From NCBI GenBank assembly GCA_965197425.1, contig CBDANC010000014.1, positions 224,001-288,000 of the forward strand: 64,000 nucleotides of DNA, read 5' to 3'. Below the pieces are notes generated by a model, which worked only from the letters and a program-made list of their open reading frames with translations, had not been told where the DNA came from and ran no database searches. Position numbers and translations under genes: made by a program. The stretch is from Bdellovibrionales bacterium (GTDB lineage: Bacteria; Bdellovibrionota; Bdellovibrionia; Bdellovibrionales; JAUICD01). Below are positions 1-64,000 of this stretch, piece by piece (the first letter of the stretch is position 1; each line of letters opens with the position of its first letter).

Positions 1-103
1 AAAAACAGTAAGTAAGAAGCTTAGAATTATGGTTTTTAGATTTTTTTTGTATTCCACAAGATTCAAGGAGGTTACCACTATCAGCCCATAATTCCAACAT
101 CAT
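1..103 (-). CDS. partial hypothetical protein running off the left edge
   Basis: Open frame from ATG at 103 (MMLELWADSGNLLESCGIQKK...), divergent from pal; too short to identify. Confidence 0.3.
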   Translation of the reverse strand, partial: MMLELWADSGNLLESCGIQKKSKNHNSKLLTYCF

Positions 104-208
104 AAATCAGACTTAACAATCAAAAGTTTGACAATATTCTGAACAAGGGTATTATTTATGTTATATTATTCAGGCGGGAAAGTTTAAGTTTTTTTTAGGA
201 GCGATTAG

Positions 209-724
209 ATGAATTTCTTTAAATTTAACAGGCAGATTGGTTCTGGTCTTGGTGCTTTATTGGCACTAATGTTGTTGGTTTCTTGCACCACGGGTGACAA
301 AGGAGATGTTGATGCTGGGGGTATAGATGGTGTTTCAGACACTCCCATTGACTTTGATCCTGAGGGTAGTGACAGCAATAACATTCTTGGCCTAAACACA
401 GTTAACTTTGAATATGACAGGCACACACTTAATGCCGAAATGAGAGAAGCGTTAGATAGGAATGTAGAGTGGATCCAAAATAATACAAATGTAACTCTAC
501 AGCTTGAGGGACACTGTGATTCTAGGGGTTCTAGTGAATACAATCTGGCACTGGGTGAAAGAAGAGCAGAGACAGTGAAAAACTACCTTGTAAGTAAGGG
601 TCTTGGTGCTGATATCTTAAATACCATAAGTTATGGTGAAGAAAAGCTTTTGTCAGAGGGTGATACTGATTATGACCATTCTAGAAATAGAAGGGTAAAC
701 TTCGTACCTAGTACTGCTTATTGA
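209..724 (+). CDS. pal: peptidoglycan-associated lipoprotein (OmpA-like domain)
   Basis: Lipobox LVSC; motifs LEGHCDSRGSSEYNLALGERRA, ISYGEE, NRRV; adjacent to cpoB-like gene. Confidence 0.92.
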   Translation: MNFFKFNRQIGSGLGALLALMLLVSCTTGDKGDVDAGGIDGVSDTPIDFDPEGSDSNNILGLNTVNFEYDRHTLNAEMREALDRNVEWIQNNTNVTLQLEGHCDSRGSSEYNLALGERRAETVKNYLVSKGLGADILNTISYGEEKLLSEGDTDYDHSRNRRVNFVPSTAY

Positions 725-1041
725 TGAGGGCGATCCTTGTATTATTGATCCTGGCAATTTCTTCTTGTACATCTCCTGATTCTAAGAGGAATGTTTTGGA
801 TTATGCCATTGCTAGGGCAGCCTTGAGAGCTGCTGTAGCTGGTGGAGCGGACTCAAAAGCAAGTGACACTTACCAACAAGCAGTGAATGCATATGAGTTA
901 GGCGAAAAATACTATAAGAAGGGCAAATACTTAAGAGCAAATAGAGCGTTTAATAGAGCTAGAGCCGTAGCCGAAAAAGCCGAGGAACTTGCCAGGACTT
1001 CTGGCTCGTCAGGCGATGAAGGGGATGAGTTTTTACCATGA
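724..1041 (+). CDS. small Ala-rich helical lipoprotein (DUF4398-like)
   Basis: Lipobox ISSC; Ala-rich helices; coupled between pal and cpoB. Confidence 0.6.
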   Translation: MRAILVLLILAISSCTSPDSKRNVLDYAIARAALRAAVAGGADSKASDTYQQAVNAYELGEKYYKKGKYLRANRAFNRARAVAEKAEELARTSGSSGDEGDEFLP

Positions 1042-1643
1042 TAGTAAGAATCGTTTTTTTGTTATTGTTAGTTCCAACTATTTCTGGATGTCTTAAAACA
1101 AGATCTGATGTAGGTCAGTCTCATGATAATCAAATGGTAGAACAAAGACTTAATGTAGAAACTGTAGATAGCCTCAAAGCTAATTATAGTATAAAAATCA
1201 ATGAGTTGGAGTTAGAGCTACGACGGCTTAATGGAAAGTTAGAAGAACTGGAACACAAGTTAAGTGGTGGTGGAATGGGTAATAATGAGTTGATAAAACA
1301 AAACAGAATATTAATTTCATCAATTGTAGAGCTTAAATCCAGGTTGAGTGCTTTGGAGGGTGGACAAGGTAGACAGGTTCAAGAAACAAACAGCCCACTT
1401 TCTGGTGCTGAAGGGCTTTTCAGGCAAAAAAAATGGTCAGAAGCAATTATTGAATATGAGAAGTATAGAAGTGCTACCAACAAAAAAGATGATAGATGGG
1501 CGCAGGCCACTTATAAGATTGGCCTCTGCTTTCAAAACATGAATCTTCATAGAGAAGCTGAATCTTTTTATAAAGAGGTAATAGATCACAGCCCAGATAG
1601 TCCTGTTGCTGTAATGGCAAAAAAACAACTGCAAACACTTTAA
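1038..1643 (+). CDS. cpoB: Tol-Pal associated CpoB/YbgF-like protein (coiled coil + TPR)
   Basis: Lipobox ISGC, coiled coil, C-terminal TPRs (ATYKIGLCF...YKEVIDHSPDS), pal context. Confidence 0.75.
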   Translation: MIVRIVFLLLLVPTISGCLKTRSDVGQSHDNQMVEQRLNVETVDSLKANYSIKINELELELRRLNGKLEELEHKLSGGGMGNNELIKQNRILISSIVELKSRLSALEGGQGRQVQETNSPLSGAEGLFRQKKWSEAIIEYEKYRSATNKKDDRWAQATYKIGLCFQNMNLHREAESFYKEVIDHSPDSPVAVMAKKQLQTL

Positions 1644-1793
1644 TCAAACTGTCTTTACACTAACTGATAAAAACCTATAGAATTTTTAAGTATGAAACTA
1701 ATCAAACTTAGACATTGGCATTTTGAGCATTAATTAGTTATGATGTGCTAAGCTCCTGTAAGAGCTACAGTAGTAATTTTTCTTGGAGGTAAA

Positions 1794-2489
1794 GTGAAAT
1801 TTAACAGTATAAGTTTTCGTGTGGCATTATGTACCGCAATTTTGGGGTTTTCTGTAAGTTGTGGCAACACCGACCCATCCACATCCACTGCTGAAGGTGA
1901 TAACTGGACCGAGTTACCTTATGGTGTTAAGGCTTATGTAGCGCAACAGATCTGTAGTGGAAGAGAGGTAATTAGCTCTAGTCTGGCAGTTGATTTTCAA
2001 GATGCTCAATTAGCGGATGGCATAACTCCTGAGCAAATAGCTTCAAATCCGATTGATCTGTACTGTGGTGAAGATGAAGAAGATTGTCGCCAATATGAAA
2101 TAGCTCCAGGCAACAAAGCAAGCGTTTACTACCGTCAAGATAGTGAGTTACCTAATGCAAAGTTTTTTGACATTACTGAGCAAAACTTCGAAGTCAAACT
2201 TATTGCAAAAATTGAATTTATAAATGACCAAAATAATCTTCAAACATTACCACTGATTGATTCTGCTATAACAGTTAATTTTCCTAACACTGTTTGTGGT
2301 GACGGAAGAAATACTCAATGCGAGGACTTAAGTTCACATTGTCCAGAATCTCACAGATGTACTTTTGATTATGATGATTGTAGGTTAGAAAGCTCTACAT
2401 GCGCATCGGGTTATGAGGAGCGAGATATTGAAGATCAAGATGGTAGCTTATTTAATGGGCTAAGATGTGCTGAAGCAACTAGTAACTAA
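1794..2489 (+). CDS. Cys-rich lipoprotein, paralog 1 of 4
   Basis: GGAGGT RBS, GTG start, lipobox SVSC, 10-Cys domain shared with the next three genes. Confidence 0.85.
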   Translation: MKFNSISFRVALCTAILGFSVSCGNTDPSTSTAEGDNWTELPYGVKAYVAQQICSGREVISSSLAVDFQDAQLADGITPEQIASNPIDLYCGEDEEDCRQYEIAPGNKASVYYRQDSELPNAKFFDITEQNFEVKLIAKIEFINDQNNLQTLPLIDSAITVNFPNTVCGDGRNTQCEDLSSHCPESHRCTFDYDDCRLESSTCASGYEERDIEDQDGSLFNGLRCAEATSN

Positions 2490-2515
2490 GACTAAACTCT
2501 TCGATTGAATACAGT

Positions 2516-2541
2516 AGCCTTTGTTTTTAAAAACAAAGGCT
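2516..2541. terminator. perfect 26-bp palindrome, probable terminator
   Basis: AGCCTTTGTTTTT/AAAAACAAAGGCT shortly after the paralog 1 stop. Confidence 0.6.
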
Positions 2542-2546
2542 GTTGG

Positions 2547-2603
2547 TTTATGGAATAAAGCAATAGTTAACTTGGTATACCAACTGTAAATCTTTCAAAA
2601 GAA
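2547..2603 (+). repeat. 57-bp direct repeat, copy 1 (copy 2 at 4776-4832)
   Basis: 53/57 identical to 4776-4832. Confidence 0.9.
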
Positions 2604-2761
2604 TTGTAAGGCTTACCCTCTTTCCTTTGGGTGTTGCACTGGAAGTGACTATGGAATCACTTTTGTAAGGACATAAAAAGAATTTTATCTTGTAAACGCA
2701 CAAAAATGCCAGTAATAGAGGCCAGCTAGTGTTTAGGTCAGGCATTTGCCTTGGAGGTATT

Positions 2762-3883
2762 ATGAGGATTTTTAAAAGTATAGGTTTTAAGTTTGTTCTA
2801 GGTATTTTGGTTTTGGGATTTTCTATGAGTTGCAGTGATGACGATGGCAACAACAAAACAAATACAGTAGCACCTGTTGTAACTGGTGACGCACCGGATG
2901 GTGATGATACCAGCTATACAACTACAGGTGTAGCACCTGTTGTAACTGGTGACGCACCGGATGGTGATGATACTAGAAATGGCTTTGATGATGTAGCAGA
3001 CCTTGAAGAGTGTACTGCGGCTCAGAAGGACGAGCTAGACAGGGCACTTGATACTGAAAACCCTGCAGCCGGTGGAATTGCTGGTATGAATGACCCTCTT
3101 TCAAGTCAGGCAGTACAATTTTGTGCTTCTACAGAAGATGAAGAAGCTTTTAGAGCCATTAGTGATAAAGGATTAGAAGAAGGCGACAATAGGGTTGGTT
3201 GTAAGTGGACCTTTCAAAACACCGTTCTCGATACGGAAGAGGTATACTACTGCAGGGCTGTTGCAGATGTTGATGCAACTGAAGATACGGATGTTGTAGC
3301 TGTGGATGAACCAGCTAGCTGGGGAGATTTACCTCACAATGTTAAAGCTTATGTACAGAAACAAACTTGTAGTGGTGGAAAAGTGTTAAACTCAGATTTG
3401 TATGTTAACTTTGAAGACGCCGAGCTAGCCGCTCCTGTAACCAGAATCTATTGTAATGATGAAGGCACACCTTGTTCTGAGTTTGCTTCGAATACAGAAG
3501 GGGTTTCTTTTGGTACATCACGATATGGCATGGGCAATATCGGAAGTGTTAGATTTGGAATAGATGATGTGGTTACAGATTTCAACGTTGAGCTCATAAC
3601 AAAGGCTAAAGTTACTGATGATCAGAACGAGGCACAAGAAGTATCACAGATTGATAGTTCTATAACAGTTAATTTCCCCAACAACCCTACTTGCGGTGTC
3701 GACGGCATAGGCAGCAACGTTGAATGTGATGAAAATCCATGTGTTGATGCTCCAGAATCCCATGTATGTACATTCCAATATTCCATCTGCAGTGTAGTAA
3801 GAACTAGTTGTTCAGATGGTTATACAAACACTACAGCAAATGAAACTGGTGAACAGTTTATGCAAGTGTATTGCACAAAATGA
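2762..3883 (+). CDS. Cys-rich lipoprotein, paralog 2 of 4 (extra 4-Cys segment, internal repeat)
   Basis: GGAGGT RBS before ATG 2762, lipobox SMSC, shared 10-Cys domain. Confidence 0.85.
   Translation: MRIFKSIGFKFVLGILVLGFSMSCSDDDGNNKTNTVAPVVTGDAPDGDDTSYTTTGVAPVVTGDAPDGDDTRNGFDDVADLEECTAAQKDELDRALDTENPAAGGIAGMNDPLSSQAVQFCASTEDEEAFRAISDKGLEEGDNRVGCKWTFQNTVLDTEEVYYCRAVADVDATEDTDVVAVDEPASWGDLPHNVKAYVQKQTCSGGKVLNSDLYVNFEDAELAAPVTRIYCNDEGTPCSEFASNTEGVSFGTSRYGMGNIGSVRFGIDDVVTDFNVELITKAKVTDDQNEAQEVSQIDSSITVNFPNNPTCGVDGIGSNVECDENPCVDAPESHVCTFQYSICSVVRTSCSDGYTNTTANETGEQFMQVYCTK
2867..2973 (+). repeat. exact 44-bp in-frame duplication (63-bp period)
   Basis: 2867-2910 equals 2930-2973; encodes VAPVVTGDAPDGDDT twice. 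Confidence 0.95.
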
Positions 3884-3921
3884 AGTAAACATAAATTTTA
3901 GTTTTTAGTAGAGGTATTTTA

Positions 3922-4752
3922 ATGAAGATTTACAAAACCATAAGTTTTAAGTTGGTTCTGTGTATTTTGTTTCTAGGGTTTTCTATCAGTTGTGGCGATG
4001 ATAATGGCAACAACAAAACTACGGGGTTAGCTCCTGTTGGAACTGTGGATTCACCTGATAGCGAAGATACAGTTGATGACACTGATGTAACAATTGCAGA
4101 TGTAACTGGTACAGTTGATGATGTAGCCGGTGAAGAAAGTGCTAGTACAACAACGAATTTCTCCAATGTAAAAGCTTATGTATCCAATCAAACCTGTAGT
4201 GGTAAAAGAGTATTGGATACTTGGGTTGAAGTTGATTTTTCAGAAATAAACTCAAAGGTATCTGAGGAAAATATAGTTGGTTATACATCACCTTACTGCG
4301 GAACCCAGAGATGCAGTGAAATGAACTTAGAAACCCATGGCATCAGTATGGGAAGCATAACATACGACAAAAGGAAGTTAGATAGTTTAGAATTTAGGTT
4401 GGGTGACAACCAAAGCTTTGAAGCAAGAATTTTACCAGTAGCACCTAAGGAGAATGAGCAGGGAAAAGTAAGGGATATAGCATATATTGGAGGTCCTGTG
4501 CGTGTTAATCTCCCTAACATTGGCTGTAATTCTGGCCTTGGTGATATTGAATGTGAACGCAACCCTTGTGTAAATACCCCACGCTCCCACTTGTGTACAT
4601 TTAATTATAAAAGATGCGAAGTTGCGAGGATAGGTTGTGCTCCTGGATACTTGAAACCTAGAGATGATGCTGTCACCCCCATTCTCCTCAGATTAAACGG
4701 TGGTACATTCGGTGGAAAAACATGTGTAAGGCCAGTAACTCCCATTGGGTAA
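3922..4752 (+). CDS. Cys-rich lipoprotein, paralog 3 of 4
   Basis: GAGGT RBS, lipobox SISC, shared 10-Cys domain. Confidence 0.85.
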   Translation: MKIYKTISFKLVLCILFLGFSISCGDDNGNNKTTGLAPVGTVDSPDSEDTVDDTDVTIADVTGTVDDVAGEESASTTTNFSNVKAYVSNQTCSGKRVLDTWVEVDFSEINSKVSEENIVGYTSPYCGTQRCSEMNLETHGISMGSITYDKRKLDSLEFRLGDNQSFEARILPVAPKENEQGKVRDIAYIGGPVRVNLPNIGCNSGLGDIECERNPCVNTPRSHLCTFNYKRCEVARIGCAPGYLKPRDDAVTPILLRLNGGTFGGKTCVRPVTPIG

Positions 4753-4775
4753 TCTAATATACTGTAAAACGATGT

Positions 4776-4832
4776 TTTATAGAATAAAGCAATGGTTAAC
4801 TTAGTATACCGACTGTAAATCTTTCAAAAGAA
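4776..4832 (+). repeat. 57-bp direct repeat, copy 2
   Basis: 53/57 identical to 2547-2603. Confidence 0.9.
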
Positions 4833-4979
4833 GTTCCAATTTTAGGTTCACAATAATAAAAACATATTAAATACAGTTTAGAACACACACCCTAAGCACT
4901 GAGGATATTTGGTCTTGTGAGCAAATATAAATGCCACTATAATTAACAATCAATGTAAAACGATTAGGCCGGAGATAAA

Positions 4980-5948
4980 ATGAAAGTTTTTAAATTTTTG
5001 TATGTAAAACCTGTATTGTTAATTTTAGTTTTAAGCTTTTCTACAAGCTGTAGCACTGACAACACTGATGAAAAAACTGCTGAAACACCAGCAGTAGCTA
5101 ATGAAGAAACAGAAATGACCAATGACTTGGCTAACGGTGATACCAGTGAAGAGACACAAGTAACTAATGGGGAAGTAGCTAATGAGATAGTGTCAACCGT
5201 TCCCACTCTCACCGCAGGACCTGCTAATGGTTGGTTGGATTCAGAAGGTGAAGTAGAAGTTAACAACGATAATTCTAGTGAAAGTAGTACATGGAGTGAT
5301 CTACCCTACGGGGTTAGAACCTATGTTAGGGAACAGACCTGCAGTGGAGGAGAAGTAATTAGCTCTGATTTAGTAGTTGATTTTAAAGATGTGGAACTTG
5401 CTCCTAATGTAGCCATTAGTAATGCTTACAGCTTGCCTTATATTTACTGTAATGATGAAAACACATATTGTAGCAGCTTTAAAATAGAGGATGGTGCCAG
5501 GCTCGTGAACAACGAAAGAACCCACAGTAACACCTTAGGATGGGAGGTCCCGGTGCTGTTTTTTGATGATCTAAGAAATAGTGACTACAATGTAACTCTT
5601 ATACCAAAATTTAAACGCAGAGATCCTTTGGATGGTAACAAAGTAAAGGAAATATTATTTGTTGAAGGAAATATAACTGTTAACTTCCCCAATACAAAAA
5701 CTTGTGGCGATAATGTTGGTGATGTTAGATGTGAGATTGAAAATGAATGCATAAATGCCCCTGAGTCTCACATCTGTATCTTTGACTACAGTAAATGTAG
5801 TAGTGGAAGCTCAACATACTTACACACTATTTCATGCAATAAAGGTTATGTGGAAACCACAGACGACACAGTTGGTGTGTTTTTTGGGACCGAAACCAAA
5901 TCACCCAGATTAGCTAAAAGGTGTGTTAAAGAAAGTACACAACACTGA
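4980..5948 (+). CDS. Cys-rich lipoprotein, paralog 4 of 4
   Basis: GGAG RBS, lipobox STSC, shared 10-Cys domain. Confidence 0.85.
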   Translation: MKVFKFLYVKPVLLILVLSFSTSCSTDNTDEKTAETPAVANEETEMTNDLANGDTSEETQVTNGEVANEIVSTVPTLTAGPANGWLDSEGEVEVNNDNSSESSTWSDLPYGVRTYVREQTCSGGEVISSDLVVDFKDVELAPNVAISNAYSLPYIYCNDENTYCSSFKIEDGARLVNNERTHSNTLGWEVPVLFFDDLRNSDYNVTLIPKFKRRDPLDGNKVKEILFVEGNITVNFPNTKTCGDNVGDVRCEIENECINAPESHICIFDYSKCSSGSSTYLHTISCNKGYVETTDDTVGVFFGTETKSPRLAKRCVKESTQH

Positions 5949-6003
5949 GAGACCATTGAAATAAACAACAGACTTACTCGTTTTTTCAGTGGCACTACGT
6001 TCC
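5939..6003 (-). repeat. dispersed hairpin element type A (inverted copy of 38909-38970)
   Basis: About 55/62 identical plus one 3-bp indel versus the reverse complement of 38909-38970; contains the stop codon of paralog 4. Confidence 0.9.
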
Positions 6004-6053
6004 CGATGGAACAAACCTCCTTGTTTTTTACCTCATTAAGCTCACCTTAAGCA

Positions 6054-6136
6054 ATGGTGTTGGCCGTGAGGTCCACCAGGAAGGAGCCACTCGGCAAAAA
6101 AAAGTAGGCAAAGCCTCCTTGTTTTTTTACCTCATT
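6054..6136 (-). repeat. dispersed element type C with embedded bidirectional terminator (inverted copy of 56159-56239)
   Basis: About 80% identical by eye to the reverse complement of 56159-56239; A8-GTAGGC-AAA-GCCTCC-TTG-T7. Confidence 0.85.
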
Positions 6137-6146
6137 AAGCTCACCT

Positions 6147-7036
6147 TTATAATTGATAAGATCTCATTATATTGCCTAGAATTTTATCTAACAAAGGCAC
6201 CGCTAAAAAAACCAACAGGCTTAAGTTTACTTTTATAAAAAACTTAAACCAATATTTAGAAATATCAGATAAGAAAAATCTAAAAAATTCAAATAACATC
6301 AACAACACACACGGAATTACAAGTACTAAATAAAAAAATCTAGTCTGCACAAACAAAGGAGAAAGAGCAGCTAAAGAAAGATAAGCAAACATATATAGGC
6401 CTATTTGATACTTAGTGAAAATCTCACCAAATTTAATAGGTAAAACAGGAACCCCTCCTTTTTTGTAATCTTCTCTATAACGAAGTGCCAAAGACCAAAA
6501 GTGTGGCATCTGCCACAAAAACATAATCAAAAATAATACACTATATCAGGGCTAAATAAACTAGAACTTTCATAAGCACAATACCCTATCACAACAGGCA
6601 TTGCTCCAGGTATAGCCCCAGGAACAGCAGCAAATGAAAGCTTGGGCTTAAACCACATAGTATATGCTCCATTATACATTAACACCGTTGCCATCCCTAA
6701 CAAGGAAGCCTTGATACTAACAACACTAAGAAAAAATAAGCCAAAACATAAAAGGGCAAGGCTTAATCTAAACCCAAAAATCCACGAAATTTTTCCAGCA
6801 GGAATTGGCCTTAAAGCAGTTCTGCGCATGCTAGCATCCAACTCTACCTCTTGCACTTGGTTTAAAGCACAACTGCCTGAAGCTAGCAGAATAAATCCAA
6901 CAGAAAATAACAGAAAATTTGAAACACTAAAGTTATTAAAGGTATCATGGCTAAACAAGTACCCAATAAGAGCAGAAAAATAAGACAACATTACTATGTT
7001 GAACTTAGTAAAGCACATCAAAGTTTTAATCATCAC
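6147..7036 (-). CDS. ctaB: protoheme IX farnesyltransferase (heme O synthase), split by a 1-bp frameshift near 6530
   Basis: Motifs [33 protein letters not shown], and WQMPHFW in the next frame; one base missing at or near the A5 run 6529-6533. Confidence 0.85.
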
Positions 7037-7350
7037 TCACTGCCAAATAGGTTGATCATATAATCTCTGGTAAATACATCAATGGAGCTTAAGGTAAAAA
7101 ACACAACCAAAAAGAAAAAAGCACTAAAGAAAGTAATTCTGTTCAAGGTACTCTCATACTTCTGATGCATAAAATACAAAATAACAATCATTGCCTTAAT
7201 AGAAGCAATTAGCATAGCTACCAGCACATTTATTATATTTAAGCCTAGATCAATTCTGGAAATCCATACTGTCATTACAGTCAAAATGACAAGTGAAATA
7301 TAAACAATTAAATAAACTCTAAATGGTGTTATGTGGTGAGTTTTTTCCAA
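7033..7350 (-). CDS. ctaF: cytochrome c oxidase subunit IV
   Basis: Three TM helices, IASIKA..VILYFMH motif, GGGAGG RBS with TTG start, operon context. Confidence 0.85.
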   Translation of the reverse strand: MEKTHHITPFRVYLIVYISLVILTVMTVWISRIDLGLNIINVLVAMLIASIKAMIVILYFMHQKYESTLNRITFFSAFFFLVVFFTLSSIDVFTRDYMINLFGSE

Positions 7351-7437
7351 ATAAAACCTCCCTTAAAAGTCTATCTAATGAAGTTAAAAACAAGTGTACT
7401 TGTTCAATCAAGGTCTTCCAACGGGACCAACAAGGTG

Positions 7438-7529
7438 AACTCCGTTTGCCTTTTGGCCAAGTGGTTGCCCAGCTCTGTTTGTAGAATACAACTCCAGTTG
7501 CTTTTTTAGCCAAATGATTGTCCAGCTCT
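7438..7529. repeat. degenerate duplication (~40-bp unit, ~52-bp period) inside the oxidase operon
   Basis: 7438-7476 versus 7490-7529. Confidence 0.75.
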
Positions 7530-7552
7530 TTATGTGTCATACAACCCCCCCC

Positions 7553-8203
7553 CTATACCAAATACAAAAGTGGAAACAAATAAATCCAAATTAAATCCAC
7601 AATATGCCAAAATAATCCTACACCCTCAACAGCAGTATAATAGTTAGGATTAAATTCGCCCTTATAATGGCGATAAGTAACCCAAGATATTAAACCCATA
7701 CCAGCCAACACATGTATTCCATGAAGGCCTGTCATACAAAAATAAAAACTAAAAAACAGTGCTAGGTTTTTTACCTCTGTATCACCTTGAAAGGCAAACT
7801 CAGAACCAGGAAATAATCCTAAGTGAAATTTATGGCTGTACTCAAAGTATTTAATTACCATAAATACAGCTCCACATAACACAGTAATAATTAAACTCCA
7901 AAAAGCTGCATCTCTTTTGTCAGTTTGTATATAATGTATTCCCAAAGCCATTGTTAAAGAACTGGTCAACAAGACAACAGTATTTATAGCCCCAAGCTTC
8001 CAATCTAAAAACTTGGCTCCCTCGGTAAAAACCTCTGGATATAAATTGTTAAATATGGCAAAGGCAACAAACAACCCACCAAACATTAATATCTCTGTGA
8101 CCATAAAGATCCAAACACCAAACTTTGAAGTTTTATACTCCTGAGCAACACTATCAAAGTGATGAGCCTGAGTATAAGGCTTTGAGGCTTTAACGATACT
8201 CAT
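7553..8203 (-). CDS. ctaE: cytochrome c oxidase subunit III
   Basis: [34 protein letters not shown] motifs. Confidence 0.95.
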
Positions 8204-9761
8204 AAGGACCCTCTGTTACAGTTGGAATTTCTAGAAAGTTTTCATGTGGCGGAGGAGATGATGTCTTCCACTCCAAAGTTTTACCACCCCAAGGATTATC
8301 TCCAGCTTTCTTCTTAGAATAAAAACCACCTATTACACAATACAATACAAAAAACAGACCAAGACCAATCATCCAAGATCCAATTGTAGAAACCATGTTC
8401 AAAGTAGCAAACTCTGGGATATAATCATGATACCTTCTAGGCATTCCTAAATTACCCAGGATAAACTGAGGGAAAAAGGTGACATTAAAACCTATGAATA
8501 TAAAAAACCATGACAGTTTGCCAATAAATTCATTGTACATTTTGCCAAACATTTTAGGATACCAATAAAGTATTCCACCCATAAGAGCCATAATAGTTCC
8601 ACCAACCATAACATAATGAAAATGAGCAACCACAAAATAAGTATCATGTAAGTGCATGTCTATAGCTATTGTGGCCAAGTATATCCCTGTTAAACCACCA
8701 ATAGTAAATATAAACAAAAATCCAATGGCATATAACATCGGTGAAGCTAATAAAATAGAACCTTTGTACATAGTCGAGACCCAGTTAAAACATTTTATTG
8801 CTGTGGGCACACCTACAAGCATAGTTAAAACCGAAAAGATCATAGTAGCTAACTCTGACTGACCACTAACATACATATGATGTCCCCAAACAAAAAAACT
8901 AATAACTGCTATTGCTACACTAGAAGCAGCAATGGCTTTATATCCAAAAATTGTTTTTCTAGAGAATGTTGTTATAAGTTCACTGATAATACCCATAGCT
9001 GGCAGAATCATAATATAAACTGCCGGGTGAGAATAAAACCAAAAGAAATGTTGAAATAGAATAGGGTCTCCACCCAGAGCAGGATCAAATATACCAATAC
9101 CAAAAGCCTTCTCCATCACTAACAACAGCAACGTTATGCCCAAAACAGGTGTAGCTAAAATCTGGATTACAGCAGTGGAATACAAACTCCAAACAAACAA
9201 AGGTAAACGTCCAAAGGTTAAACCTGGAGCTCTTAAATTATGTATTGTAGCTATAAAATTAAGTCCTGTTAAGACAGATGAAAATCCCGCTATGAAAGCA
9301 CCTAAGGTCACAAAAGTTACTCCAGCTTTGGAGCTAAGAGAACTATAGGGAGTATAAAAAGTCCAACCTGTATCTACACCACCAAAGAAAAGTGAAGCTA
9401 TAGCAACCACAGCACCTGTGACCAACAAATACCAACTAAGTAAATTTAACCTAGGAAAAGCCACATCCTTTGCACCCAAATGAAGAGGCAAAATAAAATT
9501 TCCTAAAAAAGCAGGTATTCCAGGAATAATAACCAAAAATACCATGATAGCTCCATGGTATGTCATAGCTTGGTTGTATTGATCAGGCGTAAGAAACTGC
9601 TGACCCGGCATCATCAACTCTAATCTAATTAAAAGAGCAAATAACCCTCCCAGAAGTAAAAAGAAAGAGATTGTAATAAAATACATAATCCCAATTCGCT
9701 TATGATCCAAGGTAGTCAACCAAGACCACAACCCTTTTTTATAATTAAGATAATCTGACAT
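8190..9761 (-). CDS. ctaD: cytochrome c oxidase subunit I (type A2)
   Basis: [40 protein letters not shown] motifs. Confidence 0.97.
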
Positions 9762-9770
9762 AATTAATTC

Positions 9771-10739
9771 CTATTTAAGCGATTTAATATACTCAATGAC
9801 TTGTGTTACTTGCTCTTCACTCAAAGTACCTTGAAACATTGGCATCTGTCCCGAAGGAAAACCTTCTACCAACACAGCGTTGGGATTTAATATAGATTCC
9901 CTTATATAATTATCATCACCTGTGATTGTACTTCCATCTGCTAAAGCTCTTATACTTCCATACAAACCTTTAAAAGACGGGCCTATTACTTTAGAACCAT
10001 CAGTTGAGTGACAAACTATACATAAACTTTTGTATGTCCTCTCGCCCAACTCTACCAAAGTAAACCCTTTTGTTTCATCAGTATTGAGATATTCTATAAA
10101 AGATGGTTTCTCTACAACATTAACCCAACCAATCATCCCAGAGTGAGCTGTACCACAATATTCTGCACAAAAAATTCTGTACCTACCCACCTTGGTTGGC
10201 ACAAATGAAAGCTTTGTTATGTAACCAGGTACCACATCTTGCTTTATTCTAAAACTTGGAATAAAAAAACTGTGCAAGACATCTTTAGATCTCATGCTCA
10301 AAATAACTCTTTCATTCACCGGTACTGTCAACTCATTTGCAGCAGTTTTGCCATTTTCATATTGAATAGCCCATGCCCACTGAAATCCAGTAACATGAAT
10401 ATTAATAGCATCCTCAGGAAACTCTCTTGTGTTTTTATAAACAACCCAACCCCAATAAAAAATTCCCAAGAACGTAACAAACGGAATGAAACTCCAAATA
10501 AATTCCAAAATATTACTGCCTGGAAGATATTCTACCTTGTCCTGCTCCGTACGCCTTCGATACCTGATAATAAAATACACCATGGCACCCATAAGAATCA
10601 CAAACACCACAATGCTGATAAAAGTTAAAAAATTATACAATGTATCTACAGATACACTGACCTTTGAAGCCTGCACCGGTAAGAACGAAGATTCATTACC
10701 TAAAGCATTAGGCAAAATATTTTCTAATAAATTTAGCAT
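9771..10739 (-). CDS. ctaC: cytochrome c oxidase subunit II with fused cytochrome c
   Basis: CuA motif DVLHSF...CAEYCGTAHSGM; heme c motif CIVCH. Confidence 0.96.
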   Translation of the reverse strand: MLNLLENILPNALGNESSFLPVQASKVSVSVDTLYNFLTFISIVVFVILMGAMVYFIIRYRRRTEQDKVEYLPGSNILEFIWSFIPFVTFLGIFYWGWVVYKNTREFPEDAINIHVTGFQWAWAIQYENGKTAANELTVPVNERVILSMRSKDVLHSFFIPSFRIKQDVVPGYITKLSFVPTKVGRYRIFCAEYCGTAHSGMIGWVNVVEKPSFIEYLNTDETKGFTLVELGERTYKSLCIVCHSTDGSKVIGPSFKGLYGSIRALADGSTITGDDNYIRESILNPNAVLVEGFPSGQMPMFQGTLSEEQVTQVIEYIKSLK

Positions 10740-10819
10740 AGTATTGACCTAAAGGTTTCCTTTATTAAAATCTACCCACCTAATTTTCTTACCTGGCTTA
10801 ATTCCTACAAGCTTTAGGT

Positions 10820-11656
10820 TTAAAATTTGGGTTTTTCTTTTTTAAACCAAAAAGGTATCAAAAAAATACCTAACATAAAAACAGTTAGCCCTGCTCCCAG
10901 TTTTAAAGTATTTAAAGCTAGTAGGCTATACTTTCCATCTTTAGGATTATAGTTGAAGCAGTACAACATAAACCTATCTAATACAGTACCAATTTTTCCA
11001 TCACTTGCCTCAACCAAAGAGAGCCTAACAGTTTGAACATCTGGGCTTATGCCATAAATATAACGAGATATTTTTCCGTTAGGAGTAAGAACATAAGACA
11101 CAGCAGGATGGATCCATTGGTTTGTCTCTTCATTCCATCTGTAGTTAAACCCAAGGCTATCTGCTAACTTCTTTGCATTCTCACTATCTGAAGTTAAAAA
11201 ATGCCAGTCTTTAGAATTTAATTTTTCTACTCCATACATATCCATATAATATTTCTTCTTGGTATTTGCCATAGTTGAATCATCTTTAGATTCAAAACTT
11301 ACTACTATAAAATCAAACTCCGAGCCAGGAGCCCACTCACTTTGCTTGAACATCTGCACCAACCCATTCAAATGATAGTTACAAAGCCCAGGACAAGAGT
11401 AATAAACCATTACTAAAAACACAGGCTTAGTAGAGATCAAGTCTTTTAGTTTTATTTTTTGATTATCTTCGTTAATTAAATCGACATCTAAGGCTACATT
11501 CTCACCTAAATGCTCATTTACCTGAAGGCCTTTTACAGACTCTGGCGACTTGTCAGCTACCATCTGTTTTTTCCAAGGCAAATCTCCATGAGATAAAGGA
11601 GATAGTAATAAGGTTAGCACAAATACTCTAATATAAAGAGAACAGAATACCTTCAT
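10820..11656 (-). CDS. SCO family copper chaperone
   Basis: CPGLC (CxxxC) plus conserved His, signal peptide, C-terminal TM, oxidase operon context. Confidence 0.9.
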   Translation of the reverse strand: MKVFCSLYIRVFVLTLLLSPLSHGDLPWKKQMVADKSPESVKGLQVNEHLGENVALDVDLINEDNQKIKLKDLISTKPVFLVMVYYSCPGLCNYHLNGLVQMFKQSEWAPGSEFDFIVVSFESKDDSTMANTKKKYYMDMYGVEKLNSKDWHFLTSDSENAKKLADSLGFNYRWNEETNQWIHPAVSYVLTPNGKISRYIYGISPDVQTVRLSLVEASDGKIGTVLDRFMLYCFNYNPKDGKYSLLALNTLKLGAGLTVFMLGIFLIPFWFKKEKPKF

Positions 11657-12183
11657 ATACCCTCTTCATCCAAACTTTGCCATTCATCCACAGTGGAAGC
11701 TTTAGGGTTGGCAATTTCAGATCTGATATAATGAGTAAGGTTCCACCTTACTTGACTGGGTAAATACTCCAAACTATGAAATCTAGGATCCGAAACTCCA
11801 TGGGTAAGGGCTTTATAAATTTCAACCTCTGAACTTCCATACTCACTCTGCAGAATCTTTACAAAAAAATCAGCTACATCACCTATAGCATTTACCTCAT
11901 AGAGTTGTTTGCCCTTTTCAACTGCACTGTCTGTGGCTGTTCGCCACAATTTGTCCCTATTAGCTTTGTCTTCTAAAGTGAAGGTATCGCCCCACTCATA
12001 CTCCATATTGTCTATAGGACCTTGGTTTAACAAAAAAACCAATATAAAAAACAAAGCAACAAAACCTAAGGAAAATAACATAAATAAAACAGCCTTTGTG
12101 TTCTTAGGATTAGATAAATCCCTACCCTCTACCTGAGTGCCATTCAAGTTAGAGTTATTGCTGTTATTTTTACTATCTTCCAA
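11653..12183 (-). CDS. membrane-anchored protein resembling cytochrome c but lacking CxxCH
   Basis: One TM; AVEKGKQLY and RWNLTHYIRS helices; no Cys. Confidence 0.55.
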   Translation of the reverse strand: MEDSKNNSNNSNLNGTQVEGRDLSNPKNTKAVLFMLFSLGFVALFFILVFLLNQGPIDNMEYEWGDTFTLEDKANRDKLWRTATDSAVEKGKQLYEVNAIGDVADFFVKILQSEYGSSEVEIYKALTHGVSDPRFHSLEYLPSQVRWNLTHYIRSEIANPKASTVDEWQSLDEEGI

Positions 12184-12375
12184 GGCAAAACCCCTTACTG
12201 TATGATCATTAGAGCAATTTAATTGCTAAGGAAACACATTGTCCATTGCAACATAACTTTTTCCAACCACAGCATAGAAGGGTTATTATCATAGAACAAA
12301 ACTATGTTATTTTTAGCCCAATAAGTAGATCAACTCACTTTATCAATTTATTTGAAAAAGTAAGCCTTTATAAGA

Positions 12376-12471
12376 TATAGATAATCCCTACGGGATAAGT
12401 ATAGATAACCCCTACGGGATAGGTATAGATAACCCCTACGGAGTAGGTATAGATAATCCCTCAAGAGATGG
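12376..12471. repeat. tandem repeat, 4 x 24 bp
   Basis: Unit TATAGATAAYCCCTACGGGATARG starting at 12376, 12400, 12424, 12448 (last two diverged). Confidence 0.95.
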
Positions 12472-12510
12472 TCGGGTTTAAATGCGGAGGATAGGTTTTA
12501 AGTGACAATA

Positions 12511-12580
12511 TCAAAACACAATTCATATGGCAAAAACCTGGTAAAGCCAGATTCTTTGCCATATTCAATCAGTGTTTGGA
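12511..12580 (+). repeat. dispersed hairpin element type B upstream of dnaX
   Basis: TCAAAACACAATTC-[ATATGGCAAA...TTTGCCATAT]-TCAATCAGTGTTTGGA. Confidence 0.75.
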
Positions 12581-12590
12581 GAAGATAACA

Positions 12591-14168
12591 ATGAGTTATA
12601 CACCGATTGCAGGCAAATGGAGACCACAAATTTTTCAAGAGGTAATAGGTCAGGAAACTACAACCACTACACTTATAAACTCGCTAAAATTTCAGAGAAT
12701 ACCACATGCTGTTTTGTTCACAGGTCCTAAAGGGGTAGGAAAAACCTCAATGGCACGCATACTGTCTAAAGCTATAAATTGCCAAAACAAAGAAAATGAG
12801 TATACCCCATGTTGCCGGTGTCAGATGTGCAAAGAAATAGCTCATGGATCCAATATTGATGTTGTAGAAATCGATGGAGCTAGTAATAGTGGTGTTGAGG
12901 CTGTACGGAGCTTAATTGATGGAGCTGGCTATAGCCCCTTTAAATGTAAATTTAAAATTTATATTATCGACGAAGTACATATGCTATCAAATAGTGCTTT
13001 TAATGCTCTTTTAAAAATATTGGAAGAACCTCCTAAACATGTAAAATTCATCTTCGCCACAACTGAACACAAAAAAATACCTTTAACCATACTATCTCGA
13101 TGTTACAGATTTGATTTAAAAAAAATATCAACCAGTCAAATAGCAAAACATCTAGAATTTATATGTAAAAAAGAAAAAATAAAATTTGAAACAGAAGCAA
13201 TTTCAAGAATTGCAAGAAGCTCAGACGGATCAATGAGAGATAGTCAAGTTGCCCTAGATCAAATTATTTCATTTTCAAAAGAAAACCTAACAGAAACCCT
13301 AGCAGAAGAAGTTCTGGGCCTTACAAATAAAAGTACTCTACTGAAGATACTGGACTGTTTGTTTAAAAGGAAAATTGACTCTAGTATAATCAAAGAGATT
13401 TCAAATGGATCTCACAGTCCAAATGCATTCATAAATGACCTACTATTAGAACTAAGAAATTGTATTATGGTTAAAGAGTTTGGATCTAATAATATGTTAG
13501 ACCTATCAGAGAGTGAAATCAGTAATTTATCAGATATAATTCAAAATACCTCAAGTGAAGATATACATATGCTATTTGATATGACACTTAAAGGGGCTTC
13601 CGATTTAACTACATGCGAAAACCCACAAATTGTACTGGAGATGATCTTAATAAGAATGGCAAATGCCCCCAAAATAGAGGCTTTGTCAAATATAAATACT
13701 TATAACAAAACAGAGCCTGATAACGAAGTACCTATCCTTACAAAGGAAAACAGTAAAATCCCAAGTTTTCGAGGTTTTGTTGATTTTGTGGATAAAAAAG
13801 GTGAAGGCCACATAGCCTCTGTATTGGGAAATTGTAGATTTGATTCAATTAAAGATGACTTTTTTGTCATCAGTTTAGATAAAGACAAGCACTCTATGGA
13901 ATTTCAAACTATAGATAAATATAAAAATGAAATCGAAAGCTTAATAGCAAGCTTTTATGGCAACAAGTTACAATTACAAGTAAGCGAAACTGACAAGGGA
14001 GATCACCTTTCCAAAACCCCAAATGAAGAAAAAAAAGAAGAGATTGTAAAAAAAAAAGATGAATTAAAAAAACAGGTGGAAAATGAGCCAGTAGTACAAG
14101 ATTTTAAAAAAATATTTAATTCAGATATAAGAAATATTGTGTCAAATAAACCTAAAAAAGACAGGTAA
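12591..14168 (+). CDS. dnaX: DNA polymerase III subunit gamma/tau
   Basis: KWRPQ, GPKGVGKT, Zn cysteines, EIDGASN, IIDEVHML, TILSRC. Confidence 0.96.
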   Translation: MSYTPIAGKWRPQIFQEVIGQETTTTTLINSLKFQRIPHAVLFTGPKGVGKTSMARILSKAINCQNKENEYTPCCRCQMCKEIAHGSNIDVVEIDGASNSGVEAVRSLIDGAGYSPFKCKFKIYIIDEVHMLSNSAFNALLKILEEPPKHVKFIFATTEHKKIPLTILSRCYRFDLKKISTSQIAKHLEFICKKEKIKFETEAISRIARSSDGSMRDSQVALDQIISFSKENLTETLAEEVLGLTNKSTLLKILDCLFKRKIDSSIIKEISNGSHSPNAFINDLLLELRNCIMVKEFGSNNMLDLSESEISNLSDIIQNTSSEDIHMLFDMTLKGASDLTTCENPQIVLEMILIRMANAPKIEALSNINTYNKTEPDNEVPILTKENSKIPSFRGFVDFVDKKGEGHIASVLGNCRFDSIKDDFFVISLDKDKHSMEFQTIDKYKNEIESLIASFYGNKLQLQVSETDKGDHLSKTPNEEKKEEIVKKKDELKKQVENEPVVQDFKKIFNSDIRNIVSNKPKKDR

Positions 14169-14192
14169 CCTTCTTTTTCTAAAAACCGTGAC

Positions 14193-14331
14193 GTAACCTC
14201 TTTAGTGTTTAGGACATGTCATGTCAATTTTTCATTAACTAATAAACCTTTATTATTAACTAATAAACCTTTATTATTAGATAAGTTAGATAAGGTAGCC
14301 TCTTTAGTGTTTAGGATATGTCATGTCAATT
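14193..14331 (+). repeat. 37-bp direct repeat (102-bp period) enclosing a 21-bp tandem duplication
   Basis: 14193-14229 versus 14295-14331 (2 mismatches); 14234-14254 equals 14255-14275. Confidence 0.9.
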
Positions 14332-14925
14332 ACTCCCTGTGTGGACAGATTAGTTAATGAGCTTTCTAAGCTTCCAGGAATTGGAGAAAAGAGTGCTCAA
14401 AGACTTTCTTATTTCATAATCAAAGCTGGCTCCAGTTTTACTTCAGGTTTACTAGAAGCATTGTCTGACATAGAAAATAAAATCAAACCATGTCAGATGT
14501 GCTTTTCCTATACAGAAGAAAGGCAGGTATGCAAAATCTGTGATGATCCCAACAGATCAAATGATATAATTTGTGTGGTAAAAAACCCTTCTGACATATT
14601 AAAGATAGAATCGTCCGGGGTGTACAAAGGTAAATACCATGTTCTACAAGGTGTTTTAGATTCCTCAAATATGAAAGATGACTCTATAAGAATTAAAGAA
14701 CTCTTGGAGAGAATGGACAACATATCTGAGGTAATACTGGCTCTAGACACAGATTTTGCAGGAGATATGACATCTGCTTACATTGCAAAGCTACTTATGA
14801 AAAATAAAAGCAATGAACATCTAAAAATTACCAGAATCGCTAGAGGCATACCTTTTGGATCTGACATAGAGTACATAGATCAAAGAACACTTAGTGGAGC
14901 ATTAGAGAACAGGACTTCATTGTAA
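14323..14925 (+). CDS. recR: recombination mediator RecR
   Basis: LPGIGEKSAQR HhH, C4 zinc finger, Toprim domain (YHVLQG, TRIARGIP). Confidence 0.95.
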   Translation: MSITPCVDRLVNELSKLPGIGEKSAQRLSYFIIKAGSSFTSGLLEALSDIENKIKPCQMCFSYTEERQVCKICDDPNRSNDIICVVKNPSDILKIESSGVYKGKYHVLQGVLDSSNMKDDSIRIKELLERMDNISEVILALDTDFAGDMTSAYIAKLLMKNKSNEHLKITRIARGIPFGSDIEYIDQRTLSGALENRTSL

Positions 14926-15509
14926 TGTCTTTCATCAATTATAACGCCAAGGAAATACACTGTAAGGTTGTTTACTATGGCCCATCTCTTGGAGGCAAAA
15001 CAACAAATGTCCAATGGATCTATGAAAAAACAAGTGGCAATGAGAAAACCGATCTTATGACCATCAAAAATGAAGTGGATAGAACTGTGTTTTTTGATTT
15101 TTTACCACTATCTCTAGGTGAAATTAGAGGATTTAAAACCAGATTTCACTTATATTCTGTGCCAGGTCAAGTTGTGTATGATGCCAATAGAAAACTTGTT
15201 ATAAAAGGTTTAGATGGAGTGGTATTTGTAGCAGACTCTCAAAAAGATAGAATGGAAGAAAATTTACAATCTTTGAAAAACCTAGAAACTAACTTAAAAC
15301 AACAAGGTTATGATATCAACAACATTCCCATTGTATTTCAATACAACAAAAGAGATCTTCCAAACATAGCTTCTGTGTCAGAACTCAGAGCGGAGCTAAA
15401 TAAAACCAATTCACACGACTTTGAGGCTGTAGCAAGCAAGGGAATAGGAGTATTTGAAACTTTAAAATCAATAACCAAAAGTATAATAAATATATTAAAA
15501 GGAAACTAG
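14925..15509 (+). CDS. mglA: Ras-like polarity GTPase MglA
   Basis: MSFINY...KVVYYGPSLGGKTTN, RTVFFDFLP, VPGQV, QYNKRDL. Confidence 0.95.
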   Translation: MSFINYNAKEIHCKVVYYGPSLGGKTTNVQWIYEKTSGNEKTDLMTIKNEVDRTVFFDFLPLSLGEIRGFKTRFHLYSVPGQVVYDANRKLVIKGLDGVVFVADSQKDRMEENLQSLKNLETNLKQQGYDINNIPIVFQYNKRDLPNIASVSELRAELNKTNSHDFEAVASKGIGVFETLKSITKSIINILKGN

Positions 15510-15568
15510 CGACTTACTAGAACAGCGTTGGTTATATCAACTATTTTAAGTTTTAGATTTAGATTATT

Positions 15569-16508
15569 CTAGTGGGACAGTCTGTAGTCGTAACCTTCCA
15601 TTTCATTTATAATCTCTTCTATACTATGTTTCTTCTCATCCAACTGCATAAGAAAATTATCTAATGCAACTCCTGCAAACAATGGTGATCCTAGTACCAG
15701 AAGGAAATGTGGTATGTCTTTAAAAAAAATGTTGCAGAAATAACAAGGGCAACATAACATGCTAGAATAGTTCCAGCACAATGCAATATATTAAACACGG
15801 GTCTAGAATATATGTAGTCTGGATTATTCTGATCGATTCTTATTATTTGTCTTCCATTGTTATTTAAATATTCTGTTATAGGTGAAGGTATCTTAGTATT
15901 ATCTGAGTCACTCAGTGCGGTTGATTCGTTCTTCTTAATTTCATGGTTTCTATAAGAAGTTATAACTTTTGAAAGTTTATAAGGATTTTCCAACAAAAGT
16001 TTTTGGTTTATCTTTTTTATATCTCTACTATATTCTTCTAGTAAATATACTACGGAATTATCCTCCATATTAGCTATGTCGTAGGGAGTTTGATCTAGCT
16101 CATTGGTAATCAATGGTTCAGCTCCAAGATCCAACAACAGATAAGCCAATTCAATGTTATCTACTTTTGCAGCTAAATGCAAAGCTGTGTCTCCATCATT
16201 TTGATTTTGCATATTTACTAATGTATTTATAATGTCATAATCTGGTTCAGTGTCTGTCTTAAAAAACTGTAGAAGGAAATGTAGTTCTTCTATATTACCC
16301 GCTCTCAAGCTCTCTCATACCATTTATCTTCCCACCGTGAAGGAAAGTATTTGGATGAGTCTTCGTCATTTGGTACCAATCGAATATTATTGGTGTCTTT
16401 TTTACTTTCAAAAATTAATACATCTATACAATCATCTTCACTTGCAAAAGTAACTTGCACCATAAAGGTCAAGACAAAAAAGAGACTTAAAAATCTACTA
16501 TTTTACAA
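15569..16508 (-). pseudogene. secreted ankyrin-repeat protein, paralog of 16673-18238, interrupted by indels
   Basis: Signal peptide SRFLSLFFVLTFMVQVTFA in another frame; 2-bp excess in GA run ~16310-16317; probable shift at A8 15722-15729; GDTALHLAA ankyrin motif. Confidence 0.7.
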
Positions 16509-16672
16509 TGAAAACTCCCCCACTAATTAACATAAAAAACAAATCAAAAGATCAGAACTGTGCAATGGATTTTTTACAACGGTGTTGCATTTATAATCAA
16601 ATTACACTAGCCTAGCAAGACCATTTTGGGGGGTTTGAATTTACTTCACGATAAAAAATTTGCGGATATCTA

Positions 16673-18238
16673 ATGAATAGGTTTTTAAACTTGTTTTTTG
16701 TGTTTGTTTTTACTGTTCAAATTTCTTTTGCAAACAGTGAAAGTTGCACTGATGCATTGGAGTCTAATTCTAGCTCTGAGAGGCAACTCTCTTCAAATCA
16801 ATTCAATATTGATTTAGAAAGTATATGGAATGATGCTATGGAAAATGGTGATTTAAAAGGGATACATTTTCTCATACAGCTAATAGACAGATCATCACTA
16901 TCGGATTTAGATAAAGAACTTGCCAGCGAGTTACGCAACTTATTTAACAAAAAATATAGTGAAGGAAACACTATTTTGCACATGGCTGCCAAGCATGATG
17001 ATATAGACATACTTTCCTTTATGATAGATCATGGTGCTGATATAACAAGTGAAAACGATTTAAATGAAACACCCTATGATGTAGCAAAATATTATGAAAA
17101 CCAATTTTCTATAGATGCCCTGGAAACCGCTATGAACGAAATGCACGAAATTGGTACACTAGAACAAGAGAAGGGGAAAAATAAAGGGATTGTTCAAACA
17201 TTTCAAGGTTCAGAACCAATATCCAAAGTAGATGGCCATCTAGAAAGCTATATAGAAGAACAAACCCAACTAGCAGAAAGTGTTAAAAATAGAATAATTC
17301 AACATATTAAAAATCGAGATTTAATGAGGCTTAAGTTTCTTTTTGAGTATTTAAGAAAGAATAACCTGGATATAATTCTCGAAAACACAAAACATATTTA
17401 TATAACCAAATCCTACAAAACAACTTTTCTAATAATGGCTGCCAGGTTGGATGATGTAGATATAGTTGAGTTCCTACTAGATGACAAATATCAAAACACT
17501 GTCTTAGAAAAGGATAGTCTTGACAAGAGTGTTCTACATGTTGCAGCAAATAATGGTTCGGCAAGAATAACTGAGACTATTTTAGACAGCATGGAAGATG
17601 AAGATACTTTATATAGTTTGGTTAGTTTAAAAGAAAAGAAAACAGGCAATACTGTATTGCATAATGTAGTTATCAATGATCAATTCAATTTACTTTCCAT
17701 TATGTTGAATAGGTTAAAAAGTGTTTTGACCGAAATTTCTTATAACAAACTTTTGCAAATAAGGAATAATGAATCAAAAACTGTAGAAGATCTTATGAGA
17801 GACAAAAAAATACCTTCTAAAATAATAATTGAATTGAACAACAAACCTATCAACATTCAGACCATGTATGCTGACTATAAGAGAGAAGAACGTGCTGCTA
17901 AGCAAATCGCTGAAGTAGATATAAAGGTGTTAAAGAGAAAACTTAATTATGAATTGAAGTTTAAAGGCAGAAAAGTGAGGCGAATTTTCCAATCCTTCAA
18001 CAAAGTGGAGACTAAGCCTTTGTTCAGGTATTCTTTTTTTACAAACATTTTTTGGAAGATACCAGTATCTATTATCTTAAGCCCAATTGTTGCAACACTT
18101 GCTGTTTTGGCGTCTCCCTGGCTAACATATTATCAATTTTTTTATCATCGTGTATCAAAGAACAATCGTACATATAAAATATCTGATCTGGTAAAAATTA
18201 AGCCAGATCCACCTGATCTACTAAGTGATATCAACTAA
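16673..18238 (+). CDS. secreted ankyrin-repeat protein with C-terminal hydrophobic segment
   Basis: Signal peptide; GNTILHMAA, KSVLHVAA, GNTVLHNVV repeats. Confidence 0.85.
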   Translation: MNRFLNLFFVFVFTVQISFANSESCTDALESNSSSERQLSSNQFNIDLESIWNDAMENGDLKGIHFLIQLIDRSSLSDLDKELASELRNLFNKKYSEGNTILHMAAKHDDIDILSFMIDHGADITSENDLNETPYDVAKYYENQFSIDALETAMNEMHEIGTLEQEKGKNKGIVQTFQGSEPISKVDGHLESYIEEQTQLAESVKNRIIQHIKNRDLMRLKFLFEYLRKNNLDIILENTKHIYITKSYKTTFLIMAARLDDVDIVEFLLDDKYQNTVLEKDSLDKSVLHVAANNGSARITETILDSMEDEDTLYSLVSLKEKKTGNTVLHNVVINDQFNLLSIMLNRLKSVLTEISYNKLLQIRNNESKTVEDLMRDKKIPSKIIIELNNKPINIQTMYADYKREERAAKQIAEVDIKVLKRKLNYELKFKGRKVRRIFQSFNKVETKPLFRYSFFTNIFWKIPVSIILSPIVATLAVLASPWLTYYQFFYHRVSKNNRTYKISDLVKIKPDPPDLLSDIN

Positions 18239-18256
18239 AAAAGTGGCAAGCAGAAA

Positions 18257-20401
18257 TTATTTTGTCAGATTAGCACTTAATCTAGCATATTTATTTTCTA
18301 AGAAGATTAAAATTTCTTTGGACACTTCTTTGTACATACCTTTACTCTCAAAATATCTTTCTATAGCATAGTCCATCGGGGTTTCTCCTTCTTTATCCTC
18401 AAAATAAATATCTGCACCACGTTCTATAAGCCATACTACAGCTTTATAATTTCTACTTGTTACTGCTAGATGAAGAGGGGTTCTGCCCAAAAGATTAGGT
18501 AAGTTGATCTGATCTCTGTCAAGAAGATTTAATATTGAAAGAGTTCTGTTTGTGTTTCCAATTCTTGCAGAAGCCCAGTGCATGATACTTTCACCTTTGT
18601 TTGTTAATTTCTGTTTATCCACTTTAAACCTCAAAAGAGTTTTCACCATACCAACTACACTATGTCCTGCAGCATAATGAAGCGCATTTGCACCCAAATT
18701 ATTTGCTTTATTTAAGTCAGCACCTGCATTAACAAGCATATTAGTTATACTATCGCTATGTGTATTGTATCTTGCAGAAGCGAACCAATGAACAACTGCC
18801 ATACCATATCTATCATCTAAGTTAGGGTCTGCTCCGTTTTCTAATAACACTTTAATTATGGGAATAAATTGGTTATAAGCAGCCCAACGAAGAGGTGTAT
18901 CTCCAGAAGTATTTTTTGTGTTAACATCTGCTCCCATTTCTATCAATGTTTCTACAAAGTTTAATCTGTTATACCTAACAGCCATCTGTAATAAAGTATC
19001 TTCCTTATCATCATATTTAAAATCATCTGCTGAAACTATATTGTTACTGTTGAGTATTTGTTTGAACTTTCTAAAATTGTTACTCATTATTGAATCAAAG
19101 AGTGTCTCTCCTACGGAAGGCCCGTATTTTTCCTTGTTATGATTCTCAATTAGGTCATATATAATCCAGTTACCATTTTCAGAGGCTATTTCAAGTGCTG
19201 TTTTTCCGCTTTGATCTCTAACTCCTATATCAAGATCTTTGTTAGCTAAAAGTGCTCTTGCGGCTTCAATATTTCCTTTTTCTACAGCCAGGTGTAGTAA
19301 GGTGGTTTCAATTCTATCAGCTTTAACAAACACAGAGTTAAGATCGTCTAGTTCTTTTGATTGATTATCCAGCTCCAACCAATCATCCTTGTCCCTACTA
19401 ACTGTTATGTCAGCACCGTTTATAGATAGTGCTCTTATTACTGCGTATTTTTTGTTGTTAAATGCAAGAGAAATAGCCGTGTCTCCTTCTTTGTTTACGG
19501 AATCTATATCAACTCCATAATCCATAAGAATAGCAACAATATTTGGGTTTAGTATTGTGACAGCACCTGATTTACTAGATATAGCAAGTGCATGAAATGG
19601 TGTGTTTCCGTTGGAATCAACTAGTTTTGCATCTATATCATTTTCCAACAAAAGTGTAATCATAGGGAGTATTTTTTTATTCGCTTTAGCTGTCCAATGT
19701 AGTGCTGTGGTTTTGTTACTACTTCCTCTTGAGTTGATAAAAGCTCCTCTGTCAATCAAAGTTTCTGCTGCTTCCATGTTTCCTTGGAAGGCAGCCAGTG
19801 ACAGTGGTGTTTTAAAATGTTCCTGGCCAAGTCGTTTGAAACCAGCAACCTCCTCTATATCAGCTCCAGCGTCTAACAAAATGGTTATAGCTTCAGGATT
19901 AAATTCTTTGTATTTTGATGGCTTAGAGGGAATAGATAAATGAAGAGGAGTTGATCCTTGAACAGTTCTAGCTTTGATGTCAGCATCACTTTCTATGAGT
20001 AATCTTAAAATATCTAGGTTGACAGGAAAAGTATTTACTGCTTCATGAATAGCCTGAAAACCCAATTTATTTTTTAAATGTATGTTTGCTCCCTTGCTTA
20101 TAAGAAACTCTACCATGTCTGTATTTCCAACTCTAACAGCAAGGTGAATAGGTCGATCTAGCATGATTCTATTTGTATCTATAACATTTACATCTGCACC
20201 CATTTTTAATGCATTAATTACTTCGGTTAAGTCATCATTTTTTATAGTTGCAACTAATTTTTCATCTGATTCAGTCATTGACCTTACTTTATAAGTTCTG
20301 TTTTTTGAAAGAGAACTTGCACAGTCATACTCCATCACAACAGAGGCTACAGACACTTCAACAAAAAAAATAAAATAAAGTATAAAAACTTTATGATTCA
20401 T
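18257..20401 (-). CDS. secreted ankyrin-repeat protein (many repeats)
   Basis: Signal peptide; more than 12 TPLH/TALH-type repeats. Confidence 0.92.
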   Translation of the reverse strand: MNHKVFILYFIFFVEVSVASVVMEYDCASSLSKNRTYKVRSMTESDEKLVATIKNDDLTEVINALKMGADVNVIDTNRIMLDRPIHLAVRVGNTDMVEFLISKGANIHLKNKLGFQAIHEAVNTFPVNLDILRLLIESDADIKARTVQGSTPLHLSIPSKPSKYKEFNPEAITILLDAGADIEEVAGFKRLGQEHFKTPLSLAAFQGNMEAAETLIDRGAFINSRGSSNKTTALHWTAKANKKILPMITLLLENDIDAKLVDSNGNTPFHALAISSKSGAVTILNPNIVAILMDYGVDIDSVNKEGDTAISLAFNNKKYAVIRALSINGADITVSRDKDDWLELDNQSKELDDLNSVFVKADRIETTLLHLAVEKGNIEAARALLANKDLDIGVRDQSGKTALEIASENGNWIIYDLIENHNKEKYGPSVGETLFDSIMSNNFRKFKQILNSNNIVSADDFKYDDKEDTLLQMAVRYNRLNFVETLIEMGADVNTKNTSGDTPLRWAAYNQFIPIIKVLLENGADPNLDDRYGMAVVHWFASARYNTHSDSITNMLVNAGADLNKANNLGANALHYAAGHSVVGMVKTLLRFKVDKQKLTNKGESIMHWASARIGNTNRTLSILNLLDRDQINLPNLLGRTPLHLAVTSRNYKAVVWLIERGADIYFEDKEGETPMDYAIERYFESKGMYKEVSKEILIFLENKYARLSANLTK

Positions 20402-20542
20402 AATAGTTTAAGGTTTTTTTCAAATCCCCAAGCTTAATACGCTAAGAGTAAAAGACGCCAACCAAATTGCGTTATACCACAATCATTTAGCTCATCATAA
20501 TTCAGTTAGAACAAAACAGGTAAATAGTATTTTTTTTACCCT

Positions 20543-23080
20543 TTACTGAAGCATGCGTTTAGAATACTGTGCTCTTACACCACTAATCTTGCTGGATCTA
20601 GCTTTGAATAAGTCTGTAACTTTATCCATATTTAAAGCACATACAAGTACATCATCAACATGCTCAACAGATACAAATTCCAAATCTTGTGCAACATCTG
20701 CTGGAATTTCTTTTAAATCTTTTTCATTATCTTTTGGATATATGATCTTTTTTATACCACCTCTATGAGCAGCCAGCACTTTTTGCTTAAGCCCACCGAT
20801 TTCCAATACTCTACCTCTTAAAGTAATCTCACCTGTCATAGAAACATGTTGAGTCACTTTTATTTTTGTAAGCGCTGATACAATACTGGTAACGATAGCC
20901 ACTCCAGCAGAAGGTCCATCTTTAGGTATGGCACCCTCTGGAACATGAACATGAACATCTATCTGTTGATAAAAATCTTTGTCCAAACCAAACAACAAAG
21001 CTCTTGATCTTACGTAGCTCATTGAAGCTGTGCAAGACTCTCTCATTACATCACCCAGCTGACCTGTTATTGTAAGTTTTCCTGTTCCAGGTAACACACT
21101 AGCTTCTATCGATAAAAGGTCACCTCCTGTATCTGTCCATGCCATACCATTTGTAAGGCCTATCTCATTGCTACTTGCTTTTTTGTTGTGTTTAAATTTT
21201 TGTACACCTAATAATTTTTTAACCATCTCTTTTCCAATCACAAATGATTTAGATGAATCCTTTGGTTGTTTACCACTTCTATCTATCATAATTTCTTTTG
21301 CAACCTTACGATATATAGTAGAAATTTGCCTGTCCAAACCCCTAACACCAGCCTCTCTGGTGTAATGTCTTATAATAGTTTTAATTGAATCACTTAAAAA
21401 TTTGATTTTGTATTTGCTCAAACCATTAGACTTAAGCTGTTTAGGGATTAAGTATTTTTTTGCTATATGAAATTTCTCATTTTCTGTATAACCTTCAACA
21501 TGTATTAATTCCATTCTATCCAAAAGAGGTCCTGGTATATGATGAGTAGTGTTTGCAGTGGTCACAAACATAACCTTAGATAAATCATAGTCTAGCTCCA
21601 AATAGTGATCTTGAAAAAAAGCATTCTGCTCTGGATCCAAAACCTCCAACAACGCACTAGAAGGATCGCCCCTAAAATCAGTACTCATCTTATCTATTTC
21701 ATCTAATAAAAATAATGGATTTGAAGTTTCTACCTTCTTAAAAGCTTGAATTATCTTGCCAGGCATAGCTCCTACATAAGTTTTCCTATGCCCTCTGATC
21801 TCAGCCTCATCTCTTACGCCCCCAAGTGACACCCTTACAAAATTCTTGCCCATAGCCTTTGCTATAGACTGTCCAAGACTAGTTTTACCAACCCCAGGAG
21901 GGCCTACCAAACATAGTATAGGGCCTTTTGCACCCACCTTTTTTGAATATTTGGTTTCACTAATTTTATCTTCACCACTTTTACTTTTACCATTTTCATG
22001 GATAGCATTTATATTTTTAGAAATGACATTTTTATTTTTTGTACTATCATTGTCCATACTTTCATTACTGATACATTCTACAGCTAGATGTTCTAAAATA
22101 CGTTCTTTGACTTTTTCCAAACCATAATGGTTTTGGTCTAAAGTTTTATGAGCATATGAAAGATTAGATTTATCTTTGGAATAGTTGTGCCAAGGCAAGG
22201 ATATAACCCAATCAATATAATTTCTAATAACTGCAGACTCAGCACTAACAGGCGGCATTAGCTTTAGCTTTTTGATTTCTTTTTTAACCTTAGTTCTAGC
22301 TTCCTTGCTCATTGGCTTTTTGTCTAACAGTTCTTCTAATTCTAAAATGTCAGAGTTAAAGTCGTCTCGTTCTCCTAACTCTTTTTGGATAGCTTGCATT
22401 TGCTCATTTAGGTAATACTCTTTTTGAGACCGTTCCATCTGTCTCTTAACCCTACTTCTTATCTTTTTTTCCACTTCTAATATCTCAATTTCACTAGTCA
22501 TCATACTAAGTAACTCTTCGAGCCTCAGGCCGGGATCAGAAGTTTCTAGGATTTTTTGTTTGTCCTCGATTTTTAAGTTGAGTTGCGCAGCTATAATATC
22601 AGCAAGCTCGCTTACATTTTCTATAGTAGTAACTCTCATCAACATTTCTGGAGGAATTCTTTTGTTTAACTTTACATAACTTTCAAAAGTATCTTTTACA
22701 GATCTAACCAGAGCTTTAGCCTCTAGAGAATTCTTTGGAGTTTCGTCTATTTTTTCCACACATACGGAAAGGAAAGGTTTTGTTTCAATATATTCCTTTA
22801 TTTTTACTCTACACTTGCCCTCTACTAACACTTTTACAGTTCCATCGGGTAATCTTAAAAGCTGTATGATAGTGCCGACAGTTCCAACAGAGTAAATATC
22901 CTCAGGCCCTGGATTTTTTGTCTTGGCCTCCTTTTGAGCGGCTAACACAATATCAATACGCTTATTCATAGCATCTTCTAGAGCATTGATGCTTTTTTCT
23001 CTACCCACAAATAAGGGCATCATCATGTATGGAAAAACTACTAGGTCTCTTAATGGTAAAAGAGGTGTAACTTCTGACAT
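20543..23080 (-). CDS. lon: ATP-dependent protease La
   Basis: PLLPLRD N-domain, [24 protein letters not shown]. Confidence 0.97.
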
Positions 23081-23112
23081 CAATTTTCCTTAAATAAATT
23101 CTTAAGCATTTT

Positions 23113-24444
23113 CTAAGCGCTCTCTTCTTTAAGCTCTTCTTCCTCTTTTATAGTATCTTCTGCTTTGGTTTTTAATTTGCGAGATACTTTGCTTTTCTTT
23201 TTTGTTTTTTTACTAGAGTCAAAAACAAGTTTTGGTTTAGCATGTTTGTTTACTACATTTTTGTCAATCACAACCTCTTTAACTTCTTCTTTAGAAGGTA
23301 TCTCATACATTATATCCAGCATTGCCTCTTCTATGACACTCCTTAGACCCCTTGCACCAGTTTTTCTTTTTAGAGACTCCTCGGCGATTGCCTTTAAAGC
23401 ATCGTCTGTAAAAGTCAACTCTACATCCTCAAAGCTAAATAACTTTTTATACTGCTTTGTAAGAGCATTTTTCGGACTTACTAAAATACTTATCAATGCT
23501 TTTTCGTCCAAAGCATCTAATACAGCTAACACTGGCAATCTTCCTATGAACTCTGGTATTAAACCAAACTGAGTTAGATCATCTGGCTGAACATCAGACA
23601 ATAATTGATTCATTTTTGAATCGCTTTTGTCAACATCTGCCGCAAGCCCCATAGTTCTACTAGATGTTCTGTTCTTGATTATTTTGTCCAAACCTACAAA
23701 TGTACCCCCGCATATAAATAATATGTTTGAGGTATCAACCTGTATAAAATCTTGCTGCGGATGCTTTCTTCCACCTTTAGGGGGGAGGTTGGCCACAGTA
23801 CCTTCTAAAATTTTTAACAGTGCTTGTTGAACTCCTTCACCACTAACATCTCTTGTTATAGAAGGGTTTTCTGACTTACGACTAATTTTATCTATCTCAT
23901 CTATGTATATAACACCTCTCTGAGCTTTTTCCACATCATAGTTAGCAGATTGAAGCAAAGATAAAATAATGTTCTCTACATCTTCACCAACATAGCCTGC
24001 CTCTGTAAGAGTGGTTGCATCAGCCATAGTAAATGGAACATTTAAAAGCCTTGCGATAGTCTGTGCAAGTAATGTTTTACCACTTCCAGTGGGACCTATC
24101 AAAAGCACATTACTCTTGGTTAACTCCACATCAGTTTTTTTGTTTTGTTTAGCATTATTGATTCTCTTGTAGTGATTGTGAACAGCAACAGATAGTGCTT
24201 TTTTTGCATGATCTTGACTCACCACATAGTCACCTAAAAAAGATTTTATTTCATGGGGTTTTGGAACATTTAAACCAGGGGTAGTTTTACCATCCCCGTC
24301 TTCCATTACTATTTCATTACAAAGCTCTATACATTCATTGCATATATAAACTCCAGGTCCCGCAACAAGCTTACGCACCTCTTTTTGTGCTTTACTACAA
24401 AAGCTACAAGACAAATAACTGTATTTACCTTTTTTATCACTCAC
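23113..24444 (-). CDS. clpX: Clp protease ATP-binding subunit
   Basis: CSFC..C..C zinc domain, [24 protein letters not shown]. Confidence 0.97.
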
Positions 24445-24517
24445 GACTAATCGTTCCTTTCTGCTATCTCTTGTTTTCTATTCACCATCATTAAAAATTA
24501 TAACTGCTTTTTCTAAT

Positions 24518-25120
24518 TTACTTCTTTTTACTTCTGTTTTCTACTACTCTGTCTATAAGGCCAAAGCTCTCTGCTTCTTTAGAGCTAAAGAAAAAGTCTC
24601 GATCCATAGTTTTTTCTAAAACTTTAAATGATTTACTTGTATGCTTTTCATATATACTTGTTAATCTCTTTTTTGTCTCTAAAAGATCTTTTGTGTGTAT
24701 TTCAATATCACTAGCCTGTCCAGACATACCATCCCCTGCTACCAGTGGCTGGTGTATCATTATTTTTGAATTAGGAAGAGCATATCTCTTACCTTTTGTG
24801 CCAGAAGCCAAAAGCAAAGAAGCCATACTAGCTGCAAGCCCTGTACAATAAGTTGCAACATCACAACTTACAAACTGCATAATATCATATATGCCCAGCC
24901 CAGCTGATACACTACCACCTGGAGAATTAACATATAACTGAATATCTTTTTCTGGATTTTCCATTTCCAAAAACAACATCTGAGCTATTACAAGGTTTGC
25001 TATCTCGTCGTGTATAGGGGTACCTATAAAAATAATTCTGTCCTTAAGCAACCTTGAGTAGATATCATAACTTCTCTCTCCCTTAGAAGTCTGCTCAATT
25101 ACAAATGGGATTGTTGGCAT
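24518..25120 (-). CDS. clpP: Clp protease proteolytic subunit
   Basis: [30 protein letters not shown]. Confidence 0.97.
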
Positions 25121-25259
25121 AACTCACCTTTATTTAAATGTCTCATTTAGATATATAATACTACGTATGTTCATATTCTATTATCTAAATATTGTATTCA
25201 ACATATTATATTCAGCGTTTGATTATATGCGGTATCTAACGCTAGTTCCAAGTACTTAT

Positions 25260-25286
25260 AATCGGCACTGTAAGAGTGTACCTTAA
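25260..25286 (-). promoter_or_regulatory. sigma-28 (FliA)-like promoter upstream of clpP-clpX-lon
   Basis: Minus strand TTAAG-N15-GCCGATTA. Confidence 0.6.
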
Positions 25287-25564
25287 AGCCATTGTGAGTA
25301 AAAAAACCTATTAATAAAACTTAAAGACCGTTTTGTACTAAACCATAACATACACTGTACCTATGACAATAAGCTAGTGGGCCACAACATCCACTTATAA
25401 GGTGCTAGATTTATAGGTCAGAAATATGTTTGATTTTCCTCCTTTGGCTATGATAGAACTTGGTTTCTGTATGTGTCATCCAAAATTTTTTAGTAAAAAT
25501 TTTAGTAAAAAATAGTTTGTAAAAAACATAAACACCAAACGCAAAAGGTTAAGTGAGGGTCGCC

Positions 25565-27073
25565 ATGAAATGTAATATACCTAAAGTTCATCTGTCTGAA
25601 GCCAACGTAGACGCTAGAGACTTTGAAGTGCTGCTATGTCTAAATGACAATGACCGGGTTGTGGCAAAATGCCAGAACGAAGTTCAAGTATTGCTAGACG
25701 AGGCTGCAAAAAATGAAGCTTTTAGAGCCCTACCAGAGACTACTCTAACTCTCATAGGACATGGTGACAAAGCAAAAAATACATTAGCTGTGGGGCTTGG
25801 CTCAGAAAACAAGCTAACGGAGCTAGAATCTTTTAGAAGAATAGGTGCTATAGCTTATAGAGCACTTTTGCAACAAAAAGCAAAAAGTGTGGTGGTCGAT
25901 TTTTCTTACTTTGATAAAAGTGGTTGGTCTAGAAATATGCATAAGTTTATCAGCAGTTTTTATGAAGGTTTCAGGCTTGCCAGTTATAAATTTGCAGAAT
26001 TCAGAGACTCAGAAGAAAACGAACATTATATAGAAGAATTACATATTGTAATAGATGACAAATACCATGATTCGACTAACCAAGCTATAACCATCTCGGA
26101 AGGAATGTGCCATGGTGTAGAGACTGCTAGATGGTTAGGAGATAATCCAGGAAATAAAATAAACCCAGAAACCCTGAGTAACTTTGTAAAAGAAAAGTTT
26201 AAAAATACAGAGATCAAGGTAGATATATGGGAAAAAGATCGTCTAATAAAAGAAAAAATGGAGCTACTTTTAGGAGTAGGTCAAGGGAGTAGCATTCCTC
26301 CAAGGCTCATAGTAATGCAATACAAAAACTCTGACTCTCAACCTGTGTGCTTTGTTGGGAAAGGCATCACATTTGATTCTGGTGGTATAAGCATAAAGCC
26401 CTCTTTACACATGGAGGAGATGAAATTTGATATGTGTGGAGCCGCTGATGTCATCGGTACTATATGTGCCTTGGAAAGAATAAAGGCCAAGGTGAATGTT
26501 ATATGCATTGTTGCTACAGCAGAAAACTTACCAGGTCCTTCTGCCACAAAACCTGGAGATATCCACAAGGGTAGAAATGGGCTTCATGTTGAAGTACAAA
26601 ACACAGATGCTGAAGGTAGACTTGTGCTGGGTGATGCACTAACTTTGGCAAGTGAAAAGAAACCAAAATTTATAGTTGATGCTGCCACACTAACAGGAGC
26701 TATGGTTATAGCTTTGGGTAAATTTCATGTAGGGTACTTTGCAAGGGATGAAAAACTAGCCGAATCAATACAACAAGCCTTAAAAGACTCTGGAGAAAGC
26801 GCATGGAGATTGCCTTTGAGTGAGTCGCACAGAAAACTTATGAAGGGTGATTACTCCGATCTTAAAAACATAGCCGCTAGCAGAGAGTGTGGTAGCGCTC
26901 AAGGAGCTGCATTTCTGTCTTACTTTGTCCAAGAAGACATCCCTTGGGCACACTTTGACATAGCTGGTACAGCTTGGAATGTCGGCGAGGAGTACCCGTA
27001 CTGCAATAAAAAAGGGGCTTCTGGAATAATGGTCAGAACTTTTTGTAGTTTAGCCATCAATGAACAAGCCTAA
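25565..27073 (+). CDS. pepA: leucyl aminopeptidase (M17)
   Basis: GKGITFDSGG, MKFDMCGAA, NTDAEGRLVL. Confidence 0.95.
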   Translation: MKCNIPKVHLSEANVDARDFEVLLCLNDNDRVVAKCQNEVQVLLDEAAKNEAFRALPETTLTLIGHGDKAKNTLAVGLGSENKLTELESFRRIGAIAYRALLQQKAKSVVVDFSYFDKSGWSRNMHKFISSFYEGFRLASYKFAEFRDSEENEHYIEELHIVIDDKYHDSTNQAITISEGMCHGVETARWLGDNPGNKINPETLSNFVKEKFKNTEIKVDIWEKDRLIKEKMELLLGVGQGSSIPPRLIVMQYKNSDSQPVCFVGKGITFDSGGISIKPSLHMEEMKFDMCGAADVIGTICALERIKAKVNVICIVATAENLPGPSATKPGDIHKGRNGLHVEVQNTDAEGRLVLGDALTLASEKKPKFIVDAATLTGAMVIALGKFHVGYFARDEKLAESIQQALKDSGESAWRLPLSESHRKLMKGDYSDLKNIAASRECGSAQGAAFLSYFVQEDIPWAHFDIAGTAWNVGEEYPYCNKKGASGIMVRTFCSLAINEQA

Positions 27074-27090
27074 AAATAATATAAACTTAA

Positions 27091-27124
27091 AGTTAGAGTT
27101 AGAGTTAGAGTTAGAGTTAGAGTT
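27091..27124. repeat. hexanucleotide microsatellite (AGTTAG) x5.7
   Basis: Perfect tandem copies between convergent genes. Confidence 0.95.
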
Positions 27125-27146
27125 TTTTGTTGTAGGTTGTTTCTTT

Positions 27147-27800
27147 TTATAGACTAAAAGTCCATTTGAAAATGGTTTCTGGCTTAGGGCTTTCTATTTT
27201 TATAACTAAGTCATCTACATCATCAGTTGATGATACAAATACCAGTTCATATGCAATCCATGTGCTGGGCCAAAAATTTCCCAGAAAACTAAACACCATT
27301 TTAGTACCTTGGTAATCTATAACTGTATCGACTACCTCATCAGGTAAAAGAGATTTTATTCTATCTTTTGGTATAACTAAACTTTGAATATAATCTGGAT
27401 CAGTTAGTGCACAATCTGCCTCAACATATAGATTTGGAATTTCGCCTGAAATTGCAACTCCTTCTGCATAAAATTGCATTTGTAGGGAAGAATAAACTTG
27501 GCAAGAATCAATATGATTTTGGTCATCGGATGTTAGTTTAAAAGCAGCAACATTTACGATTATTTCATTTGAGTCTGTTACTTCAACAAAAGACTCTTCA
27601 ACTATTCGCCTGCTAACAGCGTTTTTAAAAGCCTCGCCACTTAGATAGGAATAATCACCATCAAAATCCAAATCTATAGAAGCTATATGCCTGTTCTGAA
27701 CTTCTCCCTTCCCCAAAGACAAATACGAAATACATACAGAAGCTATTAATGCAAAAAAAATTATGCCATGAATTACTTTCATTGTGGACGACACTAGCAT
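27147..27800 (-). CDS. hypothetical membrane-anchored or exported protein
   Basis: 217-aa ORF, N-terminal TM, two Cys in the soluble part. Confidence 0.65.
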   Translation of the reverse strand: MLVSSTMKVIHGIIFFALIASVCISYLSLGKGEVQNRHIASIDLDFDGDYSYLSGEAFKNAVSRRIVEESFVEVTDSNEIIVNVAAFKLTSDDQNHIDSCQVYSSLQMQFYAEGVAISGEIPNLYVEADCALTDPDYIQSLVIPKDRIKSLLPDEVVDTVIDYQGTKMVFSFLGNFWPSTWIAYELVFVSSTDDVDDLVIKIESPKPETIFKWTFSL

Positions 27801-27867
27801 GTGTTATCCCCTTTGGGATAGTAAAATTTGTATGCTACTATAAATTCTGTAATATTTGGATTATTCA

Positions 27868-28284
27868 ATGTCTTATACCTTTGAAAAAATAGAAAATGAT
27901 TTTTTGAAGCTCTCGTGGCAGGACAGGTACAAATACATCATTAGATTAGCAAAAGTACTCCCAGCACTAGACGAAAAATTTAAATCAAAGGATAACTTAG
28001 TAAAAGGGTGTCAATCGCAGGTCTGGCTTACTTGTGAACTAAAAAATCACAAATTACATTTTATGGCAGATAGTGATGCTTTAATAGTAAAAGGACTTAT
28101 TGTAATAGCACTATCTATCTATAACCAAAAAACACCTCCTGAAATACTTAACACTTCAAATACCTTTATAGAAAAATTGGGTCTGAACAAATACCTAACC
28201 CAAACCAGAACAGGCGGACTTGCAGCAATAATCAAACAAATAAAATTCTATGCGCTAGCCTACTCAGCTAAAATACAATTATAA
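27868..28284 (+). CDS. sufE: SufE family sulfur-transfer protein
   Basis: WQDRY, VKGCQSQVW, DSDALIVKG, LTQTRTGGL. Confidence 0.92.
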   Translation: MSYTFEKIENDFLKLSWQDRYKYIIRLAKVLPALDEKFKSKDNLVKGCQSQVWLTCELKNHKLHFMADSDALIVKGLIVIALSIYNQKTPPEILNTSNTFIEKLGLNKYLTQTRTGGLAAIIKQIKFYALAYSAKIQL

Positions 28285-28480
28285 ATTATATATTGGCTTA
28301 CTCTTTACAAATTAATTGAAGTAAGATTGTCCATTTGCGATCTGGAAAAGAATCCAGTTTCTACAACATGTTTTTTAGAAAAATATAGAACTTTGGACAA
28401 AGGAAACCGAAAGAGAATACCTAGAAGGCAAAAGACGAAAGGGAAGAAAAAGAGCAACAGGAAGTAAAGGGAATATAAAA

Positions 28481-29029
28481 CTAGATTTGTAAATTGTTAT
28501 GCTTTTGTTTGGCTATTTGTATATCTTCTAAGAGCTTTTGAAGTTTTTCTGATGCATCACTTTGAGCTTTCAAAATCTTCATCCACTTGTTGAAGTTTTT
28601 TAACTCCAACTTCATACCATTTAATACCTTTTTAGCGCCCTGAATAGAATACCTATCTCTATACAAAAGTTTCTTTATCAAAAACACAATCTCAAAATCC
28701 TTTCTATTATACATTCTCTGATTATTAGAAGCCTTCTTGGGTTTAAGAGAAGAAAACTCTGATTCCCAATACCTTAAAATGTAAGGCTTAATACCAGCTA
28801 AAGAAGCAACCTCACCAATTTTAAATAACATCTTATCAGGTATATTTAGCAAATCTCTTTGCAGTTCATCATCAAAACGCTGTGCAAAGCCAGTATCAAC
28901 TTCCAAACCAACACCAGATTGCTCATAAGCTGGATCATTTAACACCACTTCACTATCTAACGTTACCTCTCCATCAGACACTACCTCTCTATTGGGTATA
29001 GCTTCTCTATCTGGTGTTATTTCTTCCAT
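28481..29029 (-). CDS. MerR family transcriptional regulator
   Basis: FKIGEVA...ILRYWESEF...RMY; typical position after ihfA. Confidence 0.88.
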   Translation of the reverse strand: MEEITPDREAIPNREVVSDGEVTLDSEVVLNDPAYEQSGVGLEVDTGFAQRFDDELQRDLLNIPDKMLFKIGEVASLAGIKPYILRYWESEFSSLKPKKASNNQRMYNRKDFEIVFLIKKLLYRDRYSIQGAKKVLNGMKLELKNFNKWMKILKAQSDASEKLQKLLEDIQIAKQKHNNLQI

Positions 29030-29073
29030 AGAAGACCTCTTTTTATAAAAGCAGCAACTTGCTTAAAAATAAA

Positions 29074-29370
29074 TTATTCATTTAAGTCTGCTTTCAAAAG
29101 CTGACTTGGTTTAAAAGATAAAACTTTTCTAGCACTAATTTTAATGCGTTCTCCAGTTTGAGGGTTTCTACCCATCCTTTCTTTTTTTTGATTTACAGTA
29201 AAATTACCAAAACTAGATAACTTAATGTTGCCATCTTCTTTTAAAGATTTTTTAAGAAGATCAAACACTGTCTCAACCATCTTAGCACTGTCTTTTTTTG
29301 AAAACCCAATCTTAGAATAAATTTTTTCTACCAAACATGCCTTGGTAACTGTACGAACAGAATCAGACAT
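29074..29370 (-). CDS. ihfA: integration host factor subunit alpha
   Basis: KLSSFGNF, GRNPQTGE, FKPSQ; follows pheT. Confidence 0.9.
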   Translation of the reverse strand: MSDSVRTVTKACLVEKIYSKIGFSKKDSAKMVETVFDLLKKSLKEDGNIKLSSFGNFTVNQKKERMGRNPQTGERIKISARKVLSFKPSQLLKADLNE

Positions 29371-29396
29371 AAGCACCTCTTTTAGAATAAGTTAAG

Positions 29397-31820
29397 CTAT
29401 CTTAATTTTGCCGAGAATTTAAGTCCCACTGCATTAACAACTCTGTCTTGAATAGAATTTATATCCGCATCTTTAAGACTTTTTTTGCTACTCTGATAAA
29501 CACATCTTATACCCAATGCCACTTTGCCAGCTTCCATACCACCAGGATAAATATCAAATGGGTACACCTTAATTAAAACAGGCCCTGCTTGTTTTTTTAT
29601 TGTTTTAATTAAATCTGATATTTTTATATCCTGACTTACAATCAAAGAAATATCCCTTTCTATTCTTGGATACTTTGAAAAAGGTTTAATGGTATGTTTT
29701 TTAGGTAGTTTTTCAAAAAGTTTATCTAAAGAAATTTCACCTACAACACACTCTAAGAGTTCAAACTCACTTTTAATCTTTGGATGCACTTCTCCCAAAT
29801 ACCCAGCAGACTTATTTCCTAAAACTAACCTACCACCCCTTACACCATTGATATAATCAGGCACTCCATCTTGCCATTCGAAAGATACAAAAAAACTTTT
29901 TAATATATTTTCCAGATCACTTTTTACATCTAAAATTAACGGTGTTTTGTTATCAGTCAAAAGCGACCTCTTGCTACCCCACGCCACTATACCTAATCGA
30001 AACTCTTCTCTATATTTAAATTCTTCTTCACAAACTTTCTCTGATTTATAAAACACAGGACCTACCTCAAACAACCTTCCAAAAGATTCTCCATGCCTTG
30101 CGTTATGAGACATTGTCTTTATCAAACCTGACACAAGCCCTCTTCTCATGACATCTAAATCTTGGCTTAAGGGATTAATTAACTTAACAGCTTCATTGGT
30201 AGTGCTAAGACCACACTCCAAAATACTATCCACCTTACCCAACAATTTGGACTCCAAACAACCATCAGTAAAAGCATAATTTATTATCTGATTATATCCT
30301 TGAGATTTAACCAAGGTCTTTAATTTTTTGCTCAACGTATAAAAAGGAGCATGTTTTCTCAAGCTGTTAGATATAAAAGGTTTTTTAGAGGGTATCTTCG
30401 AAAATCCATCCAACCTAACATATTCTTCAATAAGATCTTCTTTTAACAAAAGATCCGATCTATGTATTGACGGAATAACCTCTAAACTCCCCCCCACTTT
30501 TCCACCACTACCACTTACCTTACAACCTATTAGACCAAAATATTTTTTCATACTATCTATATCAACCAAATAACCAAGCCTTGAAGAGACTTGCTCTTTT
30601 GATATCGATATAGCCTTAGTCTGTTCTTTTGGACTAGGATAGTTATCAATATAACAAGTGGCTACACCACCTGTAATATCACAAATAAGTTTTGCAGCTC
30701 TTTTTATTGCAAGCTCTGGCATAAAAGCTTCCACACCCTTTGAAAATCTATATGAAGAGTCTGTCTCTATACCAATTCTCCTAGATGTTTTTCTCACCGG
30801 CTCTTTTAAAAAACAAGCAGCCTCAATAAATATGTCCTTAGTATCCTCTGTAACCTTAGAGCTTTCTCCCCCTATGATACCAGCAAGAGCAATAACCCCA
30901 GACTCATCTCTAATAGTAAGATCACCGGAGGTTAATTTAATCTGACTGCCATCTAGAGCTTGGAATTTGTCATTCGAGCAAGCCTCCTTAACAGTTATTT
31001 TTTTATTTATGTTGTTTACATCAAATGCATGTAAAGGCTGCCCTAGTTCCAACATAATAAAATTAGTTATGTCCACAACATTATTAACTGCATTGATATT
31101 AACAGCCTTTAAATAATTTTTTATATGATGGGGACTTTCTTTTATTTCCACCCCTTTTACCAACAGGCCAATATACCTAGGACATAAATCAGATCTTATA
31201 TCAACATGAATAGAGCTTTTTTTTAAATCAAGTATATCTACAGCCTCAGGATCTTTTATAGGAAGCTTTAAGATAGAAGCAATTTCTCTAGCAAGCCCAA
31301 AGTGGTTTAAAGCATCTGGTCTATTTGAACCTATGCTAACATCTAAAATAGAATCCTTTTTGTAATAGTCATCAAACAGCGTTCCATCACATGGGGCATT
31401 TTTTTCTAACACCATAATACCATCAGCTTCATCTGATATACTTAGCTCTGATTCAGAACAGATCATTCCACAAGACTCCACACCTCTTATTTTAGATTTC
31501 TTTATCTTTACACCACAAGGAAGTCTTGCTCCGGGAAGAGCAACTACCACTCTATCATTTTTTTTAAAATTTTTACCTCCACAAACTATTTGATGTGTAA
31601 CATCACTCCCTACACTAACCTGACATAATAAAAGTTTGTCAGCATTTGGATGACTGATTACATCCAGCACAGTTCCTAGTACAACTTTATCTAAAGGAAT
31701 ATCTTTTTCTAGAGACTCTACTTCAAAACCACATCTTGTAAGTCTGTCTGATAGTTGAGGAACACTCACAACACTTTTAAAGTCTACATATTCGCTAAGC
31801 CAGTTAGTAGAAAATCTCAT
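29397..31820 (-). CDS. pheT: phenylalanine-tRNA ligase beta subunit
   Basis: HPNADKL, NRPD, VVDITN, EDLIEE, RDIS FDX domain. Confidence 0.95.
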   Translation of the reverse strand: MRFSTNWLSEYVDFKSVVSVPQLSDRLTRCGFEVESLEKDIPLDKVVLGTVLDVISHPNADKLLLCQVSVGSDVTHQIVCGGKNFKKNDRVVVALPGARLPCGVKIKKSKIRGVESCGMICSESELSISDEADGIMVLEKNAPCDGTLFDDYYKKDSILDVSIGSNRPDALNHFGLAREIASILKLPIKDPEAVDILDLKKSSIHVDIRSDLCPRYIGLLVKGVEIKESPHHIKNYLKAVNINAVNNVVDITNFIMLELGQPLHAFDVNNINKKITVKEACSNDKFQALDGSQIKLTSGDLTIRDESGVIALAGIIGGESSKVTEDTKDIFIEAACFLKEPVRKTSRRIGIETDSSYRFSKGVEAFMPELAIKRAAKLICDITGGVATCYIDNYPSPKEQTKAISISKEQVSSRLGYLVDIDSMKKYFGLIGCKVSGSGGKVGGSLEVIPSIHRSDLLLKEDLIEEYVRLDGFSKIPSKKPFISNSLRKHAPFYTLSKKLKTLVKSQGYNQIINYAFTDGCLESKLLGKVDSILECGLSTTNEAVKLINPLSQDLDVMRRGLVSGLIKTMSHNARHGESFGRLFEVGPVFYKSEKVCEEEFKYREEFRLGIVAWGSKRSLLTDNKTPLILDVKSDLENILKSFFVSFEWQDGVPDYINGVRGGRLVLGNKSAGYLGEVHPKIKSEFELLECVVGEISLDKLFEKLPKKHTIKPFSKYPRIERDISLIVSQDIKISDLIKTIKKQAGPVLIKVYPFDIYPGGMEAGKVALGIRCVYQSSKKSLKDADINSIQDRVVNAVGLKFSAKLR

Positions 31821-32833
31821 AGTTGCCTCAAGAATCTAAGATCATTTTCAAAAAACAATCTGATGTCCTCTATTTTATATTTTATTATAGCCATACGCTC
31901 TATACCCATACCAAAAGCAAAACCCTGCCATTTTTCAGGATCAATTCCTGAAATTTTAAGTACATTTGGATGAACCAAACCACAACCAGCAATTTCCATC
32001 CATCCTGTGTGCGCACACATACTACAGCCTTTTTTGTTGCAGAGTATACATGTACAATCAACCTCAGCAGATGGCTCTGTAAATGGGAAAAAACTTGGTC
32101 TAAACCTAATCTCTACATCACCAAAAAATTCTTTTGCAAAAAAATCCAAGGAACCTTTTAGATCTGCCATGGAAACATTTTTATCTATCAATAGCCCCTC
32201 TACTTGGTGAAACATAGGGCTGTGGGATATATCACTATCGCATCTAAACACACTCCCTGGACCTAACACACTAATAGGTAGAGTTTCTTCTCTCATAGTC
32301 CTTACCTGTATAGGACTTGTATGTGGTCTTAGGGAAAAGTTGTGATCTATGTAAAAAGTATCCTGCATGTCTCTGGCAGGATGATCCTTCGGAATATTTA
32401 AAGCTTCGAAGTTATTTTCATCTGAATCAATACACGGGCCAGTTCTTACATAAAATCCAAGCCTTGAAAAAATATCTATAATTTCATCCATAATAGTATC
32501 TATTGGATGTAGTGAACCCAAAGATGGTGTGATAACTCCAGGTAACCCCAAATCTATTGGTTTCTTTAATTCCTCTAAAAGAGCTACATCTGCTAATTTT
32601 TTTTTACATTCTTGATATAGGCTTTCTAGCTTATTTTTAGTTTTATTTAAAACTGACCCTATATGCTTTTTTTGATCGGCATCTGGAATACTGCCAATGC
32701 TTTTCATCAACAAGGAAAGTTCACCCTTTCTACCCAAAAATTGAACCCTGGCTTGTTCCAACGACGATATGTCTTCTGCCTTTTTGAAAGTTTGGGAGGC
32801 CAAGTTTTCTAAATTGTGTATCTGTTTTTCCAC
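31817..32833 (-). CDS. pheS: phenylalanine-tRNA ligase alpha subunit
   Basis: HPARDMQDTFY, FHQVEG, FFPFTEPS, GFAFGMGIER; GTG start at 32833 chosen for typical length. Confidence 0.96.
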   Translation of the reverse strand: MEKQIHNLENLASQTFKKAEDISSLEQARVQFLGRKGELSLLMKSIGSIPDADQKKHIGSVLNKTKNKLESLYQECKKKLADVALLEELKKPIDLGLPGVITPSLGSLHPIDTIMDEIIDIFSRLGFYVRTGPCIDSDENNFEALNIPKDHPARDMQDTFYIDHNFSLRPHTSPIQVRTMREETLPISVLGPGSVFRCDSDISHSPMFHQVEGLLIDKNVSMADLKGSLDFFAKEFFGDVEIRFRPSFFPFTEPSAEVDCTCILCNKKGCSMCAHTGWMEIAGCGLVHPNVLKISGIDPEKWQGFAFGMGIERMAIIKYKIEDIRLFFENDLRFLRQL

Positions 32834-32898
32834 GGTGTGAATATAAAATAGTTTTAAATTGTAAGCAAAGGTATTATTGTAAGCCAAAAAACAATTTA

Positions 32899-32922
32899 TT
32901 GCCAGATTCAATCAGTGTTGGA
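32899..32922 (+). repeat. right arm of a degenerate type B element
   Basis: TTGCCAGATTCAATCAGTGTTGGA versus TTGCCATATTCAATCAGTGTTTGGA upstream of dnaX. Confidence 0.65.
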
Positions 32923-32931
32923 AAGAGCTTA

Positions 32932-33651
32932 ATGAAATTAATAACTAGTACTAAAAATGAACAATTTAAGCTTCTCAAATCTCTTTTGACATCAAAAGGT
33001 GTGAAGAAAAACAACCTATGTATGGTAATGGGAAGGCAACACCCAAAAAGCAAAATAGAGCTGGAAATTCTTCCAAAGGATTGGTCAGATGCTTCCAAAT
33101 CTACAAATCAAATTTTTCTTACTAAAGAGCTATTTAATAAGCTAGACATTCTAGGGACACATCATCCAATTTCAGTTATAAAAACTCCAAAATTACCCAA
33201 ATGGAACGAACAAGATAAGTTGGAAGGGAAAGAAGTATTAATTCCACTTAAAGATCCTACAAACTTAGGCAGCGTCATACGGTCATGTGTAGCATTCGAC
33301 ATGGATAAAATCATTCTGTTGAATGGAGTAGCAAACCCATTTTTACCCAAAGTTATAAAGACCTCAAACTATGCGGTGCTTAACAAAAAAATATTTGTAG
33401 GCCCAAAAGCAGAAGATATTAAAAGTTACATAGCTCTTAACTCAAACAAAGGCATAGACATAAAAAGCTTTAAATGGCCTAAAAAGGGAAGACTTATGAT
33501 AGGAGAAGAAAGAGGCCTTGTCGTAAACAAACTTGCCTTGGATAAATCTGATCAAGTCAAACATGTTAATATACCAATGGCTAAAGGCTTTGATTCATTA
33601 AACTCTTCTGTGGCTGCTAGTATTGCAATGTATAGCTGGAAAAATTCGTAG
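32932..33651 (+). CDS. TrmH/SpoU family RNA methyltransferase
   Basis: DPTNLGSVIRS, IGEERG, IPM...SLNSSVAASI SPOUT motifs. Confidence 0.88.
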   Translation: MKLITSTKNEQFKLLKSLLTSKGVKKNNLCMVMGRQHPKSKIELEILPKDWSDASKSTNQIFLTKELFNKLDILGTHHPISVIKTPKLPKWNEQDKLEGKEVLIPLKDPTNLGSVIRSCVAFDMDKIILLNGVANPFLPKVIKTSNYAVLNKKIFVGPKAEDIKSYIALNSNKGIDIKSFKWPKKGRLMIGEERGLVVNKLALDKSDQVKHVNIPMAKGFDSLNSSVAASIAMYSWKNS

Positions 33652-33674
33652 TTTTAGAATTACAAAAGAAAGAC

Positions 33675-34397
33675 TTATTGCCTGTTTTGTCTCTTTTTTT
33701 CTGCTTTATATCTTTTAGCCGCTGCTTTAGATCTACTTTTTACTTTTCTTCTTTTGTTTTTCAATGCCGTTTTGCTGGCTGAGGCTTTACGCAGAGCTTT
33801 TTCGGTTTGTTGTCTTTGCTTGTGTGCTTTAATTTCCCAATCAGTAGCATCTTTTTCAGATTTTTTTACCTTTTGCCTTAAAGCACTTACTTCTCTTTTA
33901 GATTTTGCAATATCTTGTTTTCTGTTTTTTATGTCTTTTTTATAATTAGCTATTTGTTTTTCTACAGATCGTTTATCTTTCTCCAATTCACTCTTAGTAT
34001 TCAAAGAAGCTTTAAGGGCATCTTCCGCACTCTGCAACTGTTCCTTGTGATTCTTTTCTTTAAGCTCTAAAGCACTAATAATCTCTTCTAATCTTGTGAT
34101 CTCTTTATTTGCTTTGAAAGTTTTGTCCTTAGCAATATTATATTTTTTCTTTACTCTATTTATGACTGCTTTAGTTCTTCTTTCTACAGATTCTCTTTTC
34201 TTCTTTGTATTGCTAAGTTTTATTTGAGTTTGTCTCTCTTCTCTATCTGCTTCACGAGCCTCTTCTTCTGCTAACCTAGCTTCTTCCTCCAATTCATCCA
34301 CATCCACTTCTTCAAATTCCAGGTGAATATCATCTTCAATCTGAGCATAGGAATAACCAGGGGCAACCATTAATAGTGTAATAAATAAACACTTCAT
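33675..34397 (-). CDS. secreted coiled-coil protein (acidic N-terminus, basic C-terminus)
   Basis: Signal peptide ending SYA; long heptad region. Confidence 0.7.
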   Translation of the reverse strand: MKCLFITLLMVAPGYSYAQIEDDIHLEFEEVDVDELEEEARLAEEEAREADREERQTQIKLSNTKKKRESVERRTKAVINRVKKKYNIAKDKTFKANKEITRLEEIISALELKEKNHKEQLQSAEDALKASLNTKSELEKDKRSVEKQIANYKKDIKNRKQDIAKSKREVSALRQKVKKSEKDATDWEIKAHKQRQQTEKALRKASASKTALKNKRRKVKSRSKAAAKRYKAEKKRQNRQ

Positions 34398-34408
34398 CTT
34401 AAGTCTAG

Positions 34409-34435
34409 GTTCGGAATTTAATAGACAAAGCTTAA
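34409..34435 (-). promoter_or_regulatory. sigma-28-like promoter
   Basis: Minus strand TTAAG-N16-CCGAAC, 11 bp before ATG 34397. Confidence 0.55.
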
Positions 34436-34513
34436 GTTTATCAGAGCCTAATGTGCCTAATTTCTAAATTACAACTAGACTTTGATACTAAAAGGATGCT
34501 TAAACAGTGGGGC

Positions 34514-35176
34514 ATGTTTAATGTAGCTCAAAGCTGGAAGCCCATTTTACAAAGTGAGTTTGAAAAATCCTACTGGCAAACCTTAACTGGGTTTTTAGAA
34601 AAAGAGTATTTGAATAATACAATATTTCCGCCAAAACCACAGGTATTTAGATCGATGGGCTTAGCTCCTTTTAACAGCATAAAGGTAGTTATAATAGGCC
34701 AAGACCCATATCATGGAGAAGGCCAGGCCAATGGCCTTTGTTTTTCTGTGAACAAAAAAGTAACCCTTCCTCCTTCTCTAAAAAATATTTTTAAGGAACT
34801 ACAAGATGACTTGGGAATTTTGAACACCTCAGGAGATTTATCTAATTGGGCCAGTCAGGGGGTTTTGCTCTTAAATTCAACCTTAACCGTTAAAAAGGGA
34901 TTGGCTGGGTCACACCAACTGAAAGGATGGGAGCAGTTTACAGACCATATAATAAAGAAAGTAAGCAGTAAGCTTAATAATATTGTGTTTATTCTATGGG
35001 GTTCTTATGCAATTAAAAAAGGAGAAGTAATAGATAAAACCAAGCACTTTTGTTTAAGTTCAGCACATCCCTCTCCATTTTCTGCAAATAGAGGTTTTTT
35101 TGGTTCAAAACCATTTTCTAAAACCAACATATACCTAAGGAAGCACAATTTAAATATGATAGATTGGAGTACCTAA
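34514..35176 (+). CDS. ung: uracil-DNA glycosylase (family 1)
   Basis: GQDPYH, PPSLKNIF, GVLLLN, AHPSP. Confidence 0.96.
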   Translation: MFNVAQSWKPILQSEFEKSYWQTLTGFLEKEYLNNTIFPPKPQVFRSMGLAPFNSIKVVIIGQDPYHGEGQANGLCFSVNKKVTLPPSLKNIFKELQDDLGILNTSGDLSNWASQGVLLLNSTLTVKKGLAGSHQLKGWEQFTDHIIKKVSSKLNNIVFILWGSYAIKKGEVIDKTKHFCLSSAHPSPFSANRGFFGSKPFSKTNIYLRKHNLNMIDWST

Positions 35177-35200
35177 AGAAACACTACATAACTACCGACT
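35174..35200 (+). promoter_or_regulatory. sigma-28-like promoter
   Basis: TAAAG-N16-CCGACT, 11 bp before ATG 35212. Confidence 0.55.
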
Positions 35201-35211
35201 ACGTTTACGCT

Positions 35212-36678
35212 ATGTTCTCTTATAAGAATGCCTGTTTATTTGCTATAATTGTATTGCTTACAGCACAAACTTCATGGACACAAGATAATGATAATGCAGA
35301 TATTCAAAACGACGGGCTGAATCCAGAATCAAGGGCATGTAGAGCTTCTTACGAAACCTACAGTCGTGCAAGAGAAGCCAGAAATAGAGCCTGCCCTTCA
35401 GAAAACCTAACTAGTTGTGAACAAAAGATATCGGAATGCACAGAAATGCTAGAAAATATTTTTCCAGCAACAACTTCAGGAAGAATTAATACTAATCAAG
35501 TTGAAAGTTTTGAAGAGGCTTGTCCTGGAGTTCTGGGTTCATTCAGTGGACGTAGAGGTGGAATAAAACAAAGAATGGATAGGCTACTTCAAGAACGAAA
35601 AGAAAACATCGACAATGCAAAAAAAGATTATGACAAAGTTAAGCAAAGAAGAGAAGCAAAAATTAAAAAGCTAGAAGAAAAGCTAGACAAATTGACAAAC
35701 GGCACACCAACCGAAGGTGACAAAGAAAAATCACTGAGTGAAATGTCAATAGGTGAGCTAGATGCAAAAGCCTCAGAATTAACTAACAGTAATAGAGAGA
35801 TGGAGCAAAAAACAGTGGAATATATGGAGGCTCTTAATGGAGAAAACGGAATACTAAAAAAATTAAACGACGCAAGGAAAAACATAGCTACTGCTAGAAG
35901 AGCTTATAGAGACGTTGAGCAAAGACTAGTTATACAATGTGACGAGACAGTAGAAGGGGAATTAGCTACATTTGATAGACGATTTAGAGCCAGAAGATCA
36001 AATCAAAGCAGAAGGGCAATAAGGGCGAGAGAAAAGCGTAAATTATATGCCAGATGCATGGCACGAAAAGCAAACACAATTGCACTATCAAATGCAAGAG
36101 AAGATTATACACAAACACTAAATACTCTCCAACAAGAGATAAATAGGCTACAAACTTCGCTTCAAGACAGAGAACAACAATATCAAATGGAATTACAAGA
36201 GGTCGAACAAAATAAACGAAGAAGGCTTCTAGAAATACAGCAAGAAAAACAAAGAAGAATTTCAGAGTTATCTAACATAACAAAGGAACTTGCAGAGGTT
36301 AAGTCTCCAAGTAGAGAAGAAGAGAGATTAGGCAGAGAACTAGAAGAAGCATCTGAAGCGTTAGATGAACAAACAACCACCATTGAAAACTTAGAATTAC
36401 GCCTAGGAGGTGTAATCTCTAATGAAGATCCTAATACCGAGCTACTAGCAGACATCTACACAGATCAAAAGTTTGAATCTGCAAAACAAATTGCTCTGGA
36501 TGAATGTTGTATTCCAAATTCCAGTAATGGTGAACCAACAATATCATATATAAAATCGCAGAGTATTAGTGGTGTATCGGGAGCAAGTAATTTCTGCAGA
36601 ACAACAACTACACCAAATCCTGATGCAGGAAATGGAGGATCTCCTCCTCCCTCCGAAACAGAGGCAGTGCCAAACTGA
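35212..36678 (+). CDS. secreted long coiled-coil protein with Cys-rich ends
   Basis: Signal peptide, Cys clusters at both termini, central heptads. Confidence 0.75.
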   Translation: MFSYKNACLFAIIVLLTAQTSWTQDNDNADIQNDGLNPESRACRASYETYSRAREARNRACPSENLTSCEQKISECTEMLENIFPATTSGRINTNQVESFEEACPGVLGSFSGRRGGIKQRMDRLLQERKENIDNAKKDYDKVKQRREAKIKKLEEKLDKLTNGTPTEGDKEKSLSEMSIGELDAKASELTNSNREMEQKTVEYMEALNGENGILKKLNDARKNIATARRAYRDVEQRLVIQCDETVEGELATFDRRFRARRSNQSRRAIRAREKRKLYARCMARKANTIALSNAREDYTQTLNTLQQEINRLQTSLQDREQQYQMELQEVEQNKRRRLLEIQQEKQRRISELSNITKELAEVKSPSREEERLGRELEEASEALDEQTTTIENLELRLGGVISNEDPNTELLADIYTDQKFESAKQIALDECCIPNSSNGEPTISYIKSQSISGVSGASNFCRTTTTPNPDAGNGGSPPPSETEAVPN

Positions 36679-36724
36679 TAAAACAAATATTTTTACAGGA
36701 CATTTCTACTGGATAGCAGATGTG

Positions 36725-36790
36725 TCAAAACGTAATTCATCCATCAAAAATAGAACAAGTCCCATTGTTTGCTGGGACTCAATCAGTGCT
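36725..36790 (+). repeat. dispersed hairpin element type B
   Basis: TCAAAACGTAATTC-[imperfect stem, loop containing AACAAGTC]-TCAATCAGTG. Confidence 0.75.
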
Positions 36791-36948
36791 GAGGAAGACC
36801 TTGAGAAACTTAGATCAGCATCGTGTTCCAGAGCTGGGCAACCATCAATTATCGAATATCCCTGATTGCCCGACTGCCTGCTCAGATACTAAATCTATAC
36901 TTTAGTTCAGTAAAATAAATGACACCTTATAGGTTACAATCTTACTCT

Positions 36949-37815
36949 ATGAAGTCTTTTGTGCTGCTGATATTGATCTTGTTCCAAACAACAAATGCCA
37001 TAGGCTCTATGGGAAATCACAAGATAGAATCCTCTCTAATATTTGATCTACCCATAGAGTACAACCCACATGTTCAAAAGTGGATAAACTACTTTCAAAA
37101 TTCCGGTAGAAAGCATTTTTCCAAATGGCTTGAACGACATAAAAGTGTAGTACCTAGAATACAAGACATCTTAGAAACACATGGTCTTCCAAGAGATCTG
37201 GTTTACATGGCCATGATTGAAAGTGGTTTTTCACCCTATGCCAAATCACATAAAGATGCTGTAGGTCCGTGGCAATTTATAAAACCCACCGCAGAACGCT
37301 TTGGTTTAAAAGTAAACTCATGGATTGATGAAAGAAAGGATATTGATAAAAGCACAATAGCTGCTACCAGATACCTAAAATATCTCTATGGAATGTTTGG
37401 CTCTTGGTACCTAGTAGCTGCTGCATATAATACAGGAGAAAATAGAGTACATAGAGCAATAATAAAGCACAAAACCAAAAACTTTTGGGAACTTATCAAA
37501 AATAACGCCCTTCACAGCGAAACAACAAATTATGTTCCAAAACTAATAGCAGCCATGTTAATTGCAAAAGCCCCAGGGCTCTATGGCTTTAGACAAATAA
37601 ACTACAAAAATCCAACCCTGTTTGCATATTTTAGCTTCCCAGGTGGAACAAATATCAAAAGCTTAAGTAAATACCTAAATGTAAACTCAGAGGTTATAAC
37701 AGGTCTAAACCCTGAACTAAACTTAACTACAATCCCAAGCTTTGTTAGATCACATAAAATCAAGATACCCCTACACTCAATGAACAGAGCACAGGAGTAT
37801 ATCAAAACTCTATAA
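36949..37815 (+). CDS. MltD-like lytic murein transglycosylase
   Basis: AMIESGF, AVGPWQF, AAYNTGE, ETTNYVPK. Confidence 0.9.
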   Translation: MKSFVLLILILFQTTNAIGSMGNHKIESSLIFDLPIEYNPHVQKWINYFQNSGRKHFSKWLERHKSVVPRIQDILETHGLPRDLVYMAMIESGFSPYAKSHKDAVGPWQFIKPTAERFGLKVNSWIDERKDIDKSTIAATRYLKYLYGMFGSWYLVAAAYNTGENRVHRAIIKHKTKNFWELIKNNALHSETTNYVPKLIAAMLIAKAPGLYGFRQINYKNPTLFAYFSFPGGTNIKSLSKYLNVNSEVITGLNPELNLTTIPSFVRSHKIKIPLHSMNRAQEYIKTL

Positions 37816-38790
37816 ACAATTTTTTAACCAAGAAAGGAAGTTTAATCTTCTTTTGGATATGTCAAAGTGTCCGCCTTCAAATTCCTCATAGTGTAATTTA
37901 AAATTGTGTTCTTTTAAAATTTGCCAAATACGGTATGTACCAAACCCAAGGGAAAATTCATCAGACTTACCACACTCTAAAAAAACTGACTTTAATGTCT
38001 TTAAATTTTCTTTTCTTTTTTCTAAAAAAACTACTGGATCATGCTCTTTCCACTTATCCCAAATTTCTTTCTTTAAAATTCCTGTATTGAGATCAACTGG
38101 AAGCTCTATTTTAGTCTTTGGACAATAACAAGCAGACATTGCCACAGTTTCTATTGCAGACATATCCTTTACTTCACCCCTTTGTATAAGGTTGAGGGTT
38201 TCATCCAATCCAGTTTTTTTGATAAAAGCACAAGCTTTATAGATTGAGGGCAAATAACAGGTCTCAAAAAAAGAGTCCGGTGCTATAGCTCCCACATGTT
38301 TAAAAATAGAATGTTTGCTTGCAAGCTGTAAAGCCCCATAGCCTCCACTTGATCCTCCAAAAATTGCCCACAAATTATGGTCATCACAAAATTCTGAGGA
38401 TATTATGGGGGATAGCTCTTCTACTATATGATCTTCATATCTACCCACAATAGGACTATTTAAAAATTGACTTCCTCCTAAAGAAGACGAAGCATCCACA
38501 AAAACATAGACCGCTTGTGGAATGTTTTCAAAGTTACTGTCTATCATTTGAGGAAAATTATCTTCGTTCATCCATTTAATATTAAAGTAACCAGGACCTG
38601 TGGATGAAAATCCTGATAGAATAAAAACCACAGGACATTTATCCTTTTTGTTCTTCGGAACAAGTAAGATATGTCTTTTTGTAGAAGGGTCATTTAAATG
38701 ATTATCTACCAACACCTTACTTTCTAGCTCAAGGGTCTGTATTTCAAAATGTCCCAAATCAATATAATTAAAGCCTTTTGTAATTTTCAT
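37810..38790 (-). CDS. alpha/beta hydrolase (Fes-like esterase)
   Basis: GGSSGGYGA nucleophile elbow, C-terminal EEFEGGH. Confidence 0.8.
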   Translation of the reverse strand: MKITKGFNYIDLGHFEIQTLELESKVLVDNHLNDPSTKRHILLVPKNKKDKCPVVFILSGFSSTGPGYFNIKWMNEDNFPQMIDSNFENIPQAVYVFVDASSSLGGSQFLNSPIVGRYEDHIVEELSPIISSEFCDDHNLWAIFGGSSGGYGALQLASKHSIFKHVGAIAPDSFFETCYLPSIYKACAFIKKTGLDETLNLIQRGEVKDMSAIETVAMSACYCPKTKIELPVDLNTGILKKEIWDKWKEHDPVVFLEKRKENLKTLKSVFLECGKSDEFSLGFGTYRIWQILKEHNFKLHYEEFEGGHFDISKRRLNFLSWLKNCL

Positions 38791-38908
38791 ATTTTTACCT
38801 CTTAATTTTGCCGTCAACACTATGAAAGATATAATGATATCACAAATTTTGGTTGATGTATGGTACCTTAGGCTTTATGAAACTGTATGCAGTTGAAGTA
38901 ACTGTGCC

Positions 38909-39032
38909 GGAACGTAGGACCACTGAAAAAACGAACAAGTCCGTTTATTTCATTGGCCTCTCAGTGTTGTTGAACGTAATTCGCCTGACAAAAAAGCAAC
39001 AAGTCACTTTTTGGTCAGGCTCAATCAGTGTG
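38909..39032 (+). repeat. two tandem hairpin elements (type A then type B) in the speA leader
   Basis: Both begin GAACGTA, have AACAAGTC in the loop and end TCAGTGT; 62-bp period. Confidence 0.85.
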
Positions 39033-39036
39033 GGTT

Positions 39037-40923
39037 ATGGAAAAAAAAGATAAATGGACAACCCTAGACTCTAAATCCCTATACGGAATAGATGCGTGGG
39101 GTACCGGGTATTTTGATATCAATGAGAGTGGCAACTTGACAATTACCCCTAAAAAGCTAGCCCATGTTGATATGAAAAAGCTAGTAGATGAGTTAAAAGA
39201 AAGAGGTATCCGCATCCCAATTTTACTTAGAATAATGAATATTGTAGAAGACAGAATTAATTTAATAAACTCCTGTTTTAAAAGAGCAATAAATAGCTAT
39301 GGATACGAGAACAAATACCGTGGCGTCTATCCTATAAAAGTAAATCAACAAAAGCATCTAATAGAAAAAATTTTAGACATAGGCCATAACTACGATATGG
39401 GGCTTGAATGTGGAAGCAAACCAGAACTACTAGTAGCACTAGCTATGATGAGCAAAAAACAATCTTTGTTAGTATGCAATGGATTTAAAGATTATGAATA
39501 CATAGAAACAGCAATTCTCTCTACAAAGCTTGGATTTGAAACAATAATTGTAGTAGAGAGAATTTCTGAGCTAGATTTGGTCATTGAAATAGCTGAAAAT
39601 TTAAAGATCAAACCTTTGATAGGAGTAAGGGTAAGGCTGGAATCTCCAAGCGCTGGAAAATGGCAACAAACCACAGGAGTGGGATCAAAATTTGGATTAG
39701 ATGCTACTGGATTGGTGGAATGTGTATCCAAATTAAAGGATCACAATTTATTATCTCAGTTTAACCTACTACATTTTCATATAGGCTCACAGATACCATC
39801 TATTTATGCGATTAAAGCTGCACTTAAAGAAGGTGCTAGATTTTACACTGAGCTATCTAAGATGGGAGCCAGTTTGAAATACTTGGATGTAGGGGGAGGG
39901 CTTGGTGTTGACTACGATGGCACCGGTACCTCAGACTCTTCTGCTAATTATAGAGAGCAAGAGTATGCAAACGATGTTATATCTATTATTCAAAGTGAAT
40001 GTGACGAAAGAAATGTTCCACATCCTGTGATCATTTCAGAATCTGGTAGATCACTCACAGCTCATCATTCGGTTTTGGTATTTGATATATTAGGTGCATC
40101 TAAAAAACACCTCGCCCACGATATTACTATCGATTCAAAACACCCTCCTATAATACATGAATTAAAGGAAACTTTGGAACAGTTGTCTGAGAATAAAAAT
40201 TTGTCTGAATTTTTTAATGACCTAAGACAGTATAGAACAGATGTCTCGCAGCTATTTACCTATGGGGTATTAAATCTAGAACACAAGTGTGTAGCAGAAG
40301 GTTTTATAAAATCTATTAGCATAAAATTAATGGAACTTGCTAAGAAAAAAAATCTGAAGAATATCATATCTTCAATAGAAAAAGATTTGGTCTCTGTATA
40401 CTTTGCTAATTTTAGTGTGTTTCAGTCAGTACCAGATATTTGGGCTATAAAGCATGTATTTCCAGTTCTACCTATCCAGAGATTGGATGAAGAACCAAAC
40501 AACCAGACTATATTAGCAGATATCACTTGTGACTGTGATGGAAAAGTTGATTCATTTATACAAAATGGAGTTCACTCCCCTACATTAAAACTTCACGATT
40601 TAACAGATGACACATACTATGTTGGAATTTTTCTGATAGGTGCTTATCAAGAAATTTTAGGTGATCTCCATAACCTGTTCGGTAATACAGATGCAGTATC
40701 AATATCAATAGATAACAGTGGTTATCATGTAGAAGAAGTGGAATCTGGGGATACAGTTGGAGAAATACTAAGCTATATTCAGTACAACAGATCAGAATTA
40801 GTACAAAGAATGAGACAAGCAACAGAAAAAGGCATAAAGGAAAAATTAATTAGTGGTTCTGATGCAAAACTTTTAATGAGACATTATGAAGATGGTCTGT
40901 CCGGTTACTCATATCTAGAATAA
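39037..40923 (+). CDS. speA: biosynthetic arginine decarboxylase
   Basis: GVYPIKVNQ, GSKPEL, HFHIGSQI, DVGGGLGVDYDG, DITCDCDG. Confidence 0.96.
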   Translation: MEKKDKWTTLDSKSLYGIDAWGTGYFDINESGNLTITPKKLAHVDMKKLVDELKERGIRIPILLRIMNIVEDRINLINSCFKRAINSYGYENKYRGVYPIKVNQQKHLIEKILDIGHNYDMGLECGSKPELLVALAMMSKKQSLLVCNGFKDYEYIETAILSTKLGFETIIVVERISELDLVIEIAENLKIKPLIGVRVRLESPSAGKWQQTTGVGSKFGLDATGLVECVSKLKDHNLLSQFNLLHFHIGSQIPSIYAIKAALKEGARFYTELSKMGASLKYLDVGGGLGVDYDGTGTSDSSANYREQEYANDVISIIQSECDERNVPHPVIISESGRSLTAHHSVLVFDILGASKKHLAHDITIDSKHPPIIHELKETLEQLSENKNLSEFFNDLRQYRTDVSQLFTYGVLNLEHKCVAEGFIKSISIKLMELAKKKNLKNIISSIEKDLVSVYFANFSVFQSVPDIWAIKHVFPVLPIQRLDEEPNNQTILADITCDCDGKVDSFIQNGVHSPTLKLHDLTDDTYYVGIFLIGAYQEILGDLHNLFGNTDAVSISIDNSGYHVEEVESGDTVGEILSYIQYNRSELVQRMRQATEKGIKEKLISGSDAKLLMRHYEDGLSGYSYLE

Positions 40924-41016
40924 TACCGAAAAATACACCATATTATACTAACAAAGTATTGCTAATACTTTGGCTGAAGTGATAGCATTTTATAGAACTC
41001 AAATAGGATATAATAT

Positions 41017-42267
41017 ATGTCACTTGCCATTATTATAATAGCTCTATTATTTTTTGTAGGTCATGCTTTAAAATGGTTCTTTGCAGTAACAAAAGTACCT
41101 GATCTTCTAATCCTTTTAGGTATTGGTTTCGCAATAAAGATCTTCTTCAAAGATAACCTAGATGCCTTACAGGGAATTGGGCCAACACTCTCTACTATGG
41201 CCTTGATTGTGGTTTTGTATGGTGGTGGTCTATCTTTGAGAGCAAAAGATTTGTTGACCTCAAGTCTTCCTGCACTGGGCTTATCTATTGTGGGATTTTT
41301 TGCAACTTTCTCGTTTGCTTTCATAACAGCCATATTATGTGGCCAAGGAATTAACACTGCCCTACTACTTGGTGCTGCTATAGGCAGTACTTCCTCCGCT
41401 ATAGTGATACCAATCGTAAAACAGCTTAGTATATCTAATAATACTAAGGTGATCTTGTCGTTAGAATCTGCCTTTACTGATGTTTTAGCGATCGTGATCT
41501 TTTTAGTTTTGTTGGACGGAGCAACTATGGAAGGTGGTTTTGATATAAACAAACTTATCATGGGAATTGGACCGAATACTCTATTAGCTACTGGTTTTGG
41601 TGTTGGATTAGGAATTGTTTGGTCGTTTATAAAATGTAAGTTTGATTTTATATCTGATATAAACTTTTCTGGAGAAGCTTGGGCAATGCTATGTTACGGC
41701 TTTATGGAAGTTATGAATTATAATGGAGCTATTGGAGTTTTAGCACTAGGGTTTACTTTGGCAAACCTTGACCTTTCACCTAAATTTTTCCGAAAAATAT
41801 TAAGCAGAAATCCTGTTAGTAAAATGGATATGCACCTTCTAGATGAGGTTACTTTTTTATTAAAGACAGCATTTTTTGTTTTTTTAGGAACTCAAGTGCA
41901 GTTTAATAATCTACTCTACATAATAATTGCACTCTTTCTGAGTGTGGGAATTTTTGTAATAAGATATTTTGCAGTAGGATTTATGATGAACAAGGATAAA
42001 TACTCCAGAATTGATGCCATGGTTATAACTGCCATGGGCCCTAGGGGGTTGGCATGTGCTGTGTTGGCAACCCTACCGCTTCAAAGAGGCCTGACCGAGT
42101 CAGGAGAGTGGCTTCAAAATATAATCTTTGGCCTAATCCCTATTACTATAGTTTTTACAGCTATTCTGGTAATTTTATCTGAAAGAGAAAGGTTCAGAAA
42201 AATGCTCGATAAATTCTTTATGAAATATAGCAATAACACTATGCCTGAAACACATCAAAACTACTAG
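41017..42267 (+). CDS. cation:proton antiporter (CPA1/NhaP-like)
   Basis: About 12 TM helices, LESAFTD and MGPRGLA motifs. Confidence 0.85.
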   Translation: MSLAIIIIALLFFVGHALKWFFAVTKVPDLLILLGIGFAIKIFFKDNLDALQGIGPTLSTMALIVVLYGGGLSLRAKDLLTSSLPALGLSIVGFFATFSFAFITAILCGQGINTALLLGAAIGSTSSAIVIPIVKQLSISNNTKVILSLESAFTDVLAIVIFLVLLDGATMEGGFDINKLIMGIGPNTLLATGFGVGLGIVWSFIKCKFDFISDINFSGEAWAMLCYGFMEVMNYNGAIGVLALGFTLANLDLSPKFFRKILSRNPVSKMDMHLLDEVTFLLKTAFFVFLGTQVQFNNLLYIIIALFLSVGIFVIRYFAVGFMMNKDKYSRIDAMVITAMGPRGLACAVLATLPLQRGLTESGEWLQNIIFGLIPITIVFTAILVILSERERFRKMLDKFFMKYSNNTMPETHQNY

Positions 42268-42356
42268 GCCACCTCTTTTGTACCTAAAGAGGCTTCCTTG
42301 ATTACTTCAAAATTCTGTTGTAGGGTGACAAGAAGTTATATGCAAGAGGATAAGAT

Positions 42357-42551
42357 ATGACACCTAGTATTCCACAAATTTTAATAGTTTTAGCCATAAT
42401 TCTCATTATCTTTGGCCCTAAGAAAATACCAGGAATCGGAAAAGCCCTAGGCCAAGCTATAAGAGGATTTAAAAAAGGCATAACTGGAGAAGCGGAAGAA
42501 AAAGAAGAAAAGGAAGAAAAGGAAGAAAAAGAAGAAGACAATAAAAACTAA
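42357..42551 (+). CDS. tatA: twin-arginine translocase TatA
   Basis: TM-FGPKKIP-amphipathic helix GKALGQAIRGFK; EEK x4 tail. Confidence 0.92.
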   Translation: MTPSIPQILIVLAIILIIFGPKKIPGIGKALGQAIRGFKKGITGEAEEKEEKEEKEEKEEDNKN

Positions 42552-43402
42552 TTGCCTATATTAAAGTTAAATGGCTCGCCCCAATCTCCCGCTGGACTGC
42601 CGATACTCTCTCCATCAATTGATATAGATGTAATCCCTGCATTGTTTGTTACAAGTTCTATATTACTTCCTGTTATCGAAACCCTTTCACCTGTCTGTAA
42701 AGTTCTATTTACAGACTCAGCTCCATTTACAGAATAACTAATCTCCAGACCATCCAGAGCAACTATCTCAACAGTTCTTTCTATATTAGCTATAGCAGTT
42801 GTTGTAGTTGGCATAGTTGTGGTGGTTGTAGTTATTGTGGTAGTTGTAGTTGGTATAGTTGTATCGGAAACATCGATAGAAATACCTTCGTCTTCATTTA
42901 AAGTGTCGTCATCAATATCATCTGTACCTAAAACACTTGTAATAGTAGGAGAAATGGCAGGAGCGCTGGCCTCCTTACTATATTTATCAAACATTTGTTT
43001 TAAAAATATAAAGACCAAAACCAATACCAAAGTAGCAACAACAATTAAAACTTTTAAAGTGGTACTGTTTAATTTGTATTTTAAAATATTTTTATAGATC
43101 ATCTTAAAAATACTTAGGCTGTTGCCTTTTGTTGGAGATTCTATGTTTTTCTTAGGCTCATGTTTTGAAGATCCCATCTCTGAATCAAACCTACTTAGTA
43201 TTTTTTTTGAATCTAAATTTAAGCATCTGGCATAAGCACGTACAAAACCTCTAAGATAGGGTTTAGGCGGAAGTTTGGCTAAGTCACATTCCTCTATAGC
43301 CTTTAGAGTTGACGAACTTATTTTAGTTATACTAGCTATTTCAGAAAGAGAAATTTTCTGTTTTTCTCTTTCCTTTTTTAGTAAATCAATTGTCTTTTTC
43401 AT
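42548..43402 (-). CDS. rodZ: RodZ-like HTH membrane protein
   Basis: HTH with YLRGFVRAYA, TM, Thr-rich linker, C-terminal NNAG domain; follows pilF. Confidence 0.8.
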   Translation of the reverse strand: MKKTIDLLKKEREKQKISLSEIASITKISSSTLKAIEECDLAKLPPKPYLRGFVRAYARCLNLDSKKILSRFDSEMGSSKHEPKKNIESPTKGNSLSIFKMIYKNILKYKLNSTTLKVLIVVATLVLVLVFIFLKQMFDKYSKEASAPAISPTITSVLGTDDIDDDTLNEDEGISIDVSDTTIPTTTTTITTTTTTMPTTTTAIANIERTVEIVALDGLEISYSVNGAESVNRTLQTGERVSITGSNIELVTNNAGITSISIDGESIGSPAGDWGEPFNFNIGN

Positions 43403-43409
43403 AAAGCGC

Positions 43410-44177
43410 CTAAAAAGTTTTAGTTTTGTTCTTTTTCTTATTAGATTTTGATTTCATCCGATTTAGAATTTTTGCACTAGCTTTCCTGTGTTTGCTATTA
43501 GGGTAGTTTTTAATTAGGTTTCTTAAAAATCTTCTGGATGCTCTATTGTTGCCAGACTTATAATAGCTTAAACCTCCATAGTACAAAGCATCATCAAATA
43601 CACTACACATGCTAATGTACAAATCAATGGAACGAGAGGTTTCTTTAAAGTTTTTAATATTATATTGTGCAATGGCATAGTTATACCAAGCAGGACAGTA
43701 CTTATTATTTAGCTCTATTGCCTTTCTAAATTCTAATATTGCCTTATCCAGTTTTCCTTGCCTATAGTGCATGAGACCTAGATAATCATGTGCCTGCTCA
43801 GGTAAACGAAATTTCAGATCATCCACGACCTCTTTCAGTAACGAATGAGCTAGCTTATATTTTTTCACCTCTATGTAAGTTCTAGCAAGGTTACTTTTAG
43901 CAGCTGAATAATCAGGATTTAACTTGATAGCTTTCTTCAAAAAGACTATGGACTGACGGTATCTTTTCCTGTGGTAACAAACAACTCCCAGGTTGTTGTA
44001 TATTTCTGGGTTATCAGGGTCTAGAGTTTTGGCGTTTTGAAGTTCCCTATAAGCTTCTGGATAGTTTCTTACTTGTAGAAAACCAATTCCTATTTGTGTA
44101 TGAATTTCTGATAAATTTTTTGTGCTAACAGTACTACAACCTGTTAGCATAAAAAATAAAATCAGCTTTTTCACCAT
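43410..44177 (-). CDS. pilF: TPR lipoprotein, PilF/Tgl-like pilotin
   Basis: Lipobox LTGC, multiple TPRs, ndk...rodZ synteny. Confidence 0.7.
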   Translation of the reverse strand: MVKKLILFFMLTGCSTVSTKNLSEIHTQIGIGFLQVRNYPEAYRELQNAKTLDPDNPEIYNNLGVVCYHRKRYRQSIVFLKKAIKLNPDYSAAKSNLARTYIEVKKYKLAHSLLKEVVDDLKFRLPEQAHDYLGLMHYRQGKLDKAILEFRKAIELNNKYCPAWYNYAIAQYNIKNFKETSRSIDLYISMCSVFDDALYYGGLSYYKSGNNRASRRFLRNLIKNYPNSKHRKASAKILNRMKSKSNKKKNKTKTF

Positions 44178-44196
44178 AATACCTCTAGAAATAAAA

Positions 44197-44598
44197 TCAA
44201 TTAAAGAAAAAATCAATCTCCCTTTTTGCACTTGTCAAGCTATCGCTTCCATGAACGGCGTTTTTACCAATACTTTCCCCAAATAGTTTTCTTATAGTGC
44301 CGTTAGCTGCTTTACCTGGATCTGTATCTCCCATAATATCTCTATTTTTCTTCACAGCATTTTCCCCCCTCAAAACCATAAGCATTACTGGAGCTAAGGT
44401 AACAAATTCTACCAATTCTCCGTAAAATGGCCTTGCTTTATGCTCTTCATAGAAAGTTTCACAAGTTTTTTTGTCCAGATGTTCCATCCTAGCAGCCACA
44501 ACTCTTAAGCCATTTTCTTCAAATTTATTTATAATAGCACCAATATTATTCATGGCATTTGGCTTAATCATACTAAATGTTTCTTCCACTTCTTGCAT
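44197..44598 (-). CDS. ndk: nucleoside diphosphate kinase
   Basis: TFSMIKP, GTIR, NAVHGSDS. Confidence 0.96.
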   Translation of the reverse strand: MQEVEETFSMIKPNAMNNIGAIINKFEENGLRVVAARMEHLDKKTCETFYEEHKARPFYGELVEFVTLAPVMLMVLRGENAVKKNRDIMGDTDPGKAANGTIRKLFGESIGKNAVHGSDSLTSAKREIDFFFN

Positions 44599-44637
44599 CT
44601 CCTGTTTACCACTCTCATTTTCTACTCTTATACTAAA

Positions 44638-45504
44638 CTAAATCACATCCTTTAGAGTTTGGCCAAGTAAAGCAGGGCTTTTTGCAATATGGCAACCCGC
44701 ACTTTTTAATGCTTCGAATTTATCTTGGGCAAGTCCCTTTCCACCACTTACAATAGCACCAGCATGACCCATTGTCTTACCAGCTGGAGCAGATATACCA
44801 GCTATAAATGCCACGACTGGTTTTTTTACTTCCGATTTTATAAAACTAGCAGCTTCTTCTTCAGCACTCCCTCCAATTTCACCTATCATAATAATTGCTT
44901 CAGTACCCTTGTCAGCATTAAACATCTCTAGTACATCAATAAAATTGGTGCCATTTATTGGATCTCCACCAATTCCAACACAAGTTGACTGACCCATTCC
45001 AACATTAGAAACCTGCCATACAGCTTCATATGTCAGAGTACCAGATCTTGATAAAATACCAATCTTACCAGGAGAATGAATTGCTCCAGGCATTATGCCA
45101 ATTTTGCACTCACCAGGAGTAATTACACCGGGACAATTTGGGCCTACTAATCTAGTATTTTTTCCCTTTAAAAAATTCTTAACCCTGGCCATGTCCATAA
45201 CAGGAATACCCTCTGTTATACAAACCACAAGTTCAATCCCAGCATCACAAGCTTCCATAATTGCATCTGCAGCAAAAGGAGGTGGTACATAGATCATACT
45301 GGCAGTTGCTTTGGTTTTTTTCACCGCTTCATAAACCGTATTAAATACTGGAAGCCCTAAATGAGTAGTTCCTCCCTTTTTAGGAGTGACACCACCTACT
45401 AATTTTGTACCATAATCTAAAGCACCTTTTGAATGGAAAGTTCCATGATTACCAGTAAATCCCTGACAAATAACCTTTGTATTTTTATCAACTAATATAG
45501 ACAC
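44638..45504 (-). CDS. sucD: succinate-CoA ligase alpha subunit
   Basis: [21 protein letters not shown]. Confidence 0.97.
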
Positions 45505-46670
45505 TATTTTTCTCCCAAAGCCTTTACAACCCTCAAAGCTGCGTCTTCTAAATCTGTAGCTGCTATTATCTTCAAACCACTTTCATTTAATAATTTTTTC
45601 CCCTCTTCGACATTGTTACCCTCAAGCCTTACAACAAGTGGGACGGTTAACTTCAAAGCCTTGCTCGCAGCAATAATTCCGTTGGCAATGATGTCACATT
45701 TCATAATGCCACCAAAGATATTTACCAAAATTGCTTTTACATTTTTGTCCTGCAAAATTAACTTAAAGCCTTGTTCAACTTTTTTGCTGTCAGCACCACC
45801 ACCTACATCTAAAAAATTAGCAGGATTACCTCCATGAAGTTTTATAATATCCATAGTACCCATAGCCAGACCTGCACCATTCACAAGACACCCAATGTTT
45901 CCATCCAACTTAATGAAAGCTAAGCCATGTTTGCTTGCCTCTAACTCTGTGGGATCCTCTTCAGTCACATCTCTTAATTCAGAAATATCCTTGTGCCTGT
46001 ACAGAGCATTGGAATCAAAGCTCATCTTGGCATCCAATGCTATAATTTTGTTAGAAGAATTTAAAACTAGAGGATTTATCTCTAAAAGTGAGCAGTCTTT
46101 TTGGACAAAAAGATCATACAAACTCATAAAACACTTAGCAGCCTCGTTTATTGCAACATTTGGAATACCTATAAGAAAAGCTACTTTTCTGGCTTGAAAA
46201 GGGCAGATTCCAACATTTATATCTATGTCTATTGTATGGATCAAATCAGGAGTATTACTGGATACATCCTCTATATCCATCCCTCCTTCAGAAGAAGCGA
46301 TCAGACTAATACCATCATTTTCTCTGTTTATTACAAATCCTATATAAAATTCTTTTTTAATATCGCAACCCAATTCTATAAGAACATGGTTTACCTTTTT
46401 CCCTTCTTTAGAGGTTTGATGTGTTACCAAATTCATGCCCAATATTTCTTTTGATACATCATAGACTTCTTGAAGTGACTTAGCGATTTTTACTCCACCA
46501 CCTTTTCCTCTGCCACCTGCATGAATTTGAGCTTTTACAACCCACACATCACCTCCGATTTCCTCCGCTATTTTTTTTGACTCATCAGGCGAGTTTGAGA
46601 CTTTTCCAGACAATGTAGGTATACCAAATTGCTTTAATAGTCCCTTTGCTTGATATTCATGTATATTCAT
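45504..46670 (-). CDS. sucC: succinate-CoA ligase beta subunit
   Basis: [34 protein letters not shown]. Confidence 0.97.
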
Positions 46671-46686
46671 AATTAATCCTGTAATT

Positions 46687-47625
46687 TTAGTTTAGTTTTG
46701 AAATTAAATCTTTAACCGTATCGATCGATCGGTTTAGATTTTCAAGCTCTTCTTTGTTTAGGTCGATTTCTACTACCTCTTCGAGCCCATTTTTGCCCAG
46801 CTTACACAAGACACCTAAAAAAATTCCATTAACTCCATATTCACCCTCTAGATAAGCAGCACATGGTAAAATTCGTTTTTGATCTTTTAAGATAGCTTCT
46901 GCCATTTGAACTGCACTAGCAGAAGGGGCATAGTAGGCAGATCCAGTTTTTAATAAACCAACAATCTCAGCCCCACCTTTTCTGGTCCTCTCTACCAACG
47001 AATCAACTGTTTTGCTATCTAAATACTCTAAAAGAGGTACACCTCCTATCGAACAGTGTCTAGGCATAGGAACCATTGTATCTCCATGCCCTCCCAACAC
47101 AAATGCCTGTACATCCTTTACAGATACATTGGCTTCCATAGATATGAAACTTCTAAACCTTGCACTATCTAAAACACCAGCCATTCCTATTATTCTGTTT
47201 CTAGTAAAACCCAACTCTTGCTTAGCAACATAGGCCATTGCATCCAACGGATTGGAAACAACTATCACCATACAATCAGGACTATATTCTTTAATACCCT
47301 TACAAACATCCTTCATTATTTGAGCATTTTTCTTTAATAGATCATCTCTTGTCATACCAGGTTTTCTTGCAAGGCCTGCAGTAATGATCACAACATTAGA
47401 TCCTTCAGTATCTTTGTAATCTTTAGTCCCTTCTACCACCGCATCAAAACCACAAACTGGAGATGATTCAAATAAATCCAAGGCTTTGCCCTTAGCAGAA
47501 CCCTCATCTATATCCAATAAAACTATGTCCCCTAACTCTTTTTGACTGGCCCAATGAGCGCAAGTCGAGCCAACAAAACCACTTCCAACTATGGTTATCT
47601 TCTTTCTAGTGTTGTCAAAACCCAA
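46687..47625 (-). CDS. mdh: malate dehydrogenase (LDH-like)
   Basis: [27 protein letters not shown]. Confidence 0.96.
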
Positions 47626-47936
47626 ATTTTAACCCCAAATTGTTCCTAAAAAGCTATTTCAAAAAGGCATATTAGTAAAGACATTGTCCATGCCACCTGC
47701 TGTCATTAAGTTTAATTGTTTCAATAAAAAGAATAGGTTATCTAAGCAGAGCACGGTCTAACATCATCGAAAGATGATCACCAAACATAGCAAAAATGAT
47801 CTCTTAACTGTATATTTTATTCTGTAGAGTTTACTGAAACTGGTATTTTTTATTATTAAAAATTTTAATACCTTCTATACATCAAGATTATAAGTTTTTT
47901 AACAGATCTGTTGCACAAAAACGTCATGCTTCGAAT

Positions 47937-47972
47937 AAAAGAGGCAAGCCTTTCAAAGCTTGCCTCTTTTTT
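47937..47972. terminator. intrinsic terminator after the histone-like gene
   Basis: AAAAGAGGCAAGC/GCTTGCCTCTTTT 13-bp stem with A/T tails. Confidence 0.8.
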
Positions 47973-47989
47973 AGAAAACTACTTTAAAC

Positions 47990-48349
47990 TTACTTCTTCT
48001 TTCTTCTTACTTTTCTTTTTGTAGCCTTTCTTTTTGTAGTTCTTCTCTTTGTAGCTTTTCTCTTCGTGACTTTCCTCTTTGTAGCTTTCCTCTTCGTGGC
48101 TTTCCGTTTTGTAGCCTTTTTCTTCGTCTTTCTCTTAGCTACTTTTCTTTTGGCTGTTTTTCTTTTTGTAGCCTTTCTTTTTGTAGTTCTTCTCTTTGTA
48201 GCCTTTCTTTTTGTAGTTCTTCTCTTTGTAGCTTTTCTCTTTGTTGTTTTTCTTTTAGCTACTTTTCTTCTTGTAACTTTTTTCTTCGTCTTTCTCTTCG
48301 TGGCTTTCCTTGCCGTAGCTTTCTTCTTCGTTTTTCTTCTTACTGCCAT
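47990..48349 (-). CDS. histone H1-like (Hc2-like) Lys/Arg pentapeptide-repeat protein
   Basis: GGAGGG RBS; about 20 KRKAT/KRRTT units (15-bp repeats); own terminator. Confidence 0.8.
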   Translation of the reverse strand: MAVRRKTKKKATARKATKRKTKKKVTRRKVAKRKTTKRKATKRRTTKRKATKRRTTKRKATKRKTAKRKVAKRKTKKKATKRKATKRKATKRKVTKRKATKRRTTKRKATKRKVRRKKK

Positions 48350-48501
48350 AGTTATCCCTCCTGGTAGGCTTTTACGGTGTAATTGAACTTCGTACTCTCA
48401 TATTTAAGAATACCTGTATGCAATTGATCGTCAACTAAAAGTTGTGTTTTTTTCTAATTTTTTTTATATTTTCTAGATCGAGAATAAGTTTTTGGAGTTT
48501 T

Positions 48502-49241
48502 ATGACATTCTTGGAAGCAATATTTGTGTTTTTTGGTATGGTAACTATCGTTCGTAATGTTTATGTCCTATTGTTAACTCACTACAAATACCATAATAAT
48601 GTAAAGTATTTTGCATTGTCGGTACTATTTTTGATTTTATCGGTATTATTTGCTCTAGAAAAAGGCTTTGTCCTGTTTTCTATACTTGTTGCTTTTTCTT
48701 TTATACTTCCACCATTGTCTAGGTATTTATCAGAAAATAAAACCAAAACAATGTTTGTGAATTGTTTGGATATCATTATTTTGAAAATGAAATCTGGACA
48801 ATCTTTCTTCCAATGCCTTCAAAGAAGCATGCTCCAATAGCGATCCATTTATAAAGCAAAAACTTTTGAATATATGGAATATCTTAGGAATATTGGGACT
48901 ATAGTAAGAGTTTGAATTTAAAAGGTTTTGATAAAGAGGTGGTATTTGAGGTTTCGTAGTATTATGAACTCATCCTCACATTATTTAAACCAACTATCTG
49001 GATTTCGAGATGAACTTAGGCTCAGAATAAGATTTCAGAATAAAACTAACAAAATGTCCCTTCAAACTCGCATGCAAAGTGTTGTTTTGATTCATTATAT
49101 ATATAGTAATTTCAATTATAGTTTCCAATGCATATGGTTTTGATGTGGTTAAACCCTGGTTAGTTGTATCCTTACCTCTAATGTCAGTAGGTATTTATTG
49201 GTTGGTTTCTATACCTAGGAGGTTTAAATTGGAAAATTTAG
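48502..49241 (+). pseudogene. TadB-like (T2SS F family) membrane protein with several frameshifts
   Basis: Fragments LDIIILKMKSGQS, RFQNKTNKMSLQTRMQSVVL and terminal TMs lie in different frames. Confidence 0.5.
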
Positions 49242-49653
49242 CTCCACCAATGAGTTGTATTATTGTGTATCGAAAAAGCGTTTTTTGGAGGGTAAAACCC
49301 TAAAAACTGGGCTCAGGGAATATATCGAGCATTCAGATGACAGTTTTAAAGATGAAATTCAAGAGTTATTAAAGAACTTTATGATAGGTGAGAAAGCCCA
49401 CAATCATAGGTCAAAGAGTATATATAGAACTGCTGTTAAAGAATTAATTTGGTCTGGTTTGAATGGAAACAGCATTGGAAAAGAACTTAGTGCATTAAAA
49501 GAAGAAACAGAATTAGCCTGTAAAGTAGAGTTGGATTCATTTATTGAATCCATACCTTTTAGATCTATGATTCCCCTATTACTCTTTCAATTCCCTTCGT
49601 TTTTACTTATTTTGATGGGCCCACTTATCACCAAAATATCGGAGTCATTATGA
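49229..49653 (+). pseudogene. short TadC-like (T2SS F family) protein with frameshifted 5' end
   Basis: ENLAPP start in another frame; C-terminal IPLLLFQFPSFLLILMGPLI parallels the TadC C-terminus at 61655. Confidence 0.5.
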
Positions 49654-50045
49654 TATTATCAGTAATAATTGCCCTATCTTTGGAAGGACATATATATAAT
49701 GACATAATCAAAACTAAATCCAAAGAAGAGCTAGGCAGTCTGATAGAAGTATTAGAAAAAGGCAACCTTTATAAAACAGGCTGTATTGCGGAATTAGCAA
49801 AAAATCAATTTCCAACAAATTGTATACATTTTTTAAAGATAATAGAATCATCCAAATATAAAGACAAACTTGGAACTAAAAAAGCCAAAAGTGAAATAAA
49901 AAGCTACTGTGCTAAAAAAGACCTTGTTTTTAAGCTTGAAGGTGGTTCAGATTTAGATGACAGTTTTAAAAAAGAATATCCAAAATGTTTTGAAAGGTAC
50001 TCCGAAAAGCTAATGGATATTAAATACAAAAAATCAAAGAACTAA
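49650..50045 (+). CDS. hypothetical exported protein (4 Cys)
   Basis: 131-aa ORF overlapping both neighbours. Confidence 0.55.
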   Translation: MILSVIIALSLEGHIYNDIIKTKSKEELGSLIEVLEKGNLYKTGCIAELAKNQFPTNCIHFLKIIESSKYKDKLGTKKAKSEIKSYCAKKDLVFKLEGGSDLDDSFKKEYPKCFERYSEKLMDIKYKKSKN

Positions 50046-50871
50046 TGTATCCTGACATATTAAAATCCATTTTATTAGGTATAATTCAAGGAATAACTGA
50101 GTTTTTACCAATATCTAGCTCCGGACATCTAACACTAGCACAACATTTTTTGGGTATTTATAAAGAAACAATACAATTTGATATAGTTGTGCATTTTGCA
50201 ACTTTGTTGTCGGTATTTACGGTTATGAGAGGAGTTTTAATAAAGCTTTTTTATCTCATATTAGAAGATATAAAGAGTCGAAACTTTACTGGTACTGGCC
50301 TCCTGCTTTTATATAAAATCATTGTGGCAACAATCCCTGTTGGCTTAGTTGGTGTGTTTTTTAGAGGTAATATAGAATCTCTTTTTAACAATCTTACTGT
50401 AGTGGCTTTAGCATTTTGCTTTACTGGAATATTATTGCTGTCCACAAAAATTTATGAAAACATTCGAATTCCGTAGATGCCGGAGATATTGAAGATATTA
50501 AGGACATAAACTTTATGCAAAGCTTTATTGTTGGGATTTTTCAAATGATAGCCATTATACCTGGTGTTAGTAGATCTGGGACTTCTATTGTCGGTGGAAT
50601 GATGACCAAGATGAGTAATTTAACTAGTGTTTATTTTAGCTTCATTATATCAATACCTGCAATTTTAGGGGCTACGGTGTTAGAAATAAAAAAAATGGCC
50701 ATATCACCATCTGATGTAGACATTTGGTTTTTAGCCGCTGGATTTTTAGCAGCATATATATCTGGTGTTGTGGGTTTGACACTAGTGGTGAAAATTGCAA
50801 AAAACAAAAAACTATTCTACTTTACACCTTACCTTGTTATCTTGGGGCTGATATTATTGATATTTTTTTAA
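50045..50871 (+). CDS. uppP: undecaprenyl-diphosphate phosphatase, split by a frameshift near 50445-50470
   Basis: QGITEFLPISSSGH in one frame and PGVSRSG in the other. Confidence 0.88.
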
Positions 50872-50896
50872 AATTCTGAAATAAAAAAGGTGAATC

Positions 50897-52033
50897 ATGG
50901 AGAAGTTTGAAACTAGAGCTATTAGAAATGCACAAAACCCTGACTCTACTAGTGGTGCAATTGTAACACCTATAACTCTATCCACTACATATGTTCAACA
51001 ATCTCCTGGCGTTCATAAAGGTTATGATTATTCTAGAAGTGGCAATCCAACCAGAAAAGCTTATGAAGATTGCTTAGCAAGTTTAGAGTCTGGACAATAT
51101 GGATTTTCATTTGCTTCTGGTTGTTCTGCACTAACTACAATCCTACATTTGCTAAAAACAGGAGATCATTTAATAGCAGTAGACGATATATATGGTGGAA
51201 CCTTTAGAATTTTTGAAAAAGTCATAAAAAATAATGGTATTTCAACTACATTTTGTGATCTAACAAATCCAGAAAATTTGTTAAATGCATTAACAGATAA
51301 AACCAAAATGATTTGGGTTGAAACTCCAACTAATCCACAACTAAAGCTTGTCGATATTAAAAAAATATCCCAACTAAAACCAAAAGAAGTGCTACTTGGA
51401 GTGGATAATACTTTTATGAGCCCCTTTTTCCAAAGACCTTTAGAGGTGGGCGCTGACATATCCTATAACTCAACTTCCAAATATATCTCCGGTCATAATG
51501 ATGTAATAGGTGGCTTCGCCACGGTAAATAACCAGGATTTAGCTGACAAAATTGCTTTTTTACAAAATGCCATAGGTGCCGTGCCATCAGTATTCGACTG
51601 CTATATGTGTCTTAGGAGTTTGAAAACTTTAGCCGTTAGGATGAAACAACACGAGAAAAACGCCCTTACAGTAGCGTCTTTTTTGGAAAATCACCCTAAA
51701 ATAGAAAAGGCCTATTATCCAGGACTTAAAAGCCACCCACAACATGAATTGGCAAAACAACAAATGGATGGATTCTCAGGAATGATTAGCTTTCTATTAA
51801 AATCAAGCAATGTAACTAAGTTTCTAGAAGAATTAAACCTGTTTTATTTAGCAGAAAGCCTAGGAAGCGTAATATCTCTGGTGGATCACCCAGCTACTAT
51901 GACGCATGCCAGTATGCCTATTGAAGCACGAAGATCTTTAGGAATTTTGGATAATTTAATTCGTTTGAGTGTAGGTATAGAAGATGCTCAGGATTTAACC
52001 GACGATCTAGATCGTGCTCTACAAATATCTTAA
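50897..52033 (+). CDS. cystathionine gamma-lyase/synthase (PLP trans-sulfuration family)
   Basis: YSRSGNPTR, ETPTNP, VDNTF, STSKYISGHND, AESLG, RLSVGIE. Confidence 0.92.
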   Translation: MEKFETRAIRNAQNPDSTSGAIVTPITLSTTYVQQSPGVHKGYDYSRSGNPTRKAYEDCLASLESGQYGFSFASGCSALTTILHLLKTGDHLIAVDDIYGGTFRIFEKVIKNNGISTTFCDLTNPENLLNALTDKTKMIWVETPTNPQLKLVDIKKISQLKPKEVLLGVDNTFMSPFFQRPLEVGADISYNSTSKYISGHNDVIGGFATVNNQDLADKIAFLQNAIGAVPSVFDCYMCLRSLKTLAVRMKQHEKNALTVASFLENHPKIEKAYYPGLKSHPQHELAKQQMDGFSGMISFLLKSSNVTKFLEELNLFYLAESLGSVISLVDHPATMTHASMPIEARRSLGILDNLIRLSVGIEDAQDLTDDLDRALQIS

Positions 52034-52172
52034 GCCAAAAATGATATATAAAAGAGTTTATAAATAGTTTGTATATACTGGTTTGCATATATTAGAAGTT
52101 TTGTACTGTCCTATATATAGGGTATTTTGTTATGACTGTTGTTATGCAGATTTTCATGGTCAGCATCAAAAT

Positions 52173-52248
<76 letters not shown>

Positions 52249-52264
52249 CACACACCACACAACA

Positions 52265-53032
52265 TCAACAATCAGCAGGAGCTCCACTTAGCAGTGCCTC
52301 AGGCAAATTGTCATCAGGAGGGGTCAAGAAGTAAACCCCCAACACAGCTTTGACAAATGCTTTGTCTATATAAGAAAACTTTAAATCACCGTCCACAAGA
52401 AAGTTCATTTTATTCCCAACTAATTGCAGTGACACCTTCTGCCCTTTTTTTATGTCCATAAAAACCGTATCAAGACCAGAAGTTTTATGCATCTGTTCAA
52501 CATCTGAAATCCCCTGTTCTTCTAAACCACGCTTCCATTCCCATGAATCACGAAGCGAATCTTTATCAACATCTCTTACAAAATACATGTCTATCTGTTT
52601 ATAAGAATCAGAGTTTATTAACTGATATGGATCAAAAGAAGAATCATTTGTATAAAAGGCAGCTATATAAACATCCACAGTTAAACCAAATTTTCTGGCC
52701 TGTCTTAACCCCACTCCCTTTAGATTGAGAGTAGCACCATCTACCCTTAAGTCATTAGGCATATCAGGCACATCAGCTTCACACAATTTGTCAGTGCTAC
52801 CAGCTACATTTGTACTGAGAATACTACTAATGGAACGATCTGCATCGTCATCATTTGGACCACAAATTAAATGGCTATAATTGGACGATATTATCATTAT
52901 TCCCACAGCACTGCACAAAATAACCGCAGAGAAAAAACATGTCACAAGCAAGAACATGCGGCCTGTAAAAAAACTTTTACATACATTTTTATCACTTTTC
53001 TTTTCTGAAAACATCATACCCAAATCCCCCAC
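52265..53032 (-). CDS. chalcone isomerase-like fold protein
   Basis: LNLKGVGLR...VDVYIAAFY and FVKAVLGVYF motifs; N-terminal TM; start uncertain. Confidence 0.7.
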   Translation of the reverse strand: MGDLGMMFSEKKSDKNVCKSFFTGRMFLLVTCFFSAVILCSAVGIMIISSNYSHLICGPNDDDADRSISSILSTNVAGSTDKLCEADVPDMPNDLRVDGATLNLKGVGLRQARKFGLTVDVYIAAFYTNDSSFDPYQLINSDSYKQIDMYFVRDVDKDSLRDSWEWKRGLEEQGISDVEQMHKTSGLDTVFMDIKKGQKVSLQLVGNKMNFLVDGDLKFSYIDKAFVKAVLGVYFLTPPDDNLPEALLSGAPADC

Positions 53033-53205
53033 TAAAAACCTTAGCTAGCTTGTATTTGAAACACAAAACATATGTGTATCAGTACACATAATTGGTTTTT
53101 ATAGCATTTATAACATCAGTATATTAAACAATATGGAGTAATTCTATAGAACAAGCAAATATGTTGAATTTTTTACTAACAAGCTGTTTAAAAGTATTAA
53201 AAATA

Positions 53206-53610
53206 TTACTGCGAAATAACGGACATTGCTACCTTGTTTACGCCTGCTTTTTTCAATGAATCCATCACTGAAATAACAACACCATGGGAAACATTTTTAT
53301 CAGCAGATATCACGGCGTATATTTCCAAGTCCCCTTCCACTAAATTGTGAACCTTATAGACTAAGTCATCAGTATTTGTACCTTCACCGTTTAACAACAC
53401 AACACCATTTGGATCTATTGAGATATTCAAAGTTGATTTAGCTATTTCCTCTCCTGTACCAGCCTTTGGAAGTTCAATCATAATTGAAGGTGATATTATC
53501 AATGAAGAAGTAAGCATAAAAATTATAAGAACAACTAAAATAATATCTACAAAGGGAGTTACATTGATTGTGGATATTGGTTCATCATCCTGATCTAGGC
53601 TAGATGCCAA
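53206..53610 (-). CDS. exbD: ExbD/TolR family protein
   Basis: INVTPFVDIILVVLIIFM, ISADKNV. Confidence 0.9.
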   Translation of the reverse strand: MASSLDQDDEPISTINVTPFVDIILVVLIIFMLTSSLIISPSIMIELPKAGTGEEIAKSTLNISIDPNGVVLLNGEGTNTDDLVYKVHNLVEGDLEIYAVISADKNVSHGVVISVMDSLKKAGVNKVAMSVISQ

Positions 53611-53611
53611 A

Positions 53612-54286
53612 TCAACCTCCTGTGTTGTCTTTTACTTTTTTTTGTACGGAAAATTTCTTTTGATAATGATACACTACACAAAATTCTTTTAAAGCATCCA
53701 GACTACTTAAAATATATTTTACTTTTTTTTGAAAAATATTGAAGGCAATAACCGCAGGTATTGCAACAAATAATCCTACTGCAGTTGCTACTAAGGCTTC
53801 TGCTATTCCACTCATAACTGCTTGAGTACTAGACATTGATCCTTCTGCTTGTGCCAAACCTAAATCCTTAAAAGCCTTCATAATTCCCAACACTGTACCC
53901 AAAAGACCAATAAAAGGTGCGTTGGATCCTATGGTTGCAAGTGCAGACAAACCTCTTTCAAAAATAGACTTATTGGTCAATATAAATGAATCAAAGGCTT
54001 CCCTTATCCCGTCTGGATTTATCTGATCACTAAGAACAATATTGAGTGCTTTTGAATGAAGTGTGTCTTCTGATTTTAAAGAATCTAAAACATCAAAACT
54101 TTTATAGCGAAGTATGTCTCTAATTCTTTCATTCATCCTTTCGCTGTCTTTCCTTAAACTTCGTAGTGTCATTACTCTCTCAATCATGACAGCTACACTG
54201 TAAATGGACATAACTATTAGCAAATACAGGATTGCCTCCGCACCTCCATTTGCTACTACAAAAAATTTTTCAGTAAGATTAAACAT
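53612..54286 (-). CDS. exbB: MotA/TolQ/ExbB proton channel protein
   Basis: APFIGLLGTVLGIM, GIAEALVATAVGL. Confidence 0.9.
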   Translation of the reverse strand: MFNLTEKFFVVANGGAEAILYLLIVMSIYSVAVMIERVMTLRSLRKDSERMNERIRDILRYKSFDVLDSLKSEDTLHSKALNIVLSDQINPDGIREAFDSFILTNKSIFERGLSALATIGSNAPFIGLLGTVLGIMKAFKDLGLAQAEGSMSSTQAVMSGIAEALVATAVGLFVAIPAVIAFNIFQKKVKYILSSLDALKEFCVVYHYQKKFSVQKKVKDNTGG

Positions 54287-54375
54287 GAAAGCTATAGACT
54301 CCTGAACCCAAAAATAACATAGTTTAATTTAAGAATGTACAGTTTAAATCTTAAATATATTAAGCTAAACTAAAG

Positions 54376-56148
54376 ATGCATTTGAAGATTTTAAAATACA
54401 TACTATTAACTATATTGCTGACTCAGTCTTCATGTGTGTTTATAAACAAAACCCCATATCCTTCTGTGCTTATAATTGCAATTGACTCTCTAAAACATGA
54501 CGACATCTCATGTTCAAGCGTAGATGAAACTAGGCTTTTGTACGGGTTTTATGGATTATGCCAAAACTCATTTAAATTTAACAATGCTATTACAACTAGT
54601 GTGTTATCCGCTCCTGCAATGGCATCTATATTGACAGCTATGTACCCTTATAAACATGGACTAATCCACAACGGAAATCAATTTTTGTCAGCAGAAGTTG
54701 AAACCATACCAGAGCTTTTGATTTCAAAAGGAATCAAAACTAGTTTTTTTTCAGGAGGAGCTCCTATTTGGAGAAAGTTAGGGTTAGCTCAGGGATTTGA
54801 AGTATTTAATGATTACATATCTATTAGCAACGACAGAGTGTTCAGAAAAGCATCTGAAAATGTAAGTCTTTTTCTTTCATGGCTACAAAACATTAACACA
54901 AGCTTTTTTTCTGTACTCTATTTTCCTGATCTACAATTTCCTGATAATTTTAATCAAGCAAGAGAAGAGCATATAGCTTATAGATTGGAAGAAATTGACG
55001 AAGCCTTAGGAAATTTACAAAAAAACTTACAGGAGTTAAACAGATGGAATAACACAATTGTTATACTAGTTGGACTAAACGGTAGAACAAAACTAAAACG
55101 ACCAAATGAACTAGAGCCACTCAAACTTTTTGTTGATAATTTTAAAGTGGCTCTTTTTGTAAAGCCACAATCCAAAAGAAAAGATCGGGGAGTAAATATA
55201 TATGTAGAAGATAATGTAAATCTCATTGATTTAGGAAGTTATATTCTACAAGCTTACAATATCACCAATACAAGAGAAGAGCTATTTCATGAACCAATAG
55301 ACATAAAAAAAATGTTTGATAATAAAACCATACACCCAACAAAAAAAAGAAAACTTCTAATAGAATCTGCTTGGGGATATTGGAAGTTAGATGGAAAAAC
55401 AAGATTTGGACTATTAGAGCAAGAAAAACTAACCCTAAACCAATCTAAAAATTCACAATATGATATTTGGATAGATCGAATGCAAAGATCACCAGTGGAT
55501 AGTGAAAGGTATGAAAGTTATAAAGCTTTAAAGTCTGATTTGGATATGTTTTTGTCAAGCAATGGGCTAGAACAATTTGTATATCCTGATAACAACATAA
55601 TTCAAAAATATATGATTGCCTCTGAAATTTTTAAAGATGGGAAAATACTATCAGAACTTGAAGCATATTCCTATGGCAATCCAGAAGACATTGAGGCTAA
55701 AAATTGGATAGCTTATTGGGCACTAAAACTAAAAAACTGGGAGCTTCTTTTAAGAATGTCTAAAGAGCTTAAACAACCAATATGGCATCATGTGGCTTTA
55801 ACACATTTAAATAGACCGACTAACATTGAAGATCCTTGTTGGGATTTATTAAATTCAGAAAGACAAACAGAGACCAGCTGTAAGGACATAAAGTTTTCAA
55901 ACTTTGCTTTTTGGATCAAACATGATAAACAAAAATCAACATTAGCCACATATTACAAAAGTATCTTTATAAAGATGTACAAAAAACATATTATTCATGA
56001 GAAAATTGCAAGGCTTAATTGGTATAACTATAATATATGGAATGTAGAAAGCACAGGGTACTTAAGACCTTTTTTAGTTGATCTGGTACTTTCACTGCCA
56101 GAGTATAGAGAATATAGATTGCAAATTTTAGATCACTTAAAACCCTAA
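54376..56148 (+). CDS. sulfatase-like (alkaline phosphatase superfamily) exported protein
   Basis: VLIIAIDSLKHD, SAPAMASILT..YP.KHG, GLAQGFEVFND. Confidence 0.7.
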   Translation: MHLKILKYILLTILLTQSSCVFINKTPYPSVLIIAIDSLKHDDISCSSVDETRLLYGFYGLCQNSFKFNNAITTSVLSAPAMASILTAMYPYKHGLIHNGNQFLSAEVETIPELLISKGIKTSFFSGGAPIWRKLGLAQGFEVFNDYISISNDRVFRKASENVSLFLSWLQNINTSFFSVLYFPDLQFPDNFNQAREEHIAYRLEEIDEALGNLQKNLQELNRWNNTIVILVGLNGRTKLKRPNELEPLKLFVDNFKVALFVKPQSKRKDRGVNIYVEDNVNLIDLGSYILQAYNITNTREELFHEPIDIKKMFDNKTIHPTKKRKLLIESAWGYWKLDGKTRFGLLEQEKLTLNQSKNSQYDIWIDRMQRSPVDSERYESYKALKSDLDMFLSSNGLEQFVYPDNNIIQKYMIASEIFKDGKILSELEAYSYGNPEDIEAKNWIAYWALKLKNWELLLRMSKELKQPIWHHVALTHLNRPTNIEDPCWDLLNSERQTETSCKDIKFSNFAFWIKHDKQKSTLATYYKSIFIKMYKKHIIHEKIARLNWYNYNIWNVESTGYLRPFLVDLVLSLPEYREYRLQILDHLKP

Positions 56149-56158
56149 AGGTCTTCCG

Positions 56159-56239
56159 AACGAGGCAAAAAATAAGGAGGCTTCGCCTACTTTTTTTTGA
56201 CGAGTGGTTGTTCCCTGGTAGACCTCACAGCTGATCCAT
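56159..56239 (+). repeat. dispersed element type C with embedded terminator
   Basis: Inverted copy of 6054-6136; GGAGGC-TTC-GCCTAC-T8. Confidence 0.85.
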
Positions 56240-56252
56240 CCTTACATAGCAA

Positions 56253-56927
56253 TCAAAATTCAACTACTCCAAGCCAAAAAGGATTTTCACCATCTGAAGA
56301 TAAAATTTTACTAGCATTATCCAAGGTAACCTTTGAAAGGTCTAAATCCATTAGTTGTGGATCAAAATAATTTCCCAACAATAAAATTAATTTATCATTT
56401 GAAATCCCTTTAATACTACCTGGAATTACATATTCATTAGCATTTAATCCAACCAATTCCAATGGAAGTGGTACTGTCTTATCTTTATTTTGGGATTGTA
56501 CAGATAGAGGAACACATGTTTGGAGTGGAAAAGATCTGTCGTCTTTATAAAGAATTAAACAAAATCCTTTTGTTGAAAACCAGATAAGCTCATTTTTAGA
56601 TCTCGCCATGACAAATGTTTCCACTCCACAGCTATATTCATTTTCATTGAATTCTGAATATATTCTTTGTGAGGCTAAAATTATTGACATTCTTATGTTG
56701 TTTGCCTCCGTAGATAAAGTAGGAATACGAGGAAAAGGGCTGGTAGCACCACTGTCTGCACAAGCTCCCCCGTAATAGTCTACAACAGAATTTATAAAAG
56801 CTTCAGATGCTCCGTTATCACCCCAAACATTACTAACAATAATTAAATTTAACTTCTCATCTAAAAAGACTGTTGGCTTTGGAAGCTTTACTTTATTTCC
56901 TATAAAAGATCGATATTCTATTTTCAT
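56253..56927 (-). CDS. hypothetical protein, possibly a degenerate PP2C-like fold
   Basis: Last gene of the FHA operon; pattern reminiscent of PP2C but no DG motifs. Confidence 0.45.
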   Translation of the reverse strand: MKIEYRSFIGNKVKLPKPTVFLDEKLNLIIVSNVWGDNGASEAFINSVVDYYGGACADSGATSPFPRIPTLSTEANNIRMSIILASQRIYSEFNENEYSCGVETFVMARSKNELIWFSTKGFCLILYKDDRSFPLQTCVPLSVQSQNKDKTVPLPLELVGLNANEYVIPGSIKGISNDKLILLLGNYFDPQLMDLDLSKVTLDNASKILSSDGENPFWLGVVEF

Positions 56928-58900
56928 AAACCATATTTTTTTAATTTTATTTTAGCTTTTTTCATATACTCACCATCGGGTATATCCATTGTTGTAATTT
57001 GTTTCCACTTGCCTTTAGCCGATTCTAAATTGCCCATATTCTCTTCCAAAATAGCATCTTGAAATAGTGCTCTGGTTTTCTTTCGCAACTCTGCAGTATA
57101 ACTTGTTATCTTTTCTCTGGATTCTTGATGATTTGGATCTAGATATAAATTCTTTCTTAGATTCAAAATAGCTCTTTTGTAATTTCCTGTCCTTGCGCTA
57201 CTATTTGCATTTCTAATATTGGCCTTAATTGTATTACCAATCGAAGATTTTATTTTAGATATTTCTACTTTTGATTTTGCTTTAAGATTTTTAGGATCTA
57301 AGTAGCTAGAATTTATATGCTTATTATAGGCATCTATAGCATCTAACAATCTGTTTCTTGAATGCAAGTTTTTTGCTTTCTTATATAAATTTTCACCCAT
57401 TCTTATACTTACAGCCCGTCTGTTTCTAGAAGCCTCTTGAGATTTTTTATCAGCAATATTTTTGTCTACCTTCTGAAGAATAATCTGCATTCTTGCATTG
57501 TCAGGATCGATAGACGCTACTTCTTCTAGACAACTTTGAACCCCTGATTTATTCAATGACCCCTCAGATAATTTTTCACATCTAACTAAAATAGACTCAA
57601 CTTTCTGTTTAAGCATATTTTGTTCTTTTTCCATTTTGACGATTTCTTCTTGTTGCTTCAAGGTTTCAATAGCGCTCAAACTTAAATTTTCAATCATTTT
57701 AGAATCTTTATAGCCAGGAATCAAATCGTGTATTTTTTGGATCTCTGAAAGAGCAATATTATACTTACTATCCTTATACATCTTATTGGCCAGTGCGTAG
57801 CTATTTATAACAAGCTGTTTTTGCATATCAGTCAGTATATCGAATGGAGTCTTGGTAACTTGACTCTGATTTACAGCTGCAACAGATCTATCTTGAGTTT
57901 TTGATTTTTCTTCACCTTCCATCAAATAGAACACCACTATTAATATGATAACTGAAGCAACAATTAATACTTTTTTATTTTGTTTAGGTTTTTGCACTGG
58001 AATTCTCACAGCTCCGCCTGCCCCTGATCCATCTGAATATTCATCCATAAAATCAGAAGAACCCGGTGCAATAGCTACAAGCTGCTTTTCAATGTTTGAA
58101 TCTTTAAGCTCGAATTGAATGTTTAAAAATTTAACTCTAATCAAACTTCCAGAAACTAATTCAACTTCCCTATTGGGAGTTAAATTTACCCCATTTACAT
58201 TAGTTCCATGAGAACTATTAAGATCAGTTATGTAGTATTTTGAATTATCCTTTCTAACTTCAAAATGCTGATTGTTTAAATATTGAGAATTTATCTTTAC
58301 ATCACAATTATCTGTTTTCCCAAATATCCATTTGTCGCCATCAAGCTCAACAGTCTTTTTTATCTCTCCAATACTTATGGTTATAAATGGTTTTATACTG
58401 AAAGAATCCAACTCTAGTTCTTGCGTGACTTCTTCTTTTGACTCCTCTTCTTGATAAAGCTCTTCTTCTTGACAAGATTCTTTCGTATGCTGTTCTTGTG
58501 ATTCTAAAACAGGCTCATTATTTTCATCTTCGCATAAAGATTTTTCTTCATCTAAAGGTAATTCAGATTCTATAGACGACTCCGTCATGACACTTTCGTT
58601 GGAGGTACTTGCTTCAACTATAAGTTTATATTTGTTTAAGTTAATTTCATAATTTGATTCAGGAATAATAACTTCTTTAACCGTATTTCCTTCATCATCT
58701 TCTAGGCAATCAAACCTAGACTTACAAACAACTTTCCAAGATCCATCTTCAAAAGAAAAAACTAGGTGTTCTCTTGAAATGGAATTTTCATCTATAACCA
58801 TATTACAAGATTCTTGTCTTCCAACGGATATAGACTCATCTTCAGTCATATCAACTGATTTTAAGAGTTTGTTTTTTAAATATAAGCTTAGCTTTCTCAC
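56924..58900 (-). CDS. double-FHA membrane protein with periplasmic TPR region
   Basis: VGR...ISREH and FGK...QHF...DLNSSHGTNVNG FHA motifs, acidic linker, TM, TPRs. Confidence 0.88.
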   Translation of the reverse strand: MRKLSLYLKNKLLKSVDMTEDESISVGRQESCNMVIDENSISREHLVFSFEDGSWKVVCKSRFDCLEDDEGNTVKEVIIPESNYEINLNKYKLIVEASTSNESVMTESSIESELPLDEEKSLCEDENNEPVLESQEQHTKESCQEEELYQEEESKEEVTQELELDSFSIKPFITISIGEIKKTVELDGDKWIFGKTDNCDVKINSQYLNNQHFEVRKDNSKYYITDLNSSHGTNVNGVNLTPNREVELVSGSLIRVKFLNIQFELKDSNIEKQLVAIAPGSSDFMDEYSDGSGAGGAVRIPVQKPKQNKKVLIVASVIILIVVFYLMEGEEKSKTQDRSVAAVNQSQVTKTPFDILTDMQKQLVINSYALANKMYKDSKYNIALSEIQKIHDLIPGYKDSKMIENLSLSAIETLKQQEEIVKMEKEQNMLKQKVESILVRCEKLSEGSLNKSGVQSCLEEVASIDPDNARMQIILQKVDKNIADKKSQEASRNRRAVSIRMGENLYKKAKNLHSRNRLLDAIDAYNKHINSSYLDPKNLKAKSKVEISKIKSSIGNTIKANIRNANSSARTGNYKRAILNLRKNLYLDPNHQESREKITSYTAELRKKTRALFQDAILEENMGNLESAKGKWKQITTMDIPDGEYMKKAKIKLKKYGL

Positions 58901-59794
58901 CTAAAACTCTCCCTGGGCTCTTAGCAATAGATTTATCTCTTCTAATCTTGTTCTAGCTTCTTTTGCAAGAGCTCTATTGTTGTTACCAGTCAATATCAAT
59001 ATTTGTCTATATGCAGATATGGCTCTACTATATTGTCCTTTTTCGTAATAATCATTTGCTTCAGAAAGCGTAGACTGTATCAAATAATCAAGCTTTGTTC
59101 TAGACTGCATTAAATATCTTTTTGCTAGCACATGATTTGGAAACAATGCCAACGCACCATTAAAATAATCTATTGATCTTACAAAATTCTGCTCTCTATA
59201 ATCTCTAAAGCCTTGAATAAATAAAGCCTGCGCTTCTTTATATTCCAGAGTATTCTTTTTGGTTTTAACCAATGATCTATAATGTTCTGAAGCTCTCTCT
59301 TCTATCGAAGCTAATCCTCTTTCGCTTTCATCTATCACATTGGTACTAGTGATAGCAGTACTTTTATCTTCTCCAGATAATAAAAGATAAAAGAGCCCTG
59401 CTATCACAAAAATCACAGTATAGAACATTGCCTTTGAGTTGCCTTTTCTATTAGGCATAGAAATGCCTTTATAGCCTGCTATATTAGATGTTTTGCTTAA
59501 GGCAGATTTGTTAACAAGTTTAAGGTTGGTGTTTCCCAGTTGAATTATAGACTCTGGTTCTAATATAGCATGGCTAGTATCTACACCATTTACTACAATT
59601 TTATTTGCTGGACTTATTTTTTTTATATTAACGCTTCCAGGCTTTATATTTAAAATTGCGTGTTTTCTGGAAACCTTCACATCATTTAATATGATGTCAT
59701 TAAATTTAGCTCTTCCAATTAACACAGAACTAGAGACAAGTTTGTACTCAACTCCTTTATCTTTTCCATTCATTATTTTGATAAAGTAACTCAC
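58901..59794 (-). CDS. FHA-TM-TPR protein
   Basis: IGR...VSRKH FHA, TM, TPRs. Confidence 0.88.
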   Translation of the reverse strand: MSYFIKIMNGKDKGVEYKLVSSSVLIGRAKFNDIILNDVKVSRKHAILNIKPGSVNIKKISPANKIVVNGVDTSHAILEPESIIQLGNTNLKLVNKSALSKTSNIAGYKGISMPNRKGNSKAMFYTVIFVIAGLFYLLLSGEDKSTAITSTNVIDESERGLASIEERASEHYRSLVKTKKNTLEYKEAQALFIQGFRDYREQNFVRSIDYFNGALALFPNHVLAKRYLMQSRTKLDYLIQSTLSEANDYYEKGQYSRAISAYRQILILTGNNNRALAKEARTRLEEINLLLRAQGEF

Positions 59795-61347
59795 AAGCTT
59801 TCCTCAAATTCTTTACTTATAGTAATAACAAAATATTTAATTGCCTCAGTTCCACCTATAGCAACTATCTTAATGTTATATTCTATAGAACTAAATTCTA
59901 ACTTATTATTAAATATCTGTTCAGGAGATTCTTCAGATTGACTTATTAAATCCTTAACATTCAACAAAAGCGACTGATCATTAATCTCATCAATACTTTG
60001 ATTTACCAAAATGCCATCATTTGCACCTATCAGATTTTCACAAGTTTGATTTATAGCAACAATAACACGGCTGTTGTCTATAATCATCGTTGGCGTTTCT
60101 GTGGAGTTAACCAAATTATTTGCCTCATCTACTGGTAATAAACTAAATGATTGACCTACATCTTTATCTTCTTCGCTAATTCTAGAAAGGGAAGAATTAA
60201 TGTTGGTGATCAATTTTTGTAGAATTGGAAAGTTGAAGTTATGCGAAACTTGTTTTTCACCATCTTTAAGAGCGCGATCTAACTGTTGATTTATATCAAC
60301 AATTGGCTTTTCTACAAGGCTCATCAACATGACAAATAATACAAAACCAAGAACTATTGCAAAAGCTAGTACTTGAACTACAAGCCTTATTACATCATCC
60401 ATTTGAAAAACCTTTCTTCCCATATCATAGATAATAATTGCAAAAGAGCTGACAGACAGAGTTCCTGTATTAGGGTTCAGCTGTTGTACTGGTATACTCA
60501 CGCCTATTGTGGAGCTGTTTAGCACTTCTAATGTTGAGCTATTATTCCTTCTTGCTTTGTGAACAAAAGGAAGATCAGGATCAGTTCCACTGAGTTTACT
60601 TGGTGCTATTACATGACCATCAGTTGCGCTAATAATAAGAGCTTCTTTTACACCTTCAGATCTTGTTTCTTCTATGGAAAAAGAATTTTGTAGCCCCTTG
60701 GAACTAGCATTTTTAAACCTATTTGCTAATCGCTGTCCAATGTCATTAGCTCTAAGCAAACTTTCTTGTTGAATACGTTCTTTGGATATGTTGATCATTG
60801 GTATTGCAGACAAAACTGTTACCATAACAACATAACAAGCTATAAAACATCCAATCACCCACTTAAATTCTCCCCACTCAGCAATTTTGTAAATTCCCTG
60901 CATAAAAATGTTTTCTAAAGATGCCTTTAAACCGGTTGGCTTTAGTGTTGAGGATTCCTTTGATTCAAAATTTTCATCATTTGAAAATTCTTCAGAGTAA
61001 GATTGATTTGGCATTTCATTTGATATTTGACTATCTTGTCTAATTGGGGTTCTGGCAAATTCTAAAACGGTTTGATGAACTGATATCTTATCCCCAGCTT
61101 TTATATTGGATCGTTTTATTAAAACTCCATTTACGAAAGTACCATTTCTAGAGCCTAGATCTGCTATGAAAGCTGTATCAGATTTTACAACTACCTGGAA
61201 ATGTTTCCTGGACATCGATTTTGATTGAATTTGTATATCACTATCCTGCCCACGGCCCACTGTATTTGCTCCTTCTTTTAAAGCAAAACGCTCTCCTAAG
61301 TTTGGACCACTTATAATTTTAATTTCCCACATAGAGCTTATCTCCAA
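59791..61347 (-). CDS. FHA membrane protein with two TMs and C-terminal PAS-like domain
   Basis: VGR...MSRKH...DLGSRNGTFVNG; sensor-like topology. Confidence 0.85.
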   Translation of the reverse strand: MEISSMWEIKIISGPNLGERFALKEGANTVGRGQDSDIQIQSKSMSRKHFQVVVKSDTAFIADLGSRNGTFVNGVLIKRSNIKAGDKISVHQTVLEFARTPIRQDSQISNEMPNQSYSEEFSNDENFESKESSTLKPTGLKASLENIFMQGIYKIAEWGEFKWVIGCFIACYVVMVTVLSAIPMINISKERIQQESLLRANDIGQRLANRFKNASSKGLQNSFSIEETRSEGVKEALIISATDGHVIAPSKLSGTDPDLPFVHKARRNNSSTLEVLNSSTIGVSIPVQQLNPNTGTLSVSSFAIIIYDMGRKVFQMDDVIRLVVQVLAFAIVLGFVLFVMLMSLVEKPIVDINQQLDRALKDGEKQVSHNFNFPILQKLITNINSSLSRISEEDKDVGQSFSLLPVDEANNLVNSTETPTMIIDNSRVIVAINQTCENLIGANDGILVNQSIDEINDQSLLLNVKDLISQSEESPEQIFNNKLEFSSIEYNIKIVAIGGTEAIKYFVITISKEFEESL

Positions 61348-61651
61348 CAGAAATCTTATCAGACATTCCTACATTCATTTCAAAAACGGATGAAGTCCCT
61401 ATGATTGGCCACACAACACGCCAAGGTTTTAAATTTTTATGAATTTTTTTAACCAAAAGAAAGTCATTTACGAATACTACATCTATGGGAATTCTCATAA
61501 AAAATGTATGGATACTATTGCACTTTTGAATCCATAAAATAAAATCCAGTTTGTTAATTCCTAAAAGCCCTCTAACTCTGGATTTTAAATTACTAGCTTC
61601 AACTAGTTTTTCTGTTATGACTAAATTGGTATTTAAGTTTTTTAAAGTCAT
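61319..61651 (-). CDS. DUF192 family protein
   Basis: SRVRGLLG, CNSIHTFFMRIPIDVVF, LKPW, VFEM. Confidence 0.88.
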   Translation of the reverse strand: MTLKNLNTNLVITEKLVEASNLKSRVRGLLGINKLDFILWIQKCNSIHTFFMRIPIDVVFVNDFLLVKKIHKNLKPWRVVWPIIGTSSVFEMNVGMSDKISVGDKLYVGN

Positions 61652-61654
61652 CTT

Positions 61655-62554
61655 CTATCCGCCACCAGAAATAAATTGCAGAATAACAGGGCCAAATACC
61701 ATAATAAATACAGCTGGTAAGATAAACATCATAAGAGGTAAAAGTATTAGCTGAGATGCTCTAGCACCTGCTTTCTCTGCTCTAAGAAGTCGCTCAAGTC
61801 TCATTTGAATGGATTGTTGCTTTAAAACTTCACCAACACTGGAACCACTTGCTTCTGCATCAACTACAACAACCACAAAACTTGTAACCTCTGAAATGTT
61901 TAACCTATCTGCCATCGCTCTTAAAGCTTCCGAACGCGAAGAACCTATTTTTATATCTTTTAAAACTACACGCAGTTCATCAGCTAAAACTGAGTTTTCT
62001 GCCTTATCTACAACCCTTTCAATTGCAGTTATAAAATCCATACCTGCTGCTTGAGTTGAAAGTGCCAAGAGATCTATGAAAAAAGGAAGGTCATTTATTA
62101 TTTGTTTAGCCTTTTTCTTTTTAGCAGAGTCAACATGTAACTTGGGAAAATAAAATCCAAGAAGCCCTAATCCCATTATCACCACAGGGCTATATCCAAG
62201 CTCTAAAGTAAAGTTAAGAAGCACCAAAAGCATGGGAAACAATAGTCCCCATAGTATTTGCATTCCTATAAATTCATCTTCATTTAATTCCCCAGATAGT
62301 CCTGCAGACATTATATTTTTTTTAATGCTTTGACGGTATTTTTTAAGCTCTACCTTTTTTACCAACGAAAGACAAAACTTATGAACTATTGGACGAGATA
62401 TTTCTATAAACTTAGACTTGGATTTATCGGGTTCATCTCCACTTGTCCAGGACAGATCATCTACACTACCATCACCTGAAATAAACACATTAGATATGAG
62501 ATAGATGCTAAGGCCTATCATTAACAGACCACCTAGCAGCATTAACTCTCCCAC
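61655..62554 (-). CDS. tadC: Tad pilus platform protein (T2SS F family)
   Basis: LPFFIDLL, GSSRSEAL, AEKAG, PLMMFILPAVF. Confidence 0.88.
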   Translation of the reverse strand: MGELMLLGGLLMIGLSIYLISNVFISGDGSVDDLSWTSGDEPDKSKSKFIEISRPIVHKFCLSLVKKVELKKYRQSIKKNIMSAGLSGELNEDEFIGMQILWGLLFPMLLVLLNFTLELGYSPVVIMGLGLLGFYFPKLHVDSAKKKKAKQIINDLPFFIDLLALSTQAAGMDFITAIERVVDKAENSVLADELRVVLKDIKIGSSRSEALRAMADRLNISEVTSFVVVVVDAEASGSSVGEVLKQQSIQMRLERLLRAEKAGARASQLILLPLMMFILPAVFIMVFGPVILQFISGGG

Positions 62555-62742
62555 TTTAATCCCCCACCTTAGAAATCAAAAATAACTTTAAAAATACACA
62601 CCTATATCGCAATCTGATCGGATTTTTAGACCAAAATCATAAGCAATTTTAGCTCTTAACCTAGACTTTTGTATTAAGGGTAAGCTTGTAATTTTAGAGT
62701 ATAATTAAATTGTTAGCTTAAGGGTGTTGTTTTGATAGTTGT

Positions 62743-63402
62743 TTATGATCCCAAATAGGTCAATGTGAATGTATCTACAAAGTGATTTTTTTGATCTAAC
62801 ACTTGAATGACTATTTCGCTTTCGGGTCTTAAAGACTCCTCAATTCTCATGTTAGTTCCGAAGTAAAAAAAGCTCTCAATGTCAGGGTTTGCCGAGTATA
62901 AAAATCCAATTTTAGAGTTTCTAATTACTTCTACACCGTCGATTGTCATTACATATTCTATATAATAATCATTATAATCTAAAATATTATTAGGTCGATT
63001 ACGACGAGATGTCTGTATTAGAAACTGATCTCCCAATGGTACTGTGGTGATTTTTTCACACACTTCTTCTTCAGTTAAGTGAGAGTAACCTCTGTACTGA
63101 GGAACCAAATAGCTCATTATTGTAGGAGAACGATCCTTTATAAATGAAATCATAAGGTTTAGAGATTCACAGCTTTGTTGAGAGCTACTATCACCAGGAA
63201 GTTCTGAGTTAATTATATCTACCCATTCAGACACTATTTCTGGAGTAAAGTACTTAATCCTTGTTTTTCCATCCACACCGGTAGCCTCTTTGTGGCTCAA
63301 CAAGAAAGTTTATCCTACATCGTTGTAGGGAATGTAAAAGAAGTCTCTATAGTCACAACCTACTAAGATAAATAGACATAACAAAAAAATTATCTTTTTC
63401 AT
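62743..63402 (-). pseudogene. lipoprotein interrupted by an in-frame TAA at 63310-63312
   Basis: MKKIIFLLCLFILVGC signal/lipobox from ATG 63402 is in frame with ORF 62743-63303. Confidence 0.6.
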
Positions 63403-63611
63403 GAAACCCTCAATTATGAAATTCTCTGCTATAGAATATACGGCCTGATTGTAGCATAATTGGCTATTTTAAAAATATATCAATATTATAAAACGGCCAT
63501 TTTTATAATATTTTTATTTGCTTAATGCAGGTTTTTACCTATTCCAGAGAAAGAGGGTTCCCGTCATACTTAGTGATATTCCCAAAGCCCATATTATGTT
63601 AGTTTATTTTC

Positions 63612-64000
63612 GTGTCAAACTATCTATGGCTGATAATGCCACCAGAAATTTCTCATAAACTTGCACCATATGCTCTAAAAATTTTAAGTTTTTTTAGACA
63701 AAATCAGGATTACCACTGGAACGAAACTTCCTTTAAACATCTAAAATTTAAAAATCCCTTAGGGATCGCAGGGGGGGTAGATAAGAACGCAAAAAACATA
63801 AAACATTGGCCAAAGTTTGGAACCGGATTTTTAGAAATAGGGACTATAACACTTAATCCACAAAAACAAAATCCAGGTAAAGTTTTACTTAGAAAAAATA
63901 AAAGTCTATGGAATCATCTAGGGTTTCCAAATGATGGAGCAGAAAAAATAATCAAAAGTCTAGAGCATAAACCAGACATCCCTCTGTTTGTAAACATAGG
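63612..64000 (+). CDS. pyrD: quinone-dependent dihydroorotate dehydrogenase (partial, runs off the right edge)
   Basis: Manual translation: NPLGIAGGVDKN, FLEIGTIT..PQ..NP, NHLGFPNDG, VNIG. Confidence 0.9.
   Translation, partial: MSNYLWLIMPPEISHKLAPYALKILSFFRQNQDYHWNETSFKHLKFKNPLGIAGGVDKNAKNIKHWPKFGTGFLEIGTITLNPQKQNPGKVLLRKNKSLWNHLGFPNDGAEKIIKSLEHKPDIPLFVNI

Follow-up and report, generated by a model that had tools for sequence, protein, structure and literature searches.

The AAC...GTT hairpins that recur in the 64-kb window (the whole stretch of DNA analysed) form one subfamily, type A, within a larger family of gene-less repeats that are mobile and probably pass through a single-stranded DNA stage. 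A genome-wide profile scan of the source Bdellovibrionales genome (G000; 1.6 Mb, 15 contigs, 99% complete) gave 219 loci totalling 27.8 kb, and a homologous family occupies 119 loci in the closest relative, a congener (G001; one contig, 93% complete). The repeats make up 1.5-1.7% of these reduced genomes. An earlier note on the window had described dispersed attC-like hairpins; its observation is partly confirmed and its interpretation partly supported. The hairpins are real and belong to a family larger than the set it gave, and they are not integron sites.

The profile behind the calls in the window was trained on 27 copies, all from outside the window, and the features are as follows.

5938-6005, minus strand: type A unit, GTAG subtype (profile E 5e-5); its end provides the TGA stop of the opposite-strand ORF 4980-5948.
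6013-6048, plus strand: left-truncated unit consisting of the right arm and a CTCACC-type right box (profile E 9e-5); overlooked earlier.
6046-6150, plus strand: complete type C unit, head-to-tail behind the 6013-6048 fragment (profile E 4e-26); adjoins the end of the heme o synthase ORF 6147-6530.
7364-7545, minus strand: nested composite, a type B unit (7407-7493) within an older B unit, between the oxidase subunit III and IV genes; the G001 gap is 9 nt.
12494-12583, plus strand: type A unit with leader and decayed right box (profile match); dnaX ATG at 12591.
32892-32922, plus strand: left-truncated type A unit, right arm only (profile E 2e-6); TrmH/RlmB-family ATG at 32932.
36715-36802, plus strand: complete type A unit with leader, AAC...GCT hairpin, and right box up to the CC-TT junction (36791-36802) (profile E 5e-17).
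36803-36847, plus strand: following array unit, a type B leader and left box truncated past the first stem bases (profile match).
38862-38872, plus strand: CC-TTA junction directly after host sequence common to G001, the probable left end of the pre-speA insertion, a boundary that we infer.
38893-38973, plus strand: type A unit, GTAG subtype, with leader (profile match).
38972-39039, plus strand: type A unit in tandem, ending at the TT-ATG of speA (39037) (profile match); the G001 gap is 29 nt and holds no element.
56145-56240, minus strand: hybrid unit with type C leader, short hairpin, and type B right box (profile E 3e-19); overlooked earlier.

The five clear copies noted earlier are as described and were recovered by the outside-trained profile (E 5e-17 to 5e-5 where given), and the weak copy near 32.9 kb is a fragment of the family. 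Two further weak copies (4890-4936 and 25351-25433) gave zero profile matches at E up to 5 and were dropped as members. The earlier set was also incomplete, as it missed the other subfamilies at 6013-6150, 7364-7545, 36804-36847, and 56145-56240. The ATGs of dnaX, the TrmH/RlmB-family gene, and speA do lie 4-15 nt past their copies. Genome-wide, copies stand above chance: a strict pattern gave 17 hits, one of which looks like chance, versus none in a 1.6-Mb Markov-3 control.

Each unit has a near-constant length of about 95-165 nt and is composed of a leader, an imperfect hairpin, and a fixed right box, in this order. Units are stacked head-to-tail and meet at a CC-TT junction (divided at the dash), with all members on the same strand at 138 of 140 loci in one count and 212 of 219 in the profile-based count. 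AAC and GTT, formerly taken as the unit limits, are both internal in type A, where AAC comes after a leader of about 18 nt and the right box is reached within 16 nt past GTT in 14 of 28 copies. The outer stem of type A pairs in register across seven positions, and the type B junction is without GTT. The foot of the hairpin is GTAA or GCTG in most units, and GTAG is a minor subtype (four strict matches versus one in the control, out of 242 hits). Modules are reshuffled, with 36 leader-hairpin-tail combinations in 125 units, and exact local tandems are present. Right ends outnumber left ends in G000 by 137 to 108, a rough figure since the two end patterns differ. In the sister genus, units are equally dense and have a CC-TTAAC junction.

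The claim that the differing stems still pair is borne out by covariation of the arms. In 14 copies, 89.6% of cells are paired with 22 two-sided changes, a level reached in none of 500 shuffles; in 23 distinct arm pairs, the Watson-Crick fraction is 0.81 versus 0.49 with arms swapped between copies (none of 2000 swaps as high), although such tests overstate significance because the copies are related by descent. The bottom strand is more stable than the top in 26 of 28 type A copies, as well as in 58/71 and 77/98 in the further counts. Apical C-NNN-G loops are purine-N-A in 59/59 cases (G000) and 67/73 (G001) against a background of 34%, with the purine loop on the top strand rather than the bottom in short B and A units. 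According to PMC13037366, mini-hairpins of this kind have a much higher stability in DNA than in RNA. Covarying stems, one better-folding strand, and DNA mini-hairpin loops together suggest a single-stranded DNA stage.

Mobility follows from the two homologous families being mostly at differing sites. Among 804 gene gaps conserved between the genomes, an element is present only in G000 in 92, only in G001 in 12, and in both in 13; the gaps filled only in G000 are longer by a median of 180 nt. Homology of the families is indicated by cross-profile hits (E 8e-6 to 0.05; control 0). The copies look young: for 20 of 125 bodies, a distant copy matches at 97% or more. The earlier suggestion of a mobile palindrome family in which structure rather than sequence is kept, probably as single-stranded DNA, is supported by covariation, strand folding, loops, and lineage-specific sites.

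Right ends lie -3 to +15 nt from a start or stop in 58/150 cases (G000) and 29/73 (G001), where about 9% is expected, and some units are within ribosomal-protein and rpoBC operons. Orientation relative to the downstream gene (83/139 same-strand) is as expected from gap types (56%). Elements occupy 23% of short synteny-break gaps versus 14% (G000) and 3% (G001) of conserved gaps. CTT at the junction is followed by T, G, or A, with G in the minority; at terminal ends, the first base past CC-TT is C in no more than 3% and the second is A in 66-70%. By inspection, unit ends have a 7-nt weak match at most and no terminal inverted repeats. An 8-nt target duplication was found in one of 46 terminal units, with no full duplication otherwise. 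Terminal units share a mean of 1.33 nt with the following host DNA versus 0.76 by chance in G000, and are at chance in G001.

The family appears narrowly distributed. Exact patterns were found in 0/40 and 0/60 relatives, 400 sampled phylum genomes (a sample without G001) gave 0-2 hits each, near the control level, and family profiles had zero matches in 200 kb each of the relatives G002 and G004. Virus scans, one of them among the matches listed, and a metagenome scan gave single hits resembling chance; the G001 leader was found in one genome plus two singletons in the species-genome scan. In reads, strains 90-99% alike assemble into short pieces, none bridging an element, which accounts for the lack of empty alleles; at one stretch, neither a circle nor an empty allele was seen, and the sole back-joint (run X3) is repeat-prone. 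No prior description of the family was found in the part of the literature covered.

A mobilising enzyme is predicted, we infer, and was found in neither genome. The search covered ten protein families, including PF00239, in G000 and G001. The tyrosine recombinase PF00589, raised earlier as an IntI-like candidate, gave no match in either genome (controls 14/14), nor did Y1/RAYT (PF01797), so that RAYT as the spreader named before is absent as well. Both genomes were likewise negative for reverse transcriptase (PF00078), IS110 (PF02371), TnpB (PF01385), and relaxase (PF03432). Y2 (PF04986) was positive in 80/384 genomes across the order, with none in G000, G001, or the five genomes of family f1. 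Matches to PF01541 were only a UvrC-sized frame of 612-614 aa, the PF04480 match was only within a 1,408-aa frame of G001, and a weak relaxase match in G002 was an amino-acid dehydrogenase. A scan of shared proteins for the HUH motif gave nine hits, none convincing, and no gene enclosed by both ends was found among the 24/161 and 8/131 orphan left boxes inspected. A four-helix-bundle family, absent from G001, and an Rpn-like family, essentially confined to G001, were rejected as the shared mover since each is essentially in one genome. The Y1 loci of the genomes G003 and G004 carry hairpins of other kinds.

Among known systems, the IS91 family is described in PMC13181058 as having no terminal inverted repeats and no target duplication, a target CTTG or GTTC beside oriIS, a bottom-strand circle, and a leaky terIS. 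The units resemble it in lacking terminal inverted repeats and a full target duplication, in imperfect subterminal palindromes, a favoured bottom strand, and one loose end; a short target next to the fixed end may be a further likeness (CTT-D versus CTTG or GTTC). They differ in that no transposase gene is in or near the copies and in being units of 95-165 nt in arrays. Unit ends were unlike the IS91-like ends of the same order at all 25 loci compared (14 with a readable frame; best profile E 0.9). REP/BIME elements (PMC8266576, PMC3733652) resemble the units in being imperfect palindromes that occur between genes by the hundred, with subfamilies that pair through alternative stems, in forming mosaic clusters, in having CT inside the junction, and, for one subtype of the units, in GTAG at the foot of the hairpin. 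The units are longer by a factor of three to four, carrying a leader and a tail, have GTAG as a minor form, and lack RAYT; they are stacked on the same strand, whereas REP/BIME clusters have repeats in alternating orientation (PMC2817692).

PATE is the name for non-autonomous IS200/IS605 derivatives, and MITEs such as Correia, RUP, and BOX are short gene-less mobile repeats that are lineage-restricted, BOX being modular. The units are like these in being short, gene-less, mobile, and lineage-restricted, in landing on AT-rich words near gene ends, and, as BOX, in being modular; unlike MITEs, they have no terminal inverted repeats or fixed duplication. IS200/IS605 elements are expected to show a lagging-strand orientation bias (PMC6006769), whereas the units are balanced between replication strands (70/147 and 73/129). 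Covariation between guide and target, of the IS608 type, is weak, with G after TT in 22/54 versus 6/28 ends that are kin and not independent.

The explanation that we tentatively favour, at somewhat less than even confidence, is that this gene-less repeat spreads as a folded single DNA strand, which an HUH-type transposase, acting in trans and coming from outside these genomes, would nick and join to TT(N)A words. In its favour are the lineage-specific sites, the folding evidence, the junction word, the IS91-like traits, the excess of right ends, and the enrichment at synteny breaks. The bottom strand would be the substrate, and the right box would be the end recognised at the start, in the manner of oriIS in IS91; left-truncated copies and tandem runs would follow from this. 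The junction of an existing unit would serve as the target for the next, yielding arrays. Selection may retain insertions that fall between genes, on reverse TAA stops, or at TT-ATG, in which last position GGAAG would replace the ribosome-binding site, and dispersed copies may afterwards promote rearrangements. Counting against an HUH-type mover are the absence of Y1, Y2, and relaxase genes from both genomes although the copies look young, the dissimilar IS91-like ends of the same order, the missing strand bias, the weak guide-to-target covariation, the lack of circles and empty alleles in the reads, and the top-strand purine loop of short B and A units. It is fairly unlikely that the units represent an undescribed class of single-strand DNA element with an uncatalogued mover, whether host replication proteins by themselves or an unrecognised nicking enzyme encoded by the host or by an unbinned replicon. 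Spread with no dedicated enzyme seems unlikely as well. It would proceed through host processes, with replication switching templates where hairpins are stable, copies converting one another in the RecA manner, and TT(N)A words being captured by microhomology. It agrees with the absence of all tested mobiliser families except a housekeeping-like resolvase, with exact tandems and free module mixing, and with the excess of bases shared with host DNA in G000, but the 92 lineage-specific sites, fixed right box, near-constant lengths, and a single junction word shared by the two species suggest specific end recognition.

It is improbable that the units are gene-less cassettes moved by a divergent tyrosine recombinase of the integron type, since lost, with crossover before TT on the folded bottom strand and short genome-wide target words. 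In PMC5027507, attC sites fold better from the bottom strand, have GAA-type loops, and possess an R box, RYYYAAC, that pairs with GTTRRRY. The L box of attC sites also has extrahelical bases that a 6-bp stem sets apart. Type A shares with attC sites (PMC5027507, PMC4889954, bioRxiv 2022.09.11.507474) a hairpin of about 60 nt with AAC and GTT, variable stems, same-strand arrays, a favoured bottom strand, and GAA-type loops, to which the TT junction may be added; IntI insertion at GWT without replication bias (bioRxiv 2022.09.11.507474) agrees with the strand balance of the units. However, RYYYAAC occurs in 0/28 and GTTRRRY in 1/28 copies, at least three of the outer four positions are paired in 2/28, and the central spacers are 7 and 9 nt versus 5-6 nt per arm in attC. 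Both AAC and GTT lie inside the unit, the type B junction lacks GTT, and, unlike attC sites, CALIN, and SALIN, the units have no cassette genes, are dispersed over about 220 loci, and come without a PF00589 match in either genome. A role as regulatory parts (bidirectional terminators, ribosome-binding sites) for which copies are kept or made, or movement via an RNA copy, is slightly more improbable still. The clustering of right ends at starts and stops fits it, as does the A-tract, stem, and T-tract shape, the 36.7-kb copy scoring as terminator-like. On the other side, the two congeners do not share most sites, units lie within ribosomal-protein and rpoBC operons, reverse transcriptase is absent, and the loops obey a DNA rule; Rfam gave one tRNA only in the window and nothing at six element loci at E up to 1. 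The RNA leader motif proposed earlier is not supported, given the Rfam outcome, speA and lytic-transglycosylase gaps that hold no element in G001, and an orientation that matches expectation. Two-base cores and inversions suit serine recombinases, which read duplex DNA. Movement through a TT two-base core by the 230-239 aa serine recombinase common to both genomes (single copy, 77% identical, same gene context) is very improbable; elements are enriched at synteny breaks, but a conserved palindrome of its own, present in exact form once per genome, lies upstream of the gene, the units do not flank the gene, and duplex reading leaves the covarying stems unexplained.

An open question is by what means small palindromic repeats, REP-like ones included, multiply, particularly where a small genome has no visible transposase. 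Two complete or near-complete congeneric genomes with 119 and 219 mostly independent sites, defined ends, a junction word, and a clear single-strand DNA folding code, in which the usual enzymes are missing, offer a clean case of a reduced genome reshaped where genes begin and end and where synteny breaks. A leader and right box around a gene would be a precise bait for locating the mover, and the case shows that attC-like hairpins can arise outside integrons. If the mover is indeed uncatalogued, the element would have spread through an entire family of reduced Bdellovibrionales whose genomes are without even XerC/D, where it would have altered ribosome-binding sites and the ends of genes and given rise to rearrangements.

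The AAC...GTT hairpins (type A) of the earlier note are, by self-comparison and motif pairing, one subfamily of a larger repeat family in the source genome (G000; 1.60 Mb, 15 contigs, 35% G+C, completeness 99.4%). With four profiles combined, the family comprises 219 loci and 27,760 bases (control, 0). The left box of its commonest type, GCTGGGCAACC, occurs 146 times in the genome versus 16 in the control, and is paired with the right box, GGAAGACCTT, 97 times versus once. Each unit opens with a leader that contains a small hairpin; a long imperfect hairpin follows, then the right box, and unit lengths group near 95, 124, and 163 nt. Units are stacked head to tail on one strand at 138 of 140 loci; the junction falls between CC and TT, and T, G, or A follows, then mostly A. 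Leaders, hairpins, and tails mix freely as modules (36 combinations in 125 units), and 20 of the 125 match a distant copy at 97% or better. Nested copies and left-truncated copies are both common, and a right-box remnant lies 5' of 33 of the 121 first-in-array leaders, as compared with 1% by chance.

The five clear copies reported in the window (C14:224001-288000 of G000) read as claimed and greatly exceed chance: a strict pattern matched 17 times genome-wide versus 0 in a Markov control. With 27 copies from outside the window as its training set, a profile recovered these five and a fragment at 32892-32922, but not the weaker candidates at 4890-4936 and 25351-25433. That the stems differ in sequence and still pair was confirmed. 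However, AAC and GTT do not bound the element: both are internal to the 95-nt type A unit, since its leader starts about 18 nt 5' of AAC and half of the copies (14/28) continue into the common right box.

Nearly all loci (136/139) are intergenic. Terminal right ends lie -3 to +15 nt from a start or an opposite-strand stop in 58 of 150 cases, and in 29 of 73 in G001, the only congener, where roughly 9% would be expected. Such positions would be explained by a TT(N)A target, since reverse TAA stops and TT-ATG both match it; GGAAG would then fall at ribosome-binding distance. The same target accounts for the copies before dnaX, a TrmH-family gene, and speA, which had been read as a possible RNA leader motif, without the need for one. 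A regulatory or RNA origin of the family appears improbable.

G001 is syntenic with G000 at about 75% identity and carries a family of its own, in which units are ~125 nt long and the boxes are related, amounting to 119 loci and 23,875 bases, a lower bound since the profile covers its main subfamily. Full units are cross-detected between the two genomes, and one genome among those scanned carries the G001 leader in many copies. Among 804 conserved gene gaps, 92 are filled in G000 alone, 12 in G001 alone, and 13 in both; these 13 shared sites are more than chance predicts (odds ratio 8) and could reflect either ancient insertion or a preference for certain gaps. The window gaps of speA, a lytic transglycosylase, and an oxidase hold no element in G001. 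An element is present in 23% of the short gaps at synteny breaks versus 14% (G000) and 3% (G001) of conserved gaps, an association in which either may be the cause of the other. Strains in two read runs (X3, X4) have type A copies with different stems, and the remaining genomes searched gave nothing above control. The family is thus mobile and genus-restricted. In the sister genus, G002 and G004 carry dense families of like design and unlike sequence, with CCTT-AAC at 7 of 8 scored tandem junctions in G002; the first 200,000 nt of contig C1 in each (L369-L388) hold very dense hairpin repeats in head-to-tail runs, with a 231-nt period in G004.

Several other observations were made. Window 37854-40924 (esterase, speA) is inverted in G001, where a family member marks one breakpoint (32932-33078 in the window numbering of the comparison) and a further repeat, a candidate member, is near the second (36307-36377). 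Heme o synthase (window 6147-7036) is split into two overlapping frames, 6527-7036 and 6147-6530, by either a frameshift or an assembly error. A 29-member family of ~100-aa genes, which we take to be four-helix-bundle-like (e.g. C13:69751-70044, C14:310784-311098), is flanked by 7-8-nt tandem repeats and absent from G001; similar short degenerate repeats follow a truncated unit at window 36855-36885, a juxtaposition seen at several arrays. G001 has 22 genes that are presumably Rpn/YhgA-like nucleases (e.g. C1:686176-686838), and G000 has one, on contig C4. Contigs C1, C4, C9, C10, and C11 of G000 are probably contaminants: the sister-genus repeat is present on C1 and C11, C11 has a second ribosomal-protein cluster, C9 bears what we assume to be a piggyBac-like frame, C10 is phage-like in appearance, and the hairpin family is absent from C1, C4, and C11.

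The bottom strand folds better in 26 of 28, 58 of 71, and 77 of 98 distinct copies, and three-base loops closed by C-G are purine-N-A in 59 of 59 cases in G000 (40 more distinct copies lack such an apex) and 67 of 73 in G001 (20 lack it), with N any of the four bases and a control rate of 34%; these counts are not independent since the copies are kin. Mismatches at fixed positions set pyrimidine against pyrimidine on the top strand and hence give tandem G-A on the bottom. Mini-hairpins of the purine-N-A type are reported to be far more stable in DNA form than in RNA form (PMC13037366). The folding code is that of single-stranded DNA, although short B and A units have the purine loop on the top strand, against a simple picture.

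According to PMC5027507, attC sites likewise fold better on the bottom strand and have GAA loops. Integron insertion genome-wide at a short word lacks replication bias (bioRxiv 2022.09.11.507474), as in the units, in which no replication-strand bias was found. The units work somewhat like attC. They are not attC as such: R boxes occur in 0/28 and 1/28, spacers are 7 and 9, and genes and integrase are lacking. Tyrosine recombinases, including XerC/D, were found in neither G000 nor G001, and a lost integrase-like enzyme is rather unlikely. Searches covering ten families gave no Y1, Y2, IS110, TnpB, relaxase, or reverse transcriptase match in either genome; plasmids or phages may be unbinned. Movement by host processes alone is a minor possibility, if a likelier one than the lost integrase.

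The favoured explanation, at somewhat under even chances, is that an HUH-type enzyme acts on the units in trans. The units have no inverted ends and no real target duplication; one fixed end adjoins CTT-D, left ends are loose, and tandem runs form, which, with the folded bottom strand, matches rolling-circle IS91 elements as described in PMC13181058. The logic of IS200/IS605 and REP (PMC8266576, PMC6006769, PMC3733652) matches more loosely. Against an HUH-type mover stand the lack of such a gene, the absence of strand bias, and unit ends showing no likeness to the IS91-like ends of the order. In order relatives (L434-L443), IS91-like transposases occur together with an integrase-like gene upstream and share a motif ~200 nt downstream. 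The only recombinase found to be common to G000 (C12:4669-5388, L463) and G001 (C1:1095237-1095929, L464) is a serine recombinase, 77% identical and located before dcd; it is very unlikely to move the units, since it has its own upstream palindrome, conserved between the genomes. Its distance from the GC-skew maximum is 29 kb in G001, and it may replace XerCD/dif in chromosome dimer resolution. G002 has nine related copies or fragments (C1:2152835, 1902272, 1034807, and six more), three full length and often adjoining ankyrin genes, possibly a mobile element.

PATE, BOX, Correia, and RUP are small repeats available for comparison. By the criteria tested, the units are not REP/RAYT, IS91, or MITE elements, and no prior description was found in the literature partially covered. 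Overall, the units are very probably mobile, gene-less, and structure-selected. The family is real and undescribed; its broad kind, small non-autonomous palindromic repeats, is known, and it is unusual in its polarity, its stacking, and its missing enzyme.
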